Source of the DNA: an uncultured Thermoplasmata archaeon
GTDB taxonomy: Archaea > Thermoplasmatota > Thermoplasmata > Lutacidiplasmatales > UBA184
Length of the DNA: 64,000 bases
Direction of reading: 5' to 3'
Assembly: GCA_963797975.1 (NCBI GenBank)
Contig: CAWCRH010000006.1
Coordinates: forward strand, 10,754 to 74,753
In this document: positions 1 to 64,000 of the stretch, piece after piece
Position numbering within the stretch: the stretch's first letter is position 1
Layout of the letters: each line of letters opens with the position of its first letter
Position numbers and translations under genes: made by a program
The notes under the pieces: generated by a model
What the model was told of the DNA's origin: nothing
The model's database searches: none
Seen by the model: only the letters and a program-made list of their open reading frames with translations

Positions 1-43
1 ACGCTTGGGGGTCGCCTCGAGCTTTCCGAAGACCTCGGCGAGC

Positions 44-751
44 TCAAGGAACCTCATCGGACCTTCCTTCGTCGACCGCCGTGCGCAGGGCGTGAAGGTT
101 CTCCTCGACTTGACCGTCGGCAAAGACTGAATTCCCACAGACGAAGAACGTAGCGCCCGCCCGTGCGGTGGCGCGCGCAACGTCGAGGGTGACTCCGCCA
201 TCGATGGCCAGCTCAACCGCGCAACTGCGCCGGTCGAGCTCGGCGCGGGCCGACGCGACCTGGCTCAGCGCTTCGGGGAGGAACGTCTGTCCGGAGAAGC
301 CGGGCCGTACCCCCATGATCATGAGCTCATCCAGCCGGTCGAGCCAGGGGCCGGCTTTCGCGAACGGCGTCTCGGGCCGCAGCGCGAGGCCCACGGCGCT
401 CCCCAGCGCGCGAACGGCGCGGAGCACCTCCTCGGTCGGGTCCTCGGACTCCAGGTGGACGACGAGCGTGTCGCCCCCGGCCCGGTGGAAGGCGTCCACG
501 TAAGAAAGCGGATGGGAGATCATCAGGTGGACGTCCAGGGGGAGCCGGGTCCGACGGCGGACCGCGCTCACGAGCGCAGGCCCGAAGGAGATGTTCGGGA
601 CGAAGTGACCGTCCATCACATCGAGGTGGAGCGCGTCGGCCCCTCCGGCTTCCGCTCGTCGGATCGCGGTCACGAGGTCGGAAAAGTCCGCGCTCAGGAG
701 CGACGGCGCGAGCCGGGCCGGGCGGGACGTGCGGGACACGGAGGCGCCCAT
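44..751 (-). CDS. rpe: ribulose-phosphate 3-epimerase
   Basis: 235-aa ORF with typical Rpe sequence throughout (e.g. PSLLSADF, HLDVMDGHFVPN, MGVRPGFSGQ). Confidence 0.85.
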   Translation of the reverse strand: MGASVSRTSRPARLAPSLLSADFSDLVTAIRRAEAGGADALHLDVMDGHFVPNISFGPALVSAVRRRTRLPLDVHLMISHPLSYVDAFHRAGGDTLVVHLESEDPTEEVLRAVRALGSAVGLALRPETPFAKAGPWLDRLDELMIMGVRPGFSGQTFLPEALSQVASARAELDRRSCAVELAIDGGVTLDVARATARAGATFFVCGNSVFADGQVEENLHALRTAVDEGRSDEVP

Positions 752-803
752 CGGTGGGCGGTATAAGATGCCGTCTGCTCCCTTCAGGTGAAGGAGCTCC
801 GCG

Positions 804-1280
804 TTACAGGAACTCCTTCGGGTCCACCGCGTCCGGTTGATTGGCGAAGGTCACGTCCCGACGGGCCAACACGGCCTCCGGGGTCCATCGCCCGTACTTA
901 ACCGGACGGGTCCACGTCGGACGGAACTCTCGCCTCCTCGGACGGGGAGCGTCTGGGTCCGGCCGGTACCATAGGTACTGGAACAGGAGGAACTCGAAGT
1001 AGACCGCGGCGACCAGGGAGAGGACCAGCCCGAGGGAGCTCCCGGCCACGACCCAGAGCGCAGCGACCCAGCTGTCGAGCACGAGGAACGCAATCACGAG
1101 CCACCACTTGAACGCCTGGAAATAGAGCCAGTCGCTCCAGGAGGCTCCCGGCTCTTGGAGCGCGCGCCGCTTATCCTCAGCAATCGCCTCGATCCGTTCG
1201 CGGGTCGCTTCGTCGAACTCGGGCGGGTTCTCGGGACCGGGAGGTCGGGGTGCATCGGAAGGGTGGAGGACCGACGCCAT
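804..1280 (-). CDS. hypothetical membrane protein with about two TM helices
   Basis: 158-aa ORF with a hydrophobic core (WWLVIAFLVLDSWVAALWVVAGSSLGLVLSLVAAVYF). No recognisable family. Confidence 0.35.
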   Translation of the reverse strand: MASVLHPSDAPRPPGPENPPEFDEATRERIEAIAEDKRRALQEPGASWSDWLYFQAFKWWLVIAFLVLDSWVAALWVVAGSSLGLVLSLVAAVYFEFLLFQYLWYRPDPDAPRPRRREFRPTWTRPVKYGRWTPEAVLARRDVTFANQPDAVDPKEFL

Positions 1281-1295
1281 CGGTTCACGCCCGGC

Positions 1296-2513
1296 CTAGC
1301 CGGCGACCAGCGGCGTCGCCGTTGGGTCGGCCGCCGCTCCGTTCGATTCGGAGGAGGTCGCGGGCGAGGTCGCTCCGCTGGGACCTGGGTACAGATGGCA
1401 AGCGACCCAATGCTGAGGACGGACCTCGATGAGCGGGGGCTCGACCTTGGAGCAGACCGGCATCACCGCCGGGCACCGCGTATGGAACCGGCACCCGGGC
1501 GGCGGCGCCGCCGGGCTCGGCACGTCCCCTGAGAGAACGATGCGCTCGCGCTTGAGGTCGGGGTCGGGGATCGGGATCGCGGAAAGCAGCGCCTGCGTGT
1601 AGGGGTGCAGCGGACGGGCGAAGAGCTGGGGGGTCGGCGCGCGTTCGACGGCCTTCCCGAGGTACATCACCACGACCCGGTGGCTCACCGCTCGCACGAC
1701 GCTCAAGTGGTGGGAAATGAACAGGTAGGCGAGCCGCTGCTCCGCCTGGAGGCGCTTCAGGATGTTCAAGATCTGGGCTTGCACCGAGACGTCGAGCGCG
1801 CTCGTCGGCTCGTCCAGCACGATGAACTCGGGGCGGAGCGCGAGCGCCCGCGCGATGCCGATGCGCTGGCGTTGCCCACCGGAGAACTCGTGGGGGAACC
1901 GCCATTCGTGCTCCGGGTTCAAGCCCACCTCGCGCAGGAGCTGCTGGACCCGACGGTAGCGTTCTCCCCGCGTTCCCGCGTGGTTGATCTCGAGGGGCTC
2001 TGCGATGATGTCGCGGACTAGCATCCGCGGGCTCAGGGAGCTGAACGGGTCCTGGAAGACGATCTGAAGACGCCCGCGCAATTGGCGGAGCCGACGCCCG
2101 CTCATGCGGTAGAGCGAGTATTGGTCCGCGATCTCATCCAGCTCCTTCAACCGCGCCTGGGCGTCGGGCGATTGCGCCCGAACTGCCAGGTTCTCGGAGT
2201 TCCCCGCCTCAAGCTGCCGATAGATCTCATCGAGCCGCGTTATGACCTCGGGCGGGGGGCGGTGAAAGACATGGCCGCTCGTCGGTTCGACCAGACGGAG
2301 GAGCAGCCGGCCCATCGTCGTCTTGCCGCACCCCGACTCGCCGACCAGCCCGACGGTCTCCGCCTCGGAGACATCGAAGCTGACGCCATCCACGGCCCGG
2401 ACGTCCCCGATGTGCGTCGAAAATAATCCACCGCGGATGGGGAAATACTTGCGGACGTTGTGGGCTGAAAGGACCACCCGGCTTGAGCCCTGTTGGTCTC
2501 CGGTCGGCCCCAA
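1296..2513 (-). CDS. ABC transporter ATP-binding protein (oligopeptide/dipeptide OppF/DppF type)
   Basis: Walker [10 protein letters not shown], signature [10 protein letters not shown], Walker [11 protein letters not shown], and a C-terminal oligopeptide-transporter Cys-rich tail. Confidence 0.85.
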
Positions 2514-2520
2514 GGTCTCC

Positions 2521-4143
2521 CTATTCGGGGGCGACCGGTCCCTTGTATAAATAGCAGGCGACCACGTGGCCCGGACCCTCTAACGTGGTCGGGGGCCGCG
2601 CTTCCTTGCACACCGGCATCGCGTACGGGCAGCGGGGGTGAAAACGGCAACCGCTCGGGGGGTTGATGAGGTTCGGCACGGACCCCGGGATCGAGGTGAG
2701 CTCGCGTTCGGGCTGGTCGATCCGTGGGATCGACGCCAACAGTCCTTGCGCGTAAGGGTGCAGCGGTCGCGAGTAGATCTCGCGCACAGGGCCGGATTCA
2801 ACGATCTGGCCGGCGTACATGACACAGACACGGTCGGCGACCTCGGCGATCACAGCTAGGTCGTGCGTGATGAGGAGGATCGCCGAGCCGATGCGGTGCT
2901 TCAGGTCGCGCATCAGTTCCAGGATCTGGGCTTGTACCGTCACGTCGAGCGCGGTGGTGGGTTCGTCGGCGATGAGAAGGTCGGGGTCGGGGGAGAGGGC
3001 CATCGCAATCATCACGCGCTGGAGCATGCCACCGGAGAGCTCGTGCGGGTAGCCCCGCGCGACCAGGACCGGGTTGGCGATCGAGACCCCCTCAAGGGCG
3101 GTGACGACCCGCCAGAAGAGCTCGTTCTTGAGCACGCGCTGCATCCGACCGCGGATCCCCCAGACGTCGAAGTAGAAGTGGCGGTATCGATCCAGCCTCT
3201 TCTGGGCCAGCAAGTGGTTCCTCGCGCTCGGTCGCGCCTGGCCCGTCCGCATCTCCTCGATGTAGACCTGGTGGAGCTTGCGGTCGAGCGCGAGGAGGCG
3301 GCTACGGTACGAGAGATAGGAACGTTGGGCCCCGGAGAGGCGGAAGCGAGCAAGGGCGTGGAGGATCTGCGACTTGAGCTGGGCCGAGCGCGGCCCCGCG
3401 GCACGGGCCAGGTAGTAGGCCTCCGTAGCGACGGCCGGAGCCCGGGCCGCCGCGCCGACGGCGTTGGCCGCGGCCCGGATATCGGTAGGGGAGCCGTCGG
3501 CCGCGGCGTTCGCGAGGATTTCGATCGCCGGGCGGACGCCCGACGCGTTCGGCGTCGCCTTGAGCATCTCATCGATGATGACGCGCCCCCGGTGAAGGAG
3601 CAGCGCCTCCCCGAGCTGGTCGGCGACCGAGAAGATCGGGTTCATCGCCTGGCTCGGCTCTTGGAAGATCATCCCGATGCCGCTGCCTCGGACCGCGGTC
3701 ATGCGTTCGTTCGCGGCCTTGACGCGACGGAACCAACGCTTGACCTTCATGCGCTGGGTCTTCGGGTTGAACTGGTAGCGGGCCTCCTTGTCGAGCCCCC
3801 AGAGGAGGTTCGCGCCGCGGAACCAGACCTCCCCCTCGATGATCCGTCCGGGCGGGTCGGGAATGAGTCGGGTGATCGAGAACGCCGTTACGCTCTTTCC
3901 GCATCCGGTCTCGCCGACCAACCCGAGGGTCTCTCCCCGACTGATCTTGAAGGAGACGCCATCGATCGCGCGAACGACGCCGTTGTACGTGAAGAAGAAG
4001 GTCCGTAGACCTTTGACGACCAACACCTCCTCGCCTTCGGGGCGAGATTCCGCCGAACCCATCACCCCGTCGGCCGCGGAGGGAACCAGCGGCGGGGCCG
4101 ACGGTCCGGTGACCGCTTCCGGTCGACTGACGGCGGCCGCCAT
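2521..4143 (-). CDS. ABC transporter ATP-binding protein (OppD/DppD type) with a large internal insertion
   Basis: Walker A GETGCGKS, signature LSGGMLQRV, Walker [12 protein letters not shown]. About 170 extra residues sit between the Q-loop region and the signature motif. Confidence 0.8.
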
Positions 4144-4153
4144 GGTCCTCTCC

Positions 4154-5269
4154 CTACCTCCTCAACCTCGGGTCGAGCGCGTCGCGAAGGCCATCGGAGA
4201 AGAAGTTCACGCTAATCGCGAAGAAGAAGAGCATGAGGCCGGGGAAGAGGATCTGCCACCACGGCAACACGCACGCCCCGACGGTGCACGCGTTGAAGAT
4301 GGCGTCGAACTGATTGACCGAATACGCAGAGAGCGAGCCCCATTCAGGGAAGACTTGGATCGTGGACAGGCCGAACAGGTTGAATCCGAGGAACGCGAGC
4401 GCCCCGACCAACAGCGGTACCGTTCCGACGTCCAAGGACATCTGGATGAAGACGGGGTAGACGCTGTTCGGGATCACGTGGCGCGTTACGATCCGGCCCT
4501 TCCCTGCGCCGCTCGCCCGGGCCGCTTCGACGTACTTCTGCTCCCGCACGACGAGAACCTGACCTCGGACGATCCGTGCGTAGAACGGCCACCAGACGAC
4601 GATGAACGCCAGGATGAGCAACAGGACCCGCGAGCCTAGGATCGAGAACCCCGGAATGGTGAACGTCGTGAACACCGATACGGTGATGATCACGAAAAGG
4701 ATCTGCGGGATCGAGAGGAAGATGTCGACGAGACGCATCAGGGCCTCGTCCACCGCGCCACCCCAGAAGCCGGCGATGGCCCCGACGATAAGACCGATCA
4801 TCGCTCCCGCGACGACGATGGAGAAGGCGATGGTGAGGGACCAATCGGCGCCGCGTAAGATCCCTGAGAGCGTGTTGTAGAACTGGGACGCGACCGGCGT
4901 CTGGGCCAACGAACCTAACGGTAATGGTCCCGCCGTGCCCGCGGCGAAGGAGAGGGTTGGCGCGATGAACGAGGGGAAGTTAGGGTTGACCGCGAAGCAG
5001 TCCGGACCGGGAGCATGGCTGCCCGTATAGGTACAGACGAACGTGCACCCCGGCAGTTGAACCTCGCAGTAAGGGGTCATCTCGTTCCACGGGATCGGCA
5101 GGGTCGCCGCGTAGAGCGCCATGCCGATGAGGAACACCAGGATGCCGAGCCCGACCAGCGCGAGCGTGTTCCGCCGAAGGAAGTACCACGTTCGCTTGTA
5201 CTGGTCGATGCGCGGGTTCGGGCGACGACCGCGGGAGACAGGAGGAGGGGCCGGAGGAGGGGTCGCCAC
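4154..5269 (-). CDS. ABC transporter permease (OppC/DppC type)
   Basis: 371-aa polytopic membrane protein adjacent to the ATPases. Permease motif region AARASGAGKGRIVTRHVIPN is present. Confidence 0.8.
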   Translation of the reverse strand: MATPPPAPPPVSRGRRPNPRIDQYKRTWYFLRRNTLALVGLGILVFLIGMALYAATLPIPWNEMTPYCEVQLPGCTFVCTYTGSHAPGPDCFAVNPNFPSFIAPTLSFAAGTAGPLPLGSLAQTPVASQFYNTLSGILRGADWSLTIAFSIVVAGAMIGLIVGAIAGFWGGAVDEALMRLVDIFLSIPQILFVIITVSVFTTFTIPGFSILGSRVLLLILAFIVVWWPFYARIVRGQVLVVREQKYVEAARASGAGKGRIVTRHVIPNSVYPVFIQMSLDVGTVPLLVGALAFLGFNLFGLSTIQVFPEWGSLSAYSVNQFDAIFNACTVGACVLPWWQILFPGLMLFFFAISVNFFSDGLRDALDPRLRR

Positions 5270-5275
5270 GACGTT

Positions 5276-6553
5276 TCACCCCAGCCGAACCCGAGGGTCT
5301 AGGTAGGCGTAGAGCACGTCGACGATGATGTTGGCCGCGACCACGAGGAAGGTGAAGAGCAGCGTGGAGCCGAAAATGAGGGCGAAATCCTCTCCGTTCG
5401 GGAGCACCGCGTAGGTGATGATCAGACCGACGCCGTTCAGCTTGTAGACCGACTCGATGATGGGAAAGCCCCCGATGAAGAAGGCGAACGTAAGGCCCAG
5501 CACGGTGATCGTCACGTTCATCGAGTTGCGGCCGGCGTGGCGTTTGACCACCGTGGATTCTGGCACTCCCTTCGCGCGGGCGGTCCGGACGAAGTCGAGG
5601 TTCATCACTTCGAGCATGCTGTTACGCACGAACCGAAGGAGGATCGCGATCGAGCCGAAGGCGATCACGAGCGCGGGGAGGATCATCCGAACGAGCGTGT
5701 CGATGGCCAGCCACCAGTCGCCGTGGATCAGCGCGTCGACAGTGGGAAAGCCGGTCGGGTGACTGATGACACCGAGGGTGAGCCAGGCGGGATAATTGAA
5801 ATTCGCCGCACTGGCCCCCGGATAACTACACGAGCCAGGGGAAAGCACTGACGGCCAGGAGCCGGTCAGCTCCGAGAAGGCCGTCTCCCCGCTCGGGCAC
5901 CACGGGGTGTGCACGAGCGTGCCGGTCCCTAAGATGAGGACAAAGGCTAGCACGAGGAGCGTTCCTAACAGGAATGCGGGCAGCGCGAAGCCCGAGAACG
6001 ACATCACGCGCGCCGCCTGGTCGATCGGGCGATTACGGTAGACCGCGGAGAGGTTCCCAAGTGGGATGGCGATGATCAGGATGAGGAAGAGCGAGAGGAG
6101 GGCAAGCTCCAGGGTGTACGGAAGGAGCCACGACAGCACCGTGGAGACGGGCTGGCCCGAGATGAGACCGGCGAGGAACGATTGCTGTTCGGAACTATGG
6201 TTCGATACGAGACCCCACTGGAACGTGAAGCTGTGATAGATGTAGAGCGCCCATTGGATGAAGACCGGTTGATTGAGCCCTAAGGTCGGTGCGAGCGCTT
6301 CGAAGAGTGGGTTGTTGCACGTCCCGTTCGCGCCCGGGGTAATCTCGCTGCAGGGAATCGTCGGGTTGTAGGTGTGGATACTCCCGTGGATGGGCGGGGG
6401 GCCGAAATACGACTCGAGCTGCTGGGCCGGGCCGAGAGCGGTGACCAGGACAAAGGTGATGGTCATCACCCCGATGATAACGGGTACGAGGAGCGCGACG
6501 CGGCGAACGACGTACACCCACATCTTCATGGGGTCCGCTCCGGTCGAGTCCAA
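5276..6553 (-). CDS. ABC transporter permease (OppB/DppB type)
   Basis: 425-aa polytopic membrane protein. It is the first gene of the minus-strand operon and contains the EAA-like motif region ARAKGVPESTVVKRHAGRN. Confidence 0.8.
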   Translation of the reverse strand: MDSTGADPMKMWVYVVRRVALLVPVIIGVMTITFVLVTALGPAQQLESYFGPPPIHGSIHTYNPTIPCSEITPGANGTCNNPLFEALAPTLGLNQPVFIQWALYIYHSFTFQWGLVSNHSSEQQSFLAGLISGQPVSTVLSWLLPYTLELALLSLFLILIIAIPLGNLSAVYRNRPIDQAARVMSFSGFALPAFLLGTLLVLAFVLILGTGTLVHTPWCPSGETAFSELTGSWPSVLSPGSCSYPGASAANFNYPAWLTLGVISHPTGFPTVDALIHGDWWLAIDTLVRMILPALVIAFGSIAILLRFVRNSMLEVMNLDFVRTARAKGVPESTVVKRHAGRNSMNVTITVLGLTFAFFIGGFPIIESVYKLNGVGLIITYAVLPNGEDFALIFGSTLLFTFLVVAANIIVDVLYAYLDPRVRLG

Positions 6554-6679
6554 GCTCGACGGGAGTTTGACCGTGTTCCCGGTATTTAGCTATTCGACGA
6601 GGACGGTCACCTCGGCTCGGGTCCGCCGCCCCAGGGTCGACCGAAGCGCTTCTACCCCCGATGCTCTCGCGGCCGTTCG

Positions 6680-7243
6680 ATGGTCGTGACCCACCGACCG
6701 TGGAACCAGATCGCTCTCACGGGGACACCGGGAACGGGGAAGAGCTCGGTCGCCGCCCTTCTCCCTCGACGATGGACCGTATGCGAGGTCGGGGAGCTTG
6801 CCATCGCGTCGGGGGCAGGTCGGCGGATCCGCGGTGGGGTCGAGATCGACCTTCCCCGGTTACGCCACGCTCTCTCCGCGCAGAAGCCTCCTTCCGCCCC
6901 CCGGGTCCTCGTGGGCCACCTGGCTCACCTCCTGCCGGTCGACGCCGCGGTCGTGTTGCGCTGTCATCCCCTGGAGCTCGAGCGTCGCCTAGCCCGGGCC
7001 CACCGTGGCTCATGGGCGGAGCGCCGGCAGAACGTCGCCGCGGAAGCGACGGACATCATCCTCGTGGAAGCGCTCGCCCAAGGCGTGACCGTCTGGGAGG
7101 TCGACACGACCGGTCGTCCGCCCCTCCAGGTCGCCGCTCGGGTCATCTTCCGCCTGCGAGCGAAGGGGCCCCCGCGCTACGGTGACATCGACTGGCTCGG
7201 CGACCCGACGGTGACCGAGCACCTTTTGGATGCGTGTCCCTAG
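6680..7243 (+). CDS. putative adenylate kinase / Fap7 (AK6) homologue
   Basis: P-loop ALTGTPGTGKSS near the N-terminus. GHLAHLLPVDAAVVLRCHP, ILVEAL and VDTTGRPP match the archaeal Fap7 layout. About 187 aa. Confidence 0.7.
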   Translation: MVVTHRPWNQIALTGTPGTGKSSVAALLPRRWTVCEVGELAIASGAGRRIRGGVEIDLPRLRHALSAQKPPSAPRVLVGHLAHLLPVDAAVVLRCHPLELERRLARAHRGSWAERRQNVAAEATDIILVEALAQGVTVWEVDTTGRPPLQVAARVIFRLRAKGPPRYGDIDWLGDPTVTEHLLDACP

Positions 7244-7252
7244 GGGGGACGG

Positions 7253-7918
7253 ATGGTGCTGGAAGGACTGCGCCAGCGCCTCGGCCCTTACCTCGAGCGG
7301 ATCTCCCGTCCGTGGATGAAGTGGGACCCCAACCGCATCAGCTGGCTCGCCTTCTCGCTGCTCGTCATAGCGGCAGTTCTAGCCGCCCTCGTCCGCTGGA
7401 CGACCCCGCTCCTCTTCCTGCCCGTGGCGGCCCTCATTTTCGTCGGAGGCACATTAGATGTGATCGACGGCGAGGTCGCTCGGAGGACCCACCGCACTTC
7501 GGTGCGCGGCGACCTCCTCGACCATGTCCTCGACCGCTATGGGGACGTGCTGATCCTCATCGGAATCGCGATCTCCGGCTACGCGAGCCCGCTTCTCGCG
7601 CTGCTCGCGCTGGTGAGCTTGCTCTTGACGAGCTACATGGGCACGCAGGCTCAGGCAGTGGGACAGGGGCGCATGTACTCCGGCCTCCTCAGCCGAGCGG
7701 ACCGGCTCGTCCTCCTCAGCCTCGCGACGTTGCTGGAGTTCCTCTGGTGTTTGCCGTGGCCATGGGCCCCGACCGAACCCTGGTCGCACTTCGGGCTCTA
7801 CGGCGTCTCCTTCACGGTCATCGACGTCGTGCTCGTCTACTTCGTCATCGCCGGTCAGTGGACGGCCTACGCTCGGGCCCGTCGGACCTATCGGAGCCTG
7901 GGGCCGAGCCCTCCGTAG
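7253..7918 (+). CDS. CDP-alcohol phosphatidyltransferase family protein (archaeal polar-lipid headgroup synthase)
   Basis: Signature D-G-x2-A-R-x8-G-x3-D-x3-D (DGEVARRTHRTSVRGDLLDHVLDRYGD) in a multi-TM protein. Confidence 0.75.
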   Translation: MVLEGLRQRLGPYLERISRPWMKWDPNRISWLAFSLLVIAAVLAALVRWTTPLLFLPVAALIFVGGTLDVIDGEVARRTHRTSVRGDLLDHVLDRYGDVLILIGIAISGYASPLLALLALVSLLLTSYMGTQAQAVGQGRMYSGLLSRADRLVLLSLATLLEFLWCLPWPWAPTEPWSHFGLYGVSFTVIDVVLVYFVIAGQWTAYARARRTYRSLGPSPP

Positions 7919-9027
7919 CCCCCTCCGTCCGCGTCTCCATCACCCAGCCCCCGCGTAGCCGGTAGTACCTGGAGGGGGTGGCGGAGGGTCGGCTCGAAGC
8001 AGAGCGGGTCGCGTCCGCGGTCGCTCGGGCTGGGTGCGCTGGGGTCCCCTTCCCGGAAACACAGACCGTGGCTTCGAAGCGTGGCGCACTCCGGTGGCTC
8101 GTAGCCGCGCCCGTCGTCCCGCTGCGTGATGTGCTCGACCTGGTAGCGCGTGATCGATTCATCGAAGTCGGGAGCTCCCCGATAGGCATCCACGATCGTC
8201 TCGGAGTCCGCCCCCGCGCGATGGAGGAACGACGCGAGGGCGAACCGGCCCGAGTGCGAGAGGTTCTCCCCCGCTTCCAGCATCCGCCGCATCTTGCGAA
8301 TGCACGGAGGGAATCGGTCGGGCTGAAGCGGGCGCGCCCCCGCACCACCCCGCGCGACCGGTAGCGGCGTCCGTCGCGCGATCTCGTCCAGGAGGTCGCG
8401 CTCCCTCTCGCGGATCCCCTGAGCGAGCGCTGGTTCGACGGCGCGGGGGCGGGCGAGATCTAGACGGACCGCCTCCTGGAGGAGGCGGGCTGCACGAAGA
8501 CGGGGGAGCTCGACCGAACCGTCCTTAACCGGCTGGGCCGCGAGCCGAAAGTCGGCCTCGCGGATCGGAACGGAGAGCCGAACGTAATCGACCAGGTCGA
8601 TCCGAACGCGGTCACCCGCTCGCTCCTCCAAGGGGAAGCCGAGCTGGTGCCCGACCTCGAGAAGGTCGGACAGCGAGGCGCTCGCAAGACGGCGGTAGGC
8701 GCGTTTCGCTTCCGAGACCGCCCACCGCCGTAGCCCCGCGGCCGAAGGAGCGCTGGAGAGGACAAGCCGAGCGTAGAGGAAGGAGAGATATCGCTCCTCG
8801 GGGCTCGCGTGCGAGTCTTCCTCGACCGGTGTCGTTCCTCTGGGGTCGTCCGCTCCGGCGAGCGCGCGCGCTCGTGCTAGGGACCGGGGGCGTTCGAGCG
8901 CGGGGGCCTCCAATAGGTCGCGGATGGACAGATGCATCTCAGCGACCAATTGGTCGGCCCCCGGCAGGAAGGGGTACTCCCCCCAGAGCCCCGCGCGGTC
9001 TACAGGCGCGGTACCACGAACTGCCAT
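7888..9027 (-). CDS. priL: DNA primase large subunit PriL
   Basis: N-terminal YPFLPGA motif, central FPPCIRKM, and the Fe-S cysteine region (CATLRSHGLC). The ORF track begins at 9105. A start at Met 9027 avoids most of the overlap with the S2P gene. There is a 30-nt convergent overlap with the preceding gene. Confidence 0.7.
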   Translation of the reverse strand: MAVRGTAPVDRAGLWGEYPFLPGADQLVAEMHLSIRDLLEAPALERPRSLARARALAGADDPRGTTPVEEDSHASPEERYLSFLYARLVLSSAPSAAGLRRWAVSEAKRAYRRLASASLSDLLEVGHQLGFPLEERAGDRVRIDLVDYVRLSVPIREADFRLAAQPVKDGSVELPRLRAARLLQEAVRLDLARPRAVEPALAQGIRERERDLLDEIARRTPLPVARGGAGARPLQPDRFPPCIRKMRRMLEAGENLSHSGRFALASFLHRAGADSETIVDAYRGAPDFDESITRYQVEHITQRDDGRGYEPPECATLRSHGLCFREGDPSAPSPSDRGRDPLCFEPTLRHPLQVLPATRGLGDGDADGGGYGGLGPRLR

Positions 9028-10340
9028 AGGATCAGTACCACAACGAGCATCGATGAGGCGATGGCGGCGGAGCCGGCGAACCGATCGACCCGCGCCGCAT
9101 CCCACCCTTTCTTCAGCCGGGCGGTGATGGAGGCGACGAAGTCGCGGACGAGCAGACCGCCGTCGAGCGGGATCAGCGGAAGGGCGTTAGAGGCCCCGAG
9201 CAAGAAGTTCATCCACGCGAACCAGTATAGGAGGTTGAGCCCGATCCAGTTCCAGCCGGGGTCCGTGGCACCCAGCGGCCCCGTGAAGTGGAAGAACTGC
9301 TGAGGCGCTCCAGAGATCGGCTCCAGGCCGGCGATCGGCAGGACCAGCCAGTTGACGGCTCCGGTCAGAGGCGACGAGGTGCTCCCGAACGGATTGACGA
9401 GCGTCGCCTGAAGTTGGCTCGGGGTAAGATAGGAGAGGCTTACGCCCAGGAAGGCCTTGGTGGGATCGCCCGGCGCGCTCGTGAGGTTCACCGGTTGGGT
9501 GACGAGGCTTCCTCCGGAGGCCGAGTAGAAGGCCACGCTCACGGTTTCGCCCGGGTGGGCCTCGTCGAGGGCGTTCACCAGCGAAGGGTAGTCGGGGGTC
9601 GGTGTTCCGTTCACAGAGGTGATGATGTCCCCGGAGGCGATCGTCGCGTTCTGGGCGGGGTACCCGCTCACGACCCCGACCACGCCGACCCCGTTCGCAT
9701 TCGGCGCGATGGACGAGGCGACGATGGCGCTGAGCGCCACGAAAAAGACGACGGTGAGCATGAAGTTCGCGAGGACGCCGGCCGCGGCCACGCGGTCGCG
9801 CCGACGTCGGTCGGCCTTCTCCATGTCCTGGTCGTCCTGCTCAACGAACGCCCCGACGGGGACGACGCACCAGAGGATGCCAAGCGACTTCACCCCGATC
9901 TTCTGCGAACGGGCTACGAACCCGTGGAAGAGCTCATGGAGGACGACCCCGACCACGAGCGCCACGATCCCGTAGCCGATGGGAATGATCGGATTGATCC
10001 CGGGGATCCCGAGGGCCTCCTGGACCGACGGGGCCTGGCTCGCGCTGATCCGAAACGAGACGACCGCGTCGATCAACAGCAGCACGATCATCGCGACCAT
10101 CGCGACGGCAGCGAGGACGATCGCGAGGTCCCCCGCGACCGACCAGAACCGCTTGTGTTGCCCGACCCGGTCGATGATCTCCCGCCCCTTCTTCGTCTTG
10201 ATCATCAGGGCGGGCCCGAACAGCGAGAGGGTTCGGTCCCTACCGATGAAGCCCCCACGCCATAGGACGTAAACCACGACCGCGTAGGCGAGGACGACGA
10301 AGCCGGCGATCACCCAGCCGTTCAGCAGTATCGACGCCAC
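9000..10340 (-). CDS. site-2 protease family (M50) membrane metalloprotease with PDZ domain
   Basis: HELFHGFVA (HExxH) in a TM segment, the NALPLIPLDGG motif, and a PDZ-like middle region. Confidence 0.75.
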   Translation of the reverse strand: MASILLNGWVIAGFVVLAYAVVVYVLWRGGFIGRDRTLSLFGPALMIKTKKGREIIDRVGQHKRFWSVAGDLAIVLAAVAMVAMIVLLLIDAVVSFRISASQAPSVQEALGIPGINPIIPIGYGIVALVVGVVLHELFHGFVARSQKIGVKSLGILWCVVPVGAFVEQDDQDMEKADRRRRDRVAAAGVLANFMLTVVFFVALSAIVASSIAPNANGVGVVGVVSGYPAQNATIASGDIITSVNGTPTPDYPSLVNALDEAHPGETVSVAFYSASGGSLVTQPVNLTSAPGDPTKAFLGVSLSYLTPSQLQATLVNPFGSTSSPLTGAVNWLVLPIAGLEPISGAPQQFFHFTGPLGATDPGWNWIGLNLLYWFAWMNFLLGASNALPLIPLDGGLLVRDFVASITARLKKGWDAARVDRFAGSAAIASSMLVVVLILWQFVVPRL

Positions 10341-10448
10341 GCGAGACCTGCCCGTTCGGAGCCCGCTCGGCTTAAGAGTTCTAGGGCGCGCCCGGCGCTC
10401 GCGGACGATGGCGGAAGGAAATCGCGGCGCGCGGGCCGCGCGGACGCC

Positions 10449-11996
10449 TCAACCTTTGATGACGCCCATCGGGGTCAGGCGTGCGACGCGTCGGGTGAGC
10501 CCGGCTCCTTCGGCGACCCGCACGACCTCTTCCACGTTCTTGTAGGCGCCGGGGGCCTCCTCGGTCACGCCCTCTCGCGACGCGGCGCGGACCTGGATCC
10601 CACGCGCGCGAAGTGCGCGGGTGACGTCGTCGTAGCGGAAGGCGCGGACCGCAGCATGCCGGCTCAGCCGCCGTCCTGCGCCGTGGCAGGAGGAGCCGAA
10701 CGACCGCTCCATCGAGGTCGGAAGGCCGACGAGCACGTAGCTCGCGGTCCCCATGTCACCGGGGATCAGCACGGGCTGGCCGAAGCTTCGATACTGCGTC
10801 GGGACCTCCTCCCGTCCTGCCGGAAAGGCCCGCGTCGCCCCCTTTCGGTGGACGAGAACGCGTCGCCGACCGTCCCCATCCGAGTGCTCCTCGACCTTCG
10901 CGATGTTGTGGGCGATGTCGTAGATGACACTCACTCCGGTCTCATCCGGCGCGCGATGGAACGTGGAGGCGAACGCGCGACGGACCCCGTCGGTGATCGC
11001 CTGGCGGTTGGCCCACGCGAAGTTCGCGGCGGCGGCCATCGCCCCCAAGTAGCGCTGGCCCGCGTCGGACGCGATCGGGGCGCAGGAGAGCTGCCGGTCC
11101 ACGAGCGGAGTTCCGTTGGCCTGCAGCGTGCGGTCCATCGCCTGGATGAAATCGGTCGCGACCTGGTGGCCGAGCCCTCGGGAGCCCGTGTGCAGCATGA
11201 CGACGACCTCGTCGACCGCGAGCCCCAGCGCGGTCGCGCAGTCGGGGTACGGGAGGGCGTCGACGCGCTGGATCTCGAGGAAATGGTTGCCGCTCCCGAG
11301 CGTGCCGAGCTGTCGGCTTCCCCGCTTTCGGGCCGCATCGCTGACTTGGGCGGGGTCGGCCCCGGCCAGGCACCCACCCTCCTCCTGGACCGGAAGGTCG
11401 GCCTCGACACCGGCACCCCGTTCGACCATCCATCGGGCGCCCCCGACGAGGACCTCCTCGAGCTCGGAGGGAGAGACCGGATAGCCCCCTTTCGACCCGA
11501 CACCGGACGGTACCCGCCGGTACAGTTCGTCTAGGAGCTCGGTCAGGTGGGGCGTGACCTCGGCGGTCCTCAACCCCGTACGCACGAGCCGAACGCCGCA
11601 GTTGATGTCGTAGCCGATCCCGCCTGGGCTCACGATCCCTTCGTTCAGGTCGAACGCGGCCACCCCTCCGACGGGAAAGCCGTAGCCGAAGTGGATGTCC
11701 GGCATCGCGAGCGCGTTTCGCACGATCCCGGGCAGGGTCGCGACGTTCGCGAGCTGCTGGAGCGAAGGGTCTCCCTCGACCCCTTGGAGCAGGGCCGCGT
11801 CGGAGAAGAGCACCCCCGGCACGCGCATGCCGATGGACGGGTCCATCGGGATCTCGTAGGTGAACTCGTCGCGGGCGATGAGCACGGGGGTCTTCGTCAC
11901 GACCGATGTCGAAATGCCGGTCGTATTAGAGGGAAGAGGGGAGCGGCACCCACCGGCGACAAACCCCAAGTAGGGCGAGCTTCCTACGTCTCCCAA
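10449..11996 (-). CDS. rtcB: tRNA-splicing ligase RtcB
   Basis: RtcB-typical motifs: GYDINCGVR, GSGNHFLEIQ, GTASYVLVG, SSCHGAGR. Confidence 0.9.
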   Translation of the reverse strand: MGDVGSSPYLGFVAGGCRSPLPSNTTGISTSVVTKTPVLIARDEFTYEIPMDPSIGMRVPGVLFSDAALLQGVEGDPSLQQLANVATLPGIVRNALAMPDIHFGYGFPVGGVAAFDLNEGIVSPGGIGYDINCGVRLVRTGLRTAEVTPHLTELLDELYRRVPSGVGSKGGYPVSPSELEEVLVGGARWMVERGAGVEADLPVQEEGGCLAGADPAQVSDAARKRGSRQLGTLGSGNHFLEIQRVDALPYPDCATALGLAVDEVVVMLHTGSRGLGHQVATDFIQAMDRTLQANGTPLVDRQLSCAPIASDAGQRYLGAMAAAANFAWANRQAITDGVRRAFASTFHRAPDETGVSVIYDIAHNIAKVEEHSDGDGRRRVLVHRKGATRAFPAGREEVPTQYRSFGQPVLIPGDMGTASYVLVGLPTSMERSFGSSCHGAGRRLSRHAAVRAFRYDDVTRALRARGIQVRAASREGVTEEAPGAYKNVEEVVRVAEGAGLTRRVARLTPMGVIKG

Positions 11997-12004
11997 GGCG
12001 GGCG

Positions 12005-12268
12005 ATGCAGCTCGGCCGGCTCCTCACCATCATCAATTTCGTCCTTCTCGGCACCGCGATCGCGGTCTACCTCTACCTTCCGTCCGTCGCCGACATCTTC
12101 TTGTACGTTCTGCTGGCGTGGATGTTCGGGAGCATCGTGCTGTTCTACCTCCCCATCTCTCAACGGCGGATCGGCAGTGGTGCGGCGCCTCCTCCGGCCA
12201 CCAGTGCCGCCTCGGCCGGGCCGGGGGAGGAGCCGCGCTCGCCTCGGTCGGACCCGTCGGAGCGATGA
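12005..12268 (+). CDS. small hypothetical membrane protein (2 TM)
   Basis: Two hydrophobic helices (LLTIINFVLLGTAIAVYLYL and FLYVLLAWMFGSIVLFYL). The stop overlaps the next start (ATGA). Confidence 0.3.
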   Translation: MQLGRLLTIINFVLLGTAIAVYLYLPSVADIFLYVLLAWMFGSIVLFYLPISQRRIGSGAAPPPATSAASAGPGEEPRSPRSDPSER

Positions 12269-12381
12269 CCGCCCCGGCCTCCGAGCCCGCGGCCCTCGCC
12301 TTTTGCATCTACTGCGGGACCGACCTCCCGGCGGGTGCGCTCGTCTGCCCGGCTTGCGCTAAGCCGGTACGCCGTATCTGA
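12265..12381 (+). CDS. small Zn-ribbon protein (C-x2-C-x10-C-x2-C)
   Basis: MTAPASEPAALAFCIYCGTDLPAGALVCPACAKPVRRI. The ATG overlaps the stop of the preceding ORF. The ORF track lists a longer upstream extension from 12118. Confidence 0.3.
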   Translation: MTAPASEPAALAFCIYCGTDLPAGALVCPACAKPVRRI

Positions 12382-12399
12382 GCAAGGAGGCCGGAATCG

Positions 12400-12720
12400 T
12401 TGGGGCGGCGACGGAGCTTTGGAGAGTACCCCTTCGTAGCGGTCGCCGCGCTCGTCGGCGCGCTCACGGTAGGCCTCATCGTACTCGGGCTCGAGTTGAA
12501 GTGGGGGATCTTCTCCTACGTCCTCGTCGTGATCCCCATCGCGGTCGCCGCTGCGTATCTGGTCAGCTATGCACGCGTCGCCCCGCCCCCCGTCGTCGCG
12601 CCGCCTCCATCCCCGGCCGCATCTCCGACGACGGACGAGGAAGAACCGTTCATCGACCCGGTCGAGGAGGCGGACCGGATCGCGAGCGGGGAGACCCTTC
12701 CACCTCCGCCCTCGGATTAG
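12400..12720 (+). CDS. small hypothetical membrane protein (2 TM, acidic C-terminus)
   Basis: Two hydrophobic helices, then a Pro-rich segment and an acidic tail DEEEPFIDPVEEADRIASGE. Confidence 0.3.
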   Translation: MGRRRSFGEYPFVAVAALVGALTVGLIVLGLELKWGIFSYVLVVIPIAVAAAYLVSYARVAPPPVVAPPPSPAASPTTDEEEPFIDPVEEADRIASGETLPPPPSD

Positions 12721-13316
12721 TCCGGCGCGATCCGGACCATCGCTTCGTGGGCGCGAACGTTCGAACCGGCGCCCACCGTGATCTGGAGGACCCGGCCGGC
12801 GACCGGGCTCGCGATCTCGTTCCGCATCTTCATCGCCTCGAGGACGAGGAGAACCTGGTCTTTCGCCACGTGGTCGCCCACGCGGACTTTCACCTCGATG
12901 ATCTTGCCGGGCATGGGAGGAACCACCGCGGTCCCCGCCCCTCCTTCTTCGCTCGGTCGTTCCTTGGGGGTCGCCGGGATCACGATCGTCGCAGCCGGCC
13001 TCATGGTGGCCGGTCGGGAAGCTCCGACCTCCGCGCGGACCTCGCTCAGTCGCCACCGTTCCCCGTTCACATCGACCGGTCCCGGCGGCTCCGCGAGCCC
13101 CTTCGGCCACCCCTCGACGACGACCTTCTCGCCGCCGACCTCGAGCTCGATACGGTCGGGAGCCTCGGCGACGACCGTGTACGGGTAGCGGTGCTCCCCG
13201 ACCACCACTGTAGATCCGGCGAGGTCGACCTCGACCGATTCCCGCTTACCGTCGCGAACGATGCTGAGCCGCATCGACCCACCTCCGTTGGCCGAGGAGC
13301 CGGGCACGCCCTTCAT
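12717..13316 (-). CDS. biotin carboxyl carrier protein / biotinyl subunit (1.3S-like), possibly the C-terminal part of the upstream carboxyltransferase
   Basis: Canonical biotinylation motif EAMKM inside a biotinyl-domain sequence ([35 protein letters not shown]). The 130-aa N-terminal region resembles an OadA-type association/linker region. It overlaps the upstream ORF by 70 nt in another frame. Confidence 0.8.
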
Positions 13317-14782
13317 GCGCCCAGGGATTGACCGACCCTGCGTCGGCGGCGCGTGGGGCCGACGCCGATCGCGCGGCGGATTCGCGGGGCGCGCGTAGCG
13401 CTCCCACGATCCCGAGCGCCGCGCTCGTCAGGACCTCGTCCTTGAGCCCCTGGTCGAGGGCCGCACGATAGGAGCGGTAGACCTGAGGGAAGACCGCGTA
13501 GGAGAGGACCTCGGCGTCGTCCGCCGCTGGAACGAGCTGACGGACCTCCATGAGCCGCTTTTCGAACTCGGGCGGCAACAGGTCCGCCGGGCGGCCGGTG
13601 ATCGCGGGCTCGTCGCGAGTGACCTTCGCGCGGAGCACCGGATCGAGCGGGCCGGGTGGGCTCCCGTAAAGCCCGCGCACGTAGTCGCGGACCTCCCGAG
13701 TGATCGTGGCATAGCGCGTCCCGGCTAGCACGTTCATGACGGCTTGGATCCCCACGATCTGGCTGGTCGGCGTGACGAGCGGCGGGTAACCGAGGTCGGC
13801 CCGTACGCGCGGGATCTCTTCGAAGACCTCCTGCAGGCGGTCGAGGGCCTCCTGCTCTTCGAGCTGGCTCAGCAGGTTCGAGAGCATGCCGCCGGGGACC
13901 TGGTGGAGCAGGATCTGGGGGTCGGTCTGCAGGGCTCGGATATTGAGCAGGCCGCGGTAATGCTCCAGGACACGGCGGAAGTGTTCCGATATCTCCGCCA
14001 AGGCCCCGAGGTCGAGCTTCGGGTCGTGGTCGGTCCCGCGCCAGGCGCCGACCAGCGCTTCGGTCGGTGGCTGGGAGGACCCACCGGCGAACGGGCTCAG
14101 GGCGCTGTCGACCGCGGTCGCCCCAGCCTCGACGCACGCGAGGCAGGTGAGCGCCGACATTCCGCTCGACGAGTGAGTGTGGACGACCACGGGCAGTCCG
14201 ACCTCTTTGACCAGCACACGGACCAGCCGGGCGCCTTGATCCGGGGGCATGAAACCGCCCATGTCCTTGACACACAGCTCGTCCGAGCCGAGTTCGGCGA
14301 GCCGTCGACCGAGCCGAACGAACGAGCGCTAGGTCATGCACCGGCGACTGCGTGTAGCAGATCGTTCCCTGGGCGATCCCGCCGGCCTTCTTGACCGCGT
14401 CCAGTGCGACCTCCATGTTCCTCGGGTCGTTGAGCGCGTCGAAGACGCGGAAGATCGTGATTCCCTGACGGGCCGACTCCTGGACGAAGCGACGGACGAC
14501 GTCGTCCGGGTAGTGGCGATAGCCGACCAGGTTCTGCCCGCGCAAGAGCATCTGAAGAGGGGTGTTCGGCATCGCCCGCTTGAGCAGGCGCAGTCGCTCC
14601 CACGGGTCCTCTCGTAGGAACCGTAGGCACACATCGAACGTCGCACCACCCCAGACCTCGAGAGAGCGGTAGCCGATGGCATCCAGTTGCTCCGCCACCG
14701 GGAGCATGTCCTTCGTGCGCATCCGCGTCGCGATGAGCGATTGATGACCGTCGCGAAGGACCGTCTCGGTGATCTCGACCAT
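13246..14782 (-). CDS. pyruvate carboxylase subunit B / oxaloacetate decarboxylase alpha-like carboxyltransferase (5S-type), frameshifted
   Basis: The N-terminal 157 aa ([47 protein letters not shown]) lie in one frame. The continuation ([47 protein letters not shown]) lies in a +1 frame from about 14335. The shift is a single extra nucleotide near 14322-14336. Confidence 0.8.
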
Positions 14783-14804
14783 GGAGCCCGACCGTTCGGA
14801 GACC

Positions 14805-16352
14805 TTACAGTGGAATGTTCCCGTGCTTCTTCGCCGGCCGGTCCTCTCGCTTCGAGCTCAAGATCGCGAGGCCGGCGACCAGGCGTGGCCGCGTCTCGGC
14901 CGGGTCGATGACATCGTCGATGTAGCCCCGCTCCGCGGCCAGGTACGGATTCATGAACTGGGTTCGGTACTCCTCGACGGGCCCGTGGTTGCCGGCGCGG
15001 TTACCCGAGCTCCCTTCGCCGGAGCTTCGGAACAGGATCTTGACAGCGCCCTCGGCGCCCATGACGGCGATCTCGGCGCTGGGCCACGCGAAGTTGAGGT
15101 CCCCTCCGAGGTGCTTCGAGCACATCACGTCGTAGGCTCCGCCATAGGCCTTACGGAGGATGACCGTCAGCATCGGGACCGTCGCCTCGGCGTAGGCGTA
15201 CAGGAGCTTGGCACCGTGGCGAATGATCCCGCCGTGCTCCTGCGCGGTGCCCGGCAGGAAGCCGGGGACGTCCACCAGCGTGATGAGCGGAACGTTGAAC
15301 GCGTCGCACGTTCGGACGAATCGGGCCGCCTTCGTCGACGCGAGGATGTCGAGCGTACCGGCGAGCTGAGCCGGGTTGTTCGCGACTAGGCCAACCGCCC
15401 GGCCATCAAGCCGCGCCAATCCGACCACGATGTTTGGGGCCCAGGCGGCGTGGACCTCCAGGAAGGAGGCGGGGTCGACCACGCGGTCGACCACGGAGCG
15501 GACGTCATACGGCGCGTTCGTGTCGTCCGGGACGACCGTCCTCAGCTCGACCGCAGCCGACGCGGGCGGGGCGACCGCGGCCGAGACGGGGGGTTCCTCG
15601 AGGTTGTTGAGAGGAAGGTAACCCAGCAGCCGTCGCGCGAGCTCGAGCGCCTTCGCGTCGTTCTCGGCCGTGAAGTGCGAGACCCCGCTCGTCCCTGCGT
15701 GAGCGTCCGCGCCTCCGAGCTCCTCCAACGATACGGTCTCACCGGTCACTTCCTTCACTACGTCCGGGCCGGTAATGAACATCTGCGAGGTCCCTCGCGC
15801 CATGATGACGAAGTCGGTGATCGCGGGCGAGTAGACGGCGCCCCCGGCGCACGGCCCCAGGACGAGCGAGATCTGCGGGACGACACCGGAGAGGTTCACG
15901 TTCCGTAGGAAGACGTCCCCGTAGCCGCCGAGGCTCACCACCCCCTCCTGGATCCGAGCGCCTCCGGAGTCGTTGAGCCCGACCATGGGGACCCCGGCCT
16001 TTCGGGCGAGCTCCATGACCTTCACGATCTTAGTCGCGTGCGCTTCTCCCAGGGCTCCGCCGAAGACGGTCGCATCTTGGGCAAAAGCGCAGACCGGCCG
16101 CCCCTCGACCTCGCCCCAGCCGCAGACGACGCCATCTCCTCGGACGCGTCGCTCGTCCATGCCGAACCCGGTCGCACGATGGGTGACGAACCGGTCAGTC
16201 TCGTTGAACGTACCGGGGTCGAAGAAGGTCTCCAACCGTTCGCGGGCGGTCATCTTCCCGGCCGCGTGCTGTTTGGCGACCCGCTCCGGACCGCCCCCTT
16301 CCTTCGTCGCGCGCTTCAGAACGTCCCATCGGTCAAACGCTCGACTCATCAC
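14805..16352 (-). CDS. acyl-CoA carboxylase carboxyltransferase subunit (propionyl-CoA carboxylase beta / methylmalonyl-CoA carboxyltransferase 12S-like)
   Basis: 515 aa, colinear with the PccB/MmdA family ([52 protein letters not shown]). Confidence 0.9.
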
Positions 16353-17107
16353 TCTACCTCCACGTCGCCCGTTCTTATCGCTACTCGTTCATAGGCCCGA
16401 ACGAGCCAGAGCTCGCCTTCCTCGCCCAGGGTATCGAGAACGCCGGCGGGCACCCCGTCGACTTTGACCGAGTGACCGACCCCGTAGAGGGCCGCTCGGC
16501 ACTCATCGAGAACGGTCCGTGCCTCGCTCGGAGAACGCAGTCGCTCCCCCGCGCGGAGCGCCGCATGGACGATCCATTCCTCGACGGCCTCCAACGCGGG
16601 CGGAGGACGGACCCAGTCCTCAAGGGCCGCGATTCGGCTCTTCAGCTCTGGCGGAGAGGCGCCGCTCGAGGTCCGCACGTTCACCCCGACCCCGACCACT
16701 TCGGCGATCCCCAAGGACGGCGATTCCACCTCGTCAATCAAGATCCCGGAGATCTTTCGTGGGGGAGATGGACCGTCCAGCATGAGCAGGTCGTTCGGCC
16801 ATTTGAGCACCGGGTCTAGCCCCGTCCGGGCACGGAGGGTCGTCCGAAGCTCGGACCCAACGGCGAGGGCGAGGAGCGTCCGGGGTGCGGGGGGAGCTCG
16901 CACCACGATGGAGAGATAGACACCGGCTCCGGCGGGGGACCACCAGCCGTGGTCGAGCCGACCTCGGCCGAGCCGCTGCGTGCGGGCGACGACGAGGGTC
17001 CCTTCAGCCGCTCCCGACCGCGCCAGCTCGATCGCCCGGTCCTGGGTCGAATCGACGACCTCGTAGAACTCGCGAGGACCCACGATGGCTCCTCCGCTCC
17101 GTGGCAA
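16349..17107 (-). CDS. birA: biotin-[acetyl-CoA-carboxylase] ligase (biotin protein ligase BirA-type, no HTH domain)
   Basis: GRGRLDHGWWSPAGAGVYLS matches the BPL GRGRxxxxWxSPxGxGLxxS biotin-binding motif. 4-nt overlap with the carboxyltransferase gene. Confidence 0.8.
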   Translation of the reverse strand: MPRSGGAIVGPREFYEVVDSTQDRAIELARSGAAEGTLVVARTQRLGRGRLDHGWWSPAGAGVYLSIVVRAPPAPRTLLALAVGSELRTTLRARTGLDPVLKWPNDLLMLDGPSPPRKISGILIDEVESPSLGIAEVVGVGVNVRTSSGASPPELKSRIAALEDWVRPPPALEAVEEWIVHAALRAGERLRSPSEARTVLDECRAALYGVGHSVKVDGVPAGVLDTLGEEGELWLVRAYERVAIRTGDVEVE

Positions 17108-17217
17108 CGCGGACGCGGCATAACTGTTTAAGGTCCGGGCCGGGACCTTATCCTCCCCCTACACTCGGGTCGTCCGTGAGCGAGACAGCGAGCCCGGTCG
17201 CGGCGACCCTCAAGAAG

Positions 17218-17544
17218 ATGGCTCCGGACCTCGAGCGAGAGATTGCGCCGCGACTCCAAGGCTTCATGGGCGCGATCATGCGCTCCTACCTCCCTCAGAC
17301 ATGGGTTTTGCGCACCGAGTCGGAGACCGTGAGCCTAACAGTGGACCGCCAGGGAAAGGCGACGGTGACGCCTAAAGCGCTCCCCGATCCCGATGTGACC
17401 ATCGAAGCCAAACAAGCAACCATGCTGACGTCCCTTTCGCAGGGGTCGAAGACGAAGGCCCGAACGAGCGACTTTCACGTGACGATGCACACGAGCAAGG
17501 GCAAGACCGCTTTCGAATTCCTCCGTACGCGCTTCGGATTCTGA
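17218..17544 (+). CDS. small hypothetical protein, weakly SCP2/sterol-carrier-like
   Basis: About 108 aa from an internal Met of ORF 16885..17544. The C-terminal half (PDVTIEAKQATMLTSLSQGSKTK...GKTAFEFL) loosely resembles SCP2 domains. The upstream part of the ORF is Arg-rich antisense-like sequence. Confidence 0.25.
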   Translation: MAPDLEREIAPRLQGFMGAIMRSYLPQTWVLRTESETVSLTVDRQGKATVTPKALPDPDVTIEAKQATMLTSLSQGSKTKARTSDFHVTMHTSKGKTAFEFLRTRFGF

Positions 17545-17624
17545 GGACCCGGGGAAGGAACGCCCCGGCGGGGGGCTCCCTCCCTCCGCTGGTCGAGGCG
17601 CGGCACCGACTGGTGCGACTGATA

Positions 17625-17637
17625 CGCGAAATTCGCG
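17625..17637. promoter_or_regulatory. 13-bp perfect palindrome CGCGAA-A-TTCGCG upstream of the pst operon
   Basis: Read directly at 17625-17637, 19 nt upstream of the first ATG of the pstS ORF. It is followed by the AT-richer TTCATAGTCGAAAACC. Candidate operator for a phosphate-responsive regulator. Confidence 0.25.
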
Positions 17638-17655
17638 CATTCATAGTCGAAAACC

Positions 17656-18966
17656 ATGCCGTTCCAGTCCGATATATGGACCGCGACCCGTGGAGCGTTC
17701 GTGAGCGGCAACCTGGCGAACGGCGCGAAGGCCCCGGACGCAGCGAACGCACCGACGAATGGAACCACTCCCGCACCGCTCCCCACCCTGCATCGCCGAC
17801 GTTCTATGGCCCCGGTCATCGCGATCGTGGTCGTGCTCGTCATCGTAGCTGCGGGGATAGGAATCGGGTACCAACAGCACTGGTTCGGAGGGGGCGGCGG
17901 GTCCGGCACTCACGCCGGCACCTGTCCCATGGGCGTCACGCTCGCCGGCAACGGAGCACAGTTCGTGAACCCGCTCGTGAGCCAGTGGGCGGCGAGCTAC
18001 TCCTCCCAGACGCAGAATGTCGTGAACTATGTGGACGGCGGGTCGGGCGCGGGCATAACGGACCTCGAGGACACGACGGTCGATTTCGCGGTCACCGATG
18101 ACCCGCTATCGCCCTCCGAGACCGCCGCGATGCCGGGGACCACCCTGACCTTGCCCGTGACGGGAGGGGCGCTCGCGATCCTGTACAATCTCCCCGGCGT
18201 CCCGGGTCACCTCAACCTCTCCGGGGCGGTCCTAGCCGACATTTACCTCGGCAAGATCACCCAGTGGAACGACCCCGCCATCCAAGACAACAACACGGGG
18301 CTCTCGCTTCCGGCCCAGACGATCCAGACGGTCCACCGCTCGGACGCCGCGGGCACGACGTTCGTCCTGACCAACCTGTTGTCGGACGACAGCATAGCCT
18401 GGCATCAGGGCCCCGGCACAGGGATCTCGATCTCTTGGCCCTCGAACCCTCCAGAGTCGGAGGCGATCAAGGGGAACTCAGCGCTGCTGAGCTACGTCCA
18501 AACCACCCACTACACCATCGGCTACTCGGACCTCACGGATGTCCTCACGGCCTCCTCCCCTGTCCAGTACGCCGCCGTCCAGAATCCGACGGGCAACTGG
18601 ATCGTCCCGACGCTCGCCAACACCGCTTCCGCGCTCTGGGATGCCGTGAACACTACCACGTTCCCGACCTCGGCCGGCAACTGGTACGCGGTCAGCGCTG
18701 TCAATGCCCCGGGGGCCACGGACTACCCGCTGGCGACCTTCGCTTACCTGTTCGTCTTCCAGAACGCGAATGTAGGTTTCGAGCCGAGCCTCCAGAAGAC
18801 CCAGGTGCTGAACCAGTGGCTCGCGTGGATCCTGAGCACGGGGCAGACGGAATCGAGCGGACCGAATCTCTACTACGTGGCCCTTCCTCCCACGCTCGTT
18901 AGCATCGACCAGGCCGGGATCCAGACCATCACGTATGGAGGAACGGCGGTCCCTGCCTGCACGTGA
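17656..18966 (+). CDS. pstS: phosphate ABC transporter substrate-binding protein PstS
   Basis: PstS-like sequence with an N-terminal signal-anchor (HRRRSMAPVIAIVVVLVIVAAGIGIG). The probable true start is Met at 17806. Many N-x-S/T sequons. Confidence 0.85.
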   Translation: MPFQSDIWTATRGAFVSGNLANGAKAPDAANAPTNGTTPAPLPTLHRRRSMAPVIAIVVVLVIVAAGIGIGYQQHWFGGGGGSGTHAGTCPMGVTLAGNGAQFVNPLVSQWAASYSSQTQNVVNYVDGGSGAGITDLEDTTVDFAVTDDPLSPSETAAMPGTTLTLPVTGGALAILYNLPGVPGHLNLSGAVLADIYLGKITQWNDPAIQDNNTGLSLPAQTIQTVHRSDAAGTTFVLTNLLSDDSIAWHQGPGTGISISWPSNPPESEAIKGNSALLSYVQTTHYTIGYSDLTDVLTASSPVQYAAVQNPTGNWIVPTLANTASALWDAVNTTTFPTSAGNWYAVSAVNAPGATDYPLATFAYLFVFQNANVGFEPSLQKTQVLNQWLAWILSTGQTESSGPNLYYVALPPTLVSIDQAGIQTITYGGTAVPACT

Positions 18967-19945
18967 GGGCGCGGTAGAGGGTCCCCCTCCCGGGTCGGCA
19001 GCGGTGGCGACCGGACCGAGACGGGACCGGCGCATCCAGCGGCTGGGGGCGTTCGACCGCCTGTTCCACACGGTCACCGGGCTGGTGGCCGCCGGGATTC
19101 TCCTCCTGATCGCGGCCATCTCCCTCGTCCTGGTCACCCAGGCGTACCCATCGATCGTTCACTTCGGGCCCGGGTTCCTTCTCTCCTCCTCGTGGGACAG
19201 CGTCCACAGCAACTTCGGAGCGTTGCCCGCCATCGTGGGTACTCTCGTGACGAGCGTGATCGCGCTCGTGATCGCGGTCCCCATAGCGCTCGGCGCCGCG
19301 ATGTTCATGTCCGACCTTGGCCCCCGGCGCCTGAGGGAGCCGCTCACCTACATCATCGACCTCTCCGCGGCCGTCCCCTCGGTCGTATTCGGGTTCTGGG
19401 CGTTCATCGTCGTGGTCCCGTGGATGCGATCGACCGCGGAACCGGACCTCGCCTGGCTCACGGGGGGCCGCTTTCCCTTCGGCGGACCTCCCCTCGGCCT
19501 CGACATCCTCACCGCCTCGATCGTACTCGCCATCATGATCATCCCGACGGTTGCCGCGCTCTCCCGCGAAGCGCTGCGCGCGGTACCGGCTTCCCAGCGG
19601 GACTCGGCCTTGAGCCTCGGGATGACCCGGTGGGATGCGCTGCGCATCGCGGGCCTACGCCCGGCGGCCCCCGGGATAGCGGCCGCCATCGTCCTCGGAC
19701 TCGGCCGAGCCCTGGGCGAGACGATCGCCGTCCTGATGGTGATCGGCAACATCTACCAGCTCCCGACCTCGCTATTCTCCCCGGGGACCACGCTGGCGAG
19801 CTGGATCGCGAACGACTTCACTGCGGTCGGCCCCGGTCTCGAGATGAACGCCCTCCTCGAGCTCGGAGTGGTCCTGCTGGTCGTCACTGTGGTCGTGAAC
19901 GTGATCGCGCGTTTGTTCTTCCGGCGCATCGCGAAGCTCCCCCGA
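18935..19945 (+). CDS. pstC: phosphate ABC transporter permease PstC (continues in frame into pstA with no stop)
   Basis: PstC motifs (IIPTVAALSREALRAVP, LGRALGETIAVLMVIGN). After about residue 335 the same reading frame continues through a Pro/Ala linker into PstA-like sequence. The boundary coordinate is approximate. Confidence 0.7.
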
Positions 19946-20969
19946 AACGGCGACGAGGCCACTCTCGGCGACGCCGAAGCGACCTCCGCGTCGGAGGTCC
20001 CGAGCCCGAACGTCGCCCCCATCTCCCCGAGGCTGCAGGCCCTCGCCGCCCTCCCGCCCCCGCCCCCTCACAGCGCGCCGTGGCGGGCGCGTCGCCTCGA
20101 ACGCAGACGTTGGGTCTACTACATCGCGATCGGCCTGGTCAGCCTCGCCATCGTGCTCGCGCTCGTGCCGCTCGTGGACGTCACGTACATCGCGGCCGAG
20201 CGCGGCGGTTCGGCCGTCATCCAGCCGTCGTTCTACACGTCGGTCCCGCCGATCGGATGTAATCCGGGCCACGGCGTGAACTGCTCTCTGGGCGGGATCG
20301 GTCCGGAGATCCAAGGGACACTCATCATGCTCGGGCTCGGCGCGGCGATCGCGCTCCCGGTCGGGATCTTCAGCCGGGATCTACCTCGCCGAATACGGGA
20401 GAGGTCGGTTCGCGAGGGCGGTCGACTTCGTCGTGGACGTGATGACGGGGATCCCGACCATCTTGCTCGGCGTCTTCGTGTTCGTCGTGTTCCTGCGGCT
20501 GGACCACAACGCGGCCTTGAGCGCGCTCTCGGGCTCGGTCGGGCTCGCCATCCTGATGATCCCGATCGTCGTGCGCGGGACGGTCGAGGCCCTGAGGACC
20601 GTTCCCCGTGAGGTCCGAGAGGCCGCGGCAGCTCTGGGCTTTCCGCGCTACCGGACGAACTTACGGGTCGCGTTGAGTTGCGCTCGAGGAGAGCTGGTCA
20701 CGGGTGCGTTGCTCGCCGCCGCCCGCGCCGCCGGGGATACCGCCATCCTGCTCGTGACCGCGGGGGGGAGTATCCTTTGGTTCCAGGGACTGAACTCTCA
20801 GACCGCGGCGATCACGCCGTTCATCTTCAGTAACTTCCAGTCGGAGTACACCAATCTGCAGACCGATGCTTGGGGCGCGGCCCTGGTCCTCCTCATTATC
20901 ATGCTCGCGATCAACCTGGGGGCCCGCCTCGCGACACGCTCCCACGTCGTGATCGCGGAGCCCGGGTGA
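19946..20969 (+). CDS. pstA: phosphate ABC transporter permease PstA, frameshifted
   Basis: The PstA N-terminus (RRRWVYYIAIGLVSLAIVLALVPLVDV...LPVGIFS) is in the pstC frame. The C-terminus (GIYLAEYGRGRFARAVDFVVDVMTGIPTILLGVF...) is in the frame of ORF 20433..20969. A single extra C at about 20372-20378 (agCCggg) separates them. Confidence 0.7.
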
Positions 20970-20971
20970 CC

Positions 20972-21724
20972 ATGACCACCAAGATGGAGACCGTCTCGCT
21001 GAACGCGGGATTCGGGAACAAGTGGGTGCTCCACGACGTGAGCCTGGCCATCCCCGAACACGCGGTGACCGCGATCATCGGCCCGTCCGGGTGCGGAAAG
21101 ACGACGATCCTACGCTGCCTCAACCGGCTGCACGAGGAGACACCTCAGGCCCGTCGCACCGGCCAGGTGCTCTTAGACGGCCGGAACATCGACCATCAGG
21201 ACGTCACCAGCGTTCGATGCCGGGTGGGCATGGTCTTCCAGCGCCCGACGCCTTTCCCGCACATGTCGATCTACAACAACGTGGCGGCGGGGCCCCGACT
21301 CCTCGGCGTGCCGCCAGGCCCGATACGCGACCGGGCGGTCGTTTCTGCCCTCGTACAGGCCGGTCTCTTTGAGGAGGTCGCCGAGAACATCGACGCGCTG
21401 GGCACGAGCCTCTCGGGGGGCCAGCAGCAGCGACTGTGCATAGCGCGAGCCCTCGCGGTCGAGCCCGAGGTCCTCCTCATGGACGAACCGTGCTCAGCGC
21501 TCGACCCGCTCTCGACCGAGCGGATCGAGAGCCTGATCGCACACCTCAAGGAGCGCTACACCCTCGTGGTCGTCACGCACAACCTGGCCCAGGCCAAGCG
21601 CATCGCCGACCGGACCGCGTTCTTCCACCTGGGCCGATTGGTCGAGGTGGGGACGACCCGCAAGATCTTCGAAGAACCGAAGGAGACACTCACCGCGAAC
21701 TACGTTAGCGGCCGGTTCGGCTGA
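20972..21724 (+). CDS. pstB: phosphate ABC transporter ATP-binding protein PstB
   Basis: Walker A GPSGCGKTT, signature LSGGQQQRL, Walker B LLMDEPCSALD. Start chosen at MTTKMETV immediately after the pstA stop. Confidence 0.9.
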   Translation: MTTKMETVSLNAGFGNKWVLHDVSLAIPEHAVTAIIGPSGCGKTTILRCLNRLHEETPQARRTGQVLLDGRNIDHQDVTSVRCRVGMVFQRPTPFPHMSIYNNVAAGPRLLGVPPGPIRDRAVVSALVQAGLFEEVAENIDALGTSLSGGQQQRLCIARALAVEPEVLLMDEPCSALDPLSTERIESLIAHLKERYTLVVVTHNLAQAKRIADRTAFFHLGRLVEVGTTRKIFEEPKETLTANYVSGRFG

Positions 21725-21838
21725 GACTCGGACGTCGGTCCGCCCATGTCGGTGCTGTTTCTGCATGCACTGGGGACAAGCGCCCGCAGCTTTCGGGCTA
21801 AATACTCCCCCCGGGCTGGTCCGGTCCGAGGAGAAGGA

Positions 21839-22570
21839 ATGGACCCAGTCGATCAGGCGCGCGAGTGGTCCCAGGTCCTTGAGGGAGAGGGGCCGCCGCG
21901 CGTGGTCCGATGGTCGGTCGAGACGTTCGGGCCGAAGCTCGCGATCGGATCGAGCTTCGGGCGCGACGGGTTGGTCGTCCTCGACCTGGCACGGCAACTC
22001 GCTCCGGCCATCCCCGTCCTCTTCCTCGAGACGGGCTACCACTTCCCCGAGACCTTACGGTTCCGTGACGAGCTCAAAGCGAGGTGGGATCTGCGGGTCG
22101 TCGACGTTCGCCCAGAGCTTTCGGTCGCGGAGCAGGATGCGCGCTACGGCCCCGAGCTCTACGCGCGCGACCCGGACGCCTGCTGCGCGATGCGAAAGGT
22201 CGCCCCACTTCAGAAGGCGCTCCAACCGTACTCCGCGTGGATGACCGGCGTGCGTCGCGACCAGCACGCGGGGCGCGCCGAGACGCCGGTAGTGGAGTGG
22301 CAGGAGCTCGCGGGAGGCCACGGCGTTTACAAGATCAACCCGATGGTGGCGTGGTCGCGGTCCGACGTGGATGACTACGTGCGCGACCACCAGCTCCCGG
22401 CCCATCCCCTCTGGGCGAAAGGGTACCCCAGTGTAGGCTGCGCCCCGTGCACCTCCCAGGTCCGTCCGGGAGCCTCGGAGCGGTCCGGTCGCTGGGTGAC
22501 GAGCGGAAAGACCGAGTGTGGAATCAATGTCGTGGGCGTTCATCGCCCTCCGGCTTCCGGAGCGCCCTGA
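21839..22570 (+). CDS. cysH: adenylyl-sulfate / phosphoadenylyl-sulfate reductase (thioredoxin-dependent CysH family, Fe-S type)
   Basis: PAPS-reductase fold motifs (SSFGRDGLVVLDL), a CC pair (DACCAMRKV), and the C-terminal ECGI plus CxxC-like GCAPC typical of APS-reductase-type CysH. Internal Met chosen as start. Confidence 0.8.
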   Translation: MDPVDQAREWSQVLEGEGPPRVVRWSVETFGPKLAIGSSFGRDGLVVLDLARQLAPAIPVLFLETGYHFPETLRFRDELKARWDLRVVDVRPELSVAEQDARYGPELYARDPDACCAMRKVAPLQKALQPYSAWMTGVRRDQHAGRAETPVVEWQELAGGHGVYKINPMVAWSRSDVDDYVRDHQLPAHPLWAKGYPSVGCAPCTSQVRPGASERSGRWVTSGKTECGINVVGVHRPPASGAP

Positions 22571-22571
22571 G

Positions 22572-23735
22572 ATGCTTCCCGAGGCCTACGGCGGCCGGCT
22601 CGTGGACCGGCAGCTCCCGGAAAGAGAGCGGGACCGCCGAGAAGCCGAACTCCCCGCTCTTCCCCAGCTTCGGCCCGAGATCGACCTCGTCTACGACGCG
22701 GAGAAGATCGGGATCGGGGCGTACAGTCCGCTCGAAGGGTTCATGGATTCCGCGACCTTGGACTCGGTGCTGCGCCGCGGACGCCTACCGAGCGGCCTTC
22801 CCTGGTCGATGCCGATCCACTTCGCCCCCGGCGGCGCTGAGAACGCCGCCCTCGTCGATCGCGTCCGTGTCGGGGACGCGGTAGCGATCCTGGACGGCGG
22901 TAGCCGCCCGGTCGCCGTCTTGCACGTGGAGGAGAAGTATCGGATCGACCGAGGCGCGATCGCGCGGTCGACCTACGGGACCGACGACCCGAAGCACCCG
23001 AACGTTGCGGACCTCTTCGCCGGGGGCGAGGTCGCCCTCGCCGGAAAGGTCGACCTCCTACGGCGCCTCGCGCTACCGGCCGGTCGGTTCGAGCTGACGC
23101 CGGCGGAGACCCGGGAGGAATTCGCGCGCCGGGGTTGGTCCAACGTCGCCGCGTACCAGTGCCGCAATCCCCCACACACCGCCCACGAGTACCTCCAGCG
23201 GACCACGCTCGAGCGGGAAGAGGTCGATGGTCTCTTCGTCCATCCGGTCGTCGGGCGGCTCAAGCATGGGGATTACCGCCCGGACGTGATCATGCGGGCG
23301 TACGAGGCGCTGCTCGAGCACTACTACCCGAAGGAGCGCGTGCTCCTGAGCGCTCTCTCGATCACGATGCGCTACGGCGGCCCGAAGGCGACGCTCTTTC
23401 TCGCGATCGTCCGACGGAACTATGGATGCGCGTCGTACATCGTAGGACGGGACCAGGCCGGGGTGGGCAACTATTACGAGCCCTACGCCTGCCAACGCAT
23501 CTTTGATGAGTTCGATATCGGCGTCCGGCCGCTCCGCTACGCGGAATCGTTCTACTGCCGCGCGTGCGCCGGCATGGCGAGCGCCCGGACCTGTGCCCAC
23601 CCGGTGAGCGAGCGGATCGCCACGAGCCAGAGCGCGATCCGCCAGGCCCTCGCTTCGGGGGCGCCGATCCCCGCGGACGTGCTTCGGCCCGAGGTCGCCG
23701 CCATCCTCCGAGGGCCGAACGTCCTGGAGGAGTGA
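22572..23735 (+). CDS. sat: sulfate adenylyltransferase (ATP sulfurylase)
   Basis: QCRNPPHTAHE (QTRN-type motif), GRDQAGVG (GRDHAG motif), and HPVVG. The start is placed immediately after the cysH stop. Confidence 0.85.
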   Translation: MLPEAYGGRLVDRQLPERERDRREAELPALPQLRPEIDLVYDAEKIGIGAYSPLEGFMDSATLDSVLRRGRLPSGLPWSMPIHFAPGGAENAALVDRVRVGDAVAILDGGSRPVAVLHVEEKYRIDRGAIARSTYGTDDPKHPNVADLFAGGEVALAGKVDLLRRLALPAGRFELTPAETREEFARRGWSNVAAYQCRNPPHTAHEYLQRTTLEREEVDGLFVHPVVGRLKHGDYRPDVIMRAYEALLEHYYPKERVLLSALSITMRYGGPKATLFLAIVRRNYGCASYIVGRDQAGVGNYYEPYACQRIFDEFDIGVRPLRYAESFYCRACAGMASARTCAHPVSERIATSQSAIRQALASGAPIPADVLRPEVAAILRGPNVLEE

Positions 23736-23742
23736 ACGACCG

Positions 23743-24288
23743 ATGCCGACGACCGCGCCCGGGTTCTGTCTATGGCTCACCGGCCTACCGAGCTCCGGCA
23801 AGACCACGATCGCACGGGAGCTCGCCCCGCTGCTTCGAGAGCGAGGCTGGCCCGTGGAGCTCTTGGACGGGGACGAGATCCGTAAAGGCCTGAGCTCCGA
23901 CCTTGGGTTCGACCGCGCTTCGAGGGAGTCGCACGCGCGGCGCGTCACCTACGTCGCGAAGGTCCTGGTCCGAGCGGGGGCGGTGCCGATCGTCGCTCTC
24001 ATCAGCCCGTACCGGGTCTCGCGCGAGTACGCCCGCCGGGAGATCGGCCGGTTCGTCGAGGTCTACGTGAACACGCCGATCGATGTCTGCGAGTCCCGTG
24101 ACGTGAAGGGGCTGTACCGCCGGGCCCGAGCCGGCGAGATCCGAGAAATGACCGGGGTCGACGACCCGTATGAACCGCCCGAGGCCGCGGAGATCGTCGT
24201 CGACACCGTCGACCGCCCTCCGGCCGAGGCCGCCGTGGGGATCCTTCGGGACCTCGACCGGGACGGCTGGCTCGCCCGCCCCCGGTAA
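23743..24288 (+). CDS. cysC: adenylyl-sulfate kinase
   Basis: P-loop GLPSSGKTT and the typical APS kinase length and sequence (ISPYR, VYVNTPIDVCESRDVKGLY). Confidence 0.85.
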   Translation: MPTTAPGFCLWLTGLPSSGKTTIARELAPLLRERGWPVELLDGDEIRKGLSSDLGFDRASRESHARRVTYVAKVLVRAGAVPIVALISPYRVSREYARREIGRFVEVYVNTPIDVCESRDVKGLYRRARAGEIREMTGVDDPYEPPEAAEIVVDTVDRPPAEAAVGILRDLDRDGWLARPR

Positions 24289-24324
24289 GGGGTAGGCCCT
24301 CTCCCGGCTTCGGACGGCCTCGCC

Positions 24325-24762
24325 CTACGGGATCGCCCTTAGGCGCTGGATCATCTTCACGACGGCTCGGACGGCGTTCGCCGCGTTCTCGATGCGGTCT
24401 TGCGCCTGGAGCCGGGTCTCACCCGGACCCGTCACTCCGAGCCCGACCGGCTTGCCCGAATCGACCGCGAGGTCGGCGAGCTTACGCGCGGCCTGTTGCA
24501 TCACGACCTCGTCGTGCTGCGTCTCGCCCTCGATCACGGCGCCGATCGCAACGACCGCGTCCACATCCTTGCGTCCGAGCAGGACCTTGGCGGCCAGCGG
24601 TAGGTCGAAGACCCCCGGCGTCTTCACGACTGGGCCCAACCGGGCGCCCAGGAAGCTGACCTCTTCCTTCGCGCGTTCGAGCATCGCGAACGTCACGTCG
24701 AAGTTGTACTCGCTCGCCACGATCGCTACGCAGATCCCCTGATTCCCTTCGTTCTTCGCCAT
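24325..24762 (-). CDS. ribH: 6,7-dimethyl-8-ribityllumazine synthase
   Basis: 145-aa C-terminal part of ORF 24325..25353, starting at MAKNEGNQGICVAIV. Typical lumazine synthase length and motifs (ASEYN, VVAIGAVIEGETQHDEVV). The upstream extension of the ORF overlaps ribC in another frame and is Arg-rich noise. Confidence 0.8.
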   Translation of the reverse strand: MAKNEGNQGICVAIVASEYNFDVTFAMLERAKEEVSFLGARLGPVVKTPGVFDLPLAAKVLLGRKDVDAVVAIGAVIEGETQHDEVVMQQAARKLADLAVDSGKPVGLGVTGPGETRLQAQDRIENAANAVRAVVKMIQRLRAIP

Positions 24763-24812
24763 CGTTTGTTCCTGGTGGACTGTGATCGATCCCGGCTCGT
24801 CGCCCGCGACGC

Positions 24813-25707
<895 letters not shown>

Positions 25708-25729
<22 letters not shown>

Positions 25730-26436
25730 GCCCGCCGGATCGCTTCCCCCGTCAAGAACGGCCAGCCGTGGTCTTGGGCGTACTTACGCGCCGCGGCCGG
25801 CGAACGGGCCCCTCCGGAGTCCCCGAGCATCTCGCAGACCGTGACGGACTCGCTGAGGTGGGCCATCCGGGCGAGCGAGATGGTGAGCTCCGTATGGCCC
25901 TTTCGCTCGCTGAGGAGACCCCCCGCCGCGTAGATCAACGGCACGTGTCCTGGGCTGACGAAGGAGGAGGTGAATCGCGTGCGGAGGCTCGCGGCGTCCA
26001 CGCGGCGGACGCTCGCGGCGATCTCACCGACGGTACGGATCGTCAACGCTCGCTCATTGTCCGAGACACCGGTATAGTTCTCTCGGTGGTTGATGGTGAT
26101 CCCGAACGCGCTTCGGCGGTCGTAGCGGGGCCGGTCGGTGAGCGCTCCGAGGATCGGGTAGGCCGGTCGCGCGACGTTCAGAAGTTCATGAGCGAAGGGG
26201 AGCCCGAGCTCGGTGCGGAGCTCGTCGGATATCGCCGTGCAGATGAGGCCGCCGGCGTCCCGGCGTTGGAGGTGGACGAGTTCGGGAGTGGCCCTTTCGC
26301 TGAGGAATACGAGGTCGGTCTCTCCTTCACGTTCGGGGGCGTCGTAGACGAGGGCGGGCTCCCCCGCGGCCAGCGCGCGCACCGCCCGCTCGATCTCGGT
26401 GTCCTCAAGCTCGGCAGGGCGCGAAGCCGCCATCAT
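25708..26436 (-). CDS. ribB: 3,4-dihydroxy-2-butanone 4-phosphate synthase
   Basis: DHBP synthase motifs (ALVYDAPEREGETDLVF, GLICTAISDEL, RTVGEIAASV). Confidence 0.85.
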
Positions 26437-26454
26437 CGATCGCGTCGACCTTTT

Positions 26455-26470
26455 CAGAGTTAATAAGTAA
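26455..26470 (-). promoter_or_regulatory. AT-rich TATA-like element (TTTACTTATTAA on the minus strand) about 25-35 nt upstream of the ribB ATG
   Basis: The only AT-rich patch in an otherwise GC-rich intergenic region. Its spacing suggests a leaderless or short-leader ribB transcript. The same T-rich tract lies just 3' of the 16S gene and could act as its terminator. Confidence 0.3.
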
Positions 26471-26582
26471 AGCGTAGGTAATCGAAAATGGGTTGATAGC
26501 CCGAAGGGTCGGAGAGAGAGTGCGAAAACGGTCCGCGCACGGATTGCGACCTCACTCGGCCCTCCGTCTGGAGGGCGCGTTT

Positions 26583-28052
<1,470 letters not shown>

Positions 28053-28356
28053 TACGCACACTCGTGCGTGGGAATACTTCGTGAATCGCAACCGATCTTC
28101 GCTGACTGGCGGAATTGCTCTTTTGCATCGACTGAGCTCTTTCGCGTACGTTACTTCGCACTCTCTCTCCTGTCGGTCCCGAGAGGTCGCTTCCCGTTGC
28201 CAGGAAGGAGTTCTCGGGGCCCCACGCCCCATCGGGCCATCTGTGGCGCCGCCTTGGAAGAGGCCGGATCACCGAGTCCCCGGCTCGCCGTGGCTGCGCC
28301 GCCTCGCCCCGCTCCCGTGAGGGAGAAGGGTAGGCCGAACGAACCAAGAGAGGGGC

Positions 28357-28368
28357 GATATTTAAGCG
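28357..28368 (-). promoter_or_regulatory. candidate TATA box (CTTAAATA) for the 16S rRNA leader
   Basis: AT-rich element overlapping the HAD stop codon, about 300 nt upstream of the mature 16S 5' end. Inference from archaeal promoter consensus only. Confidence 0.3.
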
Positions 28369-29093
28369 CGGCGCCGAGGATAGAGCCCCTCGCGCCCTTC
28401 GAGGCGGCGGACCCAGCTGGGGACCTCTAAGAGGGAGGTGACCTCGGGCGGGTCGACGTTGAACGCCGTTCCCCGTCGGTGGAGCCACACCGAACGGATC
28501 CCGGCCCGTCGGGCGGCGATCGCGTCCGTGAACGCGAGGTTGCCTACGTAGAACGCCTCGGAGGCGGGGACCTTCGCGCGCAGGAGGGCCCGGGCGAACA
28601 TCTCGGGCGACGGTTTTGCGACCCCCTCACTTCCCGAGCTCGTCACGGTCTGGAAGTACGGGAGGATCCCGCCTCGGTCGAGGAGACGGCGCGCGCTCGC
28701 CTCCGAGCTCGAGTTGGAGATGACGCCGAGCGTTCGTCCCTCCACCTGGAGCTCGTCCAGACAGCGACGCACGTCGGAAAAGACCCGAACCGGGCGTTCC
28801 GAACGTCGTAGCTCATGGAGGAACTTCTCGGCGGTCGTCGCGCTCACGTCTCGTCCGCTCGCCCGGGCGAGCGTACGCTGCCAGAACTCCGCCGCGCCCA
28901 CGGGCTGGTCCGTGTCGGTCTCGACCTCGACCTCGTCAAAGGCGTGGGCGAGCTCGTCGGCGTCGAAATCGAAGTAGAGACGGCGGGCGAGATCGCTCCA
29001 CGCGAGGTAGTCACGCTCGTCGATGAGCGTCCCCCCGAGGTCGAAGAAGACCGCGCGGAGCCGAACGGGGCTTGCGTCCACGTTCTCGGGCAT
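28362..29093 (-). CDS. HAD-superfamily hydrolase
   Basis: N-terminal FFDLGGTLID (DxDx(T/V) motif I) and a C-terminal motif region (YVGNLAFTDAIAARRAG). Confidence 0.7.
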   Translation of the reverse strand: MPENVDASPVRLRAVFFDLGGTLIDERDYLAWSDLARRLYFDFDADELAHAFDEVEVETDTDQPVGAAEFWQRTLARASGRDVSATTAEKFLHELRRSERPVRVFSDVRRCLDELQVEGRTLGVISNSSSEASARRLLDRGGILPYFQTVTSSGSEGVAKPSPEMFARALLRAKVPASEAFYVGNLAFTDAIAARRAGIRSVWLHRRGTAFNVDPPEVTSLLEVPSWVRRLEGREGLYPRRRA

Positions 29094-29130
29094 CGCCCGC
29101 CTCGTTTAGCGTTACGGGAGCAGGAACGCC

Positions 29131-29556
29131 TCAGGCGACGCTCACGCTCACGATGTCCGAATGGCGCACGAGGATGGCCCGGGCGATCTTGAGGTTCTTT
29201 CCCTGCTTTCCGATCGCCCGGGCCTTCCACGCCGGGTCGACGTGGACCGTCACGTGCCGCCCGGTCCCCTTCACGCTCAAGTCGACCGAGACCGGATGAT
29301 ACGCGAAGAAGATGTTCATCGCGAGCGCGGCCGGGTCCTCTGCGAAGGCGACGACCATCAGCTCCTTCTTGAGCAGGCTCTTCAGCCGCTCGATACGCAC
29401 CCCGGACGGTCCCACGGCCTTCGGCAGGTCCCCCGGCTCGACCAAGAAGATGACCTTGTCCTCCGCCGAGAGGCAATCGCGCACCCGGGCTTCGGTGGCC
29501 TCCTCGAAAAGGCGCATGAGGGCGAGGGTCTCGTTGTCGAGCGTGATGTCGACCAT
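29131..29556 (-). CDS. nusA: NusA-like KH-domain protein (archaeal transcription elongation/termination factor NusA homologue)
   Basis: 141 aa, two KH-like segments (GPSGVRIERL...; IGKQGKNLKIA). Conserved position downstream of rpl30e in the RNAP operon. Confidence 0.75.
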   Translation of the reverse strand: MVDITLDNETLALMRLFEEATEARVRDCLSAEDKVIFLVEPGDLPKAVGPSGVRIERLKSLLKKELMVVAFAEDPAALAMNIFFAYHPVSVDLSVKGTGRHVTVHVDPAWKARAIGKQGKNLKIARAILVRHSDIVSVSVA

Positions 29557-29592
29557 GGATCGAGCGGGTCCCGGCTCCCCCCGAGGGAGACC

Positions 29593-29883
29593 CTACACGA
29601 TCTCGAGGGTGAGGAGCGCGCTCTGGCCGGGGTCGATGACCGCCATCGCGCTGATCGGGTGCGGTCGGCCGCACGCTTGGCCTAGCTCGACCGCCGTCCC
29701 GGGGTAGTGGTAGATCGGGACGGCCGCGATGGTCCGTTCGTGGAGCAGCTTACGGTCCGGACAGCTGGAGGCGACGATCACGAGCCGGGCCTTCTTCGAC
29801 TCGGCCGCCTCCTTCGTCTGGGCAAGTCCGATGGACACGGTCCCGGTCTCGAGAGCGACCTTGAGCGCGTGCGCGAGGTCCAT
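29593..29883 (-). CDS. rpl30e: 50S ribosomal protein L30e
   Basis: 96 aa (KVALETGTVSIGLAQTKEA...VIVASSCP). Typical L30e. Overlaps the rpoA2 stop. Confidence 0.85.
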   Translation of the reverse strand: MDLAHALKVALETGTVSIGLAQTKEAAESKKARLVIVASSCPDRKLLHERTIAAVPIYHYPGTAVELGQACGRPHPISAMAVIDPGQSALLTLEIV

Positions 29884-31182
29884 CTACGCGGCCTCCTCTT
29901 CGGCCTTGGGCGGCTCGGCGGCCTTCGGGAGGTGCGCGACGGACGGGCGGTAGACGAGGTTCACCGCGCCCGTTCCGAGCGTGATCGGCTGACCGACGAT
30001 GATGTTCTCGGCGACCCCCTTGAGCTCGTCGGTCTCCCCCGTGATCGCGGCGTGCAGAAGGTGGGCCGCCGTGATCTCGAAGGCGGCGCGCGCGAGCACG
30101 CTGCTCTTCTTGCCCGAGATCCCGTGGCGACCGATCGCGCGGATGTCCCCTTCGTTGGTCATGACGTCGGCGACCAGCATCAGGTGACGGAGGTCGACGG
30201 AGAGCCCCTGCTCTGCGAGCGTCCGGTTCGCCTCGTGGATGAGCGCGTGACGCGCGGCCTCCACCCCGAAGACGCGATAGATCTCGAACACGGAGTTCGT
30301 CGTCGTCCGGGACGCGTCGACACCCGGGATCTCGAGAACGGCCTCGAGGTTCGACCCTTCTGTGTAGATCACGTATTCGTCCTTCTCGCGGCGAATGAGG
30401 GCGCGGCGGATACCGGCGATGCCCTGGATGCGCGTCGCCTTCGCGTCCTCGCTCGCCTGCAAGAGCTTGCGGAACGGCATCTCCTCGACCGGTTCGTCCT
30501 TCTTCGCGCGCGGGGGCGCCTCGGGCTTCTCCTTGAGCATGATCTCGATTGAGCGCGCTTCCCCGGAGCCCGAGCCGGGCCGGATCTCGAAGAGGCGGCT
30601 ATCGAGCGACTCGTTCAGGGCCCGCTCGATGTCCGCCCGCTGGACACCCCGAGCCTTCAGGAGCTCGACGTGCGGGCTGATCACGACCTTCAGCTGTTCG
30701 ACGACCGTCCCGACGGCCGCGACGTCGGGGACGTCGGTGACCTCGACCTGCAGCGCGATCGACTGGACCTTCGCCCGGTCCTTGCGCTGCGCCGGAAGGA
30801 CGTAGACCGTCATCATGGGGGTGGATGGGACCCTCCGCGCGTCGACCAGCTCGATGAGCCGCGGGAGCCCGAGCGTGACGTTCATCTCGGCGACGCCCGC
30901 GTAGTGGAACGTGCGTAGCGTCATCTGCGTACCGGGTTCGCCGATCGATTGCGCCGCGATGATCCCGACCGACTCGTGGGGGTCGACCAAGGCCCTGCGG
31001 AAACGGTCGGCGACCGCCTCGATCGCCTTGGTCATCTCCGCCGGCGGGAGCTTGAGCCGAACAAGGTTGTTCTTGAGCTCCTGGGTCAGCGACGGGGGGA
31101 AGCGAAGGCCCTCGCGGTGCACGATCTCTTCGATACGCGCCTGGATCGGCTCGCGCGGCGGTTTCTCCTCGGGCATGTTCAC
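29884..31182 (-). CDS. rpoA2: DNA-directed RNA polymerase subunit A''
   Basis: [33 protein letters not shown] and other RpoA'' blocks. GTG start overlapping the rpoA1 stop. Confidence 0.9.
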
Positions 31183-33959
31183 TCCCCCCCGAAATCCGTG
31201 CTCTCTTCCGGGGTGCCGACGTCATCGCTCTCCTCTTCTTCGGCCTCCTCTTCCAGAAGCGCCTCCGCTTGGAGGTCCATCTCCTCCTCGGTGACCGGGG
31301 GCGGTGAACCGGTTCCGGACCGTCCATCTCGTTCGGACGCACGCGATGGCCGAGCACCCGCGAGAGGATCTCCTCGACCGCGACCGCGTGACCGTTGTAG
31401 CTGCGCGTGGGGTCGACGCCGTCCTCGCCGTACTGGTACTCGATCACGGTGCCGGCGGTGTTGCGAACCGTTCCGTCCTCGACCACCTTGAGGTCCTCGA
31501 GAGCGTTGATCAGACGGCGCTGCATGTAGCCCGAGCGGCTCGTCCGCACGGCGGTGTCGACGAGCGATTCCCGCCCGCCCATCGAGTGGAAGAAGTACCT
31601 CCGTCGGGCTCAGTCCGTGCTTGTAGCTCGAGCTCACGAACCCGCGCGCATCCGCGCCCAGGTCGCCGCGCGCGAAATGCGGGAGCGTCCGGTTGTAGAA
31701 CCCGCGCATCAGGCGCTCGCCGCGCACCGATTGCTGCCCGACGGCTCCGGCCATTTGCGTCAGGTTGAGCATCGAGCCGCGCGCGCCGCTCTTCGCGAGG
31801 ATCACCGCGGGGTTCTCGAGTCCCAGATAGCGGCCGGCGATCTCCCCGGCCGCGTCGCGCGCCTTGCCCAGCTCGCGACGAACCATGACCTCGAGCGTTT
31901 CCTCGAGCGAGCGTCCGGGCATCTGCTCGAGCTCCCCCGCGCGGTACTGCTCGACGAGCTCGTTGACCGTGACGCGCGCGGTCTCGAGCGACTTGGCGAT
32001 CTCGCGCCGAGCGAGCTCGGGCACGTCCTCATCGTCGATCCCCGTGGACAGGCCCTTGAGACCGATCGCCGTGATCGCGAGCCGGCTCATCTCATCCAGG
32101 AACTCGCGCGCGCGCGCCATGCCATAGTTACGGGCGATCGCGTCCAGAACGGCGCCCTTTTCGTAGGCGATCGCTTTCTTGTCGATCGTACCCGCCTTGA
32201 GCACCCCGTTCTCGATGATGACCGTAGAGTCGTGCTTACAGTGAGCCGGCGGGCAGTCGCACTTCGACCAGATGTTCGAGTGGAACTGGAGCGAGAGGTC
32301 CTTGGGCAAGGTGAGGCTGAAGAGCTGTTTGCCGGTCCAGAATGGCACTCCGTCCTTGTCGCGCCCGGCCGGGGGAGGCTCCGGGTAGCGGACCTTGCTC
32401 AGGAGGTAAGCGACCTCGCTCTGGTTGAACGTGGGGTTCTGGTAGGTCAGTAAGAACGCCGCGGTGATGTGGTCGTGAAGCATCCCGATGATCGGTCCGC
32501 CGTAGCGGGGCGACATGATGTGCTCCTCGACCTTCATCAGGACCTTTGCCTCGGCGCGGGCCTCCTGGCTCTGGAGCACGTGCAGGTTCATCTCGTCGCC
32601 ATCGAAGTCCGCGTTGTAGGGCGTACAGTCGCACAGATTGAATCGGAAGGTCTTGTGCGGCAGGATGCGAACGAAGTGGGCCATCATGCTCATCCGATGC
32701 AGGCTCGGCTGCCGGTTGAACAGCACGATGTCGCCGTCCACGAGCTGGCGCTCGACGATGCCAGCCGGGGGTAACGAGCTCGGCACATGCCTCGGCGTTC
32801 TTCTCCATCACCTTGATCCGCTGGCCATCGTCGCGCACCAGGTAGTTGACCCCGCAGCGGTAGCGCCCGTCCTCGTTGGGAGCGGGATTGGGCCCGCGCT
32901 GCACGAGCTCCTTCGCGACCGGCTGGTTGTGCACGGTGACCTCGAGCGGGACGGTGAGGCCGCGGGCGACCTCCATGGGAACGCCCACCTCGTTGATGGA
33001 GAGAAGCGGGTCGGGGCTGATGACCGTTCGGGCCGAGAAGTTCACGCGCTTACCGGACAGGTTCGACCGGAACCGACCGTCCTTGCCCTTGAGCCGCTGC
33101 GCGAGGGTCTTGAGCGGGCGGCCGGACCGGTGGCGGGCCGGAGGGATCCCGCTGGTCTGGTTGTCGAAGTAGGTCGTGATATGGTACTGCAGAAGCTCCC
33201 AGAGGTCCTCCACGACCAGCTGGGGCGCGCCCATGTCGCGGTTCTCGCGCAGCCGTTGGTTGATCCGCAGGACGTCGACCAGCTTGTGGGTAAGGTCGTC
33301 CTCGCTTCGCTCTCCGCTGTCGAGGGTGATCGAGGGGCGGACCTGCACGGGCGGGACCGGCAGGACGGTGAGGACCATCCACTCCGCAGGCCGAACTTCG
33401 GCTCGAGCCCGAGGTCGCGGACGTCTTCGTCCGGGATCCGCTCGAGGCGAGCGCGGACCTCCTTGGGAGTGATCTTGTGCCCGCTCTCGCGGAACGTGGT
33501 CGGTTTGTCGAGCAGGATGCGCTGCTGGATCTCGTGGCAGTGCGGGCAGCTTCGTTCCTCTTTCGTCTCCCGGGTGCGGGGGGCGCCCTCTTCGCTATCG
33601 GCCGACGATTCGGACCGCGGGCTCGGGGCGTCCGGTAGCCGGCGGCCGCACGCGCGGCAGGTCGACTGCAGTAGCCGCTTGATCTCCTTCGCATAGCCGA
33701 CGTGGATCACCGGCATCGCGAGCTCGATGATCCCGAAGTGGCCCGGGCATTCGTTGACCCGGCCGCCGCACGTGCGGCAGCGCAGGTTCGGCTCGATGAC
33801 CCCGAGGTGAAGGTCCATCAGGCCCATCTCGATGGGAAACCCGTCGTCGTCGTACGTGTCCGCTGTGATGATCTTGATCGCGCTCATCCGCCGGATCTCG
33901 TCCGGCGAGAGGAAGGCGAACTGCAGGCTCTTGATCTTCTTGGAGAGACCCTGTGCCAT
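31179..33959 (-). CDS. rpoA1: DNA-directed RNA polymerase subunit A', interrupted by two frameshifts
   Basis: Three consecutive ORFs (33959-33042, 33378-32236, 32786-31179) together give a colinear RpoA'. The N-terminal Zn motifs are [16 protein letters not shown]. The first junction is [20 protein letters not shown] near 33385-33400 and looks like a 1-nt deletion. The second junction is [32 protein letters not shown] near 32757-32770 and looks like one extra C in a C-run. [10 protein letters not shown] is present. Confidence 0.9.
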
Positions 33960-33971
33960 ATTCGGTCCCTC

Positions 33972-36900
33972 CTACCGCATCTCTTCGAGCTGGAGCCGCA
34001 TGATCACGCCGAGGCTGATCAGCTCCTCCAAGAGAAGCTTGAACGAGTAGCTCATCTCGACCGGATAGATCGACGAGGTGTTGCCGCAGCTCGGGCAGCG
34101 GAGCGAGCCGGCCCGGGCGTCGGGGATCGCAATGTGGCCACACTCGGTGTTGCCGCAGACGTACTGGATCGTGCCGTCCGATTCGTCGAGAAGACGGTCC
34201 TTGATGACCATCGCTACGCCGTGGCCGATGAGACAGTCGCGCTCCATCTCTCCGAATCTTAAGCCACCCTGGCGCGAGCGCCCCTCCGTCGGTTGGCGGG
34301 TGAGGATCTGCACGGGACCGCGCGAGCGCATGTGCATCTTGCCCGCGACCATGTGGTGGAGCTTCTGGTAGTAGATCACGCCGACGAAGATCTCCGCCTC
34401 GTAGCGGCGTCCCGTGAGCCCGTCGTAGAGCGTCTCACGGCCGGACGGATGGAAGCCGAGGCCCTTGAGCGCCTCGCGGAGCGCCTCCTCGCGCTCGCCG
34501 CTGAACGCGGTACCGTCGATCGTCCGCCCCTCCATCGCCCCGACCTTGCCCCCGAGCATCTCGAGGACATGGGCGACCGTCATTCGGGACGGGATCGCGT
34601 GCGGGTTGATCAGAAGGTCGGGCGTCATGCCGTCGCGCGTGAACGGCAGGTTCTCGGTCGGGACGATGAGCCCGATTACGCCCTTCTGGCCGTGGCGGCT
34701 CGCGAACTTGTCCCCGAGCTCGGGCACGCGCTGGTTTCGGACCTTGACCTTGACGAGCTTGGAGATGTTCTCTCCCTCCGTCAGGATCACGTTGTCGACC
34801 CAGCCGGATTCCCCGAAGCGGACCGTGACGCTCGTCTCGCGCCGCTTTTGCGGGGTCAACAGATCGGTCTTCTCTTCGAGGAAACGCGGGGGGCTCGTCT
34901 TGCCGATGAGCACATCGCCCTCGGTGACCTCGAGCTCGGGGAAGATGAGCCCGTCCTCGGCGAGATTGCGGTAGGACGTGTCCACGCGGGCGCCCGCGAC
35001 GTCGGGTCGGGGGATCTCGAAACGGTCCTCCTGGCCGCCCGGGTACTTGCGCTCCTCACCGCGGTAGGTGCGGAAGAACGACGATCGTCCGAGACCGCGT
35101 TCGATCGCACCGCGGCTGAAGACGAGGGCATCCTGCATGTTGTAGCCCTCATAGGAGAGCACGGCCACCACGAAGTTCTGTCCGGCCGGACGCTCCGTGA
35201 AGTGCACGTAGCGCATCGTCTGAGTTCGAAGCAGCGGCGCCTGCGGGTAGTGGAGGAGGTGCCCGCGGGTATCGGGGCGCCGGCGATAGTTCACGGATTC
35301 GACGCCCAGCGCTTGCTTCGCCATCGCGGAACCCATCGTGTTGCGCGGGGCGGAGTTGTGCTCAGGGTACGGGATCAAGCCGGTGCAAACGCCGAGCATC
35401 AGGTTGGGGTCGATCTCGAGGTGCGACTGCTTGGGGGTCAGCCCGCTCGGGACCGGGAAGTCGGCCTGGCAATGGCCGCAGCGGACGCGCGCCTTACCGC
35501 CACCCTCTTCGTTGCTCAGCCACGTCACGTCGCTCCGCGACAGGGCGTGGTCGCACTTCGGACAGCGGTCGGGCGTCGTGAACCCTTCGATCGCGACCAG
35601 GGCGTCCTCCTCCTCTTCGGCATCCACCCACTCGACCGCACCGGCCCGGACGAGGTCGGTGAAGCTGCGGGTGCCGTTCGTGAGCTCGTCCAGGTCACCG
35701 CGCGTCACGCGCGGCACGCCGTTGTGGGCCACGATGAGGGGGCGGCGCAACCGCCCGGAGTCGCAGTGGACGATAACTTCGTTCATGATCTCGTCGTAGC
35801 GTACGTTGATCTCGTGCGCGCGCTCGTTGAGCGAGGGGGAGAGCGCGCCGGTACGGCGACGTTCGCGGAGCTCCCGCACGAGGTCGAGCGGGTTGGAGTG
35901 CAACCCGACCAGGTCTCCGTTCACGTAGATACGGGCCGCACGGCGGCCCTTGGGCGCCGAGCCTTCCAGGAAGACCTCCGGGCCGATCTCCCGGGTGTTG
36001 AGGTCGCGGAGGATGAGCTTGACCTCGTCCTCGTCCGCCCCTTCGCTGACGTCGACGCAGAGGGCGTAGTTCTTGACGAGACCGCAGTTCTGGCCTTCGG
36101 GGGTCTCGTTCGGGCAGAGGCGGCCCCATTGGGTCGGGTGGAGATCCCGTGCCTCGAAGTGCGGCTGGCTACGGGTGAGCGGGCTCGTCACGCGGCGCAG
36201 GTGGCTGATCGTCGACATGTGGCTGGTTCGATCGAGGACCTGGCTGACTCCCGACCGCCCGCCGACCCAGTTCCCCGTCGCGAGCGCGTGTACGAGCCGC
36301 TGCGTGAGAAGGTCCGGCCGGATCGCGCTCGCGATCCGAAGGTCCTTCTTGCGCGCGAACGAGCGTTCGAGCTGGTACTTGAGGTCCTTGAGGAGCAGGC
36401 TGAAGGCGACGCGGAAGAGGTCCTCCATGAGGTCGCCGGCGAGCTTCAGGCGCTTGTTGGCGTAGTGGTCCTTGTCGTCCTCGCCGCGCTGCTTGAGGTT
36501 GAGCTCGAGCACCGTACGGGCCATGCGCGCGAGGTAGAGGGCCTTCTTCAAGCGGTCGGCCTTCGCGTCGCCCAGGTGGGGAAGGAGCGATCGGTCGAGG
36601 ATCCCGTCGACCTTCCGCTGCCGGTATTCCTTCGCCTGGCCGGTCGCGAACTTCTTCTCGAGGAAGAGGAGGGCATCCTCGGTGGTCAGGATCCCCTCAG
36701 GCGGGTAGGTCTTCTTGGAGACCGACTCCTCCAGGTTGACGTTCAATAGGTGCTTCATCGTCTGGACGAACGGCTCCTCGAGCGGGAGCAGCTCCCCGAG
36801 CACCGCCTGGAAGATCTCCTCGTCGTTCTTCATTCCGAGCGCTTTCATCAGGACGACTAGGGGGATCTGGCCGCTCGCGGTCGGGACGCTGACCTGGAGG

Positions 36901-37646
36901 ATCCCCTCCTTCTTCCTCTCGACGACGGTGAGTGAGCGGTAGCCGCCGCGCTGGCTGAAGACCTTCGCGCTCTCGACCGGCGTTCCGTACCGTTCGCTGT
37001 ACTCCGCGAAGATCCGGTTCGGGGCGAGGTCCTCGAGGCTGATGATCACACGCTCGGTGCCCCCGATGATGAAGTACCCTCCCGGGTCGAGAGGGTCCTC
37101 CCCGTACTCGACCAGCTTCGCGCGGTACTCCTCGTCGGCGATCGGGAAACCGGAGTCCCGTTCGATGTTGACACGATTCAGGTTACATGGGCGGCTCTTC
37201 ACCATGATCGGCAGGTCACCGATGTGGACCGTCTCGGGGGCCCGTTCGACCCCGTTCTCGACCACGGTCACGTTGAGGTAGATCGGAGCCTGATAGGTGA
37301 GGTTCCGAAGCCGGGCTTCCATCGGGGTCAACGTCGGCTTGGAGCCGACGGGTTCTTTCACGAAGGGTTGCCCGACAAAGATCGTCGGTTCGGCGGTAGG
37401 GCTGACCCCGGTGCTGCGCGGGTCGCGTCGGCGGCCGACGCGCACGTAGATCGAGCTCTTCGTCTTCTGGACGTCGAGGCGCACGATCCCGCGCTCGGTC
37501 GAGTCCTCGCTGACCCTCGACTCGTCGACGATCCGTTGCATCCGGGAGTTCGGATTGTCGTTGGTCGGCAAGAAGTCGTTGAAGCTCGCGAGGTGGTGGT
37601 TGACGATGGACCGCTCTCGGAAGAAGGCGTCTACGATCTCACGCAT
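33972..37646 (-). CDS. rpoB: DNA-directed RNA polymerase subunit B (unsplit B''-B')
   Basis: 1224-aa single ORF covering both the B'' and B' regions (e.g. [22 protein letters not shown]-terminal Zn ribbon CPSCG). Confidence 0.93.
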
Positions 37647-37653
37647 GGTACTA

Positions 37654-37992
37654 TCACTCCCCTGCGGACGAGGAAACGATCATGCGGTAGGCGAAGGCGA
37701 GGCCGGCGGTCTCGCTCGGCCGTCGGACGCGCACGAGACGACCGACCATGTTCTCGCCGGCCTCGCGCGCCTTGACGAACGCCGGGTCGGTCTTGAGACC
37801 GGGGTCCTGCACGTAGATCTTGGGGAGCCGCTCGGGAAGGGTGCGGAGGTTGGCGAGCATCGTCTTCGTGTCCGCCTCGCTCAGGACCTCGTGGCGGGGG
37901 ACCATGTGATGCGCGACGAACGGGCGATCGGAAACGACCTGGGCGTTCTTCTTCGAACGCTTGGACGTCCGCGAACGGGCGGCGGGGCTCAT
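37654..37992 (-). CDS. rpoH: DNA-directed RNA polymerase subunit H
   Basis: [13 protein letters not shown]...IYVQDPGLK...[23 protein letters not shown] matches the RpoH/Rpb5 C-terminal domain. The first 30 residues may be a spurious extension (alternative start near 37905). Confidence 0.8.
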
Positions 37993-38215
37993 GGACGACC
38001 TCGATGGGGCGAACGGGCCCGGGGGGATATCCGGCGAGATCCATCGCGCGCGGAAGGAACTCGCGTTCGAACCCCCGACCAGCTGGTTAAAAGCCAGATG
38101 CTCTTTCCCGGGCCGACGGGGCCCCCGCGCGGCCTACCGGACTGAGCTACGGGCCCGCTTCCGCTCCCACGGCGTCGGACGAGGGGGACGTATTTCAGGC
38201 TATTCCCGAGCGATC

Positions 38216-38518
38216 TCACTTCAGGCTCTCCAGGTTGGACATGATCGACCAGATCGCCGTGCGGCCATGGGTCGGAAGGTTGGGGTCATTCGCGAGGTCG
38301 TCCAGAACATACACCGCGCTCGCGAGCCGAACGTCCATCGCGGTTCCGGGCTTGGCGAGCTCTTCCTTCGCCGCTTGGGCGCCGCGGCGGACGTTGCGGG
38401 GGACCGAGTTGTCGTCCGCGAGCTGGGTCAGCGCTTCGACGATACGCACGAACTCGGGGGATGGGCTCGCGTCGTGGGCGAGCGGTGGCACCGTGCGGGG
38501 AGCGGCCGGGGAGCTCAC
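38216..38518 (-). CDS. UPF0147 family protein (archaeal, unknown function)
   Basis: 100 aa (VPRNVRRGAQAAKEEL...VLDDLANDPNLPTHGRTAIWSIMSNLE) resembles the conserved archaeal UPF0147 family. Confidence 0.55.
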   Translation of the reverse strand: MSSPAAPRTVPPLAHDASPSPEFVRIVEALTQLADDNSVPRNVRRGAQAAKEELAKPGTAMDVRLASAVYVLDDLANDPNLPTHGRTAIWSIMSNLESLK

Positions 38519-38853
38519 GGCCGTGGGACCTCCCCACTCTCTTTGTAGGCGGTCACCACGAGCAGGGTCTTCGTTTCGCGGATCCCGCGGACCGCCGGCA
38601 GCCGGTGCAGGACGAAATCCTTGAGCTCATCGTAGTGCGGAAATCGTACCTTGACGAAAATGTCGGTGTCGCCCGTGACGAGGAAAACGTCCTCGGCCTC
38701 GGTGAACTTGGAGACCTCGCTCGCCACCCCGTCGGCCTCCGCGGTCTCGACCTTGAGAGCGATGAGCGCCACGACATGCTCGTCACCCCAGACCTTAGTG
38801 AAGGCGCTCTCGACCGCGCGGCTTACCGGCGGCTTCTGCGATGTACGCTCCAT
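38515..38853 (-). CDS. Lrp/AsnC-family ligand-binding (RAM) domain protein
   Basis: C-terminal 113 aa of ORF 38515..39096: VVALIALKVE...VFLVTGDTDIFVKVRFPHYDELKDFVLHRLPAVRGIRETKTLLV is a typical RAM domain. No HTH is apparent. The ORF's upstream 80 aa are Arg-rich and probably not translated. Confidence 0.5.
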   Translation of the reverse strand: MERTSQKPPVSRAVESAFTKVWGDEHVVALIALKVETAEADGVASEVSKFTEAEDVFLVTGDTDIFVKVRFPHYDELKDFVLHRLPAVRGIRETKTLLVVTAYKESGEVPRP

Positions 38854-39214
38854 CGTGTTCTTCTCCGTTTGTCCTCGTTGGCCCACGCGACGCTTCGCTT
38901 CTCTCACTTCGCGGATGCCTCGATCGTTGCCCGTCCCTACGTCTCGGGAGCGGACTCGAACTCCTCTTGGAGGTCGTTGATCACTTGATCGATCACCGCG
39001 CCGGACGATGCGGCGTGATATTCGCGCACGCCTCCCGCCTCGCTCGAGACCCGGGCCACGAGCTCTGGCCCACCGCGAAGGAATTCTACGTTGCAAATAA
39101 GCTCCTCCATCGATGGCCGGGCCCCCCCGAGCCGCGCGGGTCGCACAAAGGCCCCCTATATATGCTTTGAGTACCGCCGGAATCTCGGTGGGCGGAGGAC
39201 CCCACTAGGAGCGT

Positions 39215-40666
39215 GTAGCCCTATTCCCCTTATCTCCTGACGACCGGTCGAAGCGAGGTACTATAGCCGGCCTCGTCTATGAACCGGCATGCCGACCGAG
39301 AGTCGCCCGACGTTCCGAAAGTACGACCCGAAACAGACGCTCCTCCTTCCGCCGAATCTCGACGAGTGGCTCCCGAAGGATCACCTCGCCCGTATCGTGG
39401 CTCAGGTGGTCGATGACCACCTCGATTTGAAACCGTTCCTCGCGAACTATCACAATCAGTCCGCCGGGTTCCCGGCCTTCGACCCTCGCCTGCAGCTCAA
39501 GATCCTTCTCTACGGCTACTGTGTGGGCGTGGCGAGCTCACGCCGCATGGAGAAGGCCACCTACGAGGACCTCGCCACCCGTTGGCTCGCCGCGGATCAA
39601 CATCCGCACTTCACCACCCTCGCACGCTTCCGCCGACAGAATCTCCCCATCATGGACCAGCTGTTCCACCAAGTGCTCGAGCTTTGCCGAGAGGCCGGCC
39701 TGGTCAAGCTCGGTCGGGTGGCGCTGGACGGGACCAAGATCAAAGCCAGCGCCTCCAAGCACAAGTCGAAGAGCTATCGGAAGATTCGAGAGGAAGAGAC
39801 CGATCTCCGTCGAGTGGCCCATGATCTTCTCCGAGAGGCCGAGCGCGTCGATACGGAGGAGGACGAACTCTACGGGCCCGAGAAGAACCCGCTGCTCCAC
39901 CCCCTTCCGTCGGACTGGAAGGAGCGGTTGAAGAGGCTCAAGCAGGCCCGCCAAGTGATCGAGGAGCGGGAGCGGAAGAAGGGCAAGGTCGAGCCGGAGG
40001 CGAAGGTCCAGTACAACTTCACCGACCCGGACTCGCGCATTCTGCAGGAGAGCGGGAACAAGGGGGGCTACATTCAGGGCTACAATGCCCAGGCGGCGGT
40101 CGACACGAAGAGCCAGGTGATCGTGATGGCGGAGGTGACGCAGGAGAACCCGGACAACCAGCACCTCATCCCGATGGTGGAAGCGATCGAGCGGGAGCTC
40201 GGTGAGCTTCCGCCGAAGGTCCTCGTTGACGCGGGATACTTCAGTGAGGCGCAGATTCGAGTGGTCGAGGCGAAGGGAGTGGAGGTCTACTGTCCCCGGA
40301 GCCGTGGAGGATGGCGGAGAGTGCACCGTGTCCTCGAGGGCGTCCCCCTCTCAACGAACGGTTCACCCAGTTCATGCGACGGAGGGTACGTCGTGTGCGA
40401 GGGCGAAGGGAGTATCGGTGGCGGAAGGTCAGCATCGAGCCGACGTTTGGCCAGATCAAGCAGGGAAGAGGACTACGGCAGTTCCTCCTCCGAGGGCGCG
40501 AGAAGGTCGGGGCGGAGTGGAAACTCTGGTGCCTGACCCACAATCTGCGTAAACTCCACACCGCGGGCTGGAGTTGAGGGGCGAGAGCGGCAAACGGGGA
40601 AGGAAAGGAACCCCCCTCCGCGAGGGACGAGCTCCGCTGGCCACGCTGTAAATCGAATAGTCCTAC
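39215..40666 (+). mobile_element. IS element (IS5/IS1182-superfamily-like) with imperfect terminal inverted repeats
   Basis: Transposase gene at 39289..40577. Candidate IRs are GTAGCCCTATTC (39215-39226) and GAATAGTCCTAC (40655-40666, reverse complement GTAGGACTATTC). The ends show a local GC drop. The boundaries are approximate. Confidence 0.55.
39289..40577 (+). CDS. DDE transposase (DUF772 N-terminal domain plus DDE_Tnp_1-type catalytic domain), frameshifted near the C-terminus
   Basis: N-terminus LLPPNLDEWLPKDHLARIV...FDPRLQLKILLYGYCVGVASSRRME. DDE region VLVDAGYFSE. The conserved C-terminal end (RKVSIEPTFGQIKQGRGLRQFLLRG...LWCLTHNLRKL) is in another frame, as ORF 40311..40577. The frame change is near 40305-40330. 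Confidence 0.8.
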
Positions 40667-40672
40667 GGGCTC

Positions 40673-42187
40673 CTAGCCGAGTGGCCCGCCACAGTCCTTG
40701 CAGAAGTGACTGGTGGCTTGAGCCGGGCAGCCGCACCGAGGGCACGAACGGACGGGGGCATAGCCCGGGGCGGTGTACCCAGCGGCCGTTCCCATCGGTG
40801 TAGTAGGACCTGGAGGTGGAGCGGGCGGAGGCGGCCCTCCTGGACTCGGCGGAGCAGCGCCTGCCGTTGGCGGGGGCAACCACGCGTACGACGAGGTGGG
40901 CGGCGCGTCGGGCGGGGGCGAGACCGGGCCAGCGGCGGGGACACGGCGGGATCGGATGGACGCGACCGCGGCGACCGCAACGCAAACGACGATGATCGTC
41001 GCTAGGGTGATGATGAGCGTGTTTCCGGTGAGGCCGAAGAGCGAGAAGGGGGGCAAGACCGAGGAGTTACCTCCGCTGCCGCTCGAGCTAAAAGAGATGG
41101 ATCGACTGGCGTCGGCGCCGTTGATGTCTACCGACCCGCTGGATGGGCTCGCGGTGTACCCCGAGACGGATTCCAGCGAGAACGAGTAAGGCCCGTTACT
41201 GAGACCGTGGAACGAGATCGTCGTGCCGCTGCTGCTATTCGACCCCACATTACTGACCGTCACGCTCCATTGCGTGTTCCCCGGTAGTCCGCTCTCCGTG
41301 AACGTGAGCGTGAAGGTGGATACTTGGGTGAACGTCACGTTCTGGGAGGCGGGAGCTCCGCTGACCGTGAGGCTCGCGGAGGACGGGTTGGCGGTATAGC
41401 CGGAGGCCGCCACCGTGTAGGCATACTGCCCGTTGGGTTCCATGAACGTGATGGAAGTTGCATTCGAGCTCTGGGGCACGCCCTCTAGCGTGACGGTCCA
41501 ACGGACCGAACTCCCGAGCCCCGTTTCTGAGAACACGACCGGGTACGTTGCTGCGATCGTAAAGGCGATTGACTGGTTGACCGCCGCTCCGCTGACCGTG
41601 ATGGGTCCCGACGACGGGGTCGCCGAGTAGCCCGAAGCATTGGTCGCGAACGTGTAGGCGCCGTTCTCGGCGGAGAAACTCACCGTTTGGGGACCGCAGT
41701 AGCCCGAGGACGTTCCCGCCGTGCACGTCTCCGTCGCGCTGTTGAAGGTGACCGACCAGTTCGTTCCGTTCACCAGTCCGCTCTCCGAGAAGGTCACGGG
41801 ATACGCCATAGTCCGGTTGGCCGGGTTCCCGGCGTTCGCGACCGTGTAGCTCACGACCCCTTGGTCGTTGCCGCCGCTCGCCGCGCTGACGGCCCAGTCC
41901 GACCCAGACCCGCTCCAGACGAGATTAAGCGCGATCTCACCGGTCTGGTCTACCGCTGAACCGTACGGGGCCGCGTTCGGAGTGGGCAGGAACTGGCTTT
42001 GCCCGGACATCTCTACTTCGCTGGTGAGCGTGCCGGGCGGTCCCGCTCTGGAAATCCCCCTGCCCGGCCGAGGGCCCACCGACGAGCCCGAGCTGCGGCG
42101 CGAGCCCTCCGGGAAGAGGGGTGTCCGGGAAGGGCCCGTTCGAGTATTGGGACCCCTGCCAGTAGTACTCGTAGTTGTAGCCGCCAA
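40673..42187 (-). CDS. repeat-containing surface protein: about four tandem ~80-aa beta-rich repeats, one TM helix, a Pro-rich tail and a C-terminal Zn ribbon; possibly the C-terminal half of the upstream sedolisin
   Basis: Repeats have the consensus Y-x-V-T-F-[ST]-E-S-G-L-x-x-[GN]-T-x-W-[ST]-V-T ... N-G-x-Y-[AS]-[FY]-[ST]-V ... S-G-Y-[ST]-A-[ST]-P-S-S-G-x-[IL]-T-V-[SN]-G-A. There are many N-x-S/T sequons. The TM helix is LIITLATIIVVCVAVAAVASI, followed by RSRR, a PPxP tail and CPRCGCPAQATSHFCKDCGG. There is no signal peptide. The first ~60 residues of the ORF look like out-of-frame noise and overlap the sedolisin ORF. Confidence 0.6.
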   Translation of the reverse strand: MAATTTSTTGRGPNTRTGPSRTPLFPEGSRRSSGSSVGPRPGRGISRAGPPGTLTSEVEMSGQSQFLPTPNAAPYGSAVDQTGEIALNLVWSGSGSDWAVSAASGGNDQGVVSYTVANAGNPANRTMAYPVTFSESGLVNGTNWSVTFNSATETCTAGTSSGYCGPQTVSFSAENGAYTFATNASGYSATPSSGPITVSGAAVNQSIAFTIAATYPVVFSETGLGSSVRWTVTLEGVPQSSNATSITFMEPNGQYAYTVAASGYTANPSSASLTVSGAPASQNVTFTQVSTFTLTFTESGLPGNTQWSVTVSNVGSNSSSGTTISFHGLSNGPYSFSLESVSGYTASPSSGSVDINGADASRSISFSSSGSGGNSSVLPPFSLFGLTGNTLIITLATIIVVCVAVAAVASIRSRRVPAAGPVSPPPDAPPTSSYAWLPPPTAGAAPPSPGGPPPPAPPPGPTTPMGTAAGYTAPGYAPVRSCPRCGCPAQATSHFCKDCGGPLG

Positions 42188-44596
42188 TGATGAACGCTGC
42201 GCCGGGGACCGGAAGTTGCAGGGTGTTGGTGTTGATCTGGAAATTCATCACAGGGTTCGGACCGTTGTCGGTGAGCCAGCTGCGCATCGTCCAGTTGATC
42301 GGGGTCGTTATGGTCGAGCCGTTCACCGGGACGTTGTACTCGTAGACGGACTGGGACAGGTATAGGCCGTAGAAGGGGAAGACGACCCAGCCGGTGTAGT
42401 TGACCGACCAGCCAAATGGACTCCTCGCGATGTAGATCACATTCTGGATCCAGTAGATCGGCGCGCCGAGGCTGTTTGCCAGGAAGAAGTTCTGCTGAAC
42501 CGACGCGTTGTACGCGACCCCGGCCGAGGTCACGTTGAGTCCGGTCAACGAAAGGACGTTCTCGACCCCATTTAGTGAGAAATCCTGACCGCTGTAGTTG
42601 TAGTTGAGGACATAGGTCGTGAAGTTGTAGGCGTCCAGCGATCCCCAGCCCGTGACCAGGTCGTACCCCCGCAGAGCGGAGAACGCGAAGTTCATCCCGA
42701 CGGTCACATCGTTCAGCGGAAGGCTCGGGAGCGTGCTATTCCAAGCACCCGTGGGGGTAAATCCGGTCGAGTTCGTATCCGCGAACGGGGTGACCATCGC
42801 GTCCGCCCACTGGTAGATCGTCGGGTCGACGAACCCCAACGACGGCTTCGTGTAGTGGGCCAGGACGGCGTCGATCTCGGCGAACAGGCCCGCGGTCACC
42901 GGGGAAGCGATGGACGTTCCCCACGCCCAGTACCACTTGGGACGTGCCCCCGTCCACCGTGAGGTAGATGATCGTGTTGTTCGCGATCGCGGCGACGTCA
43001 GGGTACGCCGCGGTTCGACCCTAGTCCTGCGGAGAGGATTACGCCATTTGCCTCCGAGCTCACCTGCCAGGAGGGCTCGCCGTAGAACGGACTCACGCCT
43101 CCGGAGCTCCCAACCTGGTCGGTGCCGGAGTCGTAGTGGGGGTTGTACCAGGCGACCTCGCTCTGGATATGGAGGTACTGGGCGGCCGGGAAGGTCTGCG
43201 TGGTTAGCGTGAGGGTGGTTCCGCCGACGGCCGTTACCCCGTAGGCATCGAACCCCACCGTGGAGGGAAACTCCGTGTCCCCACCGGACCAGCGAGAAGA
43301 GAACTGAGAGTCACCCGCATCCCCCGTGGAGGCGAGGACCGTGATGCCTCGGGCCGCGGCATCCTGCATGTACGACGTCCATGCCGCGTCGGTATGGTCC
43401 TGCTCGCCCCAGGAGTTCGTGATCACGTTGACGCCGGGAAGGTTGCTGAGGATGTATCCCATCGCCGCATCGGTTTCCGAGTCCAGCGAGCTCAGGCCGT
43501 AGACGTTGTAGATGGTGCTCCCTGGCGCGACGCTTCCGACCATGTCGACGTCCAGCGTGTTCTCGAAGACGGCGCCCGACACGTCAAAACCTGCCTGGAT
43601 CCCGGGGGCGGGAGCACCGTCGAACGGTACCCCGATCACCGTGGAGTGCGGCTGGCCCGCCGGAATCGTGTCATTGTAGTAGCTGTAGACGTCGTTCGGG
43701 TCGTAGCTTCCGGTGAGGTCCGCCGAGGGGCACGTCCCGGACGTCGAGATCGTGCAGCCGGCCCAGAGGATCGTCGCAACCTGTTCCCCGGTCGGGAACG
43801 TCACGTTGAGCAACGCTTGCTCGTCGTAGGCAACCTGCAGGTCGGACCCGTACAGGCATTGGGTCCCGCCACAGTTCTCCGGGGCGGGATATCCGCCGGA
43901 CCGCGCTGCGGCGGGACTCAGATCGGGCAGAGGGGTCACGTCGGCGAGCGTCGTTTGCGCGTCCAGGTAGCTCGACAACCCCTCGAGCTGCACGACCGAC
44001 GAGGCGATCGGCGCGGGCAACGTCGGAGCGCCCACGGGAGCGTAGTACGCCCCGCGGCCCTCGCTCGTGTACGACGCCAAGGAGACCCCGAACGCTTGGT
44101 CGACCGAATGGGCCGGTCCCTGAACCAGCATGCCGATCCGATCCGCGTAGGAGATGACGGTGAGTCCGTCGACCGCACCGAAGTAGCTCTTTGCGCCGGC
44201 GTAGGGCGCCGGCGCGGGGGCGAATCGGGAAATGAATTGGCTCTCCGTCAGATAGTGATGGTACTGCGGGCTTTGTGGATTGGCCAGAGCCGAGAGCAGC
44301 GTGTTGAGCTGGCTCGAGTTCGTGAGAGCGAACGTGACGAACACCGAGGCGTCCCCCGAGTAGGAACCGGTCATGGCGGCACCCGCCGGGGCGCCGGATA
44401 GGGAGGGCACCGGAGCTCGGGGAGCGGCCTCGATGGCGGCCAACGCCATGGATGAACCGAATGGGGGCCCGGTCGAGGCCAAGGATGCTCGAGGGGCGAT
44501 ACCGGCAAGGCTCGGCCCGAGGATCGTGGCCAGGGAGACCATGATGACAGCGGCCGCGAGCAGGAGGGGGAAACCGGCGGGTCGGTAAGGTGGCAC
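41937..44596 (-). CDS. sedolisin (peptidase S53, pro-kumamolisin type) with signal peptide, frameshifted two or three times
   Basis: GGAG about 8 nt upstream of a GTG start at 44596. Signal peptide RPAGFPLLLAAAVIMVSLATILG. Pro-kumamolisin activation domain (VFVTFALTNSSQLNTLLSALANPQSPQYHHYLTESQFISRFAP). Catalytic region ITNSWGEQD ... GVTAVGGTT ... RGVPDVAAIANNTIIYLTVDGG ... WGTSIASPVTAGLFAEI, spread over three frames (ORFs 44902-42998, 42957-42736, 42899-41937). Shifts are at about 42996-43003 (stop plus frame change) and in the C-run at 42947-42951. A glycosylation-rich extension lies C-terminal to it. Confidence 0.8.
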
Positions 44597-44849
44597 GAAA
44601 TTTCTCCTGCCGCCGTCCCTGTCAGCCAGGACCAAAGAAAGCGCGCTTGGGATAATCCTTCTGGGATGGAGGCAGCCCGAAGAGGACCCCGCACCGTTCG
44701 ATGGGGTGAAGGAACGGAGAAAGCCCTCTCGTGCTCTTTCCAGGAGAAGGACGGACCGTCGCGTGGTCGACGAGCGAGACGAAGTGGGAAAACCGCGGGC
44801 GAACGTCGGCACAGCCGTTATGAACGGCACGCGGCTCGGCCGGTCGTCG

Positions 44850-45119
44850 ATGGCAACCGGACCGAATGCGGAAGCGGTCGTGGAAGTGCGCGTCGAGCTC
44901 AAGCCGGGAATCCTGGACGCTGAAGCCGAGAACGTCGAGAAGGCCCTCGGACTATTGCGAATCGCACCGGTTCCCCGGGTCGTGACCGCCCGAATCTACG
45001 AACTTCACTTTCGAGGTATCTCTCTGGACGAGGCCGAGGCCCGAGCCCGGGAAGCGGTCGACCGCCTGCTGGCGAACCCGGTCGTCCACCAGGTCACGAT
45101 CCGACGGCGTACCCCCTGA
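44850..45119 (+). CDS. purS: phosphoribosylformylglycinamidine synthase subunit PurS
   Basis: About 89-aa C-terminal part of ORF 44706..45119 (VVEVRVELKPGILDAEAENVEKAL...ARIYELHF). Typical PurS size, immediately upstream of purL. Confidence 0.7.
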   Translation: MATGPNAEAVVEVRVELKPGILDAEAENVEKALGLLRIAPVPRVVTARIYELHFRGISLDEAEARAREAVDRLLANPVVHQVTIRRRTP

Positions 45120-45122
45120 TCC

Positions 45123-47450
45123 ATGGCCGAGCCGAGTGGGGCCGAGGGCGAGTGGGCTCCCGGTGTATCGACGGTCCCTTTCCGTAACCGCCGGTTGAGC
45201 GACCTCAGCGCTACGAGCCGGGCGCGGAGCTGGGGGTTCGACCGGGCTGAGCTCTCCCGCATTCGCCACTATTTTCAGGAGGCGGGCCGCGACCCGACCG
45301 ATGTGGAGGTCGCCGCGCTCGCTCAGAGCTGGAGCGAGCACTGCAGCTACAAGAGCAGCCGACCGTTCCTTCGCCGGGCGTTCGGCCCCTTCCGCCTCCT
45401 TCCGCGTGTCCTCGGCACCGGGGATGCCGGGGTAATGCGGTTCGGCGACGGCTTCGCTTACGCCCTGAGGATCGAGTCGCACAACCACCCCTCCGCCGTC
45501 GAGCCGTACGGCGGAGCCGCCACGGGCATCGGCGGGATCCTTCGAGACGTGCTGGCGGTCGGGGGCCAACCCATCGGACTCGCGGACCCTCTCTTCTTCG
45601 GCCCGCTCGACCTACCGACGACGGAACTCCCGCGCGGCGTGAAAAGCCCTCACTATCTGTTCAGCGGCGTCGTCGCCGGCATCCGCGACTATGGAAACCG
45701 TGTCGGGGTCCCTACGGTCTCGGGGTCGGTCTACTTCGACCGAGATTACGTGGTGAACCCCCTGGTCAACGTCGGATGTGTCGGATGGCTCCCGCGCCGT
45801 CGGCTCTGCCCCAACCGGGCCCGTTCGCCGGGTGACCAGGTGGTCCTGGTGGGGGGACGTACCGGGAGGGATGGCATAGGAGGCGTGGCCTTCGCTTCAC
45901 GCGAGCTCGAAGAGCGCAGCGAGGAGGAGTCCCGCGGCGCCGTGCAGCTAGGGAACCCTATCGGGAAGGAACCCCTCATCCATGCCTGCCTCGAAGCGCT
46001 AGACCGTCGGTTGGTCGCGGGCATGAAGGACCTAGGCGGAGGTGGTCTGGCGACCGCTTCCGGCGAACTCGCCCACGCGGGGGGGCTCGGGATGCGGGTG
46101 GACCTCGCGCGCGTCCCCTGCCGGGAGTCAAGCCTTCGGCCGTGGGAGATCTGGATCTCCGAATCCCAGGAACGGATGGTCCTGGACGTACGACCGAAGC
46201 ACGTCGATGCAGTCCGAGAGATCTTCCGAAAGTTCGACGTCCCGGTTGCGGTCATCGGAGAGTTCACGACCGGCCGGTTCGAGGAGTTGAGCTACGACGG
46301 CCAGCCCGCGGGCCGGCTCGATCTCGGTTTCCGGGTCAACCCGTTGCCGAAACACCGCCCGCTCCGCCTTCGTCGAGCTCGGCGACCCGGCCGGCCCCCC
46401 TCGATCAGAGGTGACCCGAGCCGGATCTTTCAGGACCTGGTCCTGGACCCGCAATCCCGCTCCCGCGAGGGTGTGATCCGCGTCTACGACCACGAGGTAC
46501 AAGGGCGGACCGTGATCCACCCGCTTCACGGCCAGGTCACCTCCCCCTCGCACGGCGACGCGAGCGTGCTTCGCCCTCGCCCCGAGAGTTGGAAGGCGCT
46601 CGCCGTCACGGTCGCTACCGGCCCGGCTCTGTGTCGCGAGGAACCCGAAACCGGTGCGGTATCCATCGTGGAGGAGGCGGCCCGCAATCTCTACGCTGTG
46701 GGCGCGCTCCCCGACGCGTTCACGAACTGCCTGAATTTCGGAAACCCCGAGGACCCGAAGGTGCTCGGAGATTTCGCGGCCGTGGTCCGGGGTCTCGCGC
46801 GGGGGGCCCGCGCGCTAGGCTTCGCGGTACCGAGCGGCAACGTCAGTTTCTACAACGGTGGGATCGGACGCGGGATCCCCCCGACGCCCGTGCTGATGGC
46901 CACGGGGCTCGTCCACGACCTCCGCCGGGCGCTGACCTCCGACCTGAAGGCCGCGGGCTCGACGCTCTACCTTTTGGGGCGTTCCGTTCCCGAGTTGGGA
47001 GGTTCGCTTTGGGCGAGACGAGCCAACCGCTCGGGATTGGCCATACCGCCCGTTGCGCCCCATCGGGTGCGCGTTCTGGGCGAGCGGTTGGTCGCCGCCG
47101 CGGCTCGTGGCCTCGTCGCCTCGGCCCACGACATCTCCGAAGGCGGGTTGGCGGTGACGCTCGCAGAGATGGCATTCGGAGGCCATCTCGGCTTCGAGGT
47201 AGACCTCGCGCGGGCAGGGCTCCCGTCGGCGACGCTCGCCCTCGCGGCCGAGGGGCAATCTCGGTGGGTCATCGAATCGCGACCCGGCCGTGAGCGGGCG
47301 CTCGAGCGGTTCTTCCGCGGACTGCCCCTCCGATCCCTCGGCAGCGTACACGAGAACGCAGGCGTGCTCCGATGGGGTGAAGAGCGCACCGGATCCATCG
47401 ACCTCGATGAGCTCTACTCGACGTGGAGGCTAGGCCCCGGTGCCGCCTAA
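45123..47450 (+). CDS. purL: phosphoribosylformylglycinamidine synthase subunit II (FGAM synthase PurL)
   Basis: 775 aa with two PurM-like AIRS domains (SEHCSYKSS, ESHNHPSAVEPYGGAATGIGG, GNPIGKEP). Colinear with PurL. Confidence 0.9.
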   Translation: MAEPSGAEGEWAPGVSTVPFRNRRLSDLSATSRARSWGFDRAELSRIRHYFQEAGRDPTDVEVAALAQSWSEHCSYKSSRPFLRRAFGPFRLLPRVLGTGDAGVMRFGDGFAYALRIESHNHPSAVEPYGGAATGIGGILRDVLAVGGQPIGLADPLFFGPLDLPTTELPRGVKSPHYLFSGVVAGIRDYGNRVGVPTVSGSVYFDRDYVVNPLVNVGCVGWLPRRRLCPNRARSPGDQVVLVGGRTGRDGIGGVAFASRELEERSEEESRGAVQLGNPIGKEPLIHACLEALDRRLVAGMKDLGGGGLATASGELAHAGGLGMRVDLARVPCRESSLRPWEIWISESQERMVLDVRPKHVDAVREIFRKFDVPVAVIGEFTTGRFEELSYDGQPAGRLDLGFRVNPLPKHRPLRLRRARRPGRPPSIRGDPSRIFQDLVLDPQSRSREGVIRVYDHEVQGRTVIHPLHGQVTSPSHGDASVLRPRPESWKALAVTVATGPALCREEPETGAVSIVEEAARNLYAVGALPDAFTNCLNFGNPEDPKVLGDFAAVVRGLARGARALGFAVPSGNVSFYNGGIGRGIPPTPVLMATGLVHDLRRALTSDLKAAGSTLYLLGRSVPELGGSLWARRANRSGLAIPPVAPHRVRVLGERLVAAAARGLVASAHDISEGGLAVTLAEMAFGGHLGFEVDLARAGLPSATLALAAEGQSRWVIESRPGRERALERFFRGLPLRSLGSVHENAGVLRWGEERTGSIDLDELYSTWRLGPGAA

Positions 47451-48180
47451 CGCCTCCACAGTTCCGGCTCGGACGACGGCGCTCGTATCGGGAGGAAAGG
47501 ACTCAATCTATGCCGCGTACTTGGCCGAGATGCAGGGCTGGCCCGTTCGCGAGCTCCTCGTGATGGAGCCCAGCGACCGGGACTCGTGGCTCTTCCACAC
47601 GCCGAACCTGAAGATGGTCGACCTACAGGGGTCCTCTTGGTCGAAGCCCGTACGTCGGGTGAAGGTACCGGCGGCGGATGCCGAGCAGGAGACATTCGCG
47701 TTACGCGACGCGTTGGCCGGCGGTCATGGTCCGGTATCGGTTGGTGCGATCGCTTCATCGTTCCAGTGGGCCCGCGTCCTCCGGGCGGCCGACGGCTCGG
47801 CCCGGAGGGTCTACGCCCCTCTCTGGCGCGTAGAGCCGGGGCGGGTGGTCCGCGAAGAGCTCGAGGCCGGGCTGGACATTCGGATCGTCCAAGTCGCGGC
47901 CGAGGGCCTGTCCGCCGATTGGTTGGGCCAACGTCTCACGCCGACGCTGCTCGAAGAGATCGAACGGCGCTCGGCCACGGGGCTTGCCGTCAACCCCGCC
48001 GGGGAAGGCGGCGAGTATGAGACCCTCGTGGTTGATGCCCCGTTCTTCTCCTCTCGACTGATCATCGACGAGGCCGAAACCCTCGCGCGAGGTCCCCTCG
48101 TCCAATGGACCGTTAACCGCGCTCACCTCGAGCCAAAGGGCCTCTCTTCGGACCGCGGTCCGACCCGGGGTCGACGATAG
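47440..48180 (+). CDS. PP-loop ATPase, diphthine-ammonia ligase-like (Dph6 / MJ0570 family)
   Basis: ALVSGGKDS PP-loop at the N-terminus and a C-terminal EGGEYETLVVDAPFF motif, typical of DUF71/Dph6. Confidence 0.7.
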   Translation: MPPNASTVPARTTALVSGGKDSIYAAYLAEMQGWPVRELLVMEPSDRDSWLFHTPNLKMVDLQGSSWSKPVRRVKVPAADAEQETFALRDALAGGHGPVSVGAIASSFQWARVLRAADGSARRVYAPLWRVEPGRVVREELEAGLDIRIVQVAAEGLSADWLGQRLTPTLLEEIERRSATGLAVNPAGEGGEYETLVVDAPFFSSRLIIDEAETLARGPLVQWTVNRAHLEPKGLSSDRGPTRGRR

Positions 48181-48181
48181 C

Positions 48182-48934
48182 ATGGCCGCCGGATGGGACC
48201 GCGTTGACCCGCCCGAGGAGGCCGTCGTCGCCGCCCGGCAGCTCGGGGACCCGCGCGCCCGGCCCAACGTGCGTTGGCTCGCGGCACTCCTCGGGGGCCG
48301 GATAGAGGAGACACGGTCGGCCCTGGCGGAACTGGGAGGTCTCGCGGACATCCACGCGGAGGTCCGCCGCCGGCACGAGGCGGGAGGGCGACGGGGGTAC
48401 GCTCAGTTCCGGGCCCCGTTCGAGCTCTACGCTCTGATCCGCCTCCTCCGTCCGGCGCACGTCGTCGAGACCGGCGTGAGCAGCGGCGTTTCCTCGACGT
48501 ACGCTCTTCTGGCCCTACGGCGCAACCGTCGCGGGACTCTCCACTCGATCGACCGACCGCTCCGCCAGCGAGGCGCTCGTTTCGACCCCCGAGAATCCCC
48601 CGTCGTTCTCCCTCCGGGCCGACGGACGGGTTGGGCCGTCCCGGCCCGACTTCGGGCGAGATGGGACCTTCGCATCGGCCCGAGCGAGCGGCTCCTACCC
48701 AGGCTCGTTCGAGAGCTCCCGTCGATCGGCCTTTTCCTCCACGATAGTCGCCATACGCCGAGCCACCTTCGCTTCGAACTGGTCACCGTTCGCCCTAAGC
48801 TCGTCCCCGGCGCCGTGGTCTTAGCAGACAACACCATCTGGACCGGGGAAGCATTTCCGCGGTTCGCGCGCGAACTCGGCGCCCGCGTCCGTCGCCGGGG
48901 CCACGGAGACCTGGTAGGGCTTACGGTCCCATGA
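48182..48934 (+). CDS. predicted class I SAM-dependent methyltransferase (CmcI/O-methyltransferase-like)
   Basis: VVETGVSSGVSSTYALLAL (glycine-rich SAM motif I-like) and LFLHDSRHTPSHLRFE...VVLADN (CmcI-like layout). Start overlaps the preceding stop. Confidence 0.45.
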   Translation: MAAGWDRVDPPEEAVVAARQLGDPRARPNVRWLAALLGGRIEETRSALAELGGLADIHAEVRRRHEAGGRRGYAQFRAPFELYALIRLLRPAHVVETGVSSGVSSTYALLALRRNRRGTLHSIDRPLRQRGARFDPRESPVVLPPGRRTGWAVPARLRARWDLRIGPSERLLPRLVRELPSIGLFLHDSRHTPSHLRFELVTVRPKLVPGAVVLADNTIWTGEAFPRFARELGARVRRRGHGDLVGLTVP

Positions 48935-49013
48935 TCGCCGCCGCTCACCCGGCTGGCATGCCCGCAAGGCCGCGACCGCCCACGGGAAAGTTATCACTGC
49001 CCCCGCGTCTTCT

Positions 49014-50726
49014 GTGACCATGGCTTTGAGCCGTAGTCGGGGGGTCGCACACTCAACCCCTCCCGCCTCCGACCCCGTGGCGGAGGCCCAGACCCGCTGG
49101 GAAGCGGAAGTGCTCGCTCCGGCGCTCGCGAAGAGCCCGGAACGCCAGGACCGGTTCACGACGATGGGCGGGATCCCCGTCGACCGCCTCTACACTCCGC
49201 GATCCTCGCCGCGCGACCCGGCCCGCCTCCCGCCTCCCGGACAGTACCCGTACACTCGAGGCATCCATCCGACGATGTACCACGGGCGGGTCTGGTCGAT
49301 GCGCATGTTCTCTGGCTTCGGCACGCCGGAGGACACGAACCGTCGCTTCCGCTACCTCCTCGCCCACGGAGAGTCCGGCCTGTCCATCGCCTTTGACGAC
49401 CCCACGCTCTATGGAATCGACGCGGACGACCCCGAAGCGCTCGGCGAGGTCGGAAAGTGCGGCGTCAACGTCAGCTCGCTCGACGATATGCGACGCCTGC
49501 TAAGGGGGATCCCGCTCGACCAGGTCACGACCAGCATGACCATCAACGCCCCGGCGAACGCGGTCTGGGGCATGTACATCCTCGCGGCCGAGGCGATGGA
49601 TATCGCGCCGGCGCAACTAGGCGGGACGACGCAGAACGACATCCTGAAGGAGTACATCGCGCAGAAGGAGTTCCTCTATCCTCCGCGGCCGGCGCTGCGT
49701 CTCGTCGTCGATACGATCGAGTACGCCACGCGACACCTTCCCCGCTGGAACCCGGTCTCGATCTCGGGCTATCACATCCGAGAGGCGGGCTCGACGGCGG
49801 TCCAGGAGCTCGCCTTCACGCTGGCGGATGGAATGGCCTACGTTGAGGCGACCATCGAGCGAGGGGTCCCCGTGGACGATTTCGCCCCGCGACTTTCCTT
49901 CTTCTTCAACTCGCACAACGACTTCTTCGAGGAGATCGCGAAATTCCGCGCGGCGCGCCGGATCTGGGCTCGGGCGATGCGGGAGCGGTTCGGCGCTCGG
50001 AAGGAGCGTTCGCTGTTGATGCGCTTTCATACCCAGACGGCCGGCTGCTCGTGCACCGCCCAGCAGCCCGAGCTCAACATCGTCCGCACGACGATCCAGG
50101 CGCTGGCCGGGGTGATCGGGGGGACCCAATCGCTCCACACCAACTCCTACGACGAGGCGCTCCAGCTCCCGAGCGAGGACGCCGTTCGGATCGCGCTGCG
50201 CACCCAGCAGATCCTGGCCCACGAGTCCGGGGTCACGCGCGCGATCGACCCGTTCGGGGGCAGCTACTACGTCGAATGGCTCACGGACCGCATGGAGGAG
50301 GAGGCCGAGCGCTATTTTGACCGCATCGCGGAGATGGGCGGGGTCGTCCCCGCGATCGAGCGCGGTTTCTTCCAGCGAGAGATCCAGGAGGCCTCGTTCC
50401 GCTACCAACGCGCCGTCGACCGGGGCGAGACGAAGGTCGTCGGGGTGAACGCCTACACGGTCGATCAACCGGTGAAGGTTCCGCGTCTCAAGATTTCGGA
50501 ACAGGCCCGCCGCGATCAGTCCCGGCGCCTTCGGATCCTGCGGGAACGGAGGTCGACCGCACGACACACCCACGCGCTCGCCGCGCTCCGCCGGGTCGCG
50601 GCCACCGAAGGCGAGAACACCATGCCCGCCGTGCTCGACGCGCTGCGCGCGCGAGCGACGCTCGGCGAGATCGCCCGCGCGCTCCAAGAGGTCTATGGGA
50701 GCTATCGGGAGCGCTCGACGTACTAG
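49014..50726 (+). CDS. mcmA: methylmalonyl-CoA mutase, large (catalytic, N-terminal domain) subunit
   Basis: 570 aa, colinear with the MCM catalytic domain (PYTRGIHPTMYHGRVWSMRMFSGFGTPEDTNRRFRYLL, GLSIAFDDPTLYG). No B12-binding domain, as in archaeal split MCM. Confidence 0.9.
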   Translation: MTMALSRSRGVAHSTPPASDPVAEAQTRWEAEVLAPALAKSPERQDRFTTMGGIPVDRLYTPRSSPRDPARLPPPGQYPYTRGIHPTMYHGRVWSMRMFSGFGTPEDTNRRFRYLLAHGESGLSIAFDDPTLYGIDADDPEALGEVGKCGVNVSSLDDMRRLLRGIPLDQVTTSMTINAPANAVWGMYILAAEAMDIAPAQLGGTTQNDILKEYIAQKEFLYPPRPALRLVVDTIEYATRHLPRWNPVSISGYHIREAGSTAVQELAFTLADGMAYVEATIERGVPVDDFAPRLSFFFNSHNDFFEEIAKFRAARRIWARAMRERFGARKERSLLMRFHTQTAGCSCTAQQPELNIVRTTIQALAGVIGGTQSLHTNSYDEALQLPSEDAVRIALRTQQILAHESGVTRAIDPFGGSYYVEWLTDRMEEEAERYFDRIAEMGGVVPAIERGFFQREIQEASFRYQRAVDRGETKVVGVNAYTVDQPVKVPRLKISEQARRDQSRRLRILRERRSTARHTHALAALRRVAATEGENTMPAVLDALRARATLGEIARALQEVYGSYRERSTY

Positions 50727-50869
50727 ACCGCGGACCATCGCTTTTAGCCCGGCCCGGTTCTGACGGTCGGCGTTCTCCGTGGTCGTCCGAGGGTACCGCA
50801 CCGCACTAGAGGAGCTCTTCCAGCTCCGTCGTCTTCGGGATCGCGCCGAGCCTCGAGACGATCCGTGCC

Positions 50870-52162
50870 GTGCTCGCGGAGCTCGGAAACCCCCAGGAGA
50901 AATTCCCGTCGGTCCATATCACCGGCAGCAAGGGGAAGGGCTCGGTCGCCGCGATGACCGCGACGATCCTCACCGCGCACGGATACCGGACCGGCCTCTA
51001 CACATCGCCCCACCTCGTCAGCTATCGGGAACGCGCCCGGATCGATGGAGGGGAGATCGCTCCGCGAGAGGTCGTCCTGGGCCTTCGCCGGATCGAGCGA
51101 GCCGTGGGAGCGCTCCGCCGGCGTGGCGCGCTGGAACGCGAGCCGACGTTCTTCGAGACGACCACTGCTCTCGCGTTCGACTGGTTCGCGCGCTCGAAGG
51201 TCACTGCGGCGGTGGTCGAGGTGGGCATCGGAGGCCGGTGGGACGCGACCAATGTCCTGCGCTCGCGCGTCGGCGTGGTGACGACGCTCGAGCTCGAACA
51301 CACGGAGATCCTGGGTCCGACGCTCGAGGCGATCGCCCTCGAGAAGGCCGGCATATTCCACCCCGGGATGAGAGGCATCATCGGCCGTCTCCCACCCCAG
51401 GGTGAAACGGCCATCGAGCGAGTCGCCGACCGGCACGGTGTCGCCCTTTGGCATCTCGAGGAGGAGGTCACCGTAGCCGAGCGCGTCGCGACCCCGAGAG
51501 ACCAGCGCTTCGTGGTCGGCTGGCCGAAAGGGAACTCCCTTCCCGTCACCCTCCCTCTCATCGGCCGCTTTCAATCGGGGAACGCGGCGATGGCGGTCGC
51601 CGCGGCGTCCCTCTTCCTGTCGGACGGCGGAGTGGGCCTGCGCGGCCCTGCGACGCGTCGGGCTCTTCAACGGGTCCGCTGGCGGGGCCGCATGGAACGG
51701 GTGAGCCGTCGTCCACCGACGTACTTCGATGTCGCGCACACCCCCGAGAGCGCTGCCGCCGTCGCCGAGAGCGTAGCGGAGGTCGAGCCGTTCGCCGACC
51801 CCCAAACGAGCGCGATCGTCTTCGGATGCCTCGAGGGCAAGGACGCGGCGGGTCTGTTCTCCGCACTGAGCGGACTCGCACGGACGCTCATCCTGGTGCC
51901 CGTGCGTTCGCAACGGGCACGTTCCCCGGCTTCGCTGCGGCCGCTGGCCATAGCGCACTTTCCGCGTATCGTCATCGCTCCGAGCGCGACCGAAGGACTG
52001 GCGATTGGAAAGCTGGCGGTCGGTCCGATGGGCGTCCTCGTCGCCGTCGGCAGCGACTATCTGATCGGGGAGCTCCTGCGTGCCGAGGAACCCGGTGGCG
52101 AGGAGGAACCGGACCTCTCCGACCCGGGGTCGACACCGCCCCCCTCGGGGGGCCGGCTGTGA
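50870..52162 (+). CDS. folC: folylpolyglutamate synthase / dihydrofolate synthase (Mur ligase family FolC)
   Basis: HITGSKGKGS P-loop and Mur ligase middle/C-terminal blocks. The true start may be an upstream non-ATG codon (the in-frame upstream sequence SLETIRAVLAELGNP is FolC-like). Confidence 0.8.
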   Translation: MLAELGNPQEKFPSVHITGSKGKGSVAAMTATILTAHGYRTGLYTSPHLVSYRERARIDGGEIAPREVVLGLRRIERAVGALRRRGALEREPTFFETTTALAFDWFARSKVTAAVVEVGIGGRWDATNVLRSRVGVVTTLELEHTEILGPTLEAIALEKAGIFHPGMRGIIGRLPPQGETAIERVADRHGVALWHLEEEVTVAERVATPRDQRFVVGWPKGNSLPVTLPLIGRFQSGNAAMAVAAASLFLSDGGVGLRGPATRRALQRVRWRGRMERVSRRPPTYFDVAHTPESAAAVAESVAEVEPFADPQTSAIVFGCLEGKDAAGLFSALSGLARTLILVPVRSQRARSPASLRPLAIAHFPRIVIAPSATEGLAIGKLAVGPMGVLVAVGSDYLIGELLRAEEPGGEEEPDLSDPGSTPPPSGGRL

Positions 52163-53019
52163 CCGCACCGTATCCGTTCCCATGGGAGACGATCCTCGAC
52201 CGGTTGAGCACGTTCTACGGCCGGGGCGACTGGCGGGTCCCCTATCTTCGAGACCACGCCGAGAACCCGTTCCAGGTCCTTATCGGGACGATCCTCTCCC
52301 AGCGGACCCGCGATGCGGCGACCGACCGGGCGAGCGCCCAGCTCTTCCAACGGTTCCCGACCCCGCAGACGCTCGCCCACGCACCGCTACGAACGGTCGA
52401 GCGGCTGATCCGCCTCACCGGCTTCTACCACACCAAGGCGAAGGTCATCCGTGAGTGTGCTCGGGTCCTTCTCGAACGATGGGGCGGAGAGGTCCCCCGC
52501 ACGCTGGAAGAGCTGCTCGCGCTCCCGGGCGTCGGACCGAAGACCGCGAATTGCGTGCTCGTCTTCGGCTACGGGATCCCCGCGATCCCGGTGGACACGC
52601 ACGTCCACCGCATCGCGAACCGCCTCGGTGTGGTCCGCACCCGGACGCCGGAAGAGACGGAGGCGGCGCTTCGAGTCCGCATCGACCGCCAATACTGGAT
52701 CCCGCTCAATCCGCTCTTGGTCCAGCACGGCCAGAACCTCTGCCGGCCGATAGGTCCCCGATGCGAGGCGTGCCCAATCGCCTCCTGGTGCGCTACCGGG
52801 AGAGCTCGGGCGCTGGGGCGAGCTCCGCCGCGATGGCAGGACGCGCGGGCCCACCGTGCGGGCGCGCGCCCCGGGTCGGCGGGACGAACTTCAGCGCGAC
52901 GAGCGGGAGTGCGACCGCGAGCCCGAGGATCGTCCACGCGACCGTATAGCCCTCGACTGCGACCAGCCAACCGAAGAACCACGAAACGATCGCGCCGCCG
53001 GACAGCTGGATCGAATTGA
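52159..53019 (+). CDS. nth: endonuclease III (Nth) with an anomalous C-terminal extension
   Basis: GTG start overlapping the folC stop. HhH-GPD motifs (LPGVGPKTANCVLVFG, VDTHVHRIANRLG) and the [4Fe-4S] motif CRPIGPRCEACPIASWC at about residue 215. The frame then stays open for about 70 Arg-rich codons, which are antisense to the MFS gene, until 53019. Confidence 0.75.
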   Translation: MTAPYPFPWETILDRLSTFYGRGDWRVPYLRDHAENPFQVLIGTILSQRTRDAATDRASAQLFQRFPTPQTLAHAPLRTVERLIRLTGFYHTKAKVIRECARVLLERWGGEVPRTLEELLALPGVGPKTANCVLVFGYGIPAIPVDTHVHRIANRLGVVRTRTPEETEAALRVRIDRQYWIPLNPLLVQHGQNLCRPIGPRCEACPIASWCATGRARALGRAPPRWQDARAHRAGARPGSAGRTSARRAGVRPRARGSSTRPYSPRLRPANRRTTKRSRRRTAGSN

Positions 53020-54115
53020 ACAAACCGATGCCGATGGGGATCTCCTCGCTCGGTAGTCCCGGCAAGTACGCCGGGAGAACGTACATCACCGCGTAGATGA
53101 ATCCGTAGCAGAACGCGAAAACGCTCCCGATGAACACCATCGGGAGGAGACCGACCCACGGGATCGCGACCACGAGGACCGTCACGACCAGCGAGGCAAC
53201 GAGGAACTGCGTGCGTCGCCGCGCGCTCCGCTCGGCGAGCATCCCGCCGACGGGGCCCCCCGCGACGCTCGGCAGGATGAACGCGATCCCGACGGCCCCG
53301 GCGACGGCCGCCGACCAGCCGAGGATCAGGGTGCCGTAGGGAACGATGAACTGGCCGGTGGCGAAGGAAGCCGCCTCGAGGCCGATGAACGCGATCCCGA
53401 TCGCCCAGAGGGCCGGGAGCTTCAGGGCCCGGGGCAACCCCGGGTCGGGGCGGCGTGCCGGGGCTCCGGCCACGCCGGGGATCACGAGGAAGGCGATGAA
53501 GGTGAGGAGGAGGAGCCCGACCCCTCCGACGGCGATGTCGGTCCTCCAGCCGACGGCCCCTACCAAGATCGCCGAGAAGAAGACCCCCGCCGCGGCTCCC
53601 CCGCTGAACGCCGAGCTAAAGCTGCCGACCGGGAGCCCCCGCTTTCCTTCGGGAAAGAGGCTGCCGACGAGACCGATCGCCGGCGAGAAGAAGAGCGCCG
53701 CTCCGGCTCCGGCGAGCACTCGCATCGCGACGAGCACATCGAACGACGGCGCGAGGGCCGAGGCGATCGATGCGATTCCGAGAAGGGCCGCTCCCCACAG
53801 CGCTACCGAGCGAGAGCCGTAGCGACGCGAAAGGACCCCGGCCGGGACCTGGAGCAGCCCGGCCGCGACCAAGAAGGCGGCGATGAGGAGGCCCCACTCC
53901 GCTGGACCGACGTTGAACTCGGCCCCGATCGCGGGGAGCGCGGGACCGATCGTGAACCAGTTGTAGGCGTAGCCAGCCCGGACCGCGATGAGGACCCAGG
54001 TGGCGCGGTGGGCCGTGCGCCGGGGGAGTTCAGAGGGCCGTCCGGCGTCGCTCCGTCCGTGGCCGGGGACGTCCACCGACACGGTCAATGGGGACGCCGG
54101 GGCCGGGTCGGTCAT
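52793..54115 (-). CDS. MFS transporter
   Basis: 12-TM-like hydrophobic profile and an MFS motif region (VAMRVLAGAGAALFFSPAIGLVGSLFPEGKRG). The N-terminal 45 aa may be an over-extension. Confidence 0.7.
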   Translation of the reverse strand: MTDPAPASPLTVSVDVPGHGRSDAGRPSELPRRTAHRATWVLIAVRAGYAYNWFTIGPALPAIGAEFNVGPAEWGLLIAAFLVAAGLLQVPAGVLSRRYGSRSVALWGAALLGIASIASALAPSFDVLVAMRVLAGAGAALFFSPAIGLVGSLFPEGKRGLPVGSFSSAFSGGAAAGVFFSAILVGAVGWRTDIAVGGVGLLLLTFIAFLVIPGVAGAPARRPDPGLPRALKLPALWAIGIAFIGLEAASFATGQFIVPYGTLILGWSAAVAGAVGIAFILPSVAGGPVGGMLAERSARRRTQFLVASLVVTVLVVAIPWVGLLPMVFIGSVFAFCYGFIYAVMYVLPAYLPGLPSEEIPIGIGLFNSIQLSGGAIVSWFFGWLVAVEGYTVAWTILGLAVALPLVALKFVPPTRGARPHGGPARPAIAAELAPAPELSR

Positions 54116-54236
54116 CGACGCCGGCGCCGAGGCGGCTCGCCTATTAGGCCCACCGCCCGCGGCCGAGGCCGGCGGCCCAGCCCGCGAGGTCTCGTCCGAA
54201 CGACTTAAAGTCAGGGCGCTGTCCCGCGGCTAGCGT

Positions 54237-56811
54237 ATGGACCCGGGCGAGTACGACCTTTCCATCTTCCACCGGCTGGGCATGGCGAGACGCGTCTGCT
54301 CGAGCTGTGGCCACGCCTTCTGGACGCTGGGCGAGCACAGCCGATGCCAGGAAGCCCCGTGCACGCCCTACGGCTTCATCGGCCGACCGATCTTCCAAAG
54401 ATCCTACGCGCTCGCCGAGATGCGCGAGGCCTACCTGTCGTTCTTCGAGAGGCACGGGCACACCCGCCTGCGCCGCTATCCGGTCGTCGCCCGCTGGCGG
54501 AACGACGTCTTCTTCACGCAGGCGAGCATCTACGACTTCCAGCCGTGGGTGACGAGCGGTGCCATCCCGCCCCCGGCGAACCCGCTCACGATCTCTCAAC
54601 CGTGCCTACGGTTCATCGATTTGGAGGAGGTGGGCCGAAGCGGCCGCCACTTCACGTTGTTCGAAATGATGGCTCACCACGCCTTCAATCGGCCGGACCA
54701 TGAGGTCTACTTCAAGGACCGATGCGTCGAGCTTTGTCACGAGCTGCTGGCGGGCGAGCTCGGCACCGACCCTCGAGCGATCACCTACAAGGAAGAGGAA
54801 TGGGAGGGCGGAGGGAACCTCGGCCCGTCGCTAAGCGTAGGCGTCGCAGGGCTCGAACTCGCGACCCTCGTCTTCATGGAGTACGTCCGGGACGGAGAGC
54901 GACTGGCGCCAATGCCGCTCACCGTGGTCGACACCGGCTGACGGGCTCGAGCGGTTCGTCTGGGCGAGCCAGGGGACGAAGACGGCGTACGAGGCGTCCT
55001 TCGCGAGCGCCTACGAAGAGTTGCGACAGAATCTTCCCGCGCCCGAGGCCGCGATCGCCATTGACCACGCGCGCGCTCTCAACTTCATGCTCACGGACGG
55101 GGTCGTCCCGTCGAACGCGAAGGAGGGCTACTTCGCCCGGCTCCTGATCCGACGGACGCTTCGCGTACTTTCCAAGGCGTCTGAGCCGGTGGAGCTCATT
55201 GCGGTGGTCGAGCGGGTCGGGCGAGAGCTTGCGCGCGACTATCCCGAGGTCGGAGCCCACCGGGCCGACCGAGACCGCATCCTGGCGGCGGAGATCGAGC
55301 GCTACACGGAGGCGGTGGAGCGAGCCCGCCCCGTCCTTCGTCGGCACGAGGAGCGCCTGAAGGCAAGCGGCCAGAGCGTCGGGGTCGAGGAGCTGGTCGA
55401 GTGGTACGACTCCCTCGGGGTCCCTCCGGACGTCGCCTCGAGCCTGCTCGAGAGGCCGGTGCCGGTACCGGATGGGTTCTACGCATTGGTCGCCGAGCGA
55501 CACGCAGGTGAGACCCCCTCGAACGAGTACGCCCAGGACGCGGGGAAACTCGCGAACATCCCGCCCAGCATCCCCGCGACCGAGGTAGGGTACTACCTCG
55601 ACCCCTACACGACCTCCTTCGAGGCGCGGGTCCTCTGGTCGCAGGGACCGCTCGTCGTGCTCGACCGCACGTTCTTCTATCCGACCGGTGGCGGCCAGGT
55701 GAACGACACGGGGGACCTTGGCGAGGTGCCGGTGGTGGAAGTACAGCGCCAGGGTCCATGGGTCGTGCACCGGCTCGACCACCCAGCCGCCTTCGGGCCG
55801 GGGGACCGGGTGCACGCGCATATCGACCGGGCTCGCCGGACCCAGCTCATGCAGCACCACACGGCCACCCATCTTCTGAACGGCACCCTCCGAGAGGTGC
55901 TCGGCCCTCACATCTGGCAGAGCGGTGCCTACAAGGGACCGGAGATGGCGCGGATCGACGTAACGCACTATAAGCCGCTCTCCCGCGACGAGCTCCGTCA
56001 TATCGAGCACCGGGTGAACGAGGTCGTCCGCGAGAACCGGCCCGTCAAGAGCTACTTCGAATCGCGGACGGAGGCGGAGCGCCGCTTTGGCTTCACGCTC
56101 TACCAGGGCGGAGCGGTCCCGGGCAAGGAGCTTCGGATCGTCGAGGTCGAGGGGTTCGATGTGGAGGCATGCGGGGGAACTCACTGTACGCACACGAGCG
56201 AGGTCGGGGCGATCGCCCTGCTCGGGGTCGAGCGGATCCAGGACGGCGTCGTTCGCCTCACCTACGCGAGCGGGGAGCGGGCGATCGATATCCGCGAGGA
56301 GCACGAGGCGGTCCTCCATGAGGCCGCGAAGCGGCTCGGGGTACCGGTCGAGCACCTCCCGGACGGGATCGACCGGCTCCTCGCCGAGGTCGAGGCGTCG
56401 CGCCGCGCCGAGAAGGGCCGCCGCAAGGACGACCTGAGCGCCGTGGCCGAGCGACTGTTGGGAGACCCGGGCAACACGGAGGCCTCCGGGCCGGTGACCG
56501 TGATCCGGGCCCAGGTCGACCTCGACCGTGCCGAGATGATGGAGCTCTCCCGGCTCCTCTCCAAGGGCCCCGACCGCGTCGTTCTCCTCGCCTCCGAGCG
56601 GGAGGGCCGCGGCACCCTCTTCATCGGTTCGACGGCCCCATCGATCCCAGCCCAAGAGCTCCTCAAGCTCGCGCTGCCGGCGTTCCAGGGGAAAGGGGGC
56701 GGGAACCCGGCCTCGGCGACGGCGGTCGGAGAACCCGGTCCCCCGCTGGAGAGCGCGCTCGAGCTCGCCCGCTCGGAAACGCGCCGCCGCGCCGCGGCCC
56801 GCCCTGACTGA
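54237..56811 (+). CDS. alaS: alanine-tRNA ligase (archaeal type), interrupted by one frameshift
   Basis: N-terminal ORF 54237-54941 (WEGGGNLGPSLSVGV...TVVDTG) and ORF 55021-56811, whose frame upstream of its start continues with GLERFVWASQGTKTAYEA. A single extra nucleotide at about 54936-54944 separates them. Editing-domain motifs HTATHLL and CGGTHC are present. Confidence 0.9.
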
Positions 56812-56821
56812 CCGCAAAGCA

Positions 56822-57466
56822 TCACGCGAGCGCCGGGACGAGGTAGACCAGCACGTCGAGCGCCACCGCGGGTACGAGCGTCATCGCGAGGTCGTCGTCG
56901 ACCGGTCCCCATTTAGGCCATTCCGCGATGAGCGCGAGGGCCGCTGCGAGCAGGGCGAGCCCGACCGCGGACCCGCCGGGATAGTGACCGATCCCGACGA
57001 GGGCGAGCGTCGTGAGCCCGACGTAGGCCGCGTACGGGAGCGCGGGATATAGACGGCGATAGCGCGAAGAGAGGCGGAGCTCGCCCGCGAGCGGGTCGAC
57101 GATCGCGGTTCCGAGGATCACAGCGGCCGCGATCGGCTCGGGGAAGAGGAGCACCGCGACCACCAGCGCGATCGCGAAGTAGGCGTAGCTCGCCAGCCGG
57201 TGGGATTCGTACGGACGGATGACCGGGATCTCGACGTAGCCTGCGAGGCGGAGCCCTTCAAGGACGAGCACGGCGGCTAGGGCGATGAGGGGAATGGCCT
57301 GGTTGGGGATCCCGAGGAGCACGTTCGCAGGCAAGAGGTAGTAGACGAGGACGGCAGCGCCCAGTCCGTGCAGGATCCGTCGCCAGATCCGGTCCCCGAG
57401 TTCGGCATCGCCCCCGAAGCGGGCGCCGAGCCAAGACCGAAACCGCCCGCCACGATGCAGCCGCAT
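56822..57466 (-). CDS. hypothetical integral membrane protein (about 6 TM)
   Basis: 214 aa, highly hydrophobic. The CTP-transferase (CarS/dolichol kinase) motifs I looked for are not evident. Confidence 0.35.
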   Translation of the reverse strand: MRLHRGGRFRSWLGARFGGDAELGDRIWRRILHGLGAAVLVYYLLPANVLLGIPNQAIPLIALAAVLVLEGLRLAGYVEIPVIRPYESHRLASYAYFAIALVVAVLLFPEPIAAAVILGTAIVDPLAGELRLSSRYRRLYPALPYAAYVGLTTLALVGIGHYPGGSAVGLALLAAALALIAEWPKWGPVDDDLAMTLVPAVALDVLVYLVPALA

Positions 57467-57555
57467 GCTGAACCTTCACCGGGAAGGGCCCTCCCCTAAG
57501 AACGTTCGGCCCCGACCCGGCGACAGCTATTTGTCCCGCGGCCTCTGGCCCGGCC

Positions 57556-58017
57556 GTGAAGGTCGCCATCCTGGTCGGGAGTCGGTCGGACCTGGAGAGC
57601 GCCGAGAAGGTCCGCACCCGGCTCGCCGAGCTCGGGGTACCCTCCGAGGTCCACGTTGCGTCGGCCCACCGCACCCCGGAGAAGGTCGACCGCCTCACGC
57701 AGGACCCCGAGACGGAGGTGTACGTCGCGATGGCGGGACTATCCGCCGCCCTCCCCGGGGCCGTCGCCGCGCGCACCACAAAACCGGTGATCGGGGTGCC
57801 GCTTCACCGCGGACTCGGGCTCGATAGCCTGCTCAGCGTCGTACAGATGCCCCCGGGTGTGCCGGTCGCGGCCGTCGGGCTGGACGCGACCGAGAACGCC
57901 GCCCTCCTCGCCGTGGAGATCCTTGCCCTGAAGTACCCCGAGCTCCGAGCGTCGCTCGACCGCTATCGCGCCCGCTGGCGCGAGGAGCCTACGGAGGCTA
58001 CGCGGAGCCCGCCATGA
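57556..58017 (+). CDS. purE: N5-carboxyaminoimidazole ribonucleotide mutase (PurE)
   Basis: MKVAILVGSRSD..., VASAHRTPEK, MAGLSAALPG. Typical PurE. Confidence 0.9.
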   Translation: MKVAILVGSRSDLESAEKVRTRLAELGVPSEVHVASAHRTPEKVDRLTQDPETEVYVAMAGLSAALPGAVAARTTKPVIGVPLHRGLGLDSLLSVVQMPPGVPVAAVGLDATENAALLAVEILALKYPELRASLDRYRARWREEPTEATRSPP

Positions 58018-58961
58018 ACGACCCGAAGGAGTTCGTTCAGAGCGCAGTCGAGGCTCTGCGACGTTCGATCGACGGCCGGGTCATCATCGCGGCCAGCGGG
58101 GGGATCGATTCCACGGTGGCCGTCCGGCTGACCGAGATGGCCCTCGGCGACCGTGCGCGCGCGATCTTCGTCGACACGGGCCTGCTCCGCGAGGGAGAGG
58201 TGGCTCGCGTGCGCGCCTTCTTCAACGCCAGCGCGACGGACGTCACCGTCGTGCCGGCCGAGGAGGTCTTCCTCTCGGCCCTCGCGGGCGTCCGCGACCC
58301 GGAGGAGAAACGGCGGCGGATCGGTCACGCCTTCATTCGCACTTTCGAGACCGAGGCCGATCGCTTCGGTACCGACCGGCTCGTCCAAGGAACGATCGCG
58401 CCGGATTGGATCGAGAGCGGGGGGTCGAAACGCGACACGATCAAGACCCACCACAACGTGGGTGGGGTCCCCGAGGACAGCCGCCTCCGCCTCGTGGAAC
58501 CGCTCCGCGACCTCTACAAGGACGAGATCCGCGCGGTCGCTCGGGAGCTTCGTATCCCGGACCCGGATCGGCAGCCGTTCCCCGGGCCTGGGCTCGCGGT
58601 GCGCGTTCAGGGTGAGGTGACGCGCGAGCGGCTGCGTCGCGCGCGGGTCGCGAACCGCGTCGTCGAGGAGGAGGTGGACCGCGCGGTCGCCGAGCACACG
58701 ATCTCGCGCCCCTGGCAGTACTTCGCGGTCCTCCTGGACGGACGGACCGTCGGCGTCACGGGGGACAACCGCGCCTATGGCGAGGCCGTGAGCATACGGG
58801 TGGTCGAGTCGATCGACGCGATGACCGCCCAGGCGATGGACCTGCCCCGGGAGGTCGGTCGCCGCATGGCCGAGCGGATCACCCGCGAGCTCGCGGGCGA
58901 GGTGGTCCGGGTGCTCTACGACGTGACCGACAAGCCCCCCGCGACCATCGAGTGGGAATAG
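58014..58961 (+). CDS. guaA: GMP synthase [glutamine-hydrolyzing] subunit B (ATP pyrophosphatase domain)
   Basis: PP-loop SGGIDSTV and a C-terminal dimerisation domain ending KPPATIEWE. Archaeal split GuaA-B type. Confidence 0.9.
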   Translation: MNDPKEFVQSAVEALRRSIDGRVIIAASGGIDSTVAVRLTEMALGDRARAIFVDTGLLREGEVARVRAFFNASATDVTVVPAEEVFLSALAGVRDPEEKRRRIGHAFIRTFETEADRFGTDRLVQGTIAPDWIESGGSKRDTIKTHHNVGGVPEDSRLRLVEPLRDLYKDEIRAVARELRIPDPDRQPFPGPGLAVRVQGEVTRERLRRARVANRVVEEEVDRAVAEHTISRPWQYFAVLLDGRTVGVTGDNRAYGEAVSIRVVESIDAMTAQAMDLPREVGRRMAERITRELAGEVVRVLYDVTDKPPATIEWE

Positions 58962-58980
58962 GCGCGCATAGGCGCCGGGG

Positions 58981-60885
58981 TCAGAGGAGGCGGACCGCCT
59001 CGAGGTTGTACGGCACGCGCGTCTCGACATTGAAGCGCTTGTGCAGGCTCGAAGAGAGGTCCACCGATTTCGACTCCTCCCCGTGATTGAGCAGGATCCG
59101 CTGCGGTCGCGGGTCGAGAGACGCGACGAAGTTCATCAGCTGCACCCGGTCGGAATGCCCGCTGAATCCCTCGATCGTCGCCATCTCGAGGCGCACCGGG
59201 ACCGAGGCCGGCCTCGGGCCGTCCATGAAGGTCGCCTCCGAGATCCCCCGCTGAAGCCGCTTGCCGAACGTGCCTTCCGCCTGATACCCGACGAAGAGCA
59301 GGCCGCTCTTCTCGTCGGAGCCCCAGGCCCGGAAGTACTCCATCACGGGCCCACCGCTCATCATGCCCGAGGTCGCCAGCACGATGCACGGCTCCTTCGA
59401 GTCGAGCAGGCTCATCCGCATCTGGCTCGAGTCGACGCGGTGGAAGACGTCCGCGAGGAACGGGTTGTCCCCCTGCTGGAAGATCTGGGTCCTCAGTTGG
59501 CTGTTCAGGAACTCCGGATAGGCGGTGTGGATCGCCGTGGCCTCGAAGATCATCCCATCCAAGTAGACCGGGACGCGCGGGATCTTCCCATCGCGCATCC
59601 GCTCCTCGAGCACGAGCATGACCTCCTGAGATCGGCCCACCGCGAAGACGGGCACGATCAGCTTCCCCCCGCGCGAGAGGATCTTGGTCGCCAAGGCGGC
59701 GAACGAGTCCGACGCCTCGAGGCGGCTCGGCTGGACATCGCGGTAGCCCCCGTACGTCGACTCGAGCACGAGCGTCTCCAGCCGTGGGAAGCGGTTGGTC
59801 GCGGGATTGAAGAGCCAGCTCCGCTCGAACTTGATGTCGCCGGAGTAGGCGAGGTTGTGGTCCCCGTCGCCGAGGTGGAAGTGGCAGATGGACGAGCCGA
59901 GAATGTGCCCGGCATTATGCAGGGTGAGCCGAACGTCCGGCGCGATGTCGGTCGTCTCCCCCCAGCGTAGGGGGATCGTGCGCGCGACCAGCTCGCGCAC
60001 ATGCGAGGAATCGTAGAGGCCCTTGCGCGCCTCTTGGTTGACGACCTTGATCGCATCGAGCAGCATCAGGGTCATGAGGTCGCGCGTGGGGGCGGTGCAG
60101 TAGATCGGTCCCTTGTAGCCGTACTTGAGGAGCACCGGGACGAGCCCACAGTGGTCGAGGTGGGCGTGCGTTACGACCACGGCGTCCAGGGAGTCAAGGG
60201 GGAGCAGCTCGGGCGCGTTGAAGAAAGGGGTCCGGTCCGAGCCAGGGTCGAGCCCGCAGTCGATGAGGATCTTGGAGTTCTGGGTGGAGAGCATGTGGGC
60301 GCTGCGCCCGACCTCGCGGTAGCCTCCGAGCGCGGTGCTACGGGCCCAGATCTTCTCGGGCAGGCGCTCTCGCGCGATCCGGATGCCGACCTTCTTGAGG
60401 AAGGTACGACGCTCGTCGAATACGTTCCGTAGGTGGATACGGACCTCCTCCACCGTCTTCGAAGGGATCGGGGGCGTGCGGACGACCGTCGGGATCCAGC
60501 CGATCCTTCGCTTCAGGTCGTTGAGCACGGAGCCGCCGCGTCCGATCGCGACCCCGGGATTCGCCGCCTCGATCGTGACCTCGCCGGTCTCCGGCTCGAA
60601 GAAGAGCTGGTTGATCTCCGCCTCGGCCGGGATCGTCTCGCGGATGAGCTTCTCCGCCTCCTTTGGGTCGATGAGCGTCGCCGGGTCGCTGCGCACGAGC
60701 ACGCGCCGGTGGAGCCGCTGAGCGACCTGTCGGAGGAGGTCCCCGCCCGAGAGGAAGGCATCCAGCTGCTTCGTGTAGATCACGACGTGCGGGCCTTCCA
60801 GCTCGATGTCGGTGACCTCGATCGTCTCCGGGAGCACCTCTTTCAGCGCTTCCCGGGTTTGAGATATCAGGGAATCGAAACTCAT
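58981..60885 (-). CDS. archaeal CPSF1-type beta-CASP ribonuclease (aCPSF1 / FttA)
   Basis: N-terminal KH domains (IGRGGSVLNDLKRRIG), a metallo-beta-lactamase motif HAHLDHCG, and a beta-CASP region. 634 aa. Confidence 0.9.
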   Translation of the reverse strand: MSFDSLISQTREALKEVLPETIEVTDIELEGPHVVIYTKQLDAFLSGGDLLRQVAQRLHRRVLVRSDPATLIDPKEAEKLIRETIPAEAEINQLFFEPETGEVTIEAANPGVAIGRGGSVLNDLKRRIGWIPTVVRTPPIPSKTVEEVRIHLRNVFDERRTFLKKVGIRIARERLPEKIWARSTALGGYREVGRSAHMLSTQNSKILIDCGLDPGSDRTPFFNAPELLPLDSLDAVVVTHAHLDHCGLVPVLLKYGYKGPIYCTAPTRDLMTLMLLDAIKVVNQEARKGLYDSSHVRELVARTIPLRWGETTDIAPDVRLTLHNAGHILGSSICHFHLGDGDHNLAYSGDIKFERSWLFNPATNRFPRLETLVLESTYGGYRDVQPSRLEASDSFAALATKILSRGGKLIVPVFAVGRSQEVMLVLEERMRDGKIPRVPVYLDGMIFEATAIHTAYPEFLNSQLRTQIFQQGDNPFLADVFHRVDSSQMRMSLLDSKEPCIVLATSGMMSGGPVMEYFRAWGSDEKSGLLFVGYQAEGTFGKRLQRGISEATFMDGPRPASVPVRLEMATIEGFSGHSDRVQLMNFVASLDPRPQRILLNHGEESKSVDLSSSLHKRFNVETRVPYNLEAVRLL

Positions 60886-60938
60886 CCACTTCGGAAGGGG
60901 TTGGGAAAGGGGTTGGACCGGCCGACCGCGACGAAAGC

Positions 60939-61613
60939 CTAGGCGAGCGCGGGGGGCAGTGGAATCTTAAGCGCCTTCAAGCGCTTATTGATTTCGTCCT
61001 CACTGAATTCGTGGTATTCCTTGGCTGTGATCGTGTGGATGAGGTATCCATCGCCGCTCGCGCTGTCGCGCTTCATGGCGACCGTAAGGCCGCGCAGGGC
61101 GAGGTCGACGCCGTCGCTGACGGTCATGTCACGGGAGTACACTTCCTCCAGAACGCCGTAGGCGAAGGTCGAGCCGCTACCGACCGATACGTAGCGGTCC
61201 TCGATCGAGCCCCCGGCCGGGTCCACCGAGAAGACGTGACCCCCCTTCGCGTCGACGCCGCCCAGGATGAGCCAGGCGTAGTAGGGGAACATCCGGTTCC
61301 CGGAGAGGATGTTCGCGAGGAGCGTCGCGGCCCCTTCCGCGCTCAGCGGGGCGTTGCGGCGCAGCCGATAGAGCGAGACCTCCGCGCGGAGGTAGCGCGC
61401 GAGCGTCTGGGCGTCCCCGACGAGGCCCGCGATCGTGATCCCGATGTTCTGGTCGATCCGGAAGAGCTTGAACGTCTGCTTGTTGGCGATCATGGTACCC
61501 GCGGTCGCGCGTCGCTCGGTCGCCAGGACGACCCCGTCCTTGCAGACCAGACCGATCGTCGTGGTCCCCTTGAGCAGACGCTCTTCGTCGGCGGGACTGA
61601 TGAGATTCGGCAT
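60939..61613 (-). CDS. psmB: proteasome beta subunit
   Basis: Propeptide followed by GTTTIGL (active-site Thr after the G|T cleavage site) and an Ntn-hydrolase fold sequence. Confidence 0.85.
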   Translation of the reverse strand: MPNLISPADEERLLKGTTTIGLVCKDGVVLATERRATAGTMIANKQTFKLFRIDQNIGITIAGLVGDAQTLARYLRAEVSLYRLRRNAPLSAEGAATLLANILSGNRMFPYYAWLILGGVDAKGGHVFSVDPAGGSIEDRYVSVGSGSTFAYGVLEEVYSRDMTVSDGVDLALRGLTVAMKRDSASGDGYLIHTITAKEYHEFSEDEINKRLKALKIPLPPALA

Positions 61614-61799
61614 CGAAACCTCCCTGCTACGAGGGAAACGGCCGGGGGACTCGGGGTCGGTATATAACGGCTCACGACGGCGTTACGCCGTCTTCACCGA
61701 GGGAAGTCAGGGAAGCCGTGGGACTCGCGTGAGCGGCGGCGAGAGCCGGTCGCGTGGCGTCACCGCTTAATGCTCGGTCGATTGTAACGGCCCGGTTCT

Positions 61800-63479
61800 A
61801 TGCGTCGGCACGAGGTAGTGGTGGTCGGCGCGGGTCTCGCGGGACAGCGCGCGGCCCTCGCGGCGGTCGAAGCGGGCCGTGAGGTGGCGGTCGTTTCCAA
61901 GCTCCACCCGCTGCGTTCGCACTCGGGAGCGGCCCAAGGGGGGATCAACGCCGCCGTCCGGGCGGACGATTCGATCGATGCCCACATCTACGACACGGTG
62001 AAGGGTTCCGACTATCTCGGGGACCAGGACGCGATCGAGTTCTTCTGCCGGGAGGCCGGCCCGATCGTCGTCGAGATGGAACACTTCGGGACCATCTTCA
62101 ACCGCGCGGAGGACGGCTCTCTCGCCAGCCGCCCGTTCGGCGGAGCCGGTTTCCCGCGCACGATCTATGCCGCGGACCGCACTGGGCTCGCGCTCCTGCA
62201 AGCGCTCTGGGAGCGCCTCGGTTCGGAGGCGAAACGGTTCACGCTCTACTCCGAATCGGACCTCACCCAAATCGTCGTGCGGGACGGGCGGACCCAGGGC
62301 GTCGTTGTCCTGGACCGAAGGACCGGCCAGTTCGAGGGAATCGCGGCCCGCAGCGTCGTCATCGCGACCGGGCCGAGCGGACGGATCTACGCGCGGACCA
62401 CGAACGCCCACAGCTGTACCGGGGACGGAATGGCCGTGGCGTACGAGGCGGGCGCCGCCCTCAAGGACATGGAGTTCGTCCAGTTCCACCCCACGGGACT
62501 TCTCGACTCCGGAATCCTGATCACGGAGGGGGCGCGAGGGGAAGGAGGGTTCCTCACGAACGTCTCGGGCGAGCGGTTCATGGCGAAATACGCCCCACGG
62601 GTCCTCGAGCTCGCGAGCCGGGACGTGGTGTCTCGGGCGATCGTCACGGAGGTGGCCGAGGGCCACGGGTTCCCGGGAGGCTACGTTCATCTCGAGCTCA
62701 TGCACCTCGGCCGGGAACGGATCGAAAGCCGGCTCCAGGAGATCTGTGAGATCTGTCGGAACTTCGCCGGCATCGACCCCGTGACCCAGCCGATCCCCGT
62801 CTATCCCGCCCAACACTACATGATGGGCGGGGTCGGGACGAACATCCAGGGAGCGACCAGCATCGCCGGCCTCTTCGCGGCGGGAGAAGCGGCGTGCGTA
62901 TCGATCCACGGTGCGAACCGCTTAGGGGGGAACTCGCTGATGGAGACCCTCGTCTTCGGTAAGCAAGCGGGGATCGCGGCGGCGGCGTACGCCAGTAAAC
63001 CGGTTTCGACCGAGGTCACGGCCGCGGACGTCGCCCTATCCGAGACCCCGATCCGGGCCATGATGGCCCGCACGGACGGCGTCGATCCCGCGGAGATCCG
63101 TAGCGAGATGCAAGCGACGATGGAGCACTACGTCGGGATCTACCGCACGGAGGCCGACCTTCTCGAGGGACTCCGTCGTATCCGCGCGACCCAGGCGCGG
63201 GCTCAGCAGCTACGGATCGTCGACCAATCGAACGTGTTCAACCTTAACCTGACCGACACCCTGGAGGTTCGTCACATGCTTTCTCTCGCCGAGGTCATCA
63301 TCGTCGGAGCCTTCGCGCGCACCGAGAGCCGCGGAGCGCACTCCCGCATCGATTATCCGAAACGGGACGATGCCCACTGGATGCGACACACGTTGGCGAC
63401 CCGAGGACCGGGAGGACCCTCACTCTCGTACAGCCCGGTCGCCTTCACGCGGTGGGAACCGAAGGAGCGGGTCTACTGA
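61800..63479 (+). CDS. sdhA: succinate dehydrogenase / fumarate reductase flavoprotein subunit
   Basis: FAD-binding [10 protein letters not shown], the covalent-FAD His region [10 protein letters not shown], and the active-site HPTG and RGEGG motifs. Confidence 0.9.
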
Positions 63480-63480
63480 T

Positions 63481-64000
63481 GGCGAGCGCGACCGTTACGA
63501 CGCCCGTCGATGTGTACCGGTTCGACCCGGCCCGGGACCGGGCCCCGCGGTACGAGCGGTTCACCCTGGAACTCGAACCGCACACCCCCGTGCTGACCGC
63601 CCTCCTAAAGATCCGCTACGAGAAAGACCCGTCCCTCGCGCTGCGCTACTCCTGCCGCGCCGCCATCTGCGGCTCCTGCGCGATGCAGATCAACTCGAAG
63701 AGCCGGCTCGCGTGCCAGACGCAGGTCGGACCTGAACTGGCCGAGCACGGTCGCGTGGTCGTCGAGCCGATGCGAAACCAGCCCGTGCTCCGCGACCTGG
63801 TCGTCGACCAGAGCCCGTTCTGGCAGGAGTACGACCGCATCGAGCCGTTCCTGAAGCTCGACCCCCGTCACCCGATGCCCGAAGGTCGACCAAACTCGAT
63901 GAGCCCGGCGGAGGTCGAACGTTTCTACGAGACCCCTCGCTGTATCGCGTGCGCCGCCTGCTATTCAGCGTGCCCCGCCGTGGAAAGCGACCCGGCGTTC
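63481..64000 (+). CDS. sdhB: succinate dehydrogenase iron-sulfur subunit (partial, runs off the window end)
   Basis: [2Fe-2S] motif CRAAICGSCAM and the start of a CxxCxxC [4Fe-4S] motif (CIACAAC). Confidence 0.85.

Follow-up and report, generated by a model that had tools for sequence, protein, structure and literature searches.

Single-base frame breaks in conserved genes of a soil Thermoplasmata genome very probably stem from leftover consensus errors in a long-read metagenome assembly

At coverage below about 40x, indels in Nanopore consensus sequences lead to frameshifted gene calls (PMC9262707), and methylation motifs give rise to systematic consensus errors (PMC6591954). The authors of a large Danish catalogue of soil MAGs, built from Nanopore reads only with Flye and one round of Medaka, describe errors associated with Nanopore in MAGs of lower coverage, above all archaeal ones (PMC12313526). 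We have analysed here a 64,000-nucleotide stretch (the window; 67% GC) of a MAG from an uncultured soil archaeon of the Thermoplasmata. Frameshift-aware alignment of proteins to DNA, with the proteins of the closest relative as reference, revealed 14 single-base frame breaks in 9 of the ~55 protein genes of the window. With some 55 kb of coding sequence, this amounts to roughly one break every 4 kb; ten are insertions and four are deletions. The relative is a congeneric Illumina soil-metagenome contig from ENA (ERZ924426 k127_836179; loci L001, L002 and L004). A hidden Markov model of codon-phase GC, run without any reference, switched independently at 33385, 32758, 31596, 14336, 20379, 42939 and 54939. 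This number of breaks is far above chance; the same aligner found 0 true breaks in ~170 short-read rpoB, rpoA' and rpoA'' genes. The first-pass annotation had counted at least nine frame disruptions, a figure that is borne out and exceeded; it had missed two breaks in rpoA' (31598, +1; ~31311, -1) and those in priL (7968, +1), folC (50833, +1) and a zinc-ribbon gene (~12225, -1). It had also placed several sites in short homopolymers, which holds for a single break, found in a run of four or more identical bases; the other 13 lie outside such runs.

The most heavily affected gene is that of RNA polymerase subunit A', which has two unbroken controls nearby:

31182-33959, reverse strand: rpoA' (RNA polymerase subunit A'), 926 codons once repaired, four breaks
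33386-33388, reverse strand: rpoA' break a, one nucleotide missing at 33388, between KFG and (R)PEWMVL
32760-32762, reverse strand: rpoA' break b, one nucleotide extra, TGC read as TGGC (VTPG C IVERQ)
31598-31599, reverse strand: rpoA' break c, one nucleotide extra, GAG[G]TAC, directly after SPTE
31296-31320 (~31311), reverse strand: rpoA' break d, one nucleotide missing, original frame regained
33975-37646, reverse strand: rpoB, unsplit, 1224 aa, intact internal control adjoining rpoA'
26583-28050, reverse strand: 16S rRNA gene, full length (Rfam RF01959, 1470 bits), non-coding control

Pfam Rpb1 domains 1-4 are spread across three ORFs in rpoA'. Aligned to the relative with frameshifts allowed, the gene matches across aa 1-926 at 95.7% identity, and the repaired protein aligns with its best homologue (P0002) over 926/926 aa with 0 gaps and 95.5% protein identity. 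Breaks a and b had been noticed beforehand at ~33390 (-1) and ~32765 (+1) and are now placed at 33388 and 32760. Break c had remained hidden because the wrong frame stays open: together with break d, the position of which is approximate since it falls in a variable linker, it brackets 95 codons in the wrong frame with no stop met. The boundary between A' and A'' is the natural one and shows nothing unusual (31182/31176). The adjoining rpoB is 97.9% identical to that of the relative at the amino acid level, with no gap and no break, and the 16S rRNA gene aligns without gaps at 99.6% identity. The breaks are mildly clustered, with four in 2.1 kb of rpoA' versus none in the adjoining 3.7 kb of rpoB; under a uniform error rate the probability of such a stretch is roughly p = 0.001, or about 0.04 after allowing for scanning. 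Two further candidates in rpoA' homologues were rejected. Several homologues of 543-544 aa begin near the motif MEKNAEAC, as if a break were conserved there, but one (P0008) is cut by its own contig end and another (P0016) lies on another long-read contig with many breaks elsewhere; in distant relatives, of 65-70% identity, the aligner itself produced the +1/-1 pairs called at aa ~108-135, where a variable loop lies.

The other broken genes are the following:

54237-56808, forward strand: alaS (alanyl-tRNA synthetase), one +1 break at 54939
20123-20966, forward strand: pstA (phosphate ABC permease), one +1 break at ~20366-20372, between PVGIF and (A)GIYLAEYGR
13249-14782, reverse strand: 5S (carboxyltransferase / PYC_OADA) subunit gene, one +1 break at 14326
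40676-44596, reverse strand: large sedolisin-family protease of ~1300 aa with a Pro-kumamolisin activation domain, +1 breaks at 43003, 42933 and 42035
39289-40565, forward strand: IS1182-family transposase, one -1-type break at ~40307-40325
7848-8937, reverse strand: priL (DNA primase large subunit), one +1 break at 7968, CAG[G]TAC
50779-52159, forward strand: folC-type folylpolyglutamate synthase, one +1 break at 50833, past codon 18
12005-12378, forward strand: small zinc-ribbon protein, probable -1 break in a GGGGG run at ~12225

In alaS, the TAC codon for the Tyr of the relative's DTGYGLER motif reads T[G]AC, and the repaired gene aligns across aa 1-856. The PstA profile (NCBIfam TIGR00974) matches over positions 3-76 in one frame, up to ~20372, and over positions 76-268 in the next. 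The 5S break is flanked on each side by 12/12 residues identical to the relative, and both halves of the zinc-ribbon protein are conserved, in two frames. The transposase is colinear with a 440-aa homologue over aa 1-437; its element (~39173-40672) is not present in the relative, and a search for terminal inverted repeats found none. Most of these sites agree with those given by the first-pass annotation: alaS at ~54940 (+1), pstA at ~20375 (+1), the 5S gene at ~14330 (+1), the transposase at ~40320, and the sedolisin at ~43000 and possibly ~42050, its third site being moved from ~42949 to 42933. The possible second break in the 5S gene at ~13330 is instead a natural 26-nt overlap between the end of 5S (13249) and the start of the BCCP gene (13274), which is identical in the relative. 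An apparent break at 6709 in an AAA18/putative kinase gene was likewise dismissed as an aligner artefact, the in-frame ATG at 6680 being the normal N-terminus.

The one-base breaks are real in the deposited sequence. Truncated products occur verbatim on a single 573,943-bp NCBI/ENA contig: a 305-aa N-terminal fragment of rpoA' ending past break a (P0363), a 520-aa C-terminal fragment starting just downstream of break b (P0001), a 234-aa N-terminal fragment of alaS (P0361) and a 430-aa, N-terminally truncated folC call (P0393); the exact rpoB product is also public (P0364). P0001 is 100% identical even through the wrong-frame stretch 31311-31598. The suggestion, raised by the first-pass annotation, that the sequence had been deliberately perturbed, with indels inserted after retrieval, is therefore refuted for at least six breaks (four in rpoA', and those in alaS and folC), since their products were already public; this match covers the six individually and not the remaining eight, and alteration of the window is scarcely credible overall.

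We consider it very probable that the breaks are residual indel consensus errors of a long-read metagenome assembly. A class control comprising 190 comparisons of rpoB, rpoA' and rpoA'' across 81 related loci revealed true breaks only in long-read MAGs with Flye-style 'contig_N' names: 16 in L006, of which 15 are insertions, at least six in L067 (MFD00709.bin.2.183) and one in L033 (MFD09222.bin.2.157). Contigs named k141_ or NODE_ had 0 true breaks in these genes. The insertion bias of the window has the same direction as that of the Flye-style MAGs, and the true breaks of the related loci sit at positions other than those of the window. An rpoB-based locus search returned 80 relatives, all at 93% identity or less and none of them the source contig, and an exact 60-mer spanning the 32760 break matched none of the GTDB species representatives. 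The clustering of breaks in rpoA' is a point against the error reading, and so is the rarity of breaks in homopolymers of four or more bases, as classic Nanopore errors favour deletions in long homopolymers.

Adding or removing one base at each of the 14 sites regains full-length, stop-free homologues, with flanking residues identical to the relative right up to the breaks. The closest relative is in frame at every comparable site, and among the search matches listed, full-length homologues of rpoA' and alaS each consist of one in-frame ORF. At dS values of 0.6-1.2, dN/dS is 0.015-0.066 in each of the five segments of rpoA', 0.044 and 0.083 on the two sides of the alaS break, and 0.037 and 0.060 on those of the 5S break, the same range as in the intact controls rpoB (0.022), CPSF (0.029) and MCM (0.070); purifying selection acts normally upstream and downstream of the breaks in rpoA', alaS and 5S. 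An intact 857-aa AlaS (P0362; Logan contigs L088-L090) clusters with the N-terminal fragment of the window; it was rejected as a short-read assembly of the same species, having only ~81% DNA identity and being no closer than L002.

These results bear directly on whether the indels are real in the DNA, as recent inactivating mutations or true pseudogenes in a decaying or heterogeneous population. The breaks do exist in the deposited assembly, the IS insertion missing from the relative indicates some recent genome change, and neither the transposase nor the large secreted protease is indispensable, frameshifted copies of such genes being common in nature; for the transposase and the non-essential sedolisin, a real mutation is indistinguishable from an error. 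However, single-copy essential genes are struck (rpoA' four times, alaS, priL), and a search for signs of decay found neither relaxed selection nor in-frame stops after repair, nor are there larger deletions or extra substitutions. dN/dS is no different downstream of the breaks from upstream of them or from intact genes; among the 81 related loci, only long-read assemblies show the same phenotype; and one insertion type recurs, GTAC to GTACC, which to our knowledge is not a known mutational bias. We thus regard real indels as very unlikely.

Programmed recoding, by +1/-1 ribosomal frameshifting or transcriptional slippage, would also give full-length conserved proteins, since these can be read with one ribosomal shift per site. 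In alaS, moreover, the break coincides with a 0-frame UGA stop (GGC UGA C), an arrangement which we take to be superficially reminiscent of the prfB +1 site. A +1 shift there would nevertheless give Asp in place of the Tyr of the relative's motif. Neither an X_XXY_YYZ heptamer nor an A/T run was found within 25 nt on either side of any of the 14 sites; no signal is common to them, both directions occur, and no break site is conserved in any relative compared, which by itself goes most of the way to refuting recoding. A 64-kb stretch with 14 independent recoding sites, and a single gene with four, would be without precedent, and recoding is an extremely improbable explanation. Equally hard to believe is that the breaks are genuine and that essential genes such as rpoA' and alaS are expressed through signal-poor recoding or transcript correction, or, in a milder form, that the recurrent GTAC to GTACC insertions disclose a GTAC-specific DNA modification of the lineage, legible in assembly errors by themselves. 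Repair, the relatives, dN/dS and the lack of recoding signals all support the initial proposal of sequence, assembly or consensus error rather than decay or recoding.

Among the presumed consensus errors, one subset stands out by its sequence. GTAC became GTACC in 4 of the 10 insertions of the window, versus a background of 1.7% (binomial p = 1.6e-5; about 0.002 after correction for 136 tetramers), with 4 of 181 GTAC sites affected, and a GTAC[C] insertion is also found once in L006. This is a sequence-specific error signature. A base modification that confuses the basecaller may account for this subset. CCGG was rejected as a second error motif: with 757 sites in this genome, it is too common to be informative.

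The scheme that we favour is that a deposited, highly contiguous soil Thermoplasmata MAG would carry leftover single-base insertion and deletion errors, mostly insertions, from a long-read assembly; we infer that this was most likely Nanopore-only, of modest coverage and without short-read polishing. Each error would shift the reading frame, so that gene callers give two or more fragments or a wrong-frame middle, and the genes would be intact in the living organism. As the breaks are in all likelihood consensus errors, they are ordinary, uninformative on biology and without a biological message, and their value is practical. About one gene in six is affected. Calls of pseudogenes, split genes, gene fusions or 'novel small ORFs' in the window are unsafe without frameshift-aware methods, and the same caution probably applies to the whole 574-kb contig. 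Some errors are invisible to ORF inspection: the 95 wrong-frame codons of rpoA' are free of stops, and the 520-aa product, as deposited, has therefore brought a nonsense stretch into public protein databases. For long-read MAGs, the GTAC-linked subset points to a cheap means of flagging motif-specific systematic errors and possibly DNA modification. Gene fragmentation by consensus indels is measured by IDEEL-type tests and repaired by proovframe or Homopolish.

Several known systems resemble the window in part. As in programmed frameshifting (prfB +1, dnaX -1, IS1/IS3 transposases), a full-length product needs a one-base shift; unlike in these cases, the sites of the window have no slippery sequence and are not conserved in relatives. 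The natural fission of archaeal RNA polymerase genes (rpoA'/A'', rpoB'/B'') also makes a large subunit appear as several ORFs, whereas the extra breaks in rpoA' have no start codons of their own, leave fragments that overlap in shifted frames, and are not shared by the full-length A' homologues (920-932 aa, all five Rpb1 domains) among the matches listed. Methylation-linked Nanopore errors, for instance at Dcm CCWGG, provide a parallel in that the error sites are strongly enriched in a short palindromic motif; they differ in that only four of 181 GTAC sites are affected, no GTAC methyltransferase has been identified in the window, and the methylation link is one that we infer. Compared with Nanopore consensus indels in general, the breaks of the window are mostly insertions at non-homopolymer or 1-to-2-base positions, on a platform that is itself presumed. 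Like them, however, they are single-base, occur about once per few kb and split or truncate otherwise conserved genes; they strike essential genes indiscriminately, short-read assemblies of relatives are free of them, and, within the same family, further long-read MAGs of Flye style have them too.

The window carries 14 single-base frame breaks in nine of its approximately 55 protein genes (ten insertions and four deletions); these are very probably consensus errors rather than the result of gene decay or programmed recoding, which supports the interpretation favoured in the first-pass annotation. The window is GC-rich (67%, with strong third-position GC) and its gene set is archaeal, with rpoH, an unsplit rpoB (1224 aa), rpoA', rpoA'', L7Ae and nusA, together with riboflavin, sulfate-assimilation and purine genes, alaS, a pst operon, a methylmalonyl-CoA carboxyltransferase cluster and a stand-alone 16S rRNA gene. 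The best named homologues of its proteins are labelled 'MAG: Thermoplasmata archaeon'. The closest sequence fetched is a 203,828-bp MEGAHIT contig from a soil metagenome (ENA ERZ924426 k127_836179, comprising our loci L001, L002 and L004), which is syntenic with nearly the entire window. The 16S rRNA genes are 99.6% identical without gaps and the coding DNA about 77-85% identical; this contig thus represents a congener, suited to residue-level comparison. The 16S rRNA gene is located as follows.

26583-28050, minus strand: full-length 16S rRNA gene, flanked by ribB and a HAD hydrolase gene

Neither 23S nor 5S rRNA is found near it, and L001 shows the same layout. The two contigs differ elsewhere: the pstSCAB operon (within 17647-21721) stands in place of a TauE-family gene of the relative, and around 6529-6680, between the putative kinase and oligopeptide permease genes, the SHMT/ECR1_N/methyltransferase/PRC block of the relative is absent.

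We aligned 46 translated genes of the relative to the window with our own dynamic-programming aligner, which allows one- or two-base skips, and printed the codon-level context of every skip. This alignment confirmed breaks in rpoA' at 33388 (one base short) and 32760 (one extra base), and single extra bases in alaS (54939), the 5S carboxyltransferase gene (14326) and the sedolisin gene (43003, 42933 and 42035); at all these sites, the 10-12 residues on either side match the relative identically or nearly so up to the break. A further possible break suspected near 13330 is instead a normal overlap between the end of the 5S gene and the start of the BCCP gene, present also in the relative. The alignment additionally revealed breaks that the first-pass annotation had missed.

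31598 (one extra base) and ~31311 (one base short), minus strand: rpoA'
7968: priL
50833: folC, after codon 18
~12225: small zinc-ribbon gene

An independent, reference-free HMM, whose sole input is GC by codon phase, placed frame switches at 33385, 32758, 31596, 14336, 20379, 42939 and 54939; within genes lacking a counterpart in the relative, it found none other than that at 20379, in pstA. For this gene the evidence is an NCBIfam PstA profile, of which positions 3-76 end at nt ~20372 and positions 76-268 begin at nt ~20370 in the next frame (junction PVGIF followed by (A)GIYLAEYGR). No pst operon is present for comparison in any of the related loci fetched. Upstream, one open frame (18935-20372) holds both pstC and the N-terminal portion of pstA with no intervening stop codon, and a stretch of about 60 aa rich in Pro and Ala links the two; either PstC and PstA are naturally fused, or a further error lies undetected at the pstC stop. 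The IS1182 transposase has a single -1-type break at ~40313 and is otherwise colinear with aa 1-437 of a 440-aa homologue. Its element, of about 1.5 kb (~39173-40672), is inserted into the 32 nt separating the sedolisin gene from a 57-aa ORF and is missing from the congeneric contig L001; a search for terminal inverted repeats found none.

Pseudogenisation through real mutations would be expected to relax constraint, and this is not what we observe. Nei-Gojobori comparison with the relative (dS about 0.6-1.2 throughout) gives dN/dS values of 0.031, 0.024, 0.030, 0.066 and 0.015 for the five segments of rpoA', an essential gene which has four independent lesions and yet no relaxation of constraint. 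The two sides of the alaS break give 0.044 and 0.083, and those of the 5S break 0.037 and 0.060, in the same range as intact genes (rpoB 0.022, CPSF 0.029, MCM 0.070, RtcB 0.084). One-base repair restores rpoA' over 926/926 aa (95.5% identity, no gaps) and lets alaS align over aa 1-856, and the alignments of repaired genes to the proteins of the relative are free of in-frame stops. Programmed recoding across the breaks is likewise not supported, since the relatives share none of them, no X_XXY_YYZ heptamer or A/T run occurs within 25 nt of any of the 14 sites, and the shifts run in both directions. True mutation and error are, however, indistinguishable in the IS transposase and sedolisin genes. 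The last 40 codons of priL (7848-7976) overlap the 3' end of a CDP-alcohol phosphatidyltransferase gene that converges on it from the opposite strand, an overlap shared by the relative; dN/dS there is high (0.65), probably due to dual coding, and the phosphatidyltransferase gene ends 7 codons earlier in the window than in the relative.

Every break testable against the public protein collection is present there. A 520-aa C-terminal piece of rpoA' (P0001) matches the window at 100% identity, wrong-frame stretch included, and exact entries exist for a 305-aa N-terminal rpoA' piece (P0363), a 234-aa alaS piece (P0361) and an N-terminally truncated folC of 430 aa (P0393), as well as for intact rpoB, PsmB and RtcB; all are assigned to one 573,943-bp contig in NCBI and ENA. 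Because the truncated products are already public, the suggestion that the sequence had been deliberately perturbed falls away for the rpoA', alaS and folC sites tested. The breaks at 31598 and ~31311 enclose 95 rpoA' codons, including a conserved motif (19 protein letters, not shown), and are invisible to ORF inspection because the wrong frame happens to remain open. In P0001, about 95 wrong-frame residues consequently replace the conserved start of Rpb1 domain 5 (31311-31598, minus strand), an example of an error that escapes any ORF-length check.

Siting in short homopolymers, as proposed for several breaks, held only in part: located by conserved flanking codons, only one of the 14 lies in a run of at least four identical bases. 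Four of the ten insertions are one event, GTAC to GTACC (window 7968, 31598, 42933 and 43003; priL CAG[G]TAC, rpoA' GAG[G]TAC, sedolisin GTG[G]TAC and GTA[C]CC). Together with one base on either side, GTAC makes up 1.7% of the window (binomial p = 1.6e-5; about 0.002 once corrected for 136 strand-collapsed tetramers), and just 4 of its 181 GTAC sites are hit. Methylated motifs are a known source of motif-specific consensus errors in Nanopore data (PMC6591954), and the pattern may stem from a GTAC-specific DNA modification confusing the basecaller. The breaks are also mildly clustered: rpoA' has four within 2.1 kb, and the adjoining rpoB (3.7 kb) and the 16S gene have none. Local coverage or a mixture of strains might account for this.

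The same aligner was applied to rpoB, rpoA' and rpoA'' across 81 related loci (190 gene comparisons). Only contigs from long-read MAG projects, named in Flye style, had true breaks. In contigs with k141_, k127_ or NODE_ names these genes were free of them, and the break pairs seen there proved to be compensating aligner artefacts, located in a variable loop in distant sequences. L006 (ERZ25039507 contig_4884, 651,751 bp) has 16 breaks in the three RNAP genes, 15 of them insertions, and one GTAC[C] insertion (at 7428), while L067 (MFD00709.bin.2.183) has at least six true breaks and L033 (MFD09222.bin.2.157) one. Within 5149-13692 of L006, a Thermoplasmata MAG, rpoB is called in four pieces and rpoA' and nusA in two each, and rpoA'' is truncated; public protein databases list these fragments as though each were a gene. 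The 10:4 insertion bias of the window has the same direction as in those long-read MAGs, and this error phenotype, together with the length of the source contig, suggests a long-read platform for the source assembly. The frame breaks are very probably an artefact of a known kind, of low biological interest, and the practical warning applies to any annotation taken from this contig. The MFD long-read catalogue is a Nanopore-only assembly made with Flye followed by a single Medaka round, and its authors noted Nanopore-associated errors in lower-coverage MAGs, mainly archaeal (PMC12313526); residual indels leading to frameshifted gene calls below about 40x coverage have been documented for such assemblies (PMC9262707).

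What the first reader, a model, noticed from the sequence alone, without database searches (positions are those of the whole stretch)
12717..17107. Transcarboxylase-like biotin enzyme cluster (12S + 5S + 1.3S-like + BirA) with no biotin carboxylase or Na+-pump subunit
Four consecutive minus-strand genes are present: a PccB-like acyl-CoA carboxyltransferase (12S type), an OadA/PycB-like pyruvate/oxaloacetate carboxyltransferase (5S type), a biotinyl carrier with the EAMKM motif, and a biotin protein ligase. They overlap or abut one another, so they are probably co-transcribed. This subunit combination is that of methylmalonyl-CoA:pyruvate transcarboxylase (EC 2.1.3.1). No AccC/PycA biotin carboxylase and no membrane beta subunit (OadB/MmdB) is seen in the 64-kb window. 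A methylmalonyl-CoA mutase catalytic subunit lies 33 kb away. A transcarboxylase in an archaeon of this type would suggest a propionate/succinate-type fermentation or a carboxyl-shuttling anaplerotic route that is rarely described in archaea.
Basis: partly seen in the sequence, partly recalled or inferred. Interest (0 to 1): 0.6.

Follow-up and report, generated by a model that had tools for sequence, protein, structure and literature searches.

The report
Archaeal transcarboxylase-like biotin enzyme operon
A soil Thermoplasmata archaeon carries a conserved four-gene operon (biotin ligase, two different carboxyltransferases, one biotin carrier) that most likely moves a carboxyl group between methylmalonyl-CoA and pyruvate without using ATP, whereas a published reconstruction of the order read the first carboxyltransferase as propionyl-CoA carboxylase.

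Summary
On the minus strand lie a BirA-like ligase (16349-17083/17107), a 12S/PccB-type carboxyltransferase (14805-16349), a 5S/PycB/OadA-type carboxyltransferase (13246-14782) and a 185-aa biotin carrier (12717-13274). The genes overlap or sit 22 nt apart.

The 5S gene has one extra base (C14326). RpoA', AlaRS and a Pst permease in the same window are also frame-broken, and more than 120 relatives have an intact gene, so this is almost certainly an assembly error. 5S and carrier are separate genes.

The same operon occurs in at least 20 Thermoplasmata, including Lutacidiplasmatales, never with a biotin carboxylase or a membrane beta subunit within 6-10 kb. Other Thermoplasmata put a biotin carboxylase, or a delta plus beta pump subunit, in the slot that 5S holds here.

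The carrier has a BT-like beta domain as in PCC alpha. The 5S C-terminal tail resembles the tail of those biotin carboxylases.

Best reading: a methylmalonyl-CoA:pyruvate transcarboxylase (confidence about 0.6), probably feeding propionyl-CoA to succinyl-CoA. Genome-wide absence of a biotin carboxylase could not be tested, and there is no biochemistry. Asgard archaea offer a genomic precedent, so this is a new variant of a known kind.

The parts
16349..17107 (-). Biotin-protein ligase (group I BirA type, no HTH domain). The likely start is GTG 17083 (244 aa).
   Evidence: PF03099 42.5 bits and TIGR00121 99.9 bits, above the 83.1 cutoff. GGAGGAG lies 6 nt before GTG 17083. The L001 orthologue is 244 aa. 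This is the first gene of the cluster in all type A loci that have sequence upstream of the 12S gene.
14805..16352 (-). 12S / PccB / MmdA-type acyl-CoA carboxyltransferase (514-515 aa). The start overlaps the BirA stop.
   Evidence: PF01039 645 bits over the full length. TIGR01117 mmdA 763 bits, below the 999 cutoff. PDB scores: PccB 1vrg 674 bits, 1xnv 672, P. shermanii 12S 1on3 601. 'GGAYDVM' keeps Asp at the position of S. coelicolor PccB D422. The type A 12S proteins form their own clade in an NJ tree.
13246..14782 (-). 5S / PycB / OadA-type pyruvate-oxaloacetate carboxyltransferase without a fused biotinyl domain. It is 511 aa after removal of the extra base C14326. It carries a conserved C-terminal tail (about aa 448-511).
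   Evidence: The N part matches NF006761 at 298 bits and the C part at 332 bits, with PF02436 at 179 bits. More than 120 intact homologues at 100% coverage lack PF00364. LRDGHQS, KDM, HTHS and VTPTSQIVG align with the equivalent motifs of TC 5S 1rqb. The tail is conserved. It resembles the tail of type B biotin carboxylases.
14324..14329 (-). Site of the +1 insertion (C14326) that splits the 5S reading frame. It is probably a sequencing or assembly error.
   Evidence: DNA alignment with L001, L003 and L004 shows one extra base. RpoA' is split over three frames. AlaRS and the Pst permease are each split over two frames in the same window. Long-read relatives L002, L018 and L086 have frame breaks at other places in this cluster.
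12717..13274 (-). Biotin carboxyl carrier subunit (185 aa). It has an N-terminal BT-like all-beta domain (aa 1-82), a flexible linker (83-112) and a biotinyl domain with EAMKM (113-185; the lysine is K149).
   Evidence: PF00364 66.5 bits. GGAGGTG precedes ATG 13274. The AF2 model has mean pLDDT 77.5, and the biotinyl domain is 90 or above in each 10-residue block. Foldseek finds full-length matches to the BT+BCCP part of PCC alpha (6ybq_I, E=3e-9), and to MCC alpha and yeast ACC BT-BCCP. phmmer aligns aa 14-180 to human PCC alpha 552-725.
17122..17133 (-). AT-rich TTAAACAGTTAT patch upstream of BirA. It is a candidate archaeal TATA-like promoter element for the operon. This is inferred only.
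   Evidence: Read directly in a 67% G+C context, about 40-50 nt upstream of GTG 17083. It was not tested.
49014..50726 (+). Methylmalonyl-CoA mutase large (catalytic) subunit. It is a pathway partner and not part of the operon.
   Evidence: PF01642 716.6 bits.

Best explanation
The four genes form one operon that encodes an ATP-independent methylmalonyl-CoA:pyruvate carboxyltransferase (a transcarboxylase, EC 2.1.3.1-like) together with its own biotin ligase.

Proposed mechanism (inferred unless marked as shown):
1. BirA biotinylates K149 of the carrier.
2. The carrier's N-terminal BT-like beta domain anchors it on a PccB-like 12S core. Its 30-residue linker lets the biotinyl domain swing.
3. 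The 12S sites exchange a carboxyl group between (S)-methylmalonyl-CoA/propionyl-CoA and biotin.
4. The metal-dependent 5S TIM-barrel sites exchange it between biotin and pyruvate/oxaloacetate.
5. The 5S is held in the complex by its C-terminal helix-linker-'WAHEGR..QRRW' tail. This tail is the counterpart of the tail that tethers the biotin carboxylase in the PCC-type operons of other Thermoplasmata.

In this aerobic or facultative peptide- and fatty-acid-degrading lineage, the likely physiological direction is propionyl-CoA + oxaloacetate -> methylmalonyl-CoA + pyruvate. That feeds the epimerase and mutase route to succinyl-CoA and saves the ATP that a propionyl-CoA carboxylase would cost.

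Shown here: gene content, order, conservation, catalytic motifs, the BT-like fold prediction and the tail similarity.
Inferred: complex assembly, reaction, direction, and absence of a biotin carboxylase in the genome.
For: 1. The subunit set and catalytic motifs are intact.
2. The operon BirA-12S-5S-carrier is conserved, with translational-coupling overlaps, in L001-L019, L032, L084-L086 and the window. No biotin carboxylase appears in tblastn over +-6-10 kb. No biotin carboxylase or OAD_beta domain appears among the called genes of the six loci that carry Pfam calls.
3. Other Thermoplasmata with a related 12S (60-65% identity) place the functional partner in the operon. Seven loci have a biotin carboxylase between 12S and carrier (type B). 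Two loci have delta, carrier and a 565-aa OadB/MmdB-like beta (type C). By the same logic, the partner here is the 5S.
4. All listed 5S homologues lack a fused biotinyl domain, and there is one separate carrier, as in transcarboxylase.
5. The 5S tail matches the type B biotin carboxylase tail. hhalign score is 23.6, P=3.2e-4, over 55 collinear columns. None of 200 column shuffles reached it (null 10.5 +- 2.4). The type B tail in turn matches the C-terminus of the type C delta subunit (score 26.9, P=4.8e-5, 0 of 100 shuffles). This suggests one docking slot used by three alternative partners.
6. No type B-family biotin carboxylase (65% identity or more) lies on any of at least 23 type A contigs of 100 kb or more. 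These include contigs of 2.16, 1.66 and 1.22 Mb. The comparison is by longest-contig length.
7. The published KO table gives the Lutacidiplasmatales ancestor pccB=1, bccA (K11263)=0, MCC alpha (K01968)=0, MCEE=1 and mcmA1=1 (PMC9287336).
8. The mutase and SdhAB are in the same window.
9. The same gene set was read as a transcarboxylase in Asgard archaea (PMC7015854).
Against: - There is no enzymology.
- Genome-wide absence of a biotin carboxylase (accC, pycA, K01959, K01961, K01964, K01965) or of oadB could not be tested. The biotin carboxylase list is truncated at 65% identity, so a divergent or PycA-type enzyme would be missed.
- The 5S is more similar to two-subunit pyruvate carboxylase beta (5ks8, 520 bits) and OadA (482) than to the P. 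shermanii 5S (430).
- Among the top 50 Foldseek hits that span more than the biotinyl domain, the carrier has its highest sequence identity (32%) to the C-terminal part of that same pyruvate carboxylase beta. That enzyme works with a separate biotin carboxylase subunit.
- The 12S is slightly closer to PccB than to the P. shermanii 12S.
- In some archaea, biotin carboxylase genes are unlinked from carboxyltransferase genes (general knowledge).
- The direct similarity between the 5S tail and the delta subunit is weak (P=0.03).
Confidence: 0.6

Rival explanations
1. These are ordinary ATP-dependent carboxylases. The 12S would be the beta subunit of a propionyl-CoA (acyl-CoA) carboxylase and the 5S the carboxyltransferase of a two-subunit pyruvate carboxylase. 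Both would share the operon's carrier and be served by a biotin carboxylase (AccC/PycA) encoded elsewhere in the genome.
For: Databases name the homologues 'pyruvate carboxylase subunit B'. The Lutacidiplasmatales paper uses pccB as a marker of propionyl-CoA carboxylase. The best PDB matches are PccB and two-subunit pyruvate carboxylase beta. The carrier resembles the BT-like+BCCP end of that pyruvate carboxylase beta (32% identity). Genome-wide absence of a biotin carboxylase was not testable here.
Against: No biotin carboxylase lies within +-6-10 kb in at least 20 type A loci. The seven Thermoplasmata loci that do have one place it inside the operon. No isolate appears in both lists. No type B-like biotin carboxylase lies on more than 12 Mb of type A contigs. 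K11263 and K01968 are absent in the Lutacidiplasmatales ancestor. The 5S carries the tail that the biotin carboxylase carries in type B, which suggests it occupies the same docking position.
Confidence: 0.25
2. This is the soluble head of a Na+-translocating decarboxylase (methylmalonyl-CoA and/or oxaloacetate decarboxylase), with membrane beta and delta/gamma subunits encoded elsewhere.
For: TIGR01117 mmdA is the best NCBIfam match of the 12S (763 bits). JGI names many carrier homologues 'glutaconyl-CoA/methylmalonyl-CoA decarboxylase subunit gamma'. OadA is the second-best PDB match of the 5S.
Against: The mmdA score is below the family cutoff of 999. No OAD_beta was found in the window. None appears among the called genes of the six type A loci with Pfam calls. 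Thermoplasmata that do have a beta subunit encode it, with a delta anchor, next to MmdA and the carrier (L027, L040). Known pumps use one carboxyltransferase, not two. The lineage is described as aerobic or facultative (PMC9287336).
Confidence: 0.05
3. In this particular genome the cluster is decaying. The 5S frameshift would be real, so only the 12S, the carrier and BirA remain functional.
For: The window sequence as given has a +1 insertion that truncates the 5S after residue 152, upstream of the KDM lysine and the HTH histidines.
Against: Essential single-copy genes in the same 64 kb are frame-broken in the same way: RpoA' twice, AlaRS and the Pst permease. G+C at the third codon position stays at about 0.84 in the downstream 5S frame. 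The downstream sequence is 92% identical in protein to an intact orthologue. Other long-read relatives show breaks at different sites in this cluster.
Confidence: 0.07

Closest known systems
Methylmalonyl-CoA carboxyltransferase (transcarboxylase, EC 2.1.3.1) of Propionibacterium freudenreichii subsp. shermanii: 12S + 5S + 1.3S
   Same: It has the same three component types and no biotin carboxylase. The 12S is a full-length match (601 bits to 1on3). The 5S matches 1rqb at 430 bits with the metal-ligand and substrate motifs aligned. The 5S has no fused carrier. There is a separate small biotinyl subunit with the MKM motif, whose N-terminus starts with two short beta strands like the 1.3S (the 1.3S sequence is recalled from memory).
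   Different: Neither carboxyltransferase is closest to the P. shermanii subunits; PccB and PycB/OadA score higher. The carrier is 185 aa with a complete BT-like beta domain of about 80 aa, instead of the short N-terminal peptide of the 123-aa 1.3S. The 5S has a conserved basic tail of about 60 aa that does not align to 1rqb. A biotin ligase is part of the operon. The host is archaeal.
Transcarboxylase-like gene set inferred in Asgard archaea (Imachi et al. 2020, PMC7015854)
   Same: An MmdA-like carboxyltransferase, a PycB-like carboxyltransferase, a carrier and a 'transcarboxylase-associated biotin ligase' were read as methylmalonyl-CoA transcarboxylase for propionate metabolism.
   Different: That case is in a different phylum and was proposed for anaerobic fermentation. 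I did not compare the sequences or the operon structure, so orthology is untested.
Thermoplasmata PCC-type operon BirA-PccB-AccC-carrier ('type B': L020-L024, L026, L029)
   Same: The 12S family is the same (60-65% identity). BirA is upstream in some loci. The carrier has an N-terminal beta-rich extension. The upstream gene has a C-terminal tail of helix, linker and W..GR...RRW that overlaps or precedes the carrier gene.
   Different: The middle gene is an ATP-grasp biotin carboxylase (510 aa) instead of a 5S carboxyltransferase. The type A 12S proteins form a separate clade.
Two-subunit pyruvate carboxylase PycA/PycB (Methylobacillus flagellatus, PDB 5ks8; also the methanogen type)
   Same: It is the best PDB match of the 5S (520 bits, residues 2-449). 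Among the top 50 Foldseek hits that span more than the biotinyl domain, the carrier's highest identity is to its C-terminal BT-like+BCCP part (32%).
   Different: Here the carboxyltransferase and the BT-BCCP are separate genes. No PycA is adjacent. A PccB-type carboxyltransferase sits in the same operon.
Na+-translocating methylmalonyl-CoA / oxaloacetate decarboxylases (MmdABCD(E), OadABG) and the Thermoplasmata 'type C' operons (L027, L040)
   Same: They share an MmdA-like carboxyltransferase and a small carrier. The delta subunit's C-terminus resembles the type B biotin carboxylase tail.
   Different: There is no beta or delta gene in the window or among the called genes of the type A loci with Pfam calls. 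A second, pyruvate-type carboxyltransferase is present.

Membership tests
Transcarboxylase (EC 2.1.3.1) | 12S-type acyl-CoA carboxyltransferase subunit (two crotonase-like domains, Carboxyl_trans) | tested here: met
   PF01039 645 bits over 1-493/493. 601 bits to the P. shermanii 12S 1on3. Asp at the PccB D422-equivalent position.
Transcarboxylase (EC 2.1.3.1) | 5S-type pyruvate/oxaloacetate carboxyltransferase with metal ligands and no fused biotinyl domain | tested here: met
   HMGL-like and PYC_OADA domains, with no PF00364 in any of the 120 listed homologues. The D, K and HxH motifs align with 1rqb. One extra base must be removed from the window copy.
Transcarboxylase (EC 2.1.3.1) | Separate small biotinyl carrier subunit (1.3S type) encoded with the two carboxyltransferases | tested here: met
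   A 185-aa protein with EAMKM, with its own Shine-Dalgarno sequence and ATG. It is larger than the 1.3S and has a BT-like domain.
Transcarboxylase (EC 2.1.3.1) | No biotin carboxylase component; the reaction is ATP-independent | tested here: inconclusive
   Absent from the 64-kb window and from +-6-10 kb in at least 20 loci. No type B-like biotin carboxylase lies on large type A contigs. Whole genomes could not be searched, and activity is not testable here.
Transcarboxylase (EC 2.1.3.1) | Orthology to the characterised P. shermanii subunits | tested here: not met
   By bit score the 12S is nearer to PccB (672-674 against 601). The 5S is nearer to PycB/OadA (520/482 against 430). I therefore file it as 'works like', not as an orthologue.
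Propionyl-CoA / acyl-CoA carboxylase (PccA/PccB) | Biotin carboxylase-containing alpha subunit (ATP-grasp) that partners the beta subunit | tested here: inconclusive
   None in the operon, the window or the related loci. It is present in the operon of type B Thermoplasmata. K11263 is absent in the Lutacidiplasmatales ancestor. Other KOs and whole genomes were not checked.
Propionyl-CoA / acyl-CoA carboxylase (PccA/PccB) | BT domain linking the carrier to the beta-subunit core | tested here: met
   The AF2 model of the carrier matches the BT+BCCP of PCC alpha over its full length (E=3e-9). The sequence aligns to PCC alpha 552-725. This rests on a prediction, not a solved structure.
Two-subunit pyruvate carboxylase (PycA/PycB) | PycB = carboxyltransferase fused to BCCP, partnered by a PycA biotin carboxylase | tested here: not met
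   Carboxyltransferase and carrier are separate genes in all relatives. No PycA is adjacent. NF006761 matches only as split pieces, each below its 402-bit cutoff.
Na+-translocating decarboxylases (Mmd/Oad/Gcd) | Integral membrane beta subunit (OAD_beta) and a small membrane anchor (delta/gamma) | tested here: not met
   None in the window or among the called genes of the six type A loci with Pfam calls. Both are present in the operon of type C loci L027 and L040. Whole genomes were not searched.

The most novel reading that the evidence does not exclude
Thermoplasmatota build three different biotin enzymes on one common platform, a PccB-type 12S core plus a BT-BCCP carrier. They do so by exchanging the gene in one operon slot. 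In that slot sit an ATP-grasp biotin carboxylase (giving a carboxylase), a membrane delta/beta pair (giving a Na+ pump) or a PycB-type 5S (giving a transcarboxylase). Each partner carries a homologous C-terminal helix-linker-'W..GR' docking tail that would complete the split BT domain. On this reading the Lutacidiplasmatales enzyme is a transcarboxylase that arose independently of the propionibacterial one. Propionyl-CoA assimilation in these abundant acid-soil archaea would then be ATP-independent, not PCC-dependent as published.
Probability: 0.35. Interest if true: 0.65.

Novelty: new variant of a known kind. Interest (0 to 1): 0.5.

Why it matters
If the reading is right, a widespread group of acid-soil archaea (Lutacidiplasmatales and related Thermoplasmata) carboxylates propionyl-CoA by borrowing the carboxyl group of oxaloacetate instead of spending ATP. 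That is the trick known from propionibacteria and syntrophic propionate oxidisers.

This would correct current annotations ('pyruvate carboxylase subunit B', 'propionyl-CoA carboxylase beta') and the published pathway reconstruction.

The comparison of three operon types also suggests a simple evolutionary route between carboxylase, decarboxylase pump and transcarboxylase: swap the partner that plugs into a split BT domain. That route can be tested by structure determination and pull-downs.

Tried and rejected
- Exact look-ups of the window's 12S (515-aa and 514-aa versions) and of the carrier in the contig index found nothing. The source contig of 573,943 bp is known only.
- The genome-contig scan did not contain the window's own species; the best hit was 81% identical.
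- Literature searches for transcarboxylase with Thermoplasmata, and for biotin carboxylase with Thermoplasmatales, gave no relevant metabolic claim.
- The KO look-up in the Lutacidiplasmatales supplement found only K01966, K11263 and K01968. K01959/60/61/64/65 and K03416 are not in the stored table.
- Using contig lengths to look for a biotin carboxylase on type A contigs was negative but is of low power, because the list is cut at 65% identity.
- hhalign of the 5S tail against a mixed delta / MGII small-protein alignment was not significant (E=0.3). Only the type B tail against the L027/L040 delta is significant.
- Sequence search of the type B biotin carboxylase against the PDB does not extend into the tail, so homology of the tail to the PCC BT helix is untested.
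- Bit-score 'phylogeny' against PDB references does not discriminate TC, PCC and Mmd for the 12S.
- I considered a fused 5S-BCCP polypeptide and rejected it. The 5S tail is conserved in its own frame to its stop, and the carrier has its own Shine-Dalgarno sequence and ATG.
- Pfam found nothing for the conserved small flanking ORFs.

Full report
**What is there**

The window is archaeal, about 67% G+C. It has a lone 16S rRNA gene at 26583-28050 with no 23S gene beside it.

Between 12717 and 17107 on the minus strand lie four genes:
- A group I biotin-protein ligase (TIGR00121, 99.9 bits).
- A PccB/MmdA/12S-type carboxyltransferase (PF01039, 645 bits, full length).
- An OadA/PycB/5S-type carboxyltransferase (HMGL-like + PYC_OADA).
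- A biotinyl carrier with EAMKM.

Reading the junctions gives the following:
- BirA most likely starts at GTG 17083, after GGAGGAG.
- The 12S ATG at 16349 overlaps the BirA stop as TGATG, after GGAGGT.
- A 22-nt spacer separates the 12S from the 5S.
- The carrier ATG at 13274 follows GGAGGTG and lies 29 nt inside the 5S 3' end.

This arrangement is typical of a co-translated operon.

**The frameshift**

The 5S is split between two frames by a single extra base, C14326. This shows in a DNA alignment with three relatives. After correction the protein is 511 aa. It aligns end to end with more than 120 intact homologues of 504-519 aa at 72-92% identity.

The same window has other frame-broken genes:
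- RpoA' is split over three frames.
- AlaRS is split over two frames.
- A Pst permease is split over two frames.

Long-read relatives carry breaks at other positions in this very cluster (L002, L018, L086). I therefore treat the frameshift as an assembly error and not as a pseudogene.

The odd-looking Arg-rich 5S C-terminus is real. It is conserved in all relatives (..[19 protein letters not shown]). So 5S and carrier are two polypeptides.

**Whose genome**

All close homologues come from 'Thermoplasmata archaeon' MAGs, many of them from soil. One, AcS5-107 (L017), is a Lutacidiplasmatales (o__UBA184) genome from acidic Scottish soil. That order is described with about 68-69% G+C, about 2.1 Mb, and aerobic or facultative organoheterotrophy on peptides, sugars and fatty acids (PMC9287336).

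The window's species is not in the species-representative set; the best 12S identity there is 81%. An identical carrier protein sits on a 573,943-bp contig.

**Comparative context, the main evidence**

I also read the gene calls for six loci. Three operon types appear around related 12S genes.

- Type A: BirA-12S-5S-carrier. It occurs in the window and in L001-L019, L032 and L084-L086. The 12S identity is 71-92%. There is never a biotin carboxylase within 6-10 kb.
- Type B: (BirA)-12S-AccC-carrier. It occurs in seven other Thermoplasmata, with 12S identity of 60-65%.
- Type C: MmdA, a small membrane delta, the carrier and a 565-aa OadB/MmdB-like beta. It occurs in L027 and L040. MGII/Poseidoniales loci have MmdA, a small protein and the carrier.

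So in this phylum the functional partner of the 12S and carrier is encoded in the operon. In type A that partner is a pyruvate-type carboxyltransferase.

In an NJ tree the type A 12S proteins form a clade of their own. No isolate appears in both the type A and type B lists.

**Catalytic competence**

- The 12S keeps 'GGAYDVM'. The Asp sits at the position of S. coelicolor PccB D422, the residue reported to favour propionyl-CoA over acetyl-CoA (alignment; the role of D422 is from my own knowledge).
- The 5S keeps LRDGHQS, KDM, HTHS and VTPTSQIVG. These align with the metal-ligand and substrate motifs of TC 5S (1rqb), OadA (2nx9) and pyruvate carboxylase beta (5ks8).
- The carrier lysine in EAMKM is invariant in 63 homologues.

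**Architecture**

An AlphaFold2 model of the carrier, built from a 63-sequence alignment, has three parts:
- An all-beta N-terminal domain (aa 1-82, pLDDT 75-84).
- A disordered 30-residue linker.
- A confident biotinyl domain.

The best Foldseek matches in the PDB cover the whole chain. They are the BT+BCCP portions of PCC alpha (6ybq_I, E=3e-9; human 7ybu), MCC alpha and yeast ACC. phmmer aligns aa 14-180 to human PCC alpha 552-725. The carrier is therefore a BT-BCCP protein, much larger than the propionibacterial 1.3S.

The 5S tail has no counterpart in the PDB alignments, which end at about residue 450. AF2 predicts it as helix 448-463, a disordered stretch and then helix 488-504, at low confidence.

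The tail is significantly similar to the C-terminal tail of the type B biotin carboxylases:
- The comparison used 119 against 106 sequences.
- hhalign score is 23.6, P=3.2e-4, over 55 collinear columns.
- 200 column shuffles gave 10.5 +- 2.4 with a maximum of 18.4.

The type B tail in turn matches the C-terminus of the type C delta subunit: score 26.9, P=4.8e-5, against a null of 7.8 +- 1.65. The direct comparison of the 5S tail with delta is weak (P=0.03).

My inference is that the tail plus the carrier's beta domain form a split BT domain. That domain would tether whichever partner is present (biotin carboxylase, membrane anchor or 5S) to the 12S core. This is a hypothesis and has not been shown.

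**Interpretation**

The most economical reading is an ATP-independent methylmalonyl-CoA:pyruvate transcarboxylase.

In a lineage with a TCA cycle, beta-oxidation and peptide use, the likely role is propionyl-CoA + oxaloacetate -> (S)-methylmalonyl-CoA + pyruvate. The epimerase and the mutase would follow, leading to succinyl-CoA. The mutase large subunit is at 49014-50726 and SdhAB at 61788-64000 in this window.

[quoted passage not shown] Its own table scores the biotin carboxylase-containing bccA (K11263) and MCC alpha (K01968) as absent in the order's ancestor. This fits a transcarboxylase better than a PCC. Other biotin carboxylase KOs are not in that table.

**What weakens the reading**

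- I could not search whole genomes for a biotin carboxylase or an OadB.
- The indirect test asked whether any type B-family biotin carboxylase shares a contig length with the at least 23 type A contigs of 100 kb or more. The largest are 2.16, 1.66 and 1.22 Mb. The result was negative, but the list stops at 65% identity.
- By similarity the 5S and the carrier look like a split two-subunit pyruvate carboxylase beta (5ks8: 520 bits, and 32% identity for the carrier part). That enzyme uses a separate biotin carboxylase.
- The 12S is marginally nearer to PccB than to the P. shermanii 12S.

For these reasons the cluster 'works like' a transcarboxylase, but it is not shown to be an orthologue of the classical one.

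**Novelty**

A transcarboxylase gene set (MmdA-like, PycB-like, carrier and associated biotin ligase) has already been proposed from genomes of Asgard archaea (PMC7015854). I found no paper that makes this call for Thermoplasmata.

The new points here are:
- Conservation of the operon across soil Thermoplasmata.
- The BT-BCCP carrier.
- The shared docking tail.
- The three interchangeable operon types.

I rate it a new variant of a known kind, of moderate interest.

Noticed in passing
window 31179-33971 (-); 54234-56811 (+); 18836-20969 (+): Essential genes are frame-broken. RpoA' is spread over three reading frames, and AlaRS and the Pst permease over two each. This points to an indel-prone (probably long-read) assembly, so any apparent pseudogene in this window should be distrusted.
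   Followed up: partly
L020-L024, L026, L029 (type B); L027, L040 (type C): The C-terminal tail of the Thermoplasmata biotin carboxylase (..EERVAAIAAAL..W.LAGR..RRRW) is significantly similar to the C-terminus of the small membrane delta subunit of the Mmd-type operons (..VAAIAAAIYSH..W.TAGR.D.M). hhalign gives P=4.8e-5, and 0 of 100 shuffles reached the score. This may be a portable docking element.
   Followed up: partly
window 26583-28050 (-): A complete archaeal 16S rRNA gene stands alone, with no 23S or tRNA nearby. It lies next to the riboflavin genes (DHBP synthase 25708-26580, RibL-like 25283-25783). Unlinked rRNA genes fit Thermoplasmata.
   Followed up: no
window 17647-24288 (+) compared with L003, L084, L086: In relatives the riboflavin genes lie directly upstream of the BirA operon. 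In the window (and in L001) a block is inserted between them. It holds phosphate ABC transport (PstS and the permease/ATPase) and sulfate assimilation (PAPS reductase, ATP sulfurylase, APS kinase).
   Followed up: no
window 17218-17544 (+); 12400-12720 (+); 12005-12268 (+): Three small ORFs flank the operon on the opposite strand. One is divergent from BirA and two are convergent on the carrier gene. ORFs of similar size sit at the same positions and orientation in related loci (L001, L003, L084). They have no Pfam match. The two downstream ones look membrane-associated, and the L001 counterpart of one has a weak zinc-ribbon hit.
   Followed up: partly
window 39283-40536 (+): An IS-type transposase (DUF772 + DDE_Tnp_1) lies in a stretch of slightly lower G+C, between the RNA polymerase genes and a pro-kumamolisin-like protease (42998-44995).
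   Followed up: no
L036, L046, L050, L061 (Poseidoniales / MGII): Marine Group II loci have MmdA, a small soluble-looking protein ending ..AWAQDHR..RKRSTWR, the carrier and a small Cys-rich protein. No beta subunit or biotin carboxylase is adjacent. This is a fourth operon variant, and its partner is unknown.
   Followed up: no

Follow-up and report, generated by a model that had tools for sequence, protein, structure and literature searches.

The window, a 64,000-nucleotide stretch of DNA from an uncultured Thermoplasmata archaeon, carries three minus-strand open reading frames (ORFs) at 42998-44902 (634 aa), 41937-42899 (320 aa) and 40673-42187 (504 aa), of which the second and third overlap by 251 nt in different frames. 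Re-reading of ORFs and motifs located the features described in the initial annotation where it had placed them, namely NSWGEQ, WGTSIASP, a transmembrane (TM) helix followed by IRSRR, a Pro-rich tail and CPRCGCPAQATSHFCKDC (C-x2-C-x10-C-x2-C). We suggest that the three ORFs are in all probability one gene (Table 1), encoding a type I membrane-anchored pro-sedolisin and broken where the deposited assembly has erroneous single-base insertions. An IS element occupies the 95-nt spacer behind the gene. At its right end it runs into the stop codon, leaving the stop unchanged, and its termini are imperfect 22-bp inverted repeats that begin CTAGGAGC, CTAG being present at either end. The insertion is absent from the orthologous loci L001 and L002.

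Table 1. Features of the pro-sedolisin locus in the window; residue numbers refer to the repaired protein.
Feature	Position	Strand	Details and basis
Promoter-like box aaggattatcccaagc (TATA-like)	44645..44660	-	same 16-mer upstream in L001; putative function
Whole gene, pro-sedolisin fusion	40673..44596	-	~1306 aa once three extra bases removed; stop TAG 40673-40675
N-terminal signal sequence or hydrophobic segment, MPPYRPAGF-PLLLAAAVIMVSLATILGPSLAG	44498..44596	-	hydropathy and conservation in homologues
Pro-kumamolisin activation domain, residues 77-208	43973..44368	-	Pfam PF09286
S53 catalytic domain, residues ~235-655	42630..43894	-	profile vs PDB
Catalytic Glu345; Asp349	43562-43564; 43550-43552	-	motif alignment
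Oxyanion Asp426; Ser561	43319-43321; 42912-42914	-	motif alignment
Frameshift J1	43001..43004	-	one extra C in GTACCCTGAC (RGVP/DVAA); three-frame translation and DNA alignment
Frameshift J2	42935..42944	-	one extra base in GGGGGCACGTCCCAAG, directly upstream of WGTSIASP
Frameshift J3	42035..42037	-	one extra C in ACCGCCCGGC (QSGTA/GTLTSE); junction of "sedolisin" and "repeat protein" ORFs
Thermopsin-like beta-sandwich, residues 656-928 (273 aa)	41810..42629	-	conserved Q700, N702, Y714-W715, Q717-N718, Q834, T884, E886
Three tandem beta-sandwich stalk modules, residues 931-1016, 1017-1093, 1094-1168	41090..41803	-	motif [YF]-x-[VL]-x-F-[ST]-E-[ST]-G-L
TM helix, residues ~1187-1212	40958..41035	-	hydropathy up to 2.98; AF2 helix, model residues 279-302
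IRSRR stop-transfer and Pro-rich low-complexity cytoplasmic linker (predicted), residues 1213-1280	40754..40957	-	sequence
C-terminal Zn ribbon, CPRCG-x10-FCKDCGGPLG	40676..40753	-	weak Pfam matches, conservation, AF2 pLDDT 85-90
IS1182/IS5-like element	39205..40677	+	Pfam DUF772, DDE_Tnp_1 and DDE_Tnp_1_6

By tblastn, residues 1-1328 of orthologue P0002 are covered from 44596 to 40676 in frames -1/-2/-3/-1. Once repaired, the protein can be aligned over its whole length with homologues P0001-P0009, and intact homologues of 1242-1423 aa match it over their full length at 50-73% identity (up to 74%). The single reading frame of about 1300 aa that had been proposed earlier is borne out by syntenic orthologues, which are unbroken ORFs of 1303-1328 aa at the purS / AsnC-rpoH locus in other Thermoplasmata; in L001 and L002 the single ORF lies between purL-purS and a 57-aa-AsnC-UPF0147-rpoH-rpoB array. 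We looked for a genuine stop behind the sedolisin domain, for an independent signal-bearing start of the repeat protein and for a well-known family matching the repeats, and found none of these. Mechanical ORF calling of the window would instead split the locus into two or three genes, with the sedolisin secreted on its own and the repeat protein with its Zn ribbon an independent membrane protein, and the gene calls of the source assembly are truncated likewise elsewhere in the window. This reading, which we regard as extremely improbable, is already contradicted by the homologues, the best 120 of which are all single proteins with the thermopsin-like domain spanning the supposed boundary, and by AF2, which folds that domain across J3 with a pLDDT of 94.7. 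Moreover, a signal sequence is missing from the 504-aa ORF, which opens with ~50 spurious residues read out of frame.

Compared with the orthologous DNA of L001 and of L002, the +1 bases at 43004 (J1), ~42941 (J2) and 42037 (J3) are all uncompensated. At J2 the DNA alignments give a net +1 at 42941-42944, where homologues read ...P-x-x-Y-x-x-WGTS, and across J3 homologues continue unbroken (GQG-F---TAG-LT). A 29-codon piece in the third frame (43020-42934) links RGVP/DVAA to ...YWAWGTSIASP. Two more frameshifts than the initial annotation had described thus cut the sedolisin itself. A biological reading of the disruptions does not hold, the same kind of 1-nt indel breaking rpoA' of this window four times (frames -3/-2/-3/-1/-3), with each piece 94-98% identical to L002. 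One frameshift each is found in pycB, pstA and a small membrane protein, and the IS transposase is split similarly. The small membrane protein is a 125-aa Zn-ribbon protein for which a truncated 87-aa call is on record at NCBI/ENA. Because the syntenic orthologues are intact and like frameshifts occur in the essential rpoA' and in pycB, pstA and the small membrane protein, the frame breaks are, judged from sequence, most probably assembly artefacts and not decay.

Alternatively, the three frameshifts could be true mutations by which the protease gene lost its function, possibly once the IS had inserted beside it. Three uncompensated +1 indels within 3.9 kb, next to an IS that abuts the stop codon, would fit a young pseudogene, and since Thermoplasmata genomes can hold several paralogues (three loci in MAG YP1.bin63, for example), loss of one copy could be tolerated. 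We consider such inactivation quite unlikely. The density of indels is even higher in essential rpoA' (four in 2.8 kb, one of them inside the universally conserved GGREGLVDTAV...SGY region), and pycB, pstA and the small membrane protein are split too. The IS leaves the coding sequence untouched and, indels aside, this is undamaged, with no in-frame stops and with the catalytic and structural invariants all retained.

For the single gene that we favour, the likely start codon is GTG 44596, opposite Met1 of P0002 in the alignment and with AGGAG 8 nt upstream; the earlier ORF start at 44902 arises only because the frame stays open further upstream. The N-terminal segment reaches a Kyte-Doolittle value of 2.36 (19-residue window). 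Just two hydrophobic segments are found in the whole protein, with RSRR behind the second and all 22 N-x-S/T sequons ahead of it.

The prodomain matches PF09286 with E = 4.9e-15 (56.5 bits; cutoff 23.5) and aligns to residues 27-163 of pro-kumamolisin 1T1E. In profile searches of the PDB, the protein matches kumamolisin (1T1E, E = 7e-28; 1SIO, 1.8e-22) and TPP1 (2.4e-13). The motifs align as ENTLD/EVELD, GDAGD/GDSG and GTSIASP/GTSAVAP, the Glu-Asp-Asp-Ser tetrad is intact and invariant in 7/7 aligned sequences, and a Ca-site-like GYDLVTGWGS is present. As measured by these alignments, the likeness to kumamolisin and to the intact homologues is far beyond chance.

What had been described as a glycosylation-rich extension of the sedolisin is really a compact beta-sandwich domain of 273 aa (pLDDT 94.7), whose likeness to thermopsin had been missed. 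We suggest that it is distantly related to the thermopsins. On its own the domain has no Pfam match, failing the thermopsin model, and direct profile-profile comparison with thermopsins is weak (hhalign probability 14%, E = 0.0019, 56 columns); the homology is seen solely via an intermediate group. Thermopsin of Sulfolobus acidocaldarius (MEROPS A5, PF05317) is likewise an all-beta domain of similar size, and its candidate active-site residues Q109, N111, Q128, D/N129 and E305 (Rawlings 2013; PMC3842238) correspond to Q700, N702, Q717, N718 and E886 here. However, two acidic thermopsin positions are amides in the window protein (D129 to N718, E259 to Q834), and thermopsin is a free enzyme whereas this domain sits within a sedolisin. 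No PDB chain matches the domain at sequence level. The glutamic peptidases G1 (aspergilloglutamic peptidase, 1Y43) and neprosin (7ZVC, 7ZU8) share 6-12% sequence identity with it, and non-enzymatic ConA-like proteins score equal to or above G1 and neprosin.

The stalk repeats, previously counted as about four, number three (86, 77 and 75 aa; pairwise identity 38%), and AF2 models them as three beta-sandwiches with pLDDT >94, which we describe as CnaB/transthyretin-like. A C-terminal TM helix is present in 112 of the 120 best homologues. The Pro-rich linker behind it has an AF2 pLDDT of ~47-65 and is therefore taken to be disordered; its length varies from 50 to 130 aa among orthologues and it holds none of the 22 sequons. 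We infer from the positive-inside rule and this sequon distribution that the C-terminal tail is cytoplasmic. The order given by the initial annotation, from secreted sedolisin through beta-sandwich stalk and single TM anchor to a cytoplasmic-side Zn ribbon, appears correct.

This order of modules resembles that of Saci1846, with a thermopsin-family domain, three Ig-like domains and a C-terminal TM (PMC12207459), raising the possibility of a primarily structural envelope protein, a SlaB/Saci1846-like stalk that anchors or organises the surface layer, with proteolysis secondary. The 22 sequons are in keeping with this, and through the cytoplasmic tail the stalk could be held by something intracellular. 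We think such a primarily structural role unlikely, as >100 homologues retain the whole prodomain together with an S53 tetrad that is intact and invariant, which argues for selection on catalysis, and a canopy protein is not known for the lineage. Structural and proteolytic roles are, moreover, not mutually exclusive.

The Zn ribbon stays below the Pfam thresholds in the window protein (DZR 0.0023; Zn_Ribbon_1 0.017, 15.3 bits against 25), whereas that of orthologue P0003 passes Zn_Ribbon_1 (28.5 bits, cutoff 25), and R-x-CP-x-CG...C-x2-CG-x2-L is invariant in 7/7 sequences. The window also encodes a second TM-linker-Zn-ribbon protein, of 125 aa with two TM segments. Ribbons of PF12773, PF13240 and PF13248 are described as intracellular, with a TM and then an extracellular domain behind them (PMC3355149). 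A role in signalling or anchoring, as suggested earlier, is a guess. In its signalling form the extracellular protease/lectin-like part would sense substrate and the ribbon would act on nucleic acid or a regulator, possibly freed by intramembrane cleavage like a membrane-tethered transcription factor. In its favour, proteins that combine a ribbon of these families with a TM and an ectodomain have been suggested to be membrane-tethered regulators (PMC3355149), the ribbon stays invariant next to a freely varying linker, and an AsnC-family regulator and the RNA polymerase operon are constant neighbours of the Zn-ribbon orthologues. Nevertheless, we give a signalling device little credence. A single 25-residue ribbon without basic patch or HTH would be a poor DNA binder, neither a site-2-protease-type partner nor a cleavage motif was found, the synteny includes purS/purL too and may merely reflect a conserved core region, and the same tail occurs on the 125-aa protein, which has no sensor domain.

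In the reading that we favour, the protein would be a glycosylated acid protease tethered at the cell surface and feeding on extracellular protein, its activity, glycosylation and Zn binding all being predicted. The signal sequence would export ~1180 residues, and the C-terminal helix with RSRR, by the positive-inside rule and sequon distribution, would halt transfer, so that the Pro-rich linker and Zn ribbon remain cytoplasmic. In the acidic exterior the pro-kumamolisin domain may be removed autocatalytically, as in kumamolisin, leaving a presumably active Ser-Glu-Asp protease ~10 nm above the membrane on three CnaB/transthyretin-like modules that are probably heavily N-glycosylated. Extracellular protein would be broken down and the peptides would feed a protein-scavenging organism. 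The thermopsin-like domain between protease and stalk, constant in the family, could bind substrate or glycan or act as a second acid-peptidase module. The Zn ribbon, its position seemingly reversing the widespread layout in which an N-terminal ribbon precedes a TM and an extracellular domain, would most likely tether or cluster the protein via a cytoplasmic partner, the weakest step of this proposal.

The protease family is known and common in Thermoplasmata, with >250 relatives, nearly all from this group and labelled "S53 peptidase" in the databanks, and extracellular (acid) S53 peptidases have been predicted for Cuniculiplasma and Lutacidiplasmatales (PMC5155288, PMC9287336). We found no paper on the domain layout of the large Thermoplasmata S53 peptidases, and the full layout including an intracellular zinc-binding tail is undescribed. 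The earlier statement that the protein belongs to no described family was thus overstated. Large Thermoplasmata S53 peptidases (P0093 of Cuniculiplasma sp. SKW4, an "S53 family peptidase" of 1415 aa; MAG proteins P0009-P0120) are of the same family and share a prodomain, S53 domain, 265-290-aa thermopsin-like domain, 1-17 repeats and C-terminal TM. Only the Zn-ribbon tail sets a clade apart: most of these proteins end 1-40 residues past the TM, whereas a 50-134-aa Pro-rich tail with Zn ribbon occurs in only 15 of the 120 best homologues, and all readable Zn-ribbon loci (8/8) hold the same purS-adjacent syntenic position.

Kumamolisin and sedolisin (MEROPS S53; 1T1E, 1GT9, 1SIO, 1GA6) and human TPP1 share with the window protein the N-terminal pro-kumamolisin activation domain, the Glu-Asp-Ser triad and oxyanion Asp in E-x3-D, GD-x-GD and GTS-x-x-x-P, and the Ca-site-like G-x-D-x-x-TG-x-GS; acid activation would be expected as well. 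Characterised S53 enzymes are soluble, with precursors of ~550 aa, whereas the window protein has long insertions inside the catalytic domain and ~650 more residues after it (thermopsin-like domain, three stalk modules, TM and Zn-ribbon tail). The thermopsin-like S-layer-associated proteins Saci1846/M164_1049 and SlaB of Sulfolobales, likened to the window protein by description, lack the sedolisin domain and the Zn-ribbon tail and serve S-layer anchoring in a different phylum. Zn ribbon-TM-extracellular proteins such as those with a YARHG domain likewise combine a short C4 cytoplasmic ribbon, a low-complexity linker and one TM (PMC3355149), but there the ribbon is N-terminal and the topology type II, whereas the window protein would be type I with a C-terminal ribbon and a protease ectodomain.

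By translating the protease gene in three frames we found that its coding signal passes through all of them. A mechanical listing of minus-strand ORFs breaks the gene into 42998-44902 (634 aa), 41937-42899 (320 aa) and 40673-42187 (504 aa), and the overlap noted between the last two is confirmed at 251 nt. In translation, frame '2' ends ...GLGSNRGVP*, frame '0' contributes a short piece (...DVAAIANNTIIYLTVDGG...), frame '1' carries ...YWAWGTSIASPVTAGLF... through ...GDFQSGTA, and frame '2' then resumes (GTLTSEVEMSGQ...) as far as the stop at 40673-40675. Every step is a +1 shift, that is, one extra base. Compared with the DNA of both L001 and L002, the orthologous loci of two relatives in which the gene is intact, the window holds an uncompensated single extra base at each of three junctions (J1 to J3; Table), each inside a short G/C run. 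The exact site of J2 is uncertain by ~25 nt, which touches ~8 residues ahead of WGTS.

The gene was repaired by deleting one base per junction, and the repaired protein was searched against 5.8 billion proteins, yielding 269 relatives. The single frame of about 1300 aa proposed in the initial annotation is borne out by this comparison. The best relatives are intact (1321, 1328, 1303 and 1423 aa; 74-59% identity; 90-99% query coverage), a seven-sequence alignment is gap-free across all three junctions (RGVPDVAAIANNT, ...Y-x-x-WGTS[IV]ASP and GQG-F---TAG-LT), and the orthologue is a single ORF at both loci placed on contigs, those of the two closest relatives. The motifs listed in that annotation are likewise all present: NSWGE, GTSIASP, [YF]xVxF[ST]E[ST]GL repeats, a TM helix, IRSRR, a Pro-rich tail and CPRCG-x10-FCKDCG. 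At the 5' end, the tblastn match of the intact 1328-aa orthologue P0002 begins at 44596, a GTG with AGGAG 8 nt upstream; further upstream lies a 16-nt box (aaggattatcccaagc), shared without change by L001. Since 44597-44902 only continues the open frame into purS (promoter and CDS), we take the gene to be 40673-44596, encoding 1306 aa once repaired.

To locate similar breaks elsewhere in the window, a simple GC3 frame plot was too noisy; a codon log-odds track performed better, and its candidates were then examined singly. Clear evidence of indel errors comes from rpoA', encoding RNA polymerase subunit A', which is matched by the 926-aa RpoA' of L002 in frames -3/-2/-3/-1/-3 in pieces 94-98% identical, with four indels in 2.8 kb and a universally conserved segment in the 'wrong' frame. 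This gene is essential and cannot be a pseudogene, yet it carries four indels, and we therefore read the breaks in the protease gene as errors rather than mutations. Programmed frameshifting was weighed as well and rejected: the three shifts have the same sign and lie at unrelated sites, no slippery heptamer is present, the orthologues have no shift, and the same type of shift occurs in rpoA'. The disruptions, regarded as a noteworthy feature of the locus at first reading, are thus assembly errors, and the protease gene is very probably intact in the organism. In a gene for pyruvate carboxylase B or oxaloacetate decarboxylase alpha (pycB/oadA), the HMGL-like domain changes frame midway: its N-terminal half is read in one and the remainder, with PYC_OADA, in another. 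A small membrane protein of 125 aa is also broken; its homologues are all intact (125-128 aa, with PF13240), and because its shortened 87-aa product (P0255) is already on the NCBI/ENA record, in a contig of 573,943 bp, the errors reside in the deposited assembly. So long a contig in a metagenome suggests that long reads were used. The count comes to at least 11 indels in 64 kb.

Some further features of the window bear on the scan. Upstream of the PstA-like gene, a permease ORF (558 aa) runs without a stop into the N-terminus of this second permease, which may be either a natural fusion or one more error. The riboflavin cluster at 24.3-26.4 kb was considered as a frameshift and rejected, as it consists of separate genes (ribH and a paralogue). 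This lumazine-synthase-family pair lies beside a DHBP synthase gene, and the paralogue is probably the archaeal riboflavin synthase. A dip in GC and coding signal at 26.4-28.4 kb is explained by an archaeal 16S rRNA gene that is complete (1470 bits) and lacks an adjoining 23S.

Table. Positions of the frame breaks and of other features in the window
Feature	Position (nt)	Strand	Remark
J1 extra base	43004	-	DNA alignment, GTACCCTG
J2 extra base	42941-42944	-	DNA alignment, GGGGGCACGTCCC
J3 extra base	42037	-	DNA alignment, CCGCCCGG
rpoA'	31182-33959	-	
rpoA' indels, four of 1 nt	~33387 (deletion), ~32780 (insertion), ~31600, ~31330	-	against L002 RpoA'
pycB/oadA	13249-14790	-	split at ~14270
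PstA-like ABC permease	18935-20969	+	split at ~20400
Small membrane protein, 125 aa	12005-12376	+	frameshift at ~12200-12266
IS1182/IS5-like element	39205-40677	+	DUF772, DDE_Tnp_1, DDE_Tnp_1_6; missing from orthologous loci
IS transposase frameshift	~40310	+	split reading frame
57-aa acidic protein (MEELICNVEFLRGGPELVARV...)	38940-39110	-	no Pfam family
16S rRNA gene	26583-28050	-	
ribH and paralogue	24328-25353	-	

In the repaired frame, the predicted protein is a member of family S53 (the sedolisins) on every point that a sequence can decide. A predicted signal (residues 1-33; a short basic N-terminus, then a 23-residue hydrophobic core) is followed by a prodomain at residues 77-208 (PF09286, pro-kumamolisin activation; E = 4.9e-15, 56.5 bits against a cutoff of 23.5) and by the S53 catalytic domain (residues ~235-655). 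Against the PDB, the family profile matches pro-kumamolisin (1T1E, 7e-28), kumamolisin-As (1SIO, 1.8e-22), TPP1 (2.4e-13) and sedolisin (1.9e-7), and the motifs ENTLD, GDAGD and GTSIASP align onto EVELD, GDSG and GTSAVAP. The Ser-Glu-Asp triad and the oxyanion-hole Asp (E345, D349, D426 and S561) are invariant in the seven-sequence alignment; they align with E78, D82, D164 and S278 of kumamolisin. Ser561 lies just past J2, and the set of catalytic residues holds only in the repaired frame.

What had been taken for an extension after the sedolisin is a constant folded domain. Residues 656-928 form a unit of 265-290 aa in 66/66 homologues examined, and their AF2 model is all-beta (pLDDT 94.7, pTM 0.92). 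In the window this middle domain matches no Pfam or NCBIfam family even at E <= 10, and its profile finds no PDB sequence at E <= 10; Pfam Thermopsin (PF05317) is matched, sub-threshold to weakly, by 5/22 family members (best 8.7e-6). The domain profile matches only 137 cluster representatives among 1.84 billion, and the weak tail of these matches consists of non-S53 proteins with the domain C-terminal of Kelch, FG-GAP, PD40 or PKD modules. Such distant, non-sedolisin relatives (loci L004-L080, proteins P0181-P0225) form a sequence bridge to the true thermopsins.

For the comparison by hhalign, the S. acidocaldarius sequence (PF05317 E = 2.9e-88; 100% identity to the databank entry) served as anchor of the thermopsin set. 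A single sequence of the domain matched thermopsin with a probability of 1.7%, and the domain alignment matched thermopsins directly with a probability of 14% (E = 0.0019) over 56 columns only. Because both direct matches were too weak alone, the link had to be made through the intermediate group recovered among the cluster representatives: this group matches the S53-borne domain at 99.85% (1.4e-30) and the true thermopsins at 88.2% (3e-6) over 209 columns. Aligned jointly, the three groups share conserved columns at Q700, N702, Y714-W715, Q717, N718, P765, Q834, G839, F848, T884 and E886. On these matches and shared columns we call the domain thermopsin-like, by which we mean a predicted distant homologue of thermopsin without Pfam-level membership.

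Possible active-site residues of thermopsin have been proposed as Q109, N111, Q128, D/N129 and E305 (Rawlings, 2013; PMC3842238), and the three-group alignment places these at Q700, N702, Q717, N718 and E886. The Gln/Asn/Gln/Glu set is thus kept, whereas amides occupy two positions that are acidic in thermopsin: N718 (Asp there) and Q834 (Glu, E259). The domain may bind substrate or glycan, or it may be a second peptidase, and we consider it rather unlikely to be catalytically active. Rawlings (2013) found no fold for family A5 (PMC3842238). The predicted fold of the thermopsin-like domain appears to resemble the glutamic peptidases neprosin and aspergilloglutamic peptidase; our literature search, with incomplete coverage, found no description of a fold relation between thermopsins and glutamic peptidases. 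A glutamic-peptidase-like fold of this beta-sandwich would bear on how peptidases of MEROPS family A5 act.

The stalk (residues 931-1168) consists of three tandem modules, 86, 77 and 75 aa long (38% pairwise identity). Each is a confident AF2 beta-sandwich of the CnaB, SdrD-B or transthyretin-like kind, and together they form tandem seven-stranded prealbumin-like beta-sandwiches. A profile search had been proposed for these repeats; in it Pfam and NCBIfam put them in no named repeat family, the only Pfam matches being SdrD_B (E = 2.5) and DUF1214 (0.0017), both below cutoff, with no NCBIfam family matched. PF13620 or PF08308 occurs in some homologues. The TM helix (residues 1187-1212) is followed by IRSRR, and hydropathy peaks only at residues 5-33 and 1183-1212, with RSRR after the second. 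All 22 of the 22 N-x-S/T sequons fall between residues 93 and 1176 and none in the tail, which fits an ectodomain outside and a tail inside. We infer a type I topology, with the C-terminal helix as the putative stop-transfer.

Beyond the helix, a disordered, Pro-rich linker (residues 1213-1280) leads to the predicted Zn ribbon (residues 1281-1306; AF2 pLDDT 85-90), which has all four Cys, none of them varying among orthologues. Against Pfam, the window's ribbon is sub-threshold (PF13240 Zn_Ribbon_1, 15.3 vs 25 bits; PF12773 DZR, 18.5 vs 27.3), and that of the orthologue P0003 passes PF13240 (28.5 vs 25 bits). PF12773, PF13240 and PF13248 ribbons usually lie in the cytoplasm, in proteins with one TM helix and an extracellular domain, and signalling has been suggested for them (PMC3355149). 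The protease has the same ribbon-TM-ectodomain layout, here mirrored to the C-terminus. In the small membrane protein of the window, two TM helices are followed by RR and an Ala/Pro-rich linker, which leads to a C-terminal PF13240 ribbon (FCIYCG...CPACG). With this second TM-linker-ribbon protein, the tail looks like a reusable cytoplasmic module of the lineage rather than one specific to the protease. For its putative role we favour tethering or clustering via a cytoplasmic partner over transcriptional signalling.

The family is essentially confined to Thermoplasmata, with 77 loci in GTDB species representatives and several paralogues per genome being common; one or two matches are labelled bacterial, one of which spans the S53 part only. 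Among the best 120 homologues, 112 have a C-terminal TM helix and the number of repeat motifs varies from 0 to 17. A search for the whole architecture in related genomes, as had been advised, was successful: a long tail ending C-x2-C...C-x2-C is found in only 15 of these 120, the others ending 1-40 residues past the helix. The Zn-ribbon form is kept down to ~50% identity, with a linker free in length and sequence. In databanks the family is labelled 'S53 family peptidase' or 'protease pro-enzyme activation domain-containing protein'. The structure drawn in the initial annotation was largely right, and its novelty was overstated.

Gene order is the same in the window and at both relatives' loci: purL-purS (divergent), the protease ORF, the 57-aa gene, AsnC, UPF0147, rpoH, rpoB and rpoA'. 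Among the fetched loci, the position between purS and 57-aa-AsnC-UPF0147-rpoH is occupied in 8/8 with the Zn ribbon and in 0/~45 readable ones without it; the ribbon-bearing form is therefore a single lineage of orthologues that keeps its place on the chromosome. The 57-aa gene always comes next after Zn-ribbon orthologues, and its product is 95% identical to that of L002, whereas the protease is far less conserved (~65%). In the window, the IS element lies between the protease gene and the TATA-like box of the 57-aa gene. Its ends carry imperfect 22-bp terminal inverted repeats (CTAGGAGC...), missed by repeat search and found by local alignment, with CTAG at each end; the right end overlaps the TAG stop of the protease, which is unaltered.

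The predicted protein has every catalytic residue of the self-activating acid serine-carboxyl peptidases, to which it is homologous, and its folded head-stalk-anchor layout is conserved. In its working, the ectodomain would be exported by Sec and heavily N-glycosylated, acid would trigger loss of the prodomain, and environmental protein would be cleaved at the cell surface, supplying peptides. This agrees with published accounts of these organisms. A bolder reading, which we regard as improbable, is a two-headed acid protease linked to the cytoplasm. Here the thermopsin-like domain would act as another peptidase (glutamic-peptidase-like fold, Gln700/Gln717 and Glu886), the Zn ribbon would bind a partner in the cytoplasm by which the enzyme is positioned, clustered or regulated, and further membrane proteins of the lineage would share the tail. 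If true, the second peptidase would also point to the catalytic type of the thermopsins (family A5), a long-standing question.

These results affect how such genomes are read. In long-read metagenome-assembled genomes, one 1300-aa surface protein can show up as three 'genes', and pseudogene counts or domain censuses from this assembly require frameshift-aware handling, rpoA' itself being broken four times. In acidophilic and soil Thermoplasmata, the chief family of predicted extracellular proteases appears to be membrane-tethered, stalked and multi-domain rather than a free enzyme, and counts of 'extracellular peptidases' in Thermoplasmata genomes should be read as cell-surface proteolysis, not released enzymes. 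Our literature search found no account of a fusion of a sedolisin with a thermopsin-like domain, of the stalk and anchor, or of the Zn-ribbon clade; its coverage was incomplete, and this is absence of evidence only. The protein would work like the archaeal surface proteins SlaB and the thermopsin-like Saci1846, in which a stalk of beta-sandwiches carries a head and is anchored by a C-terminal TM helix (PMC12207459).
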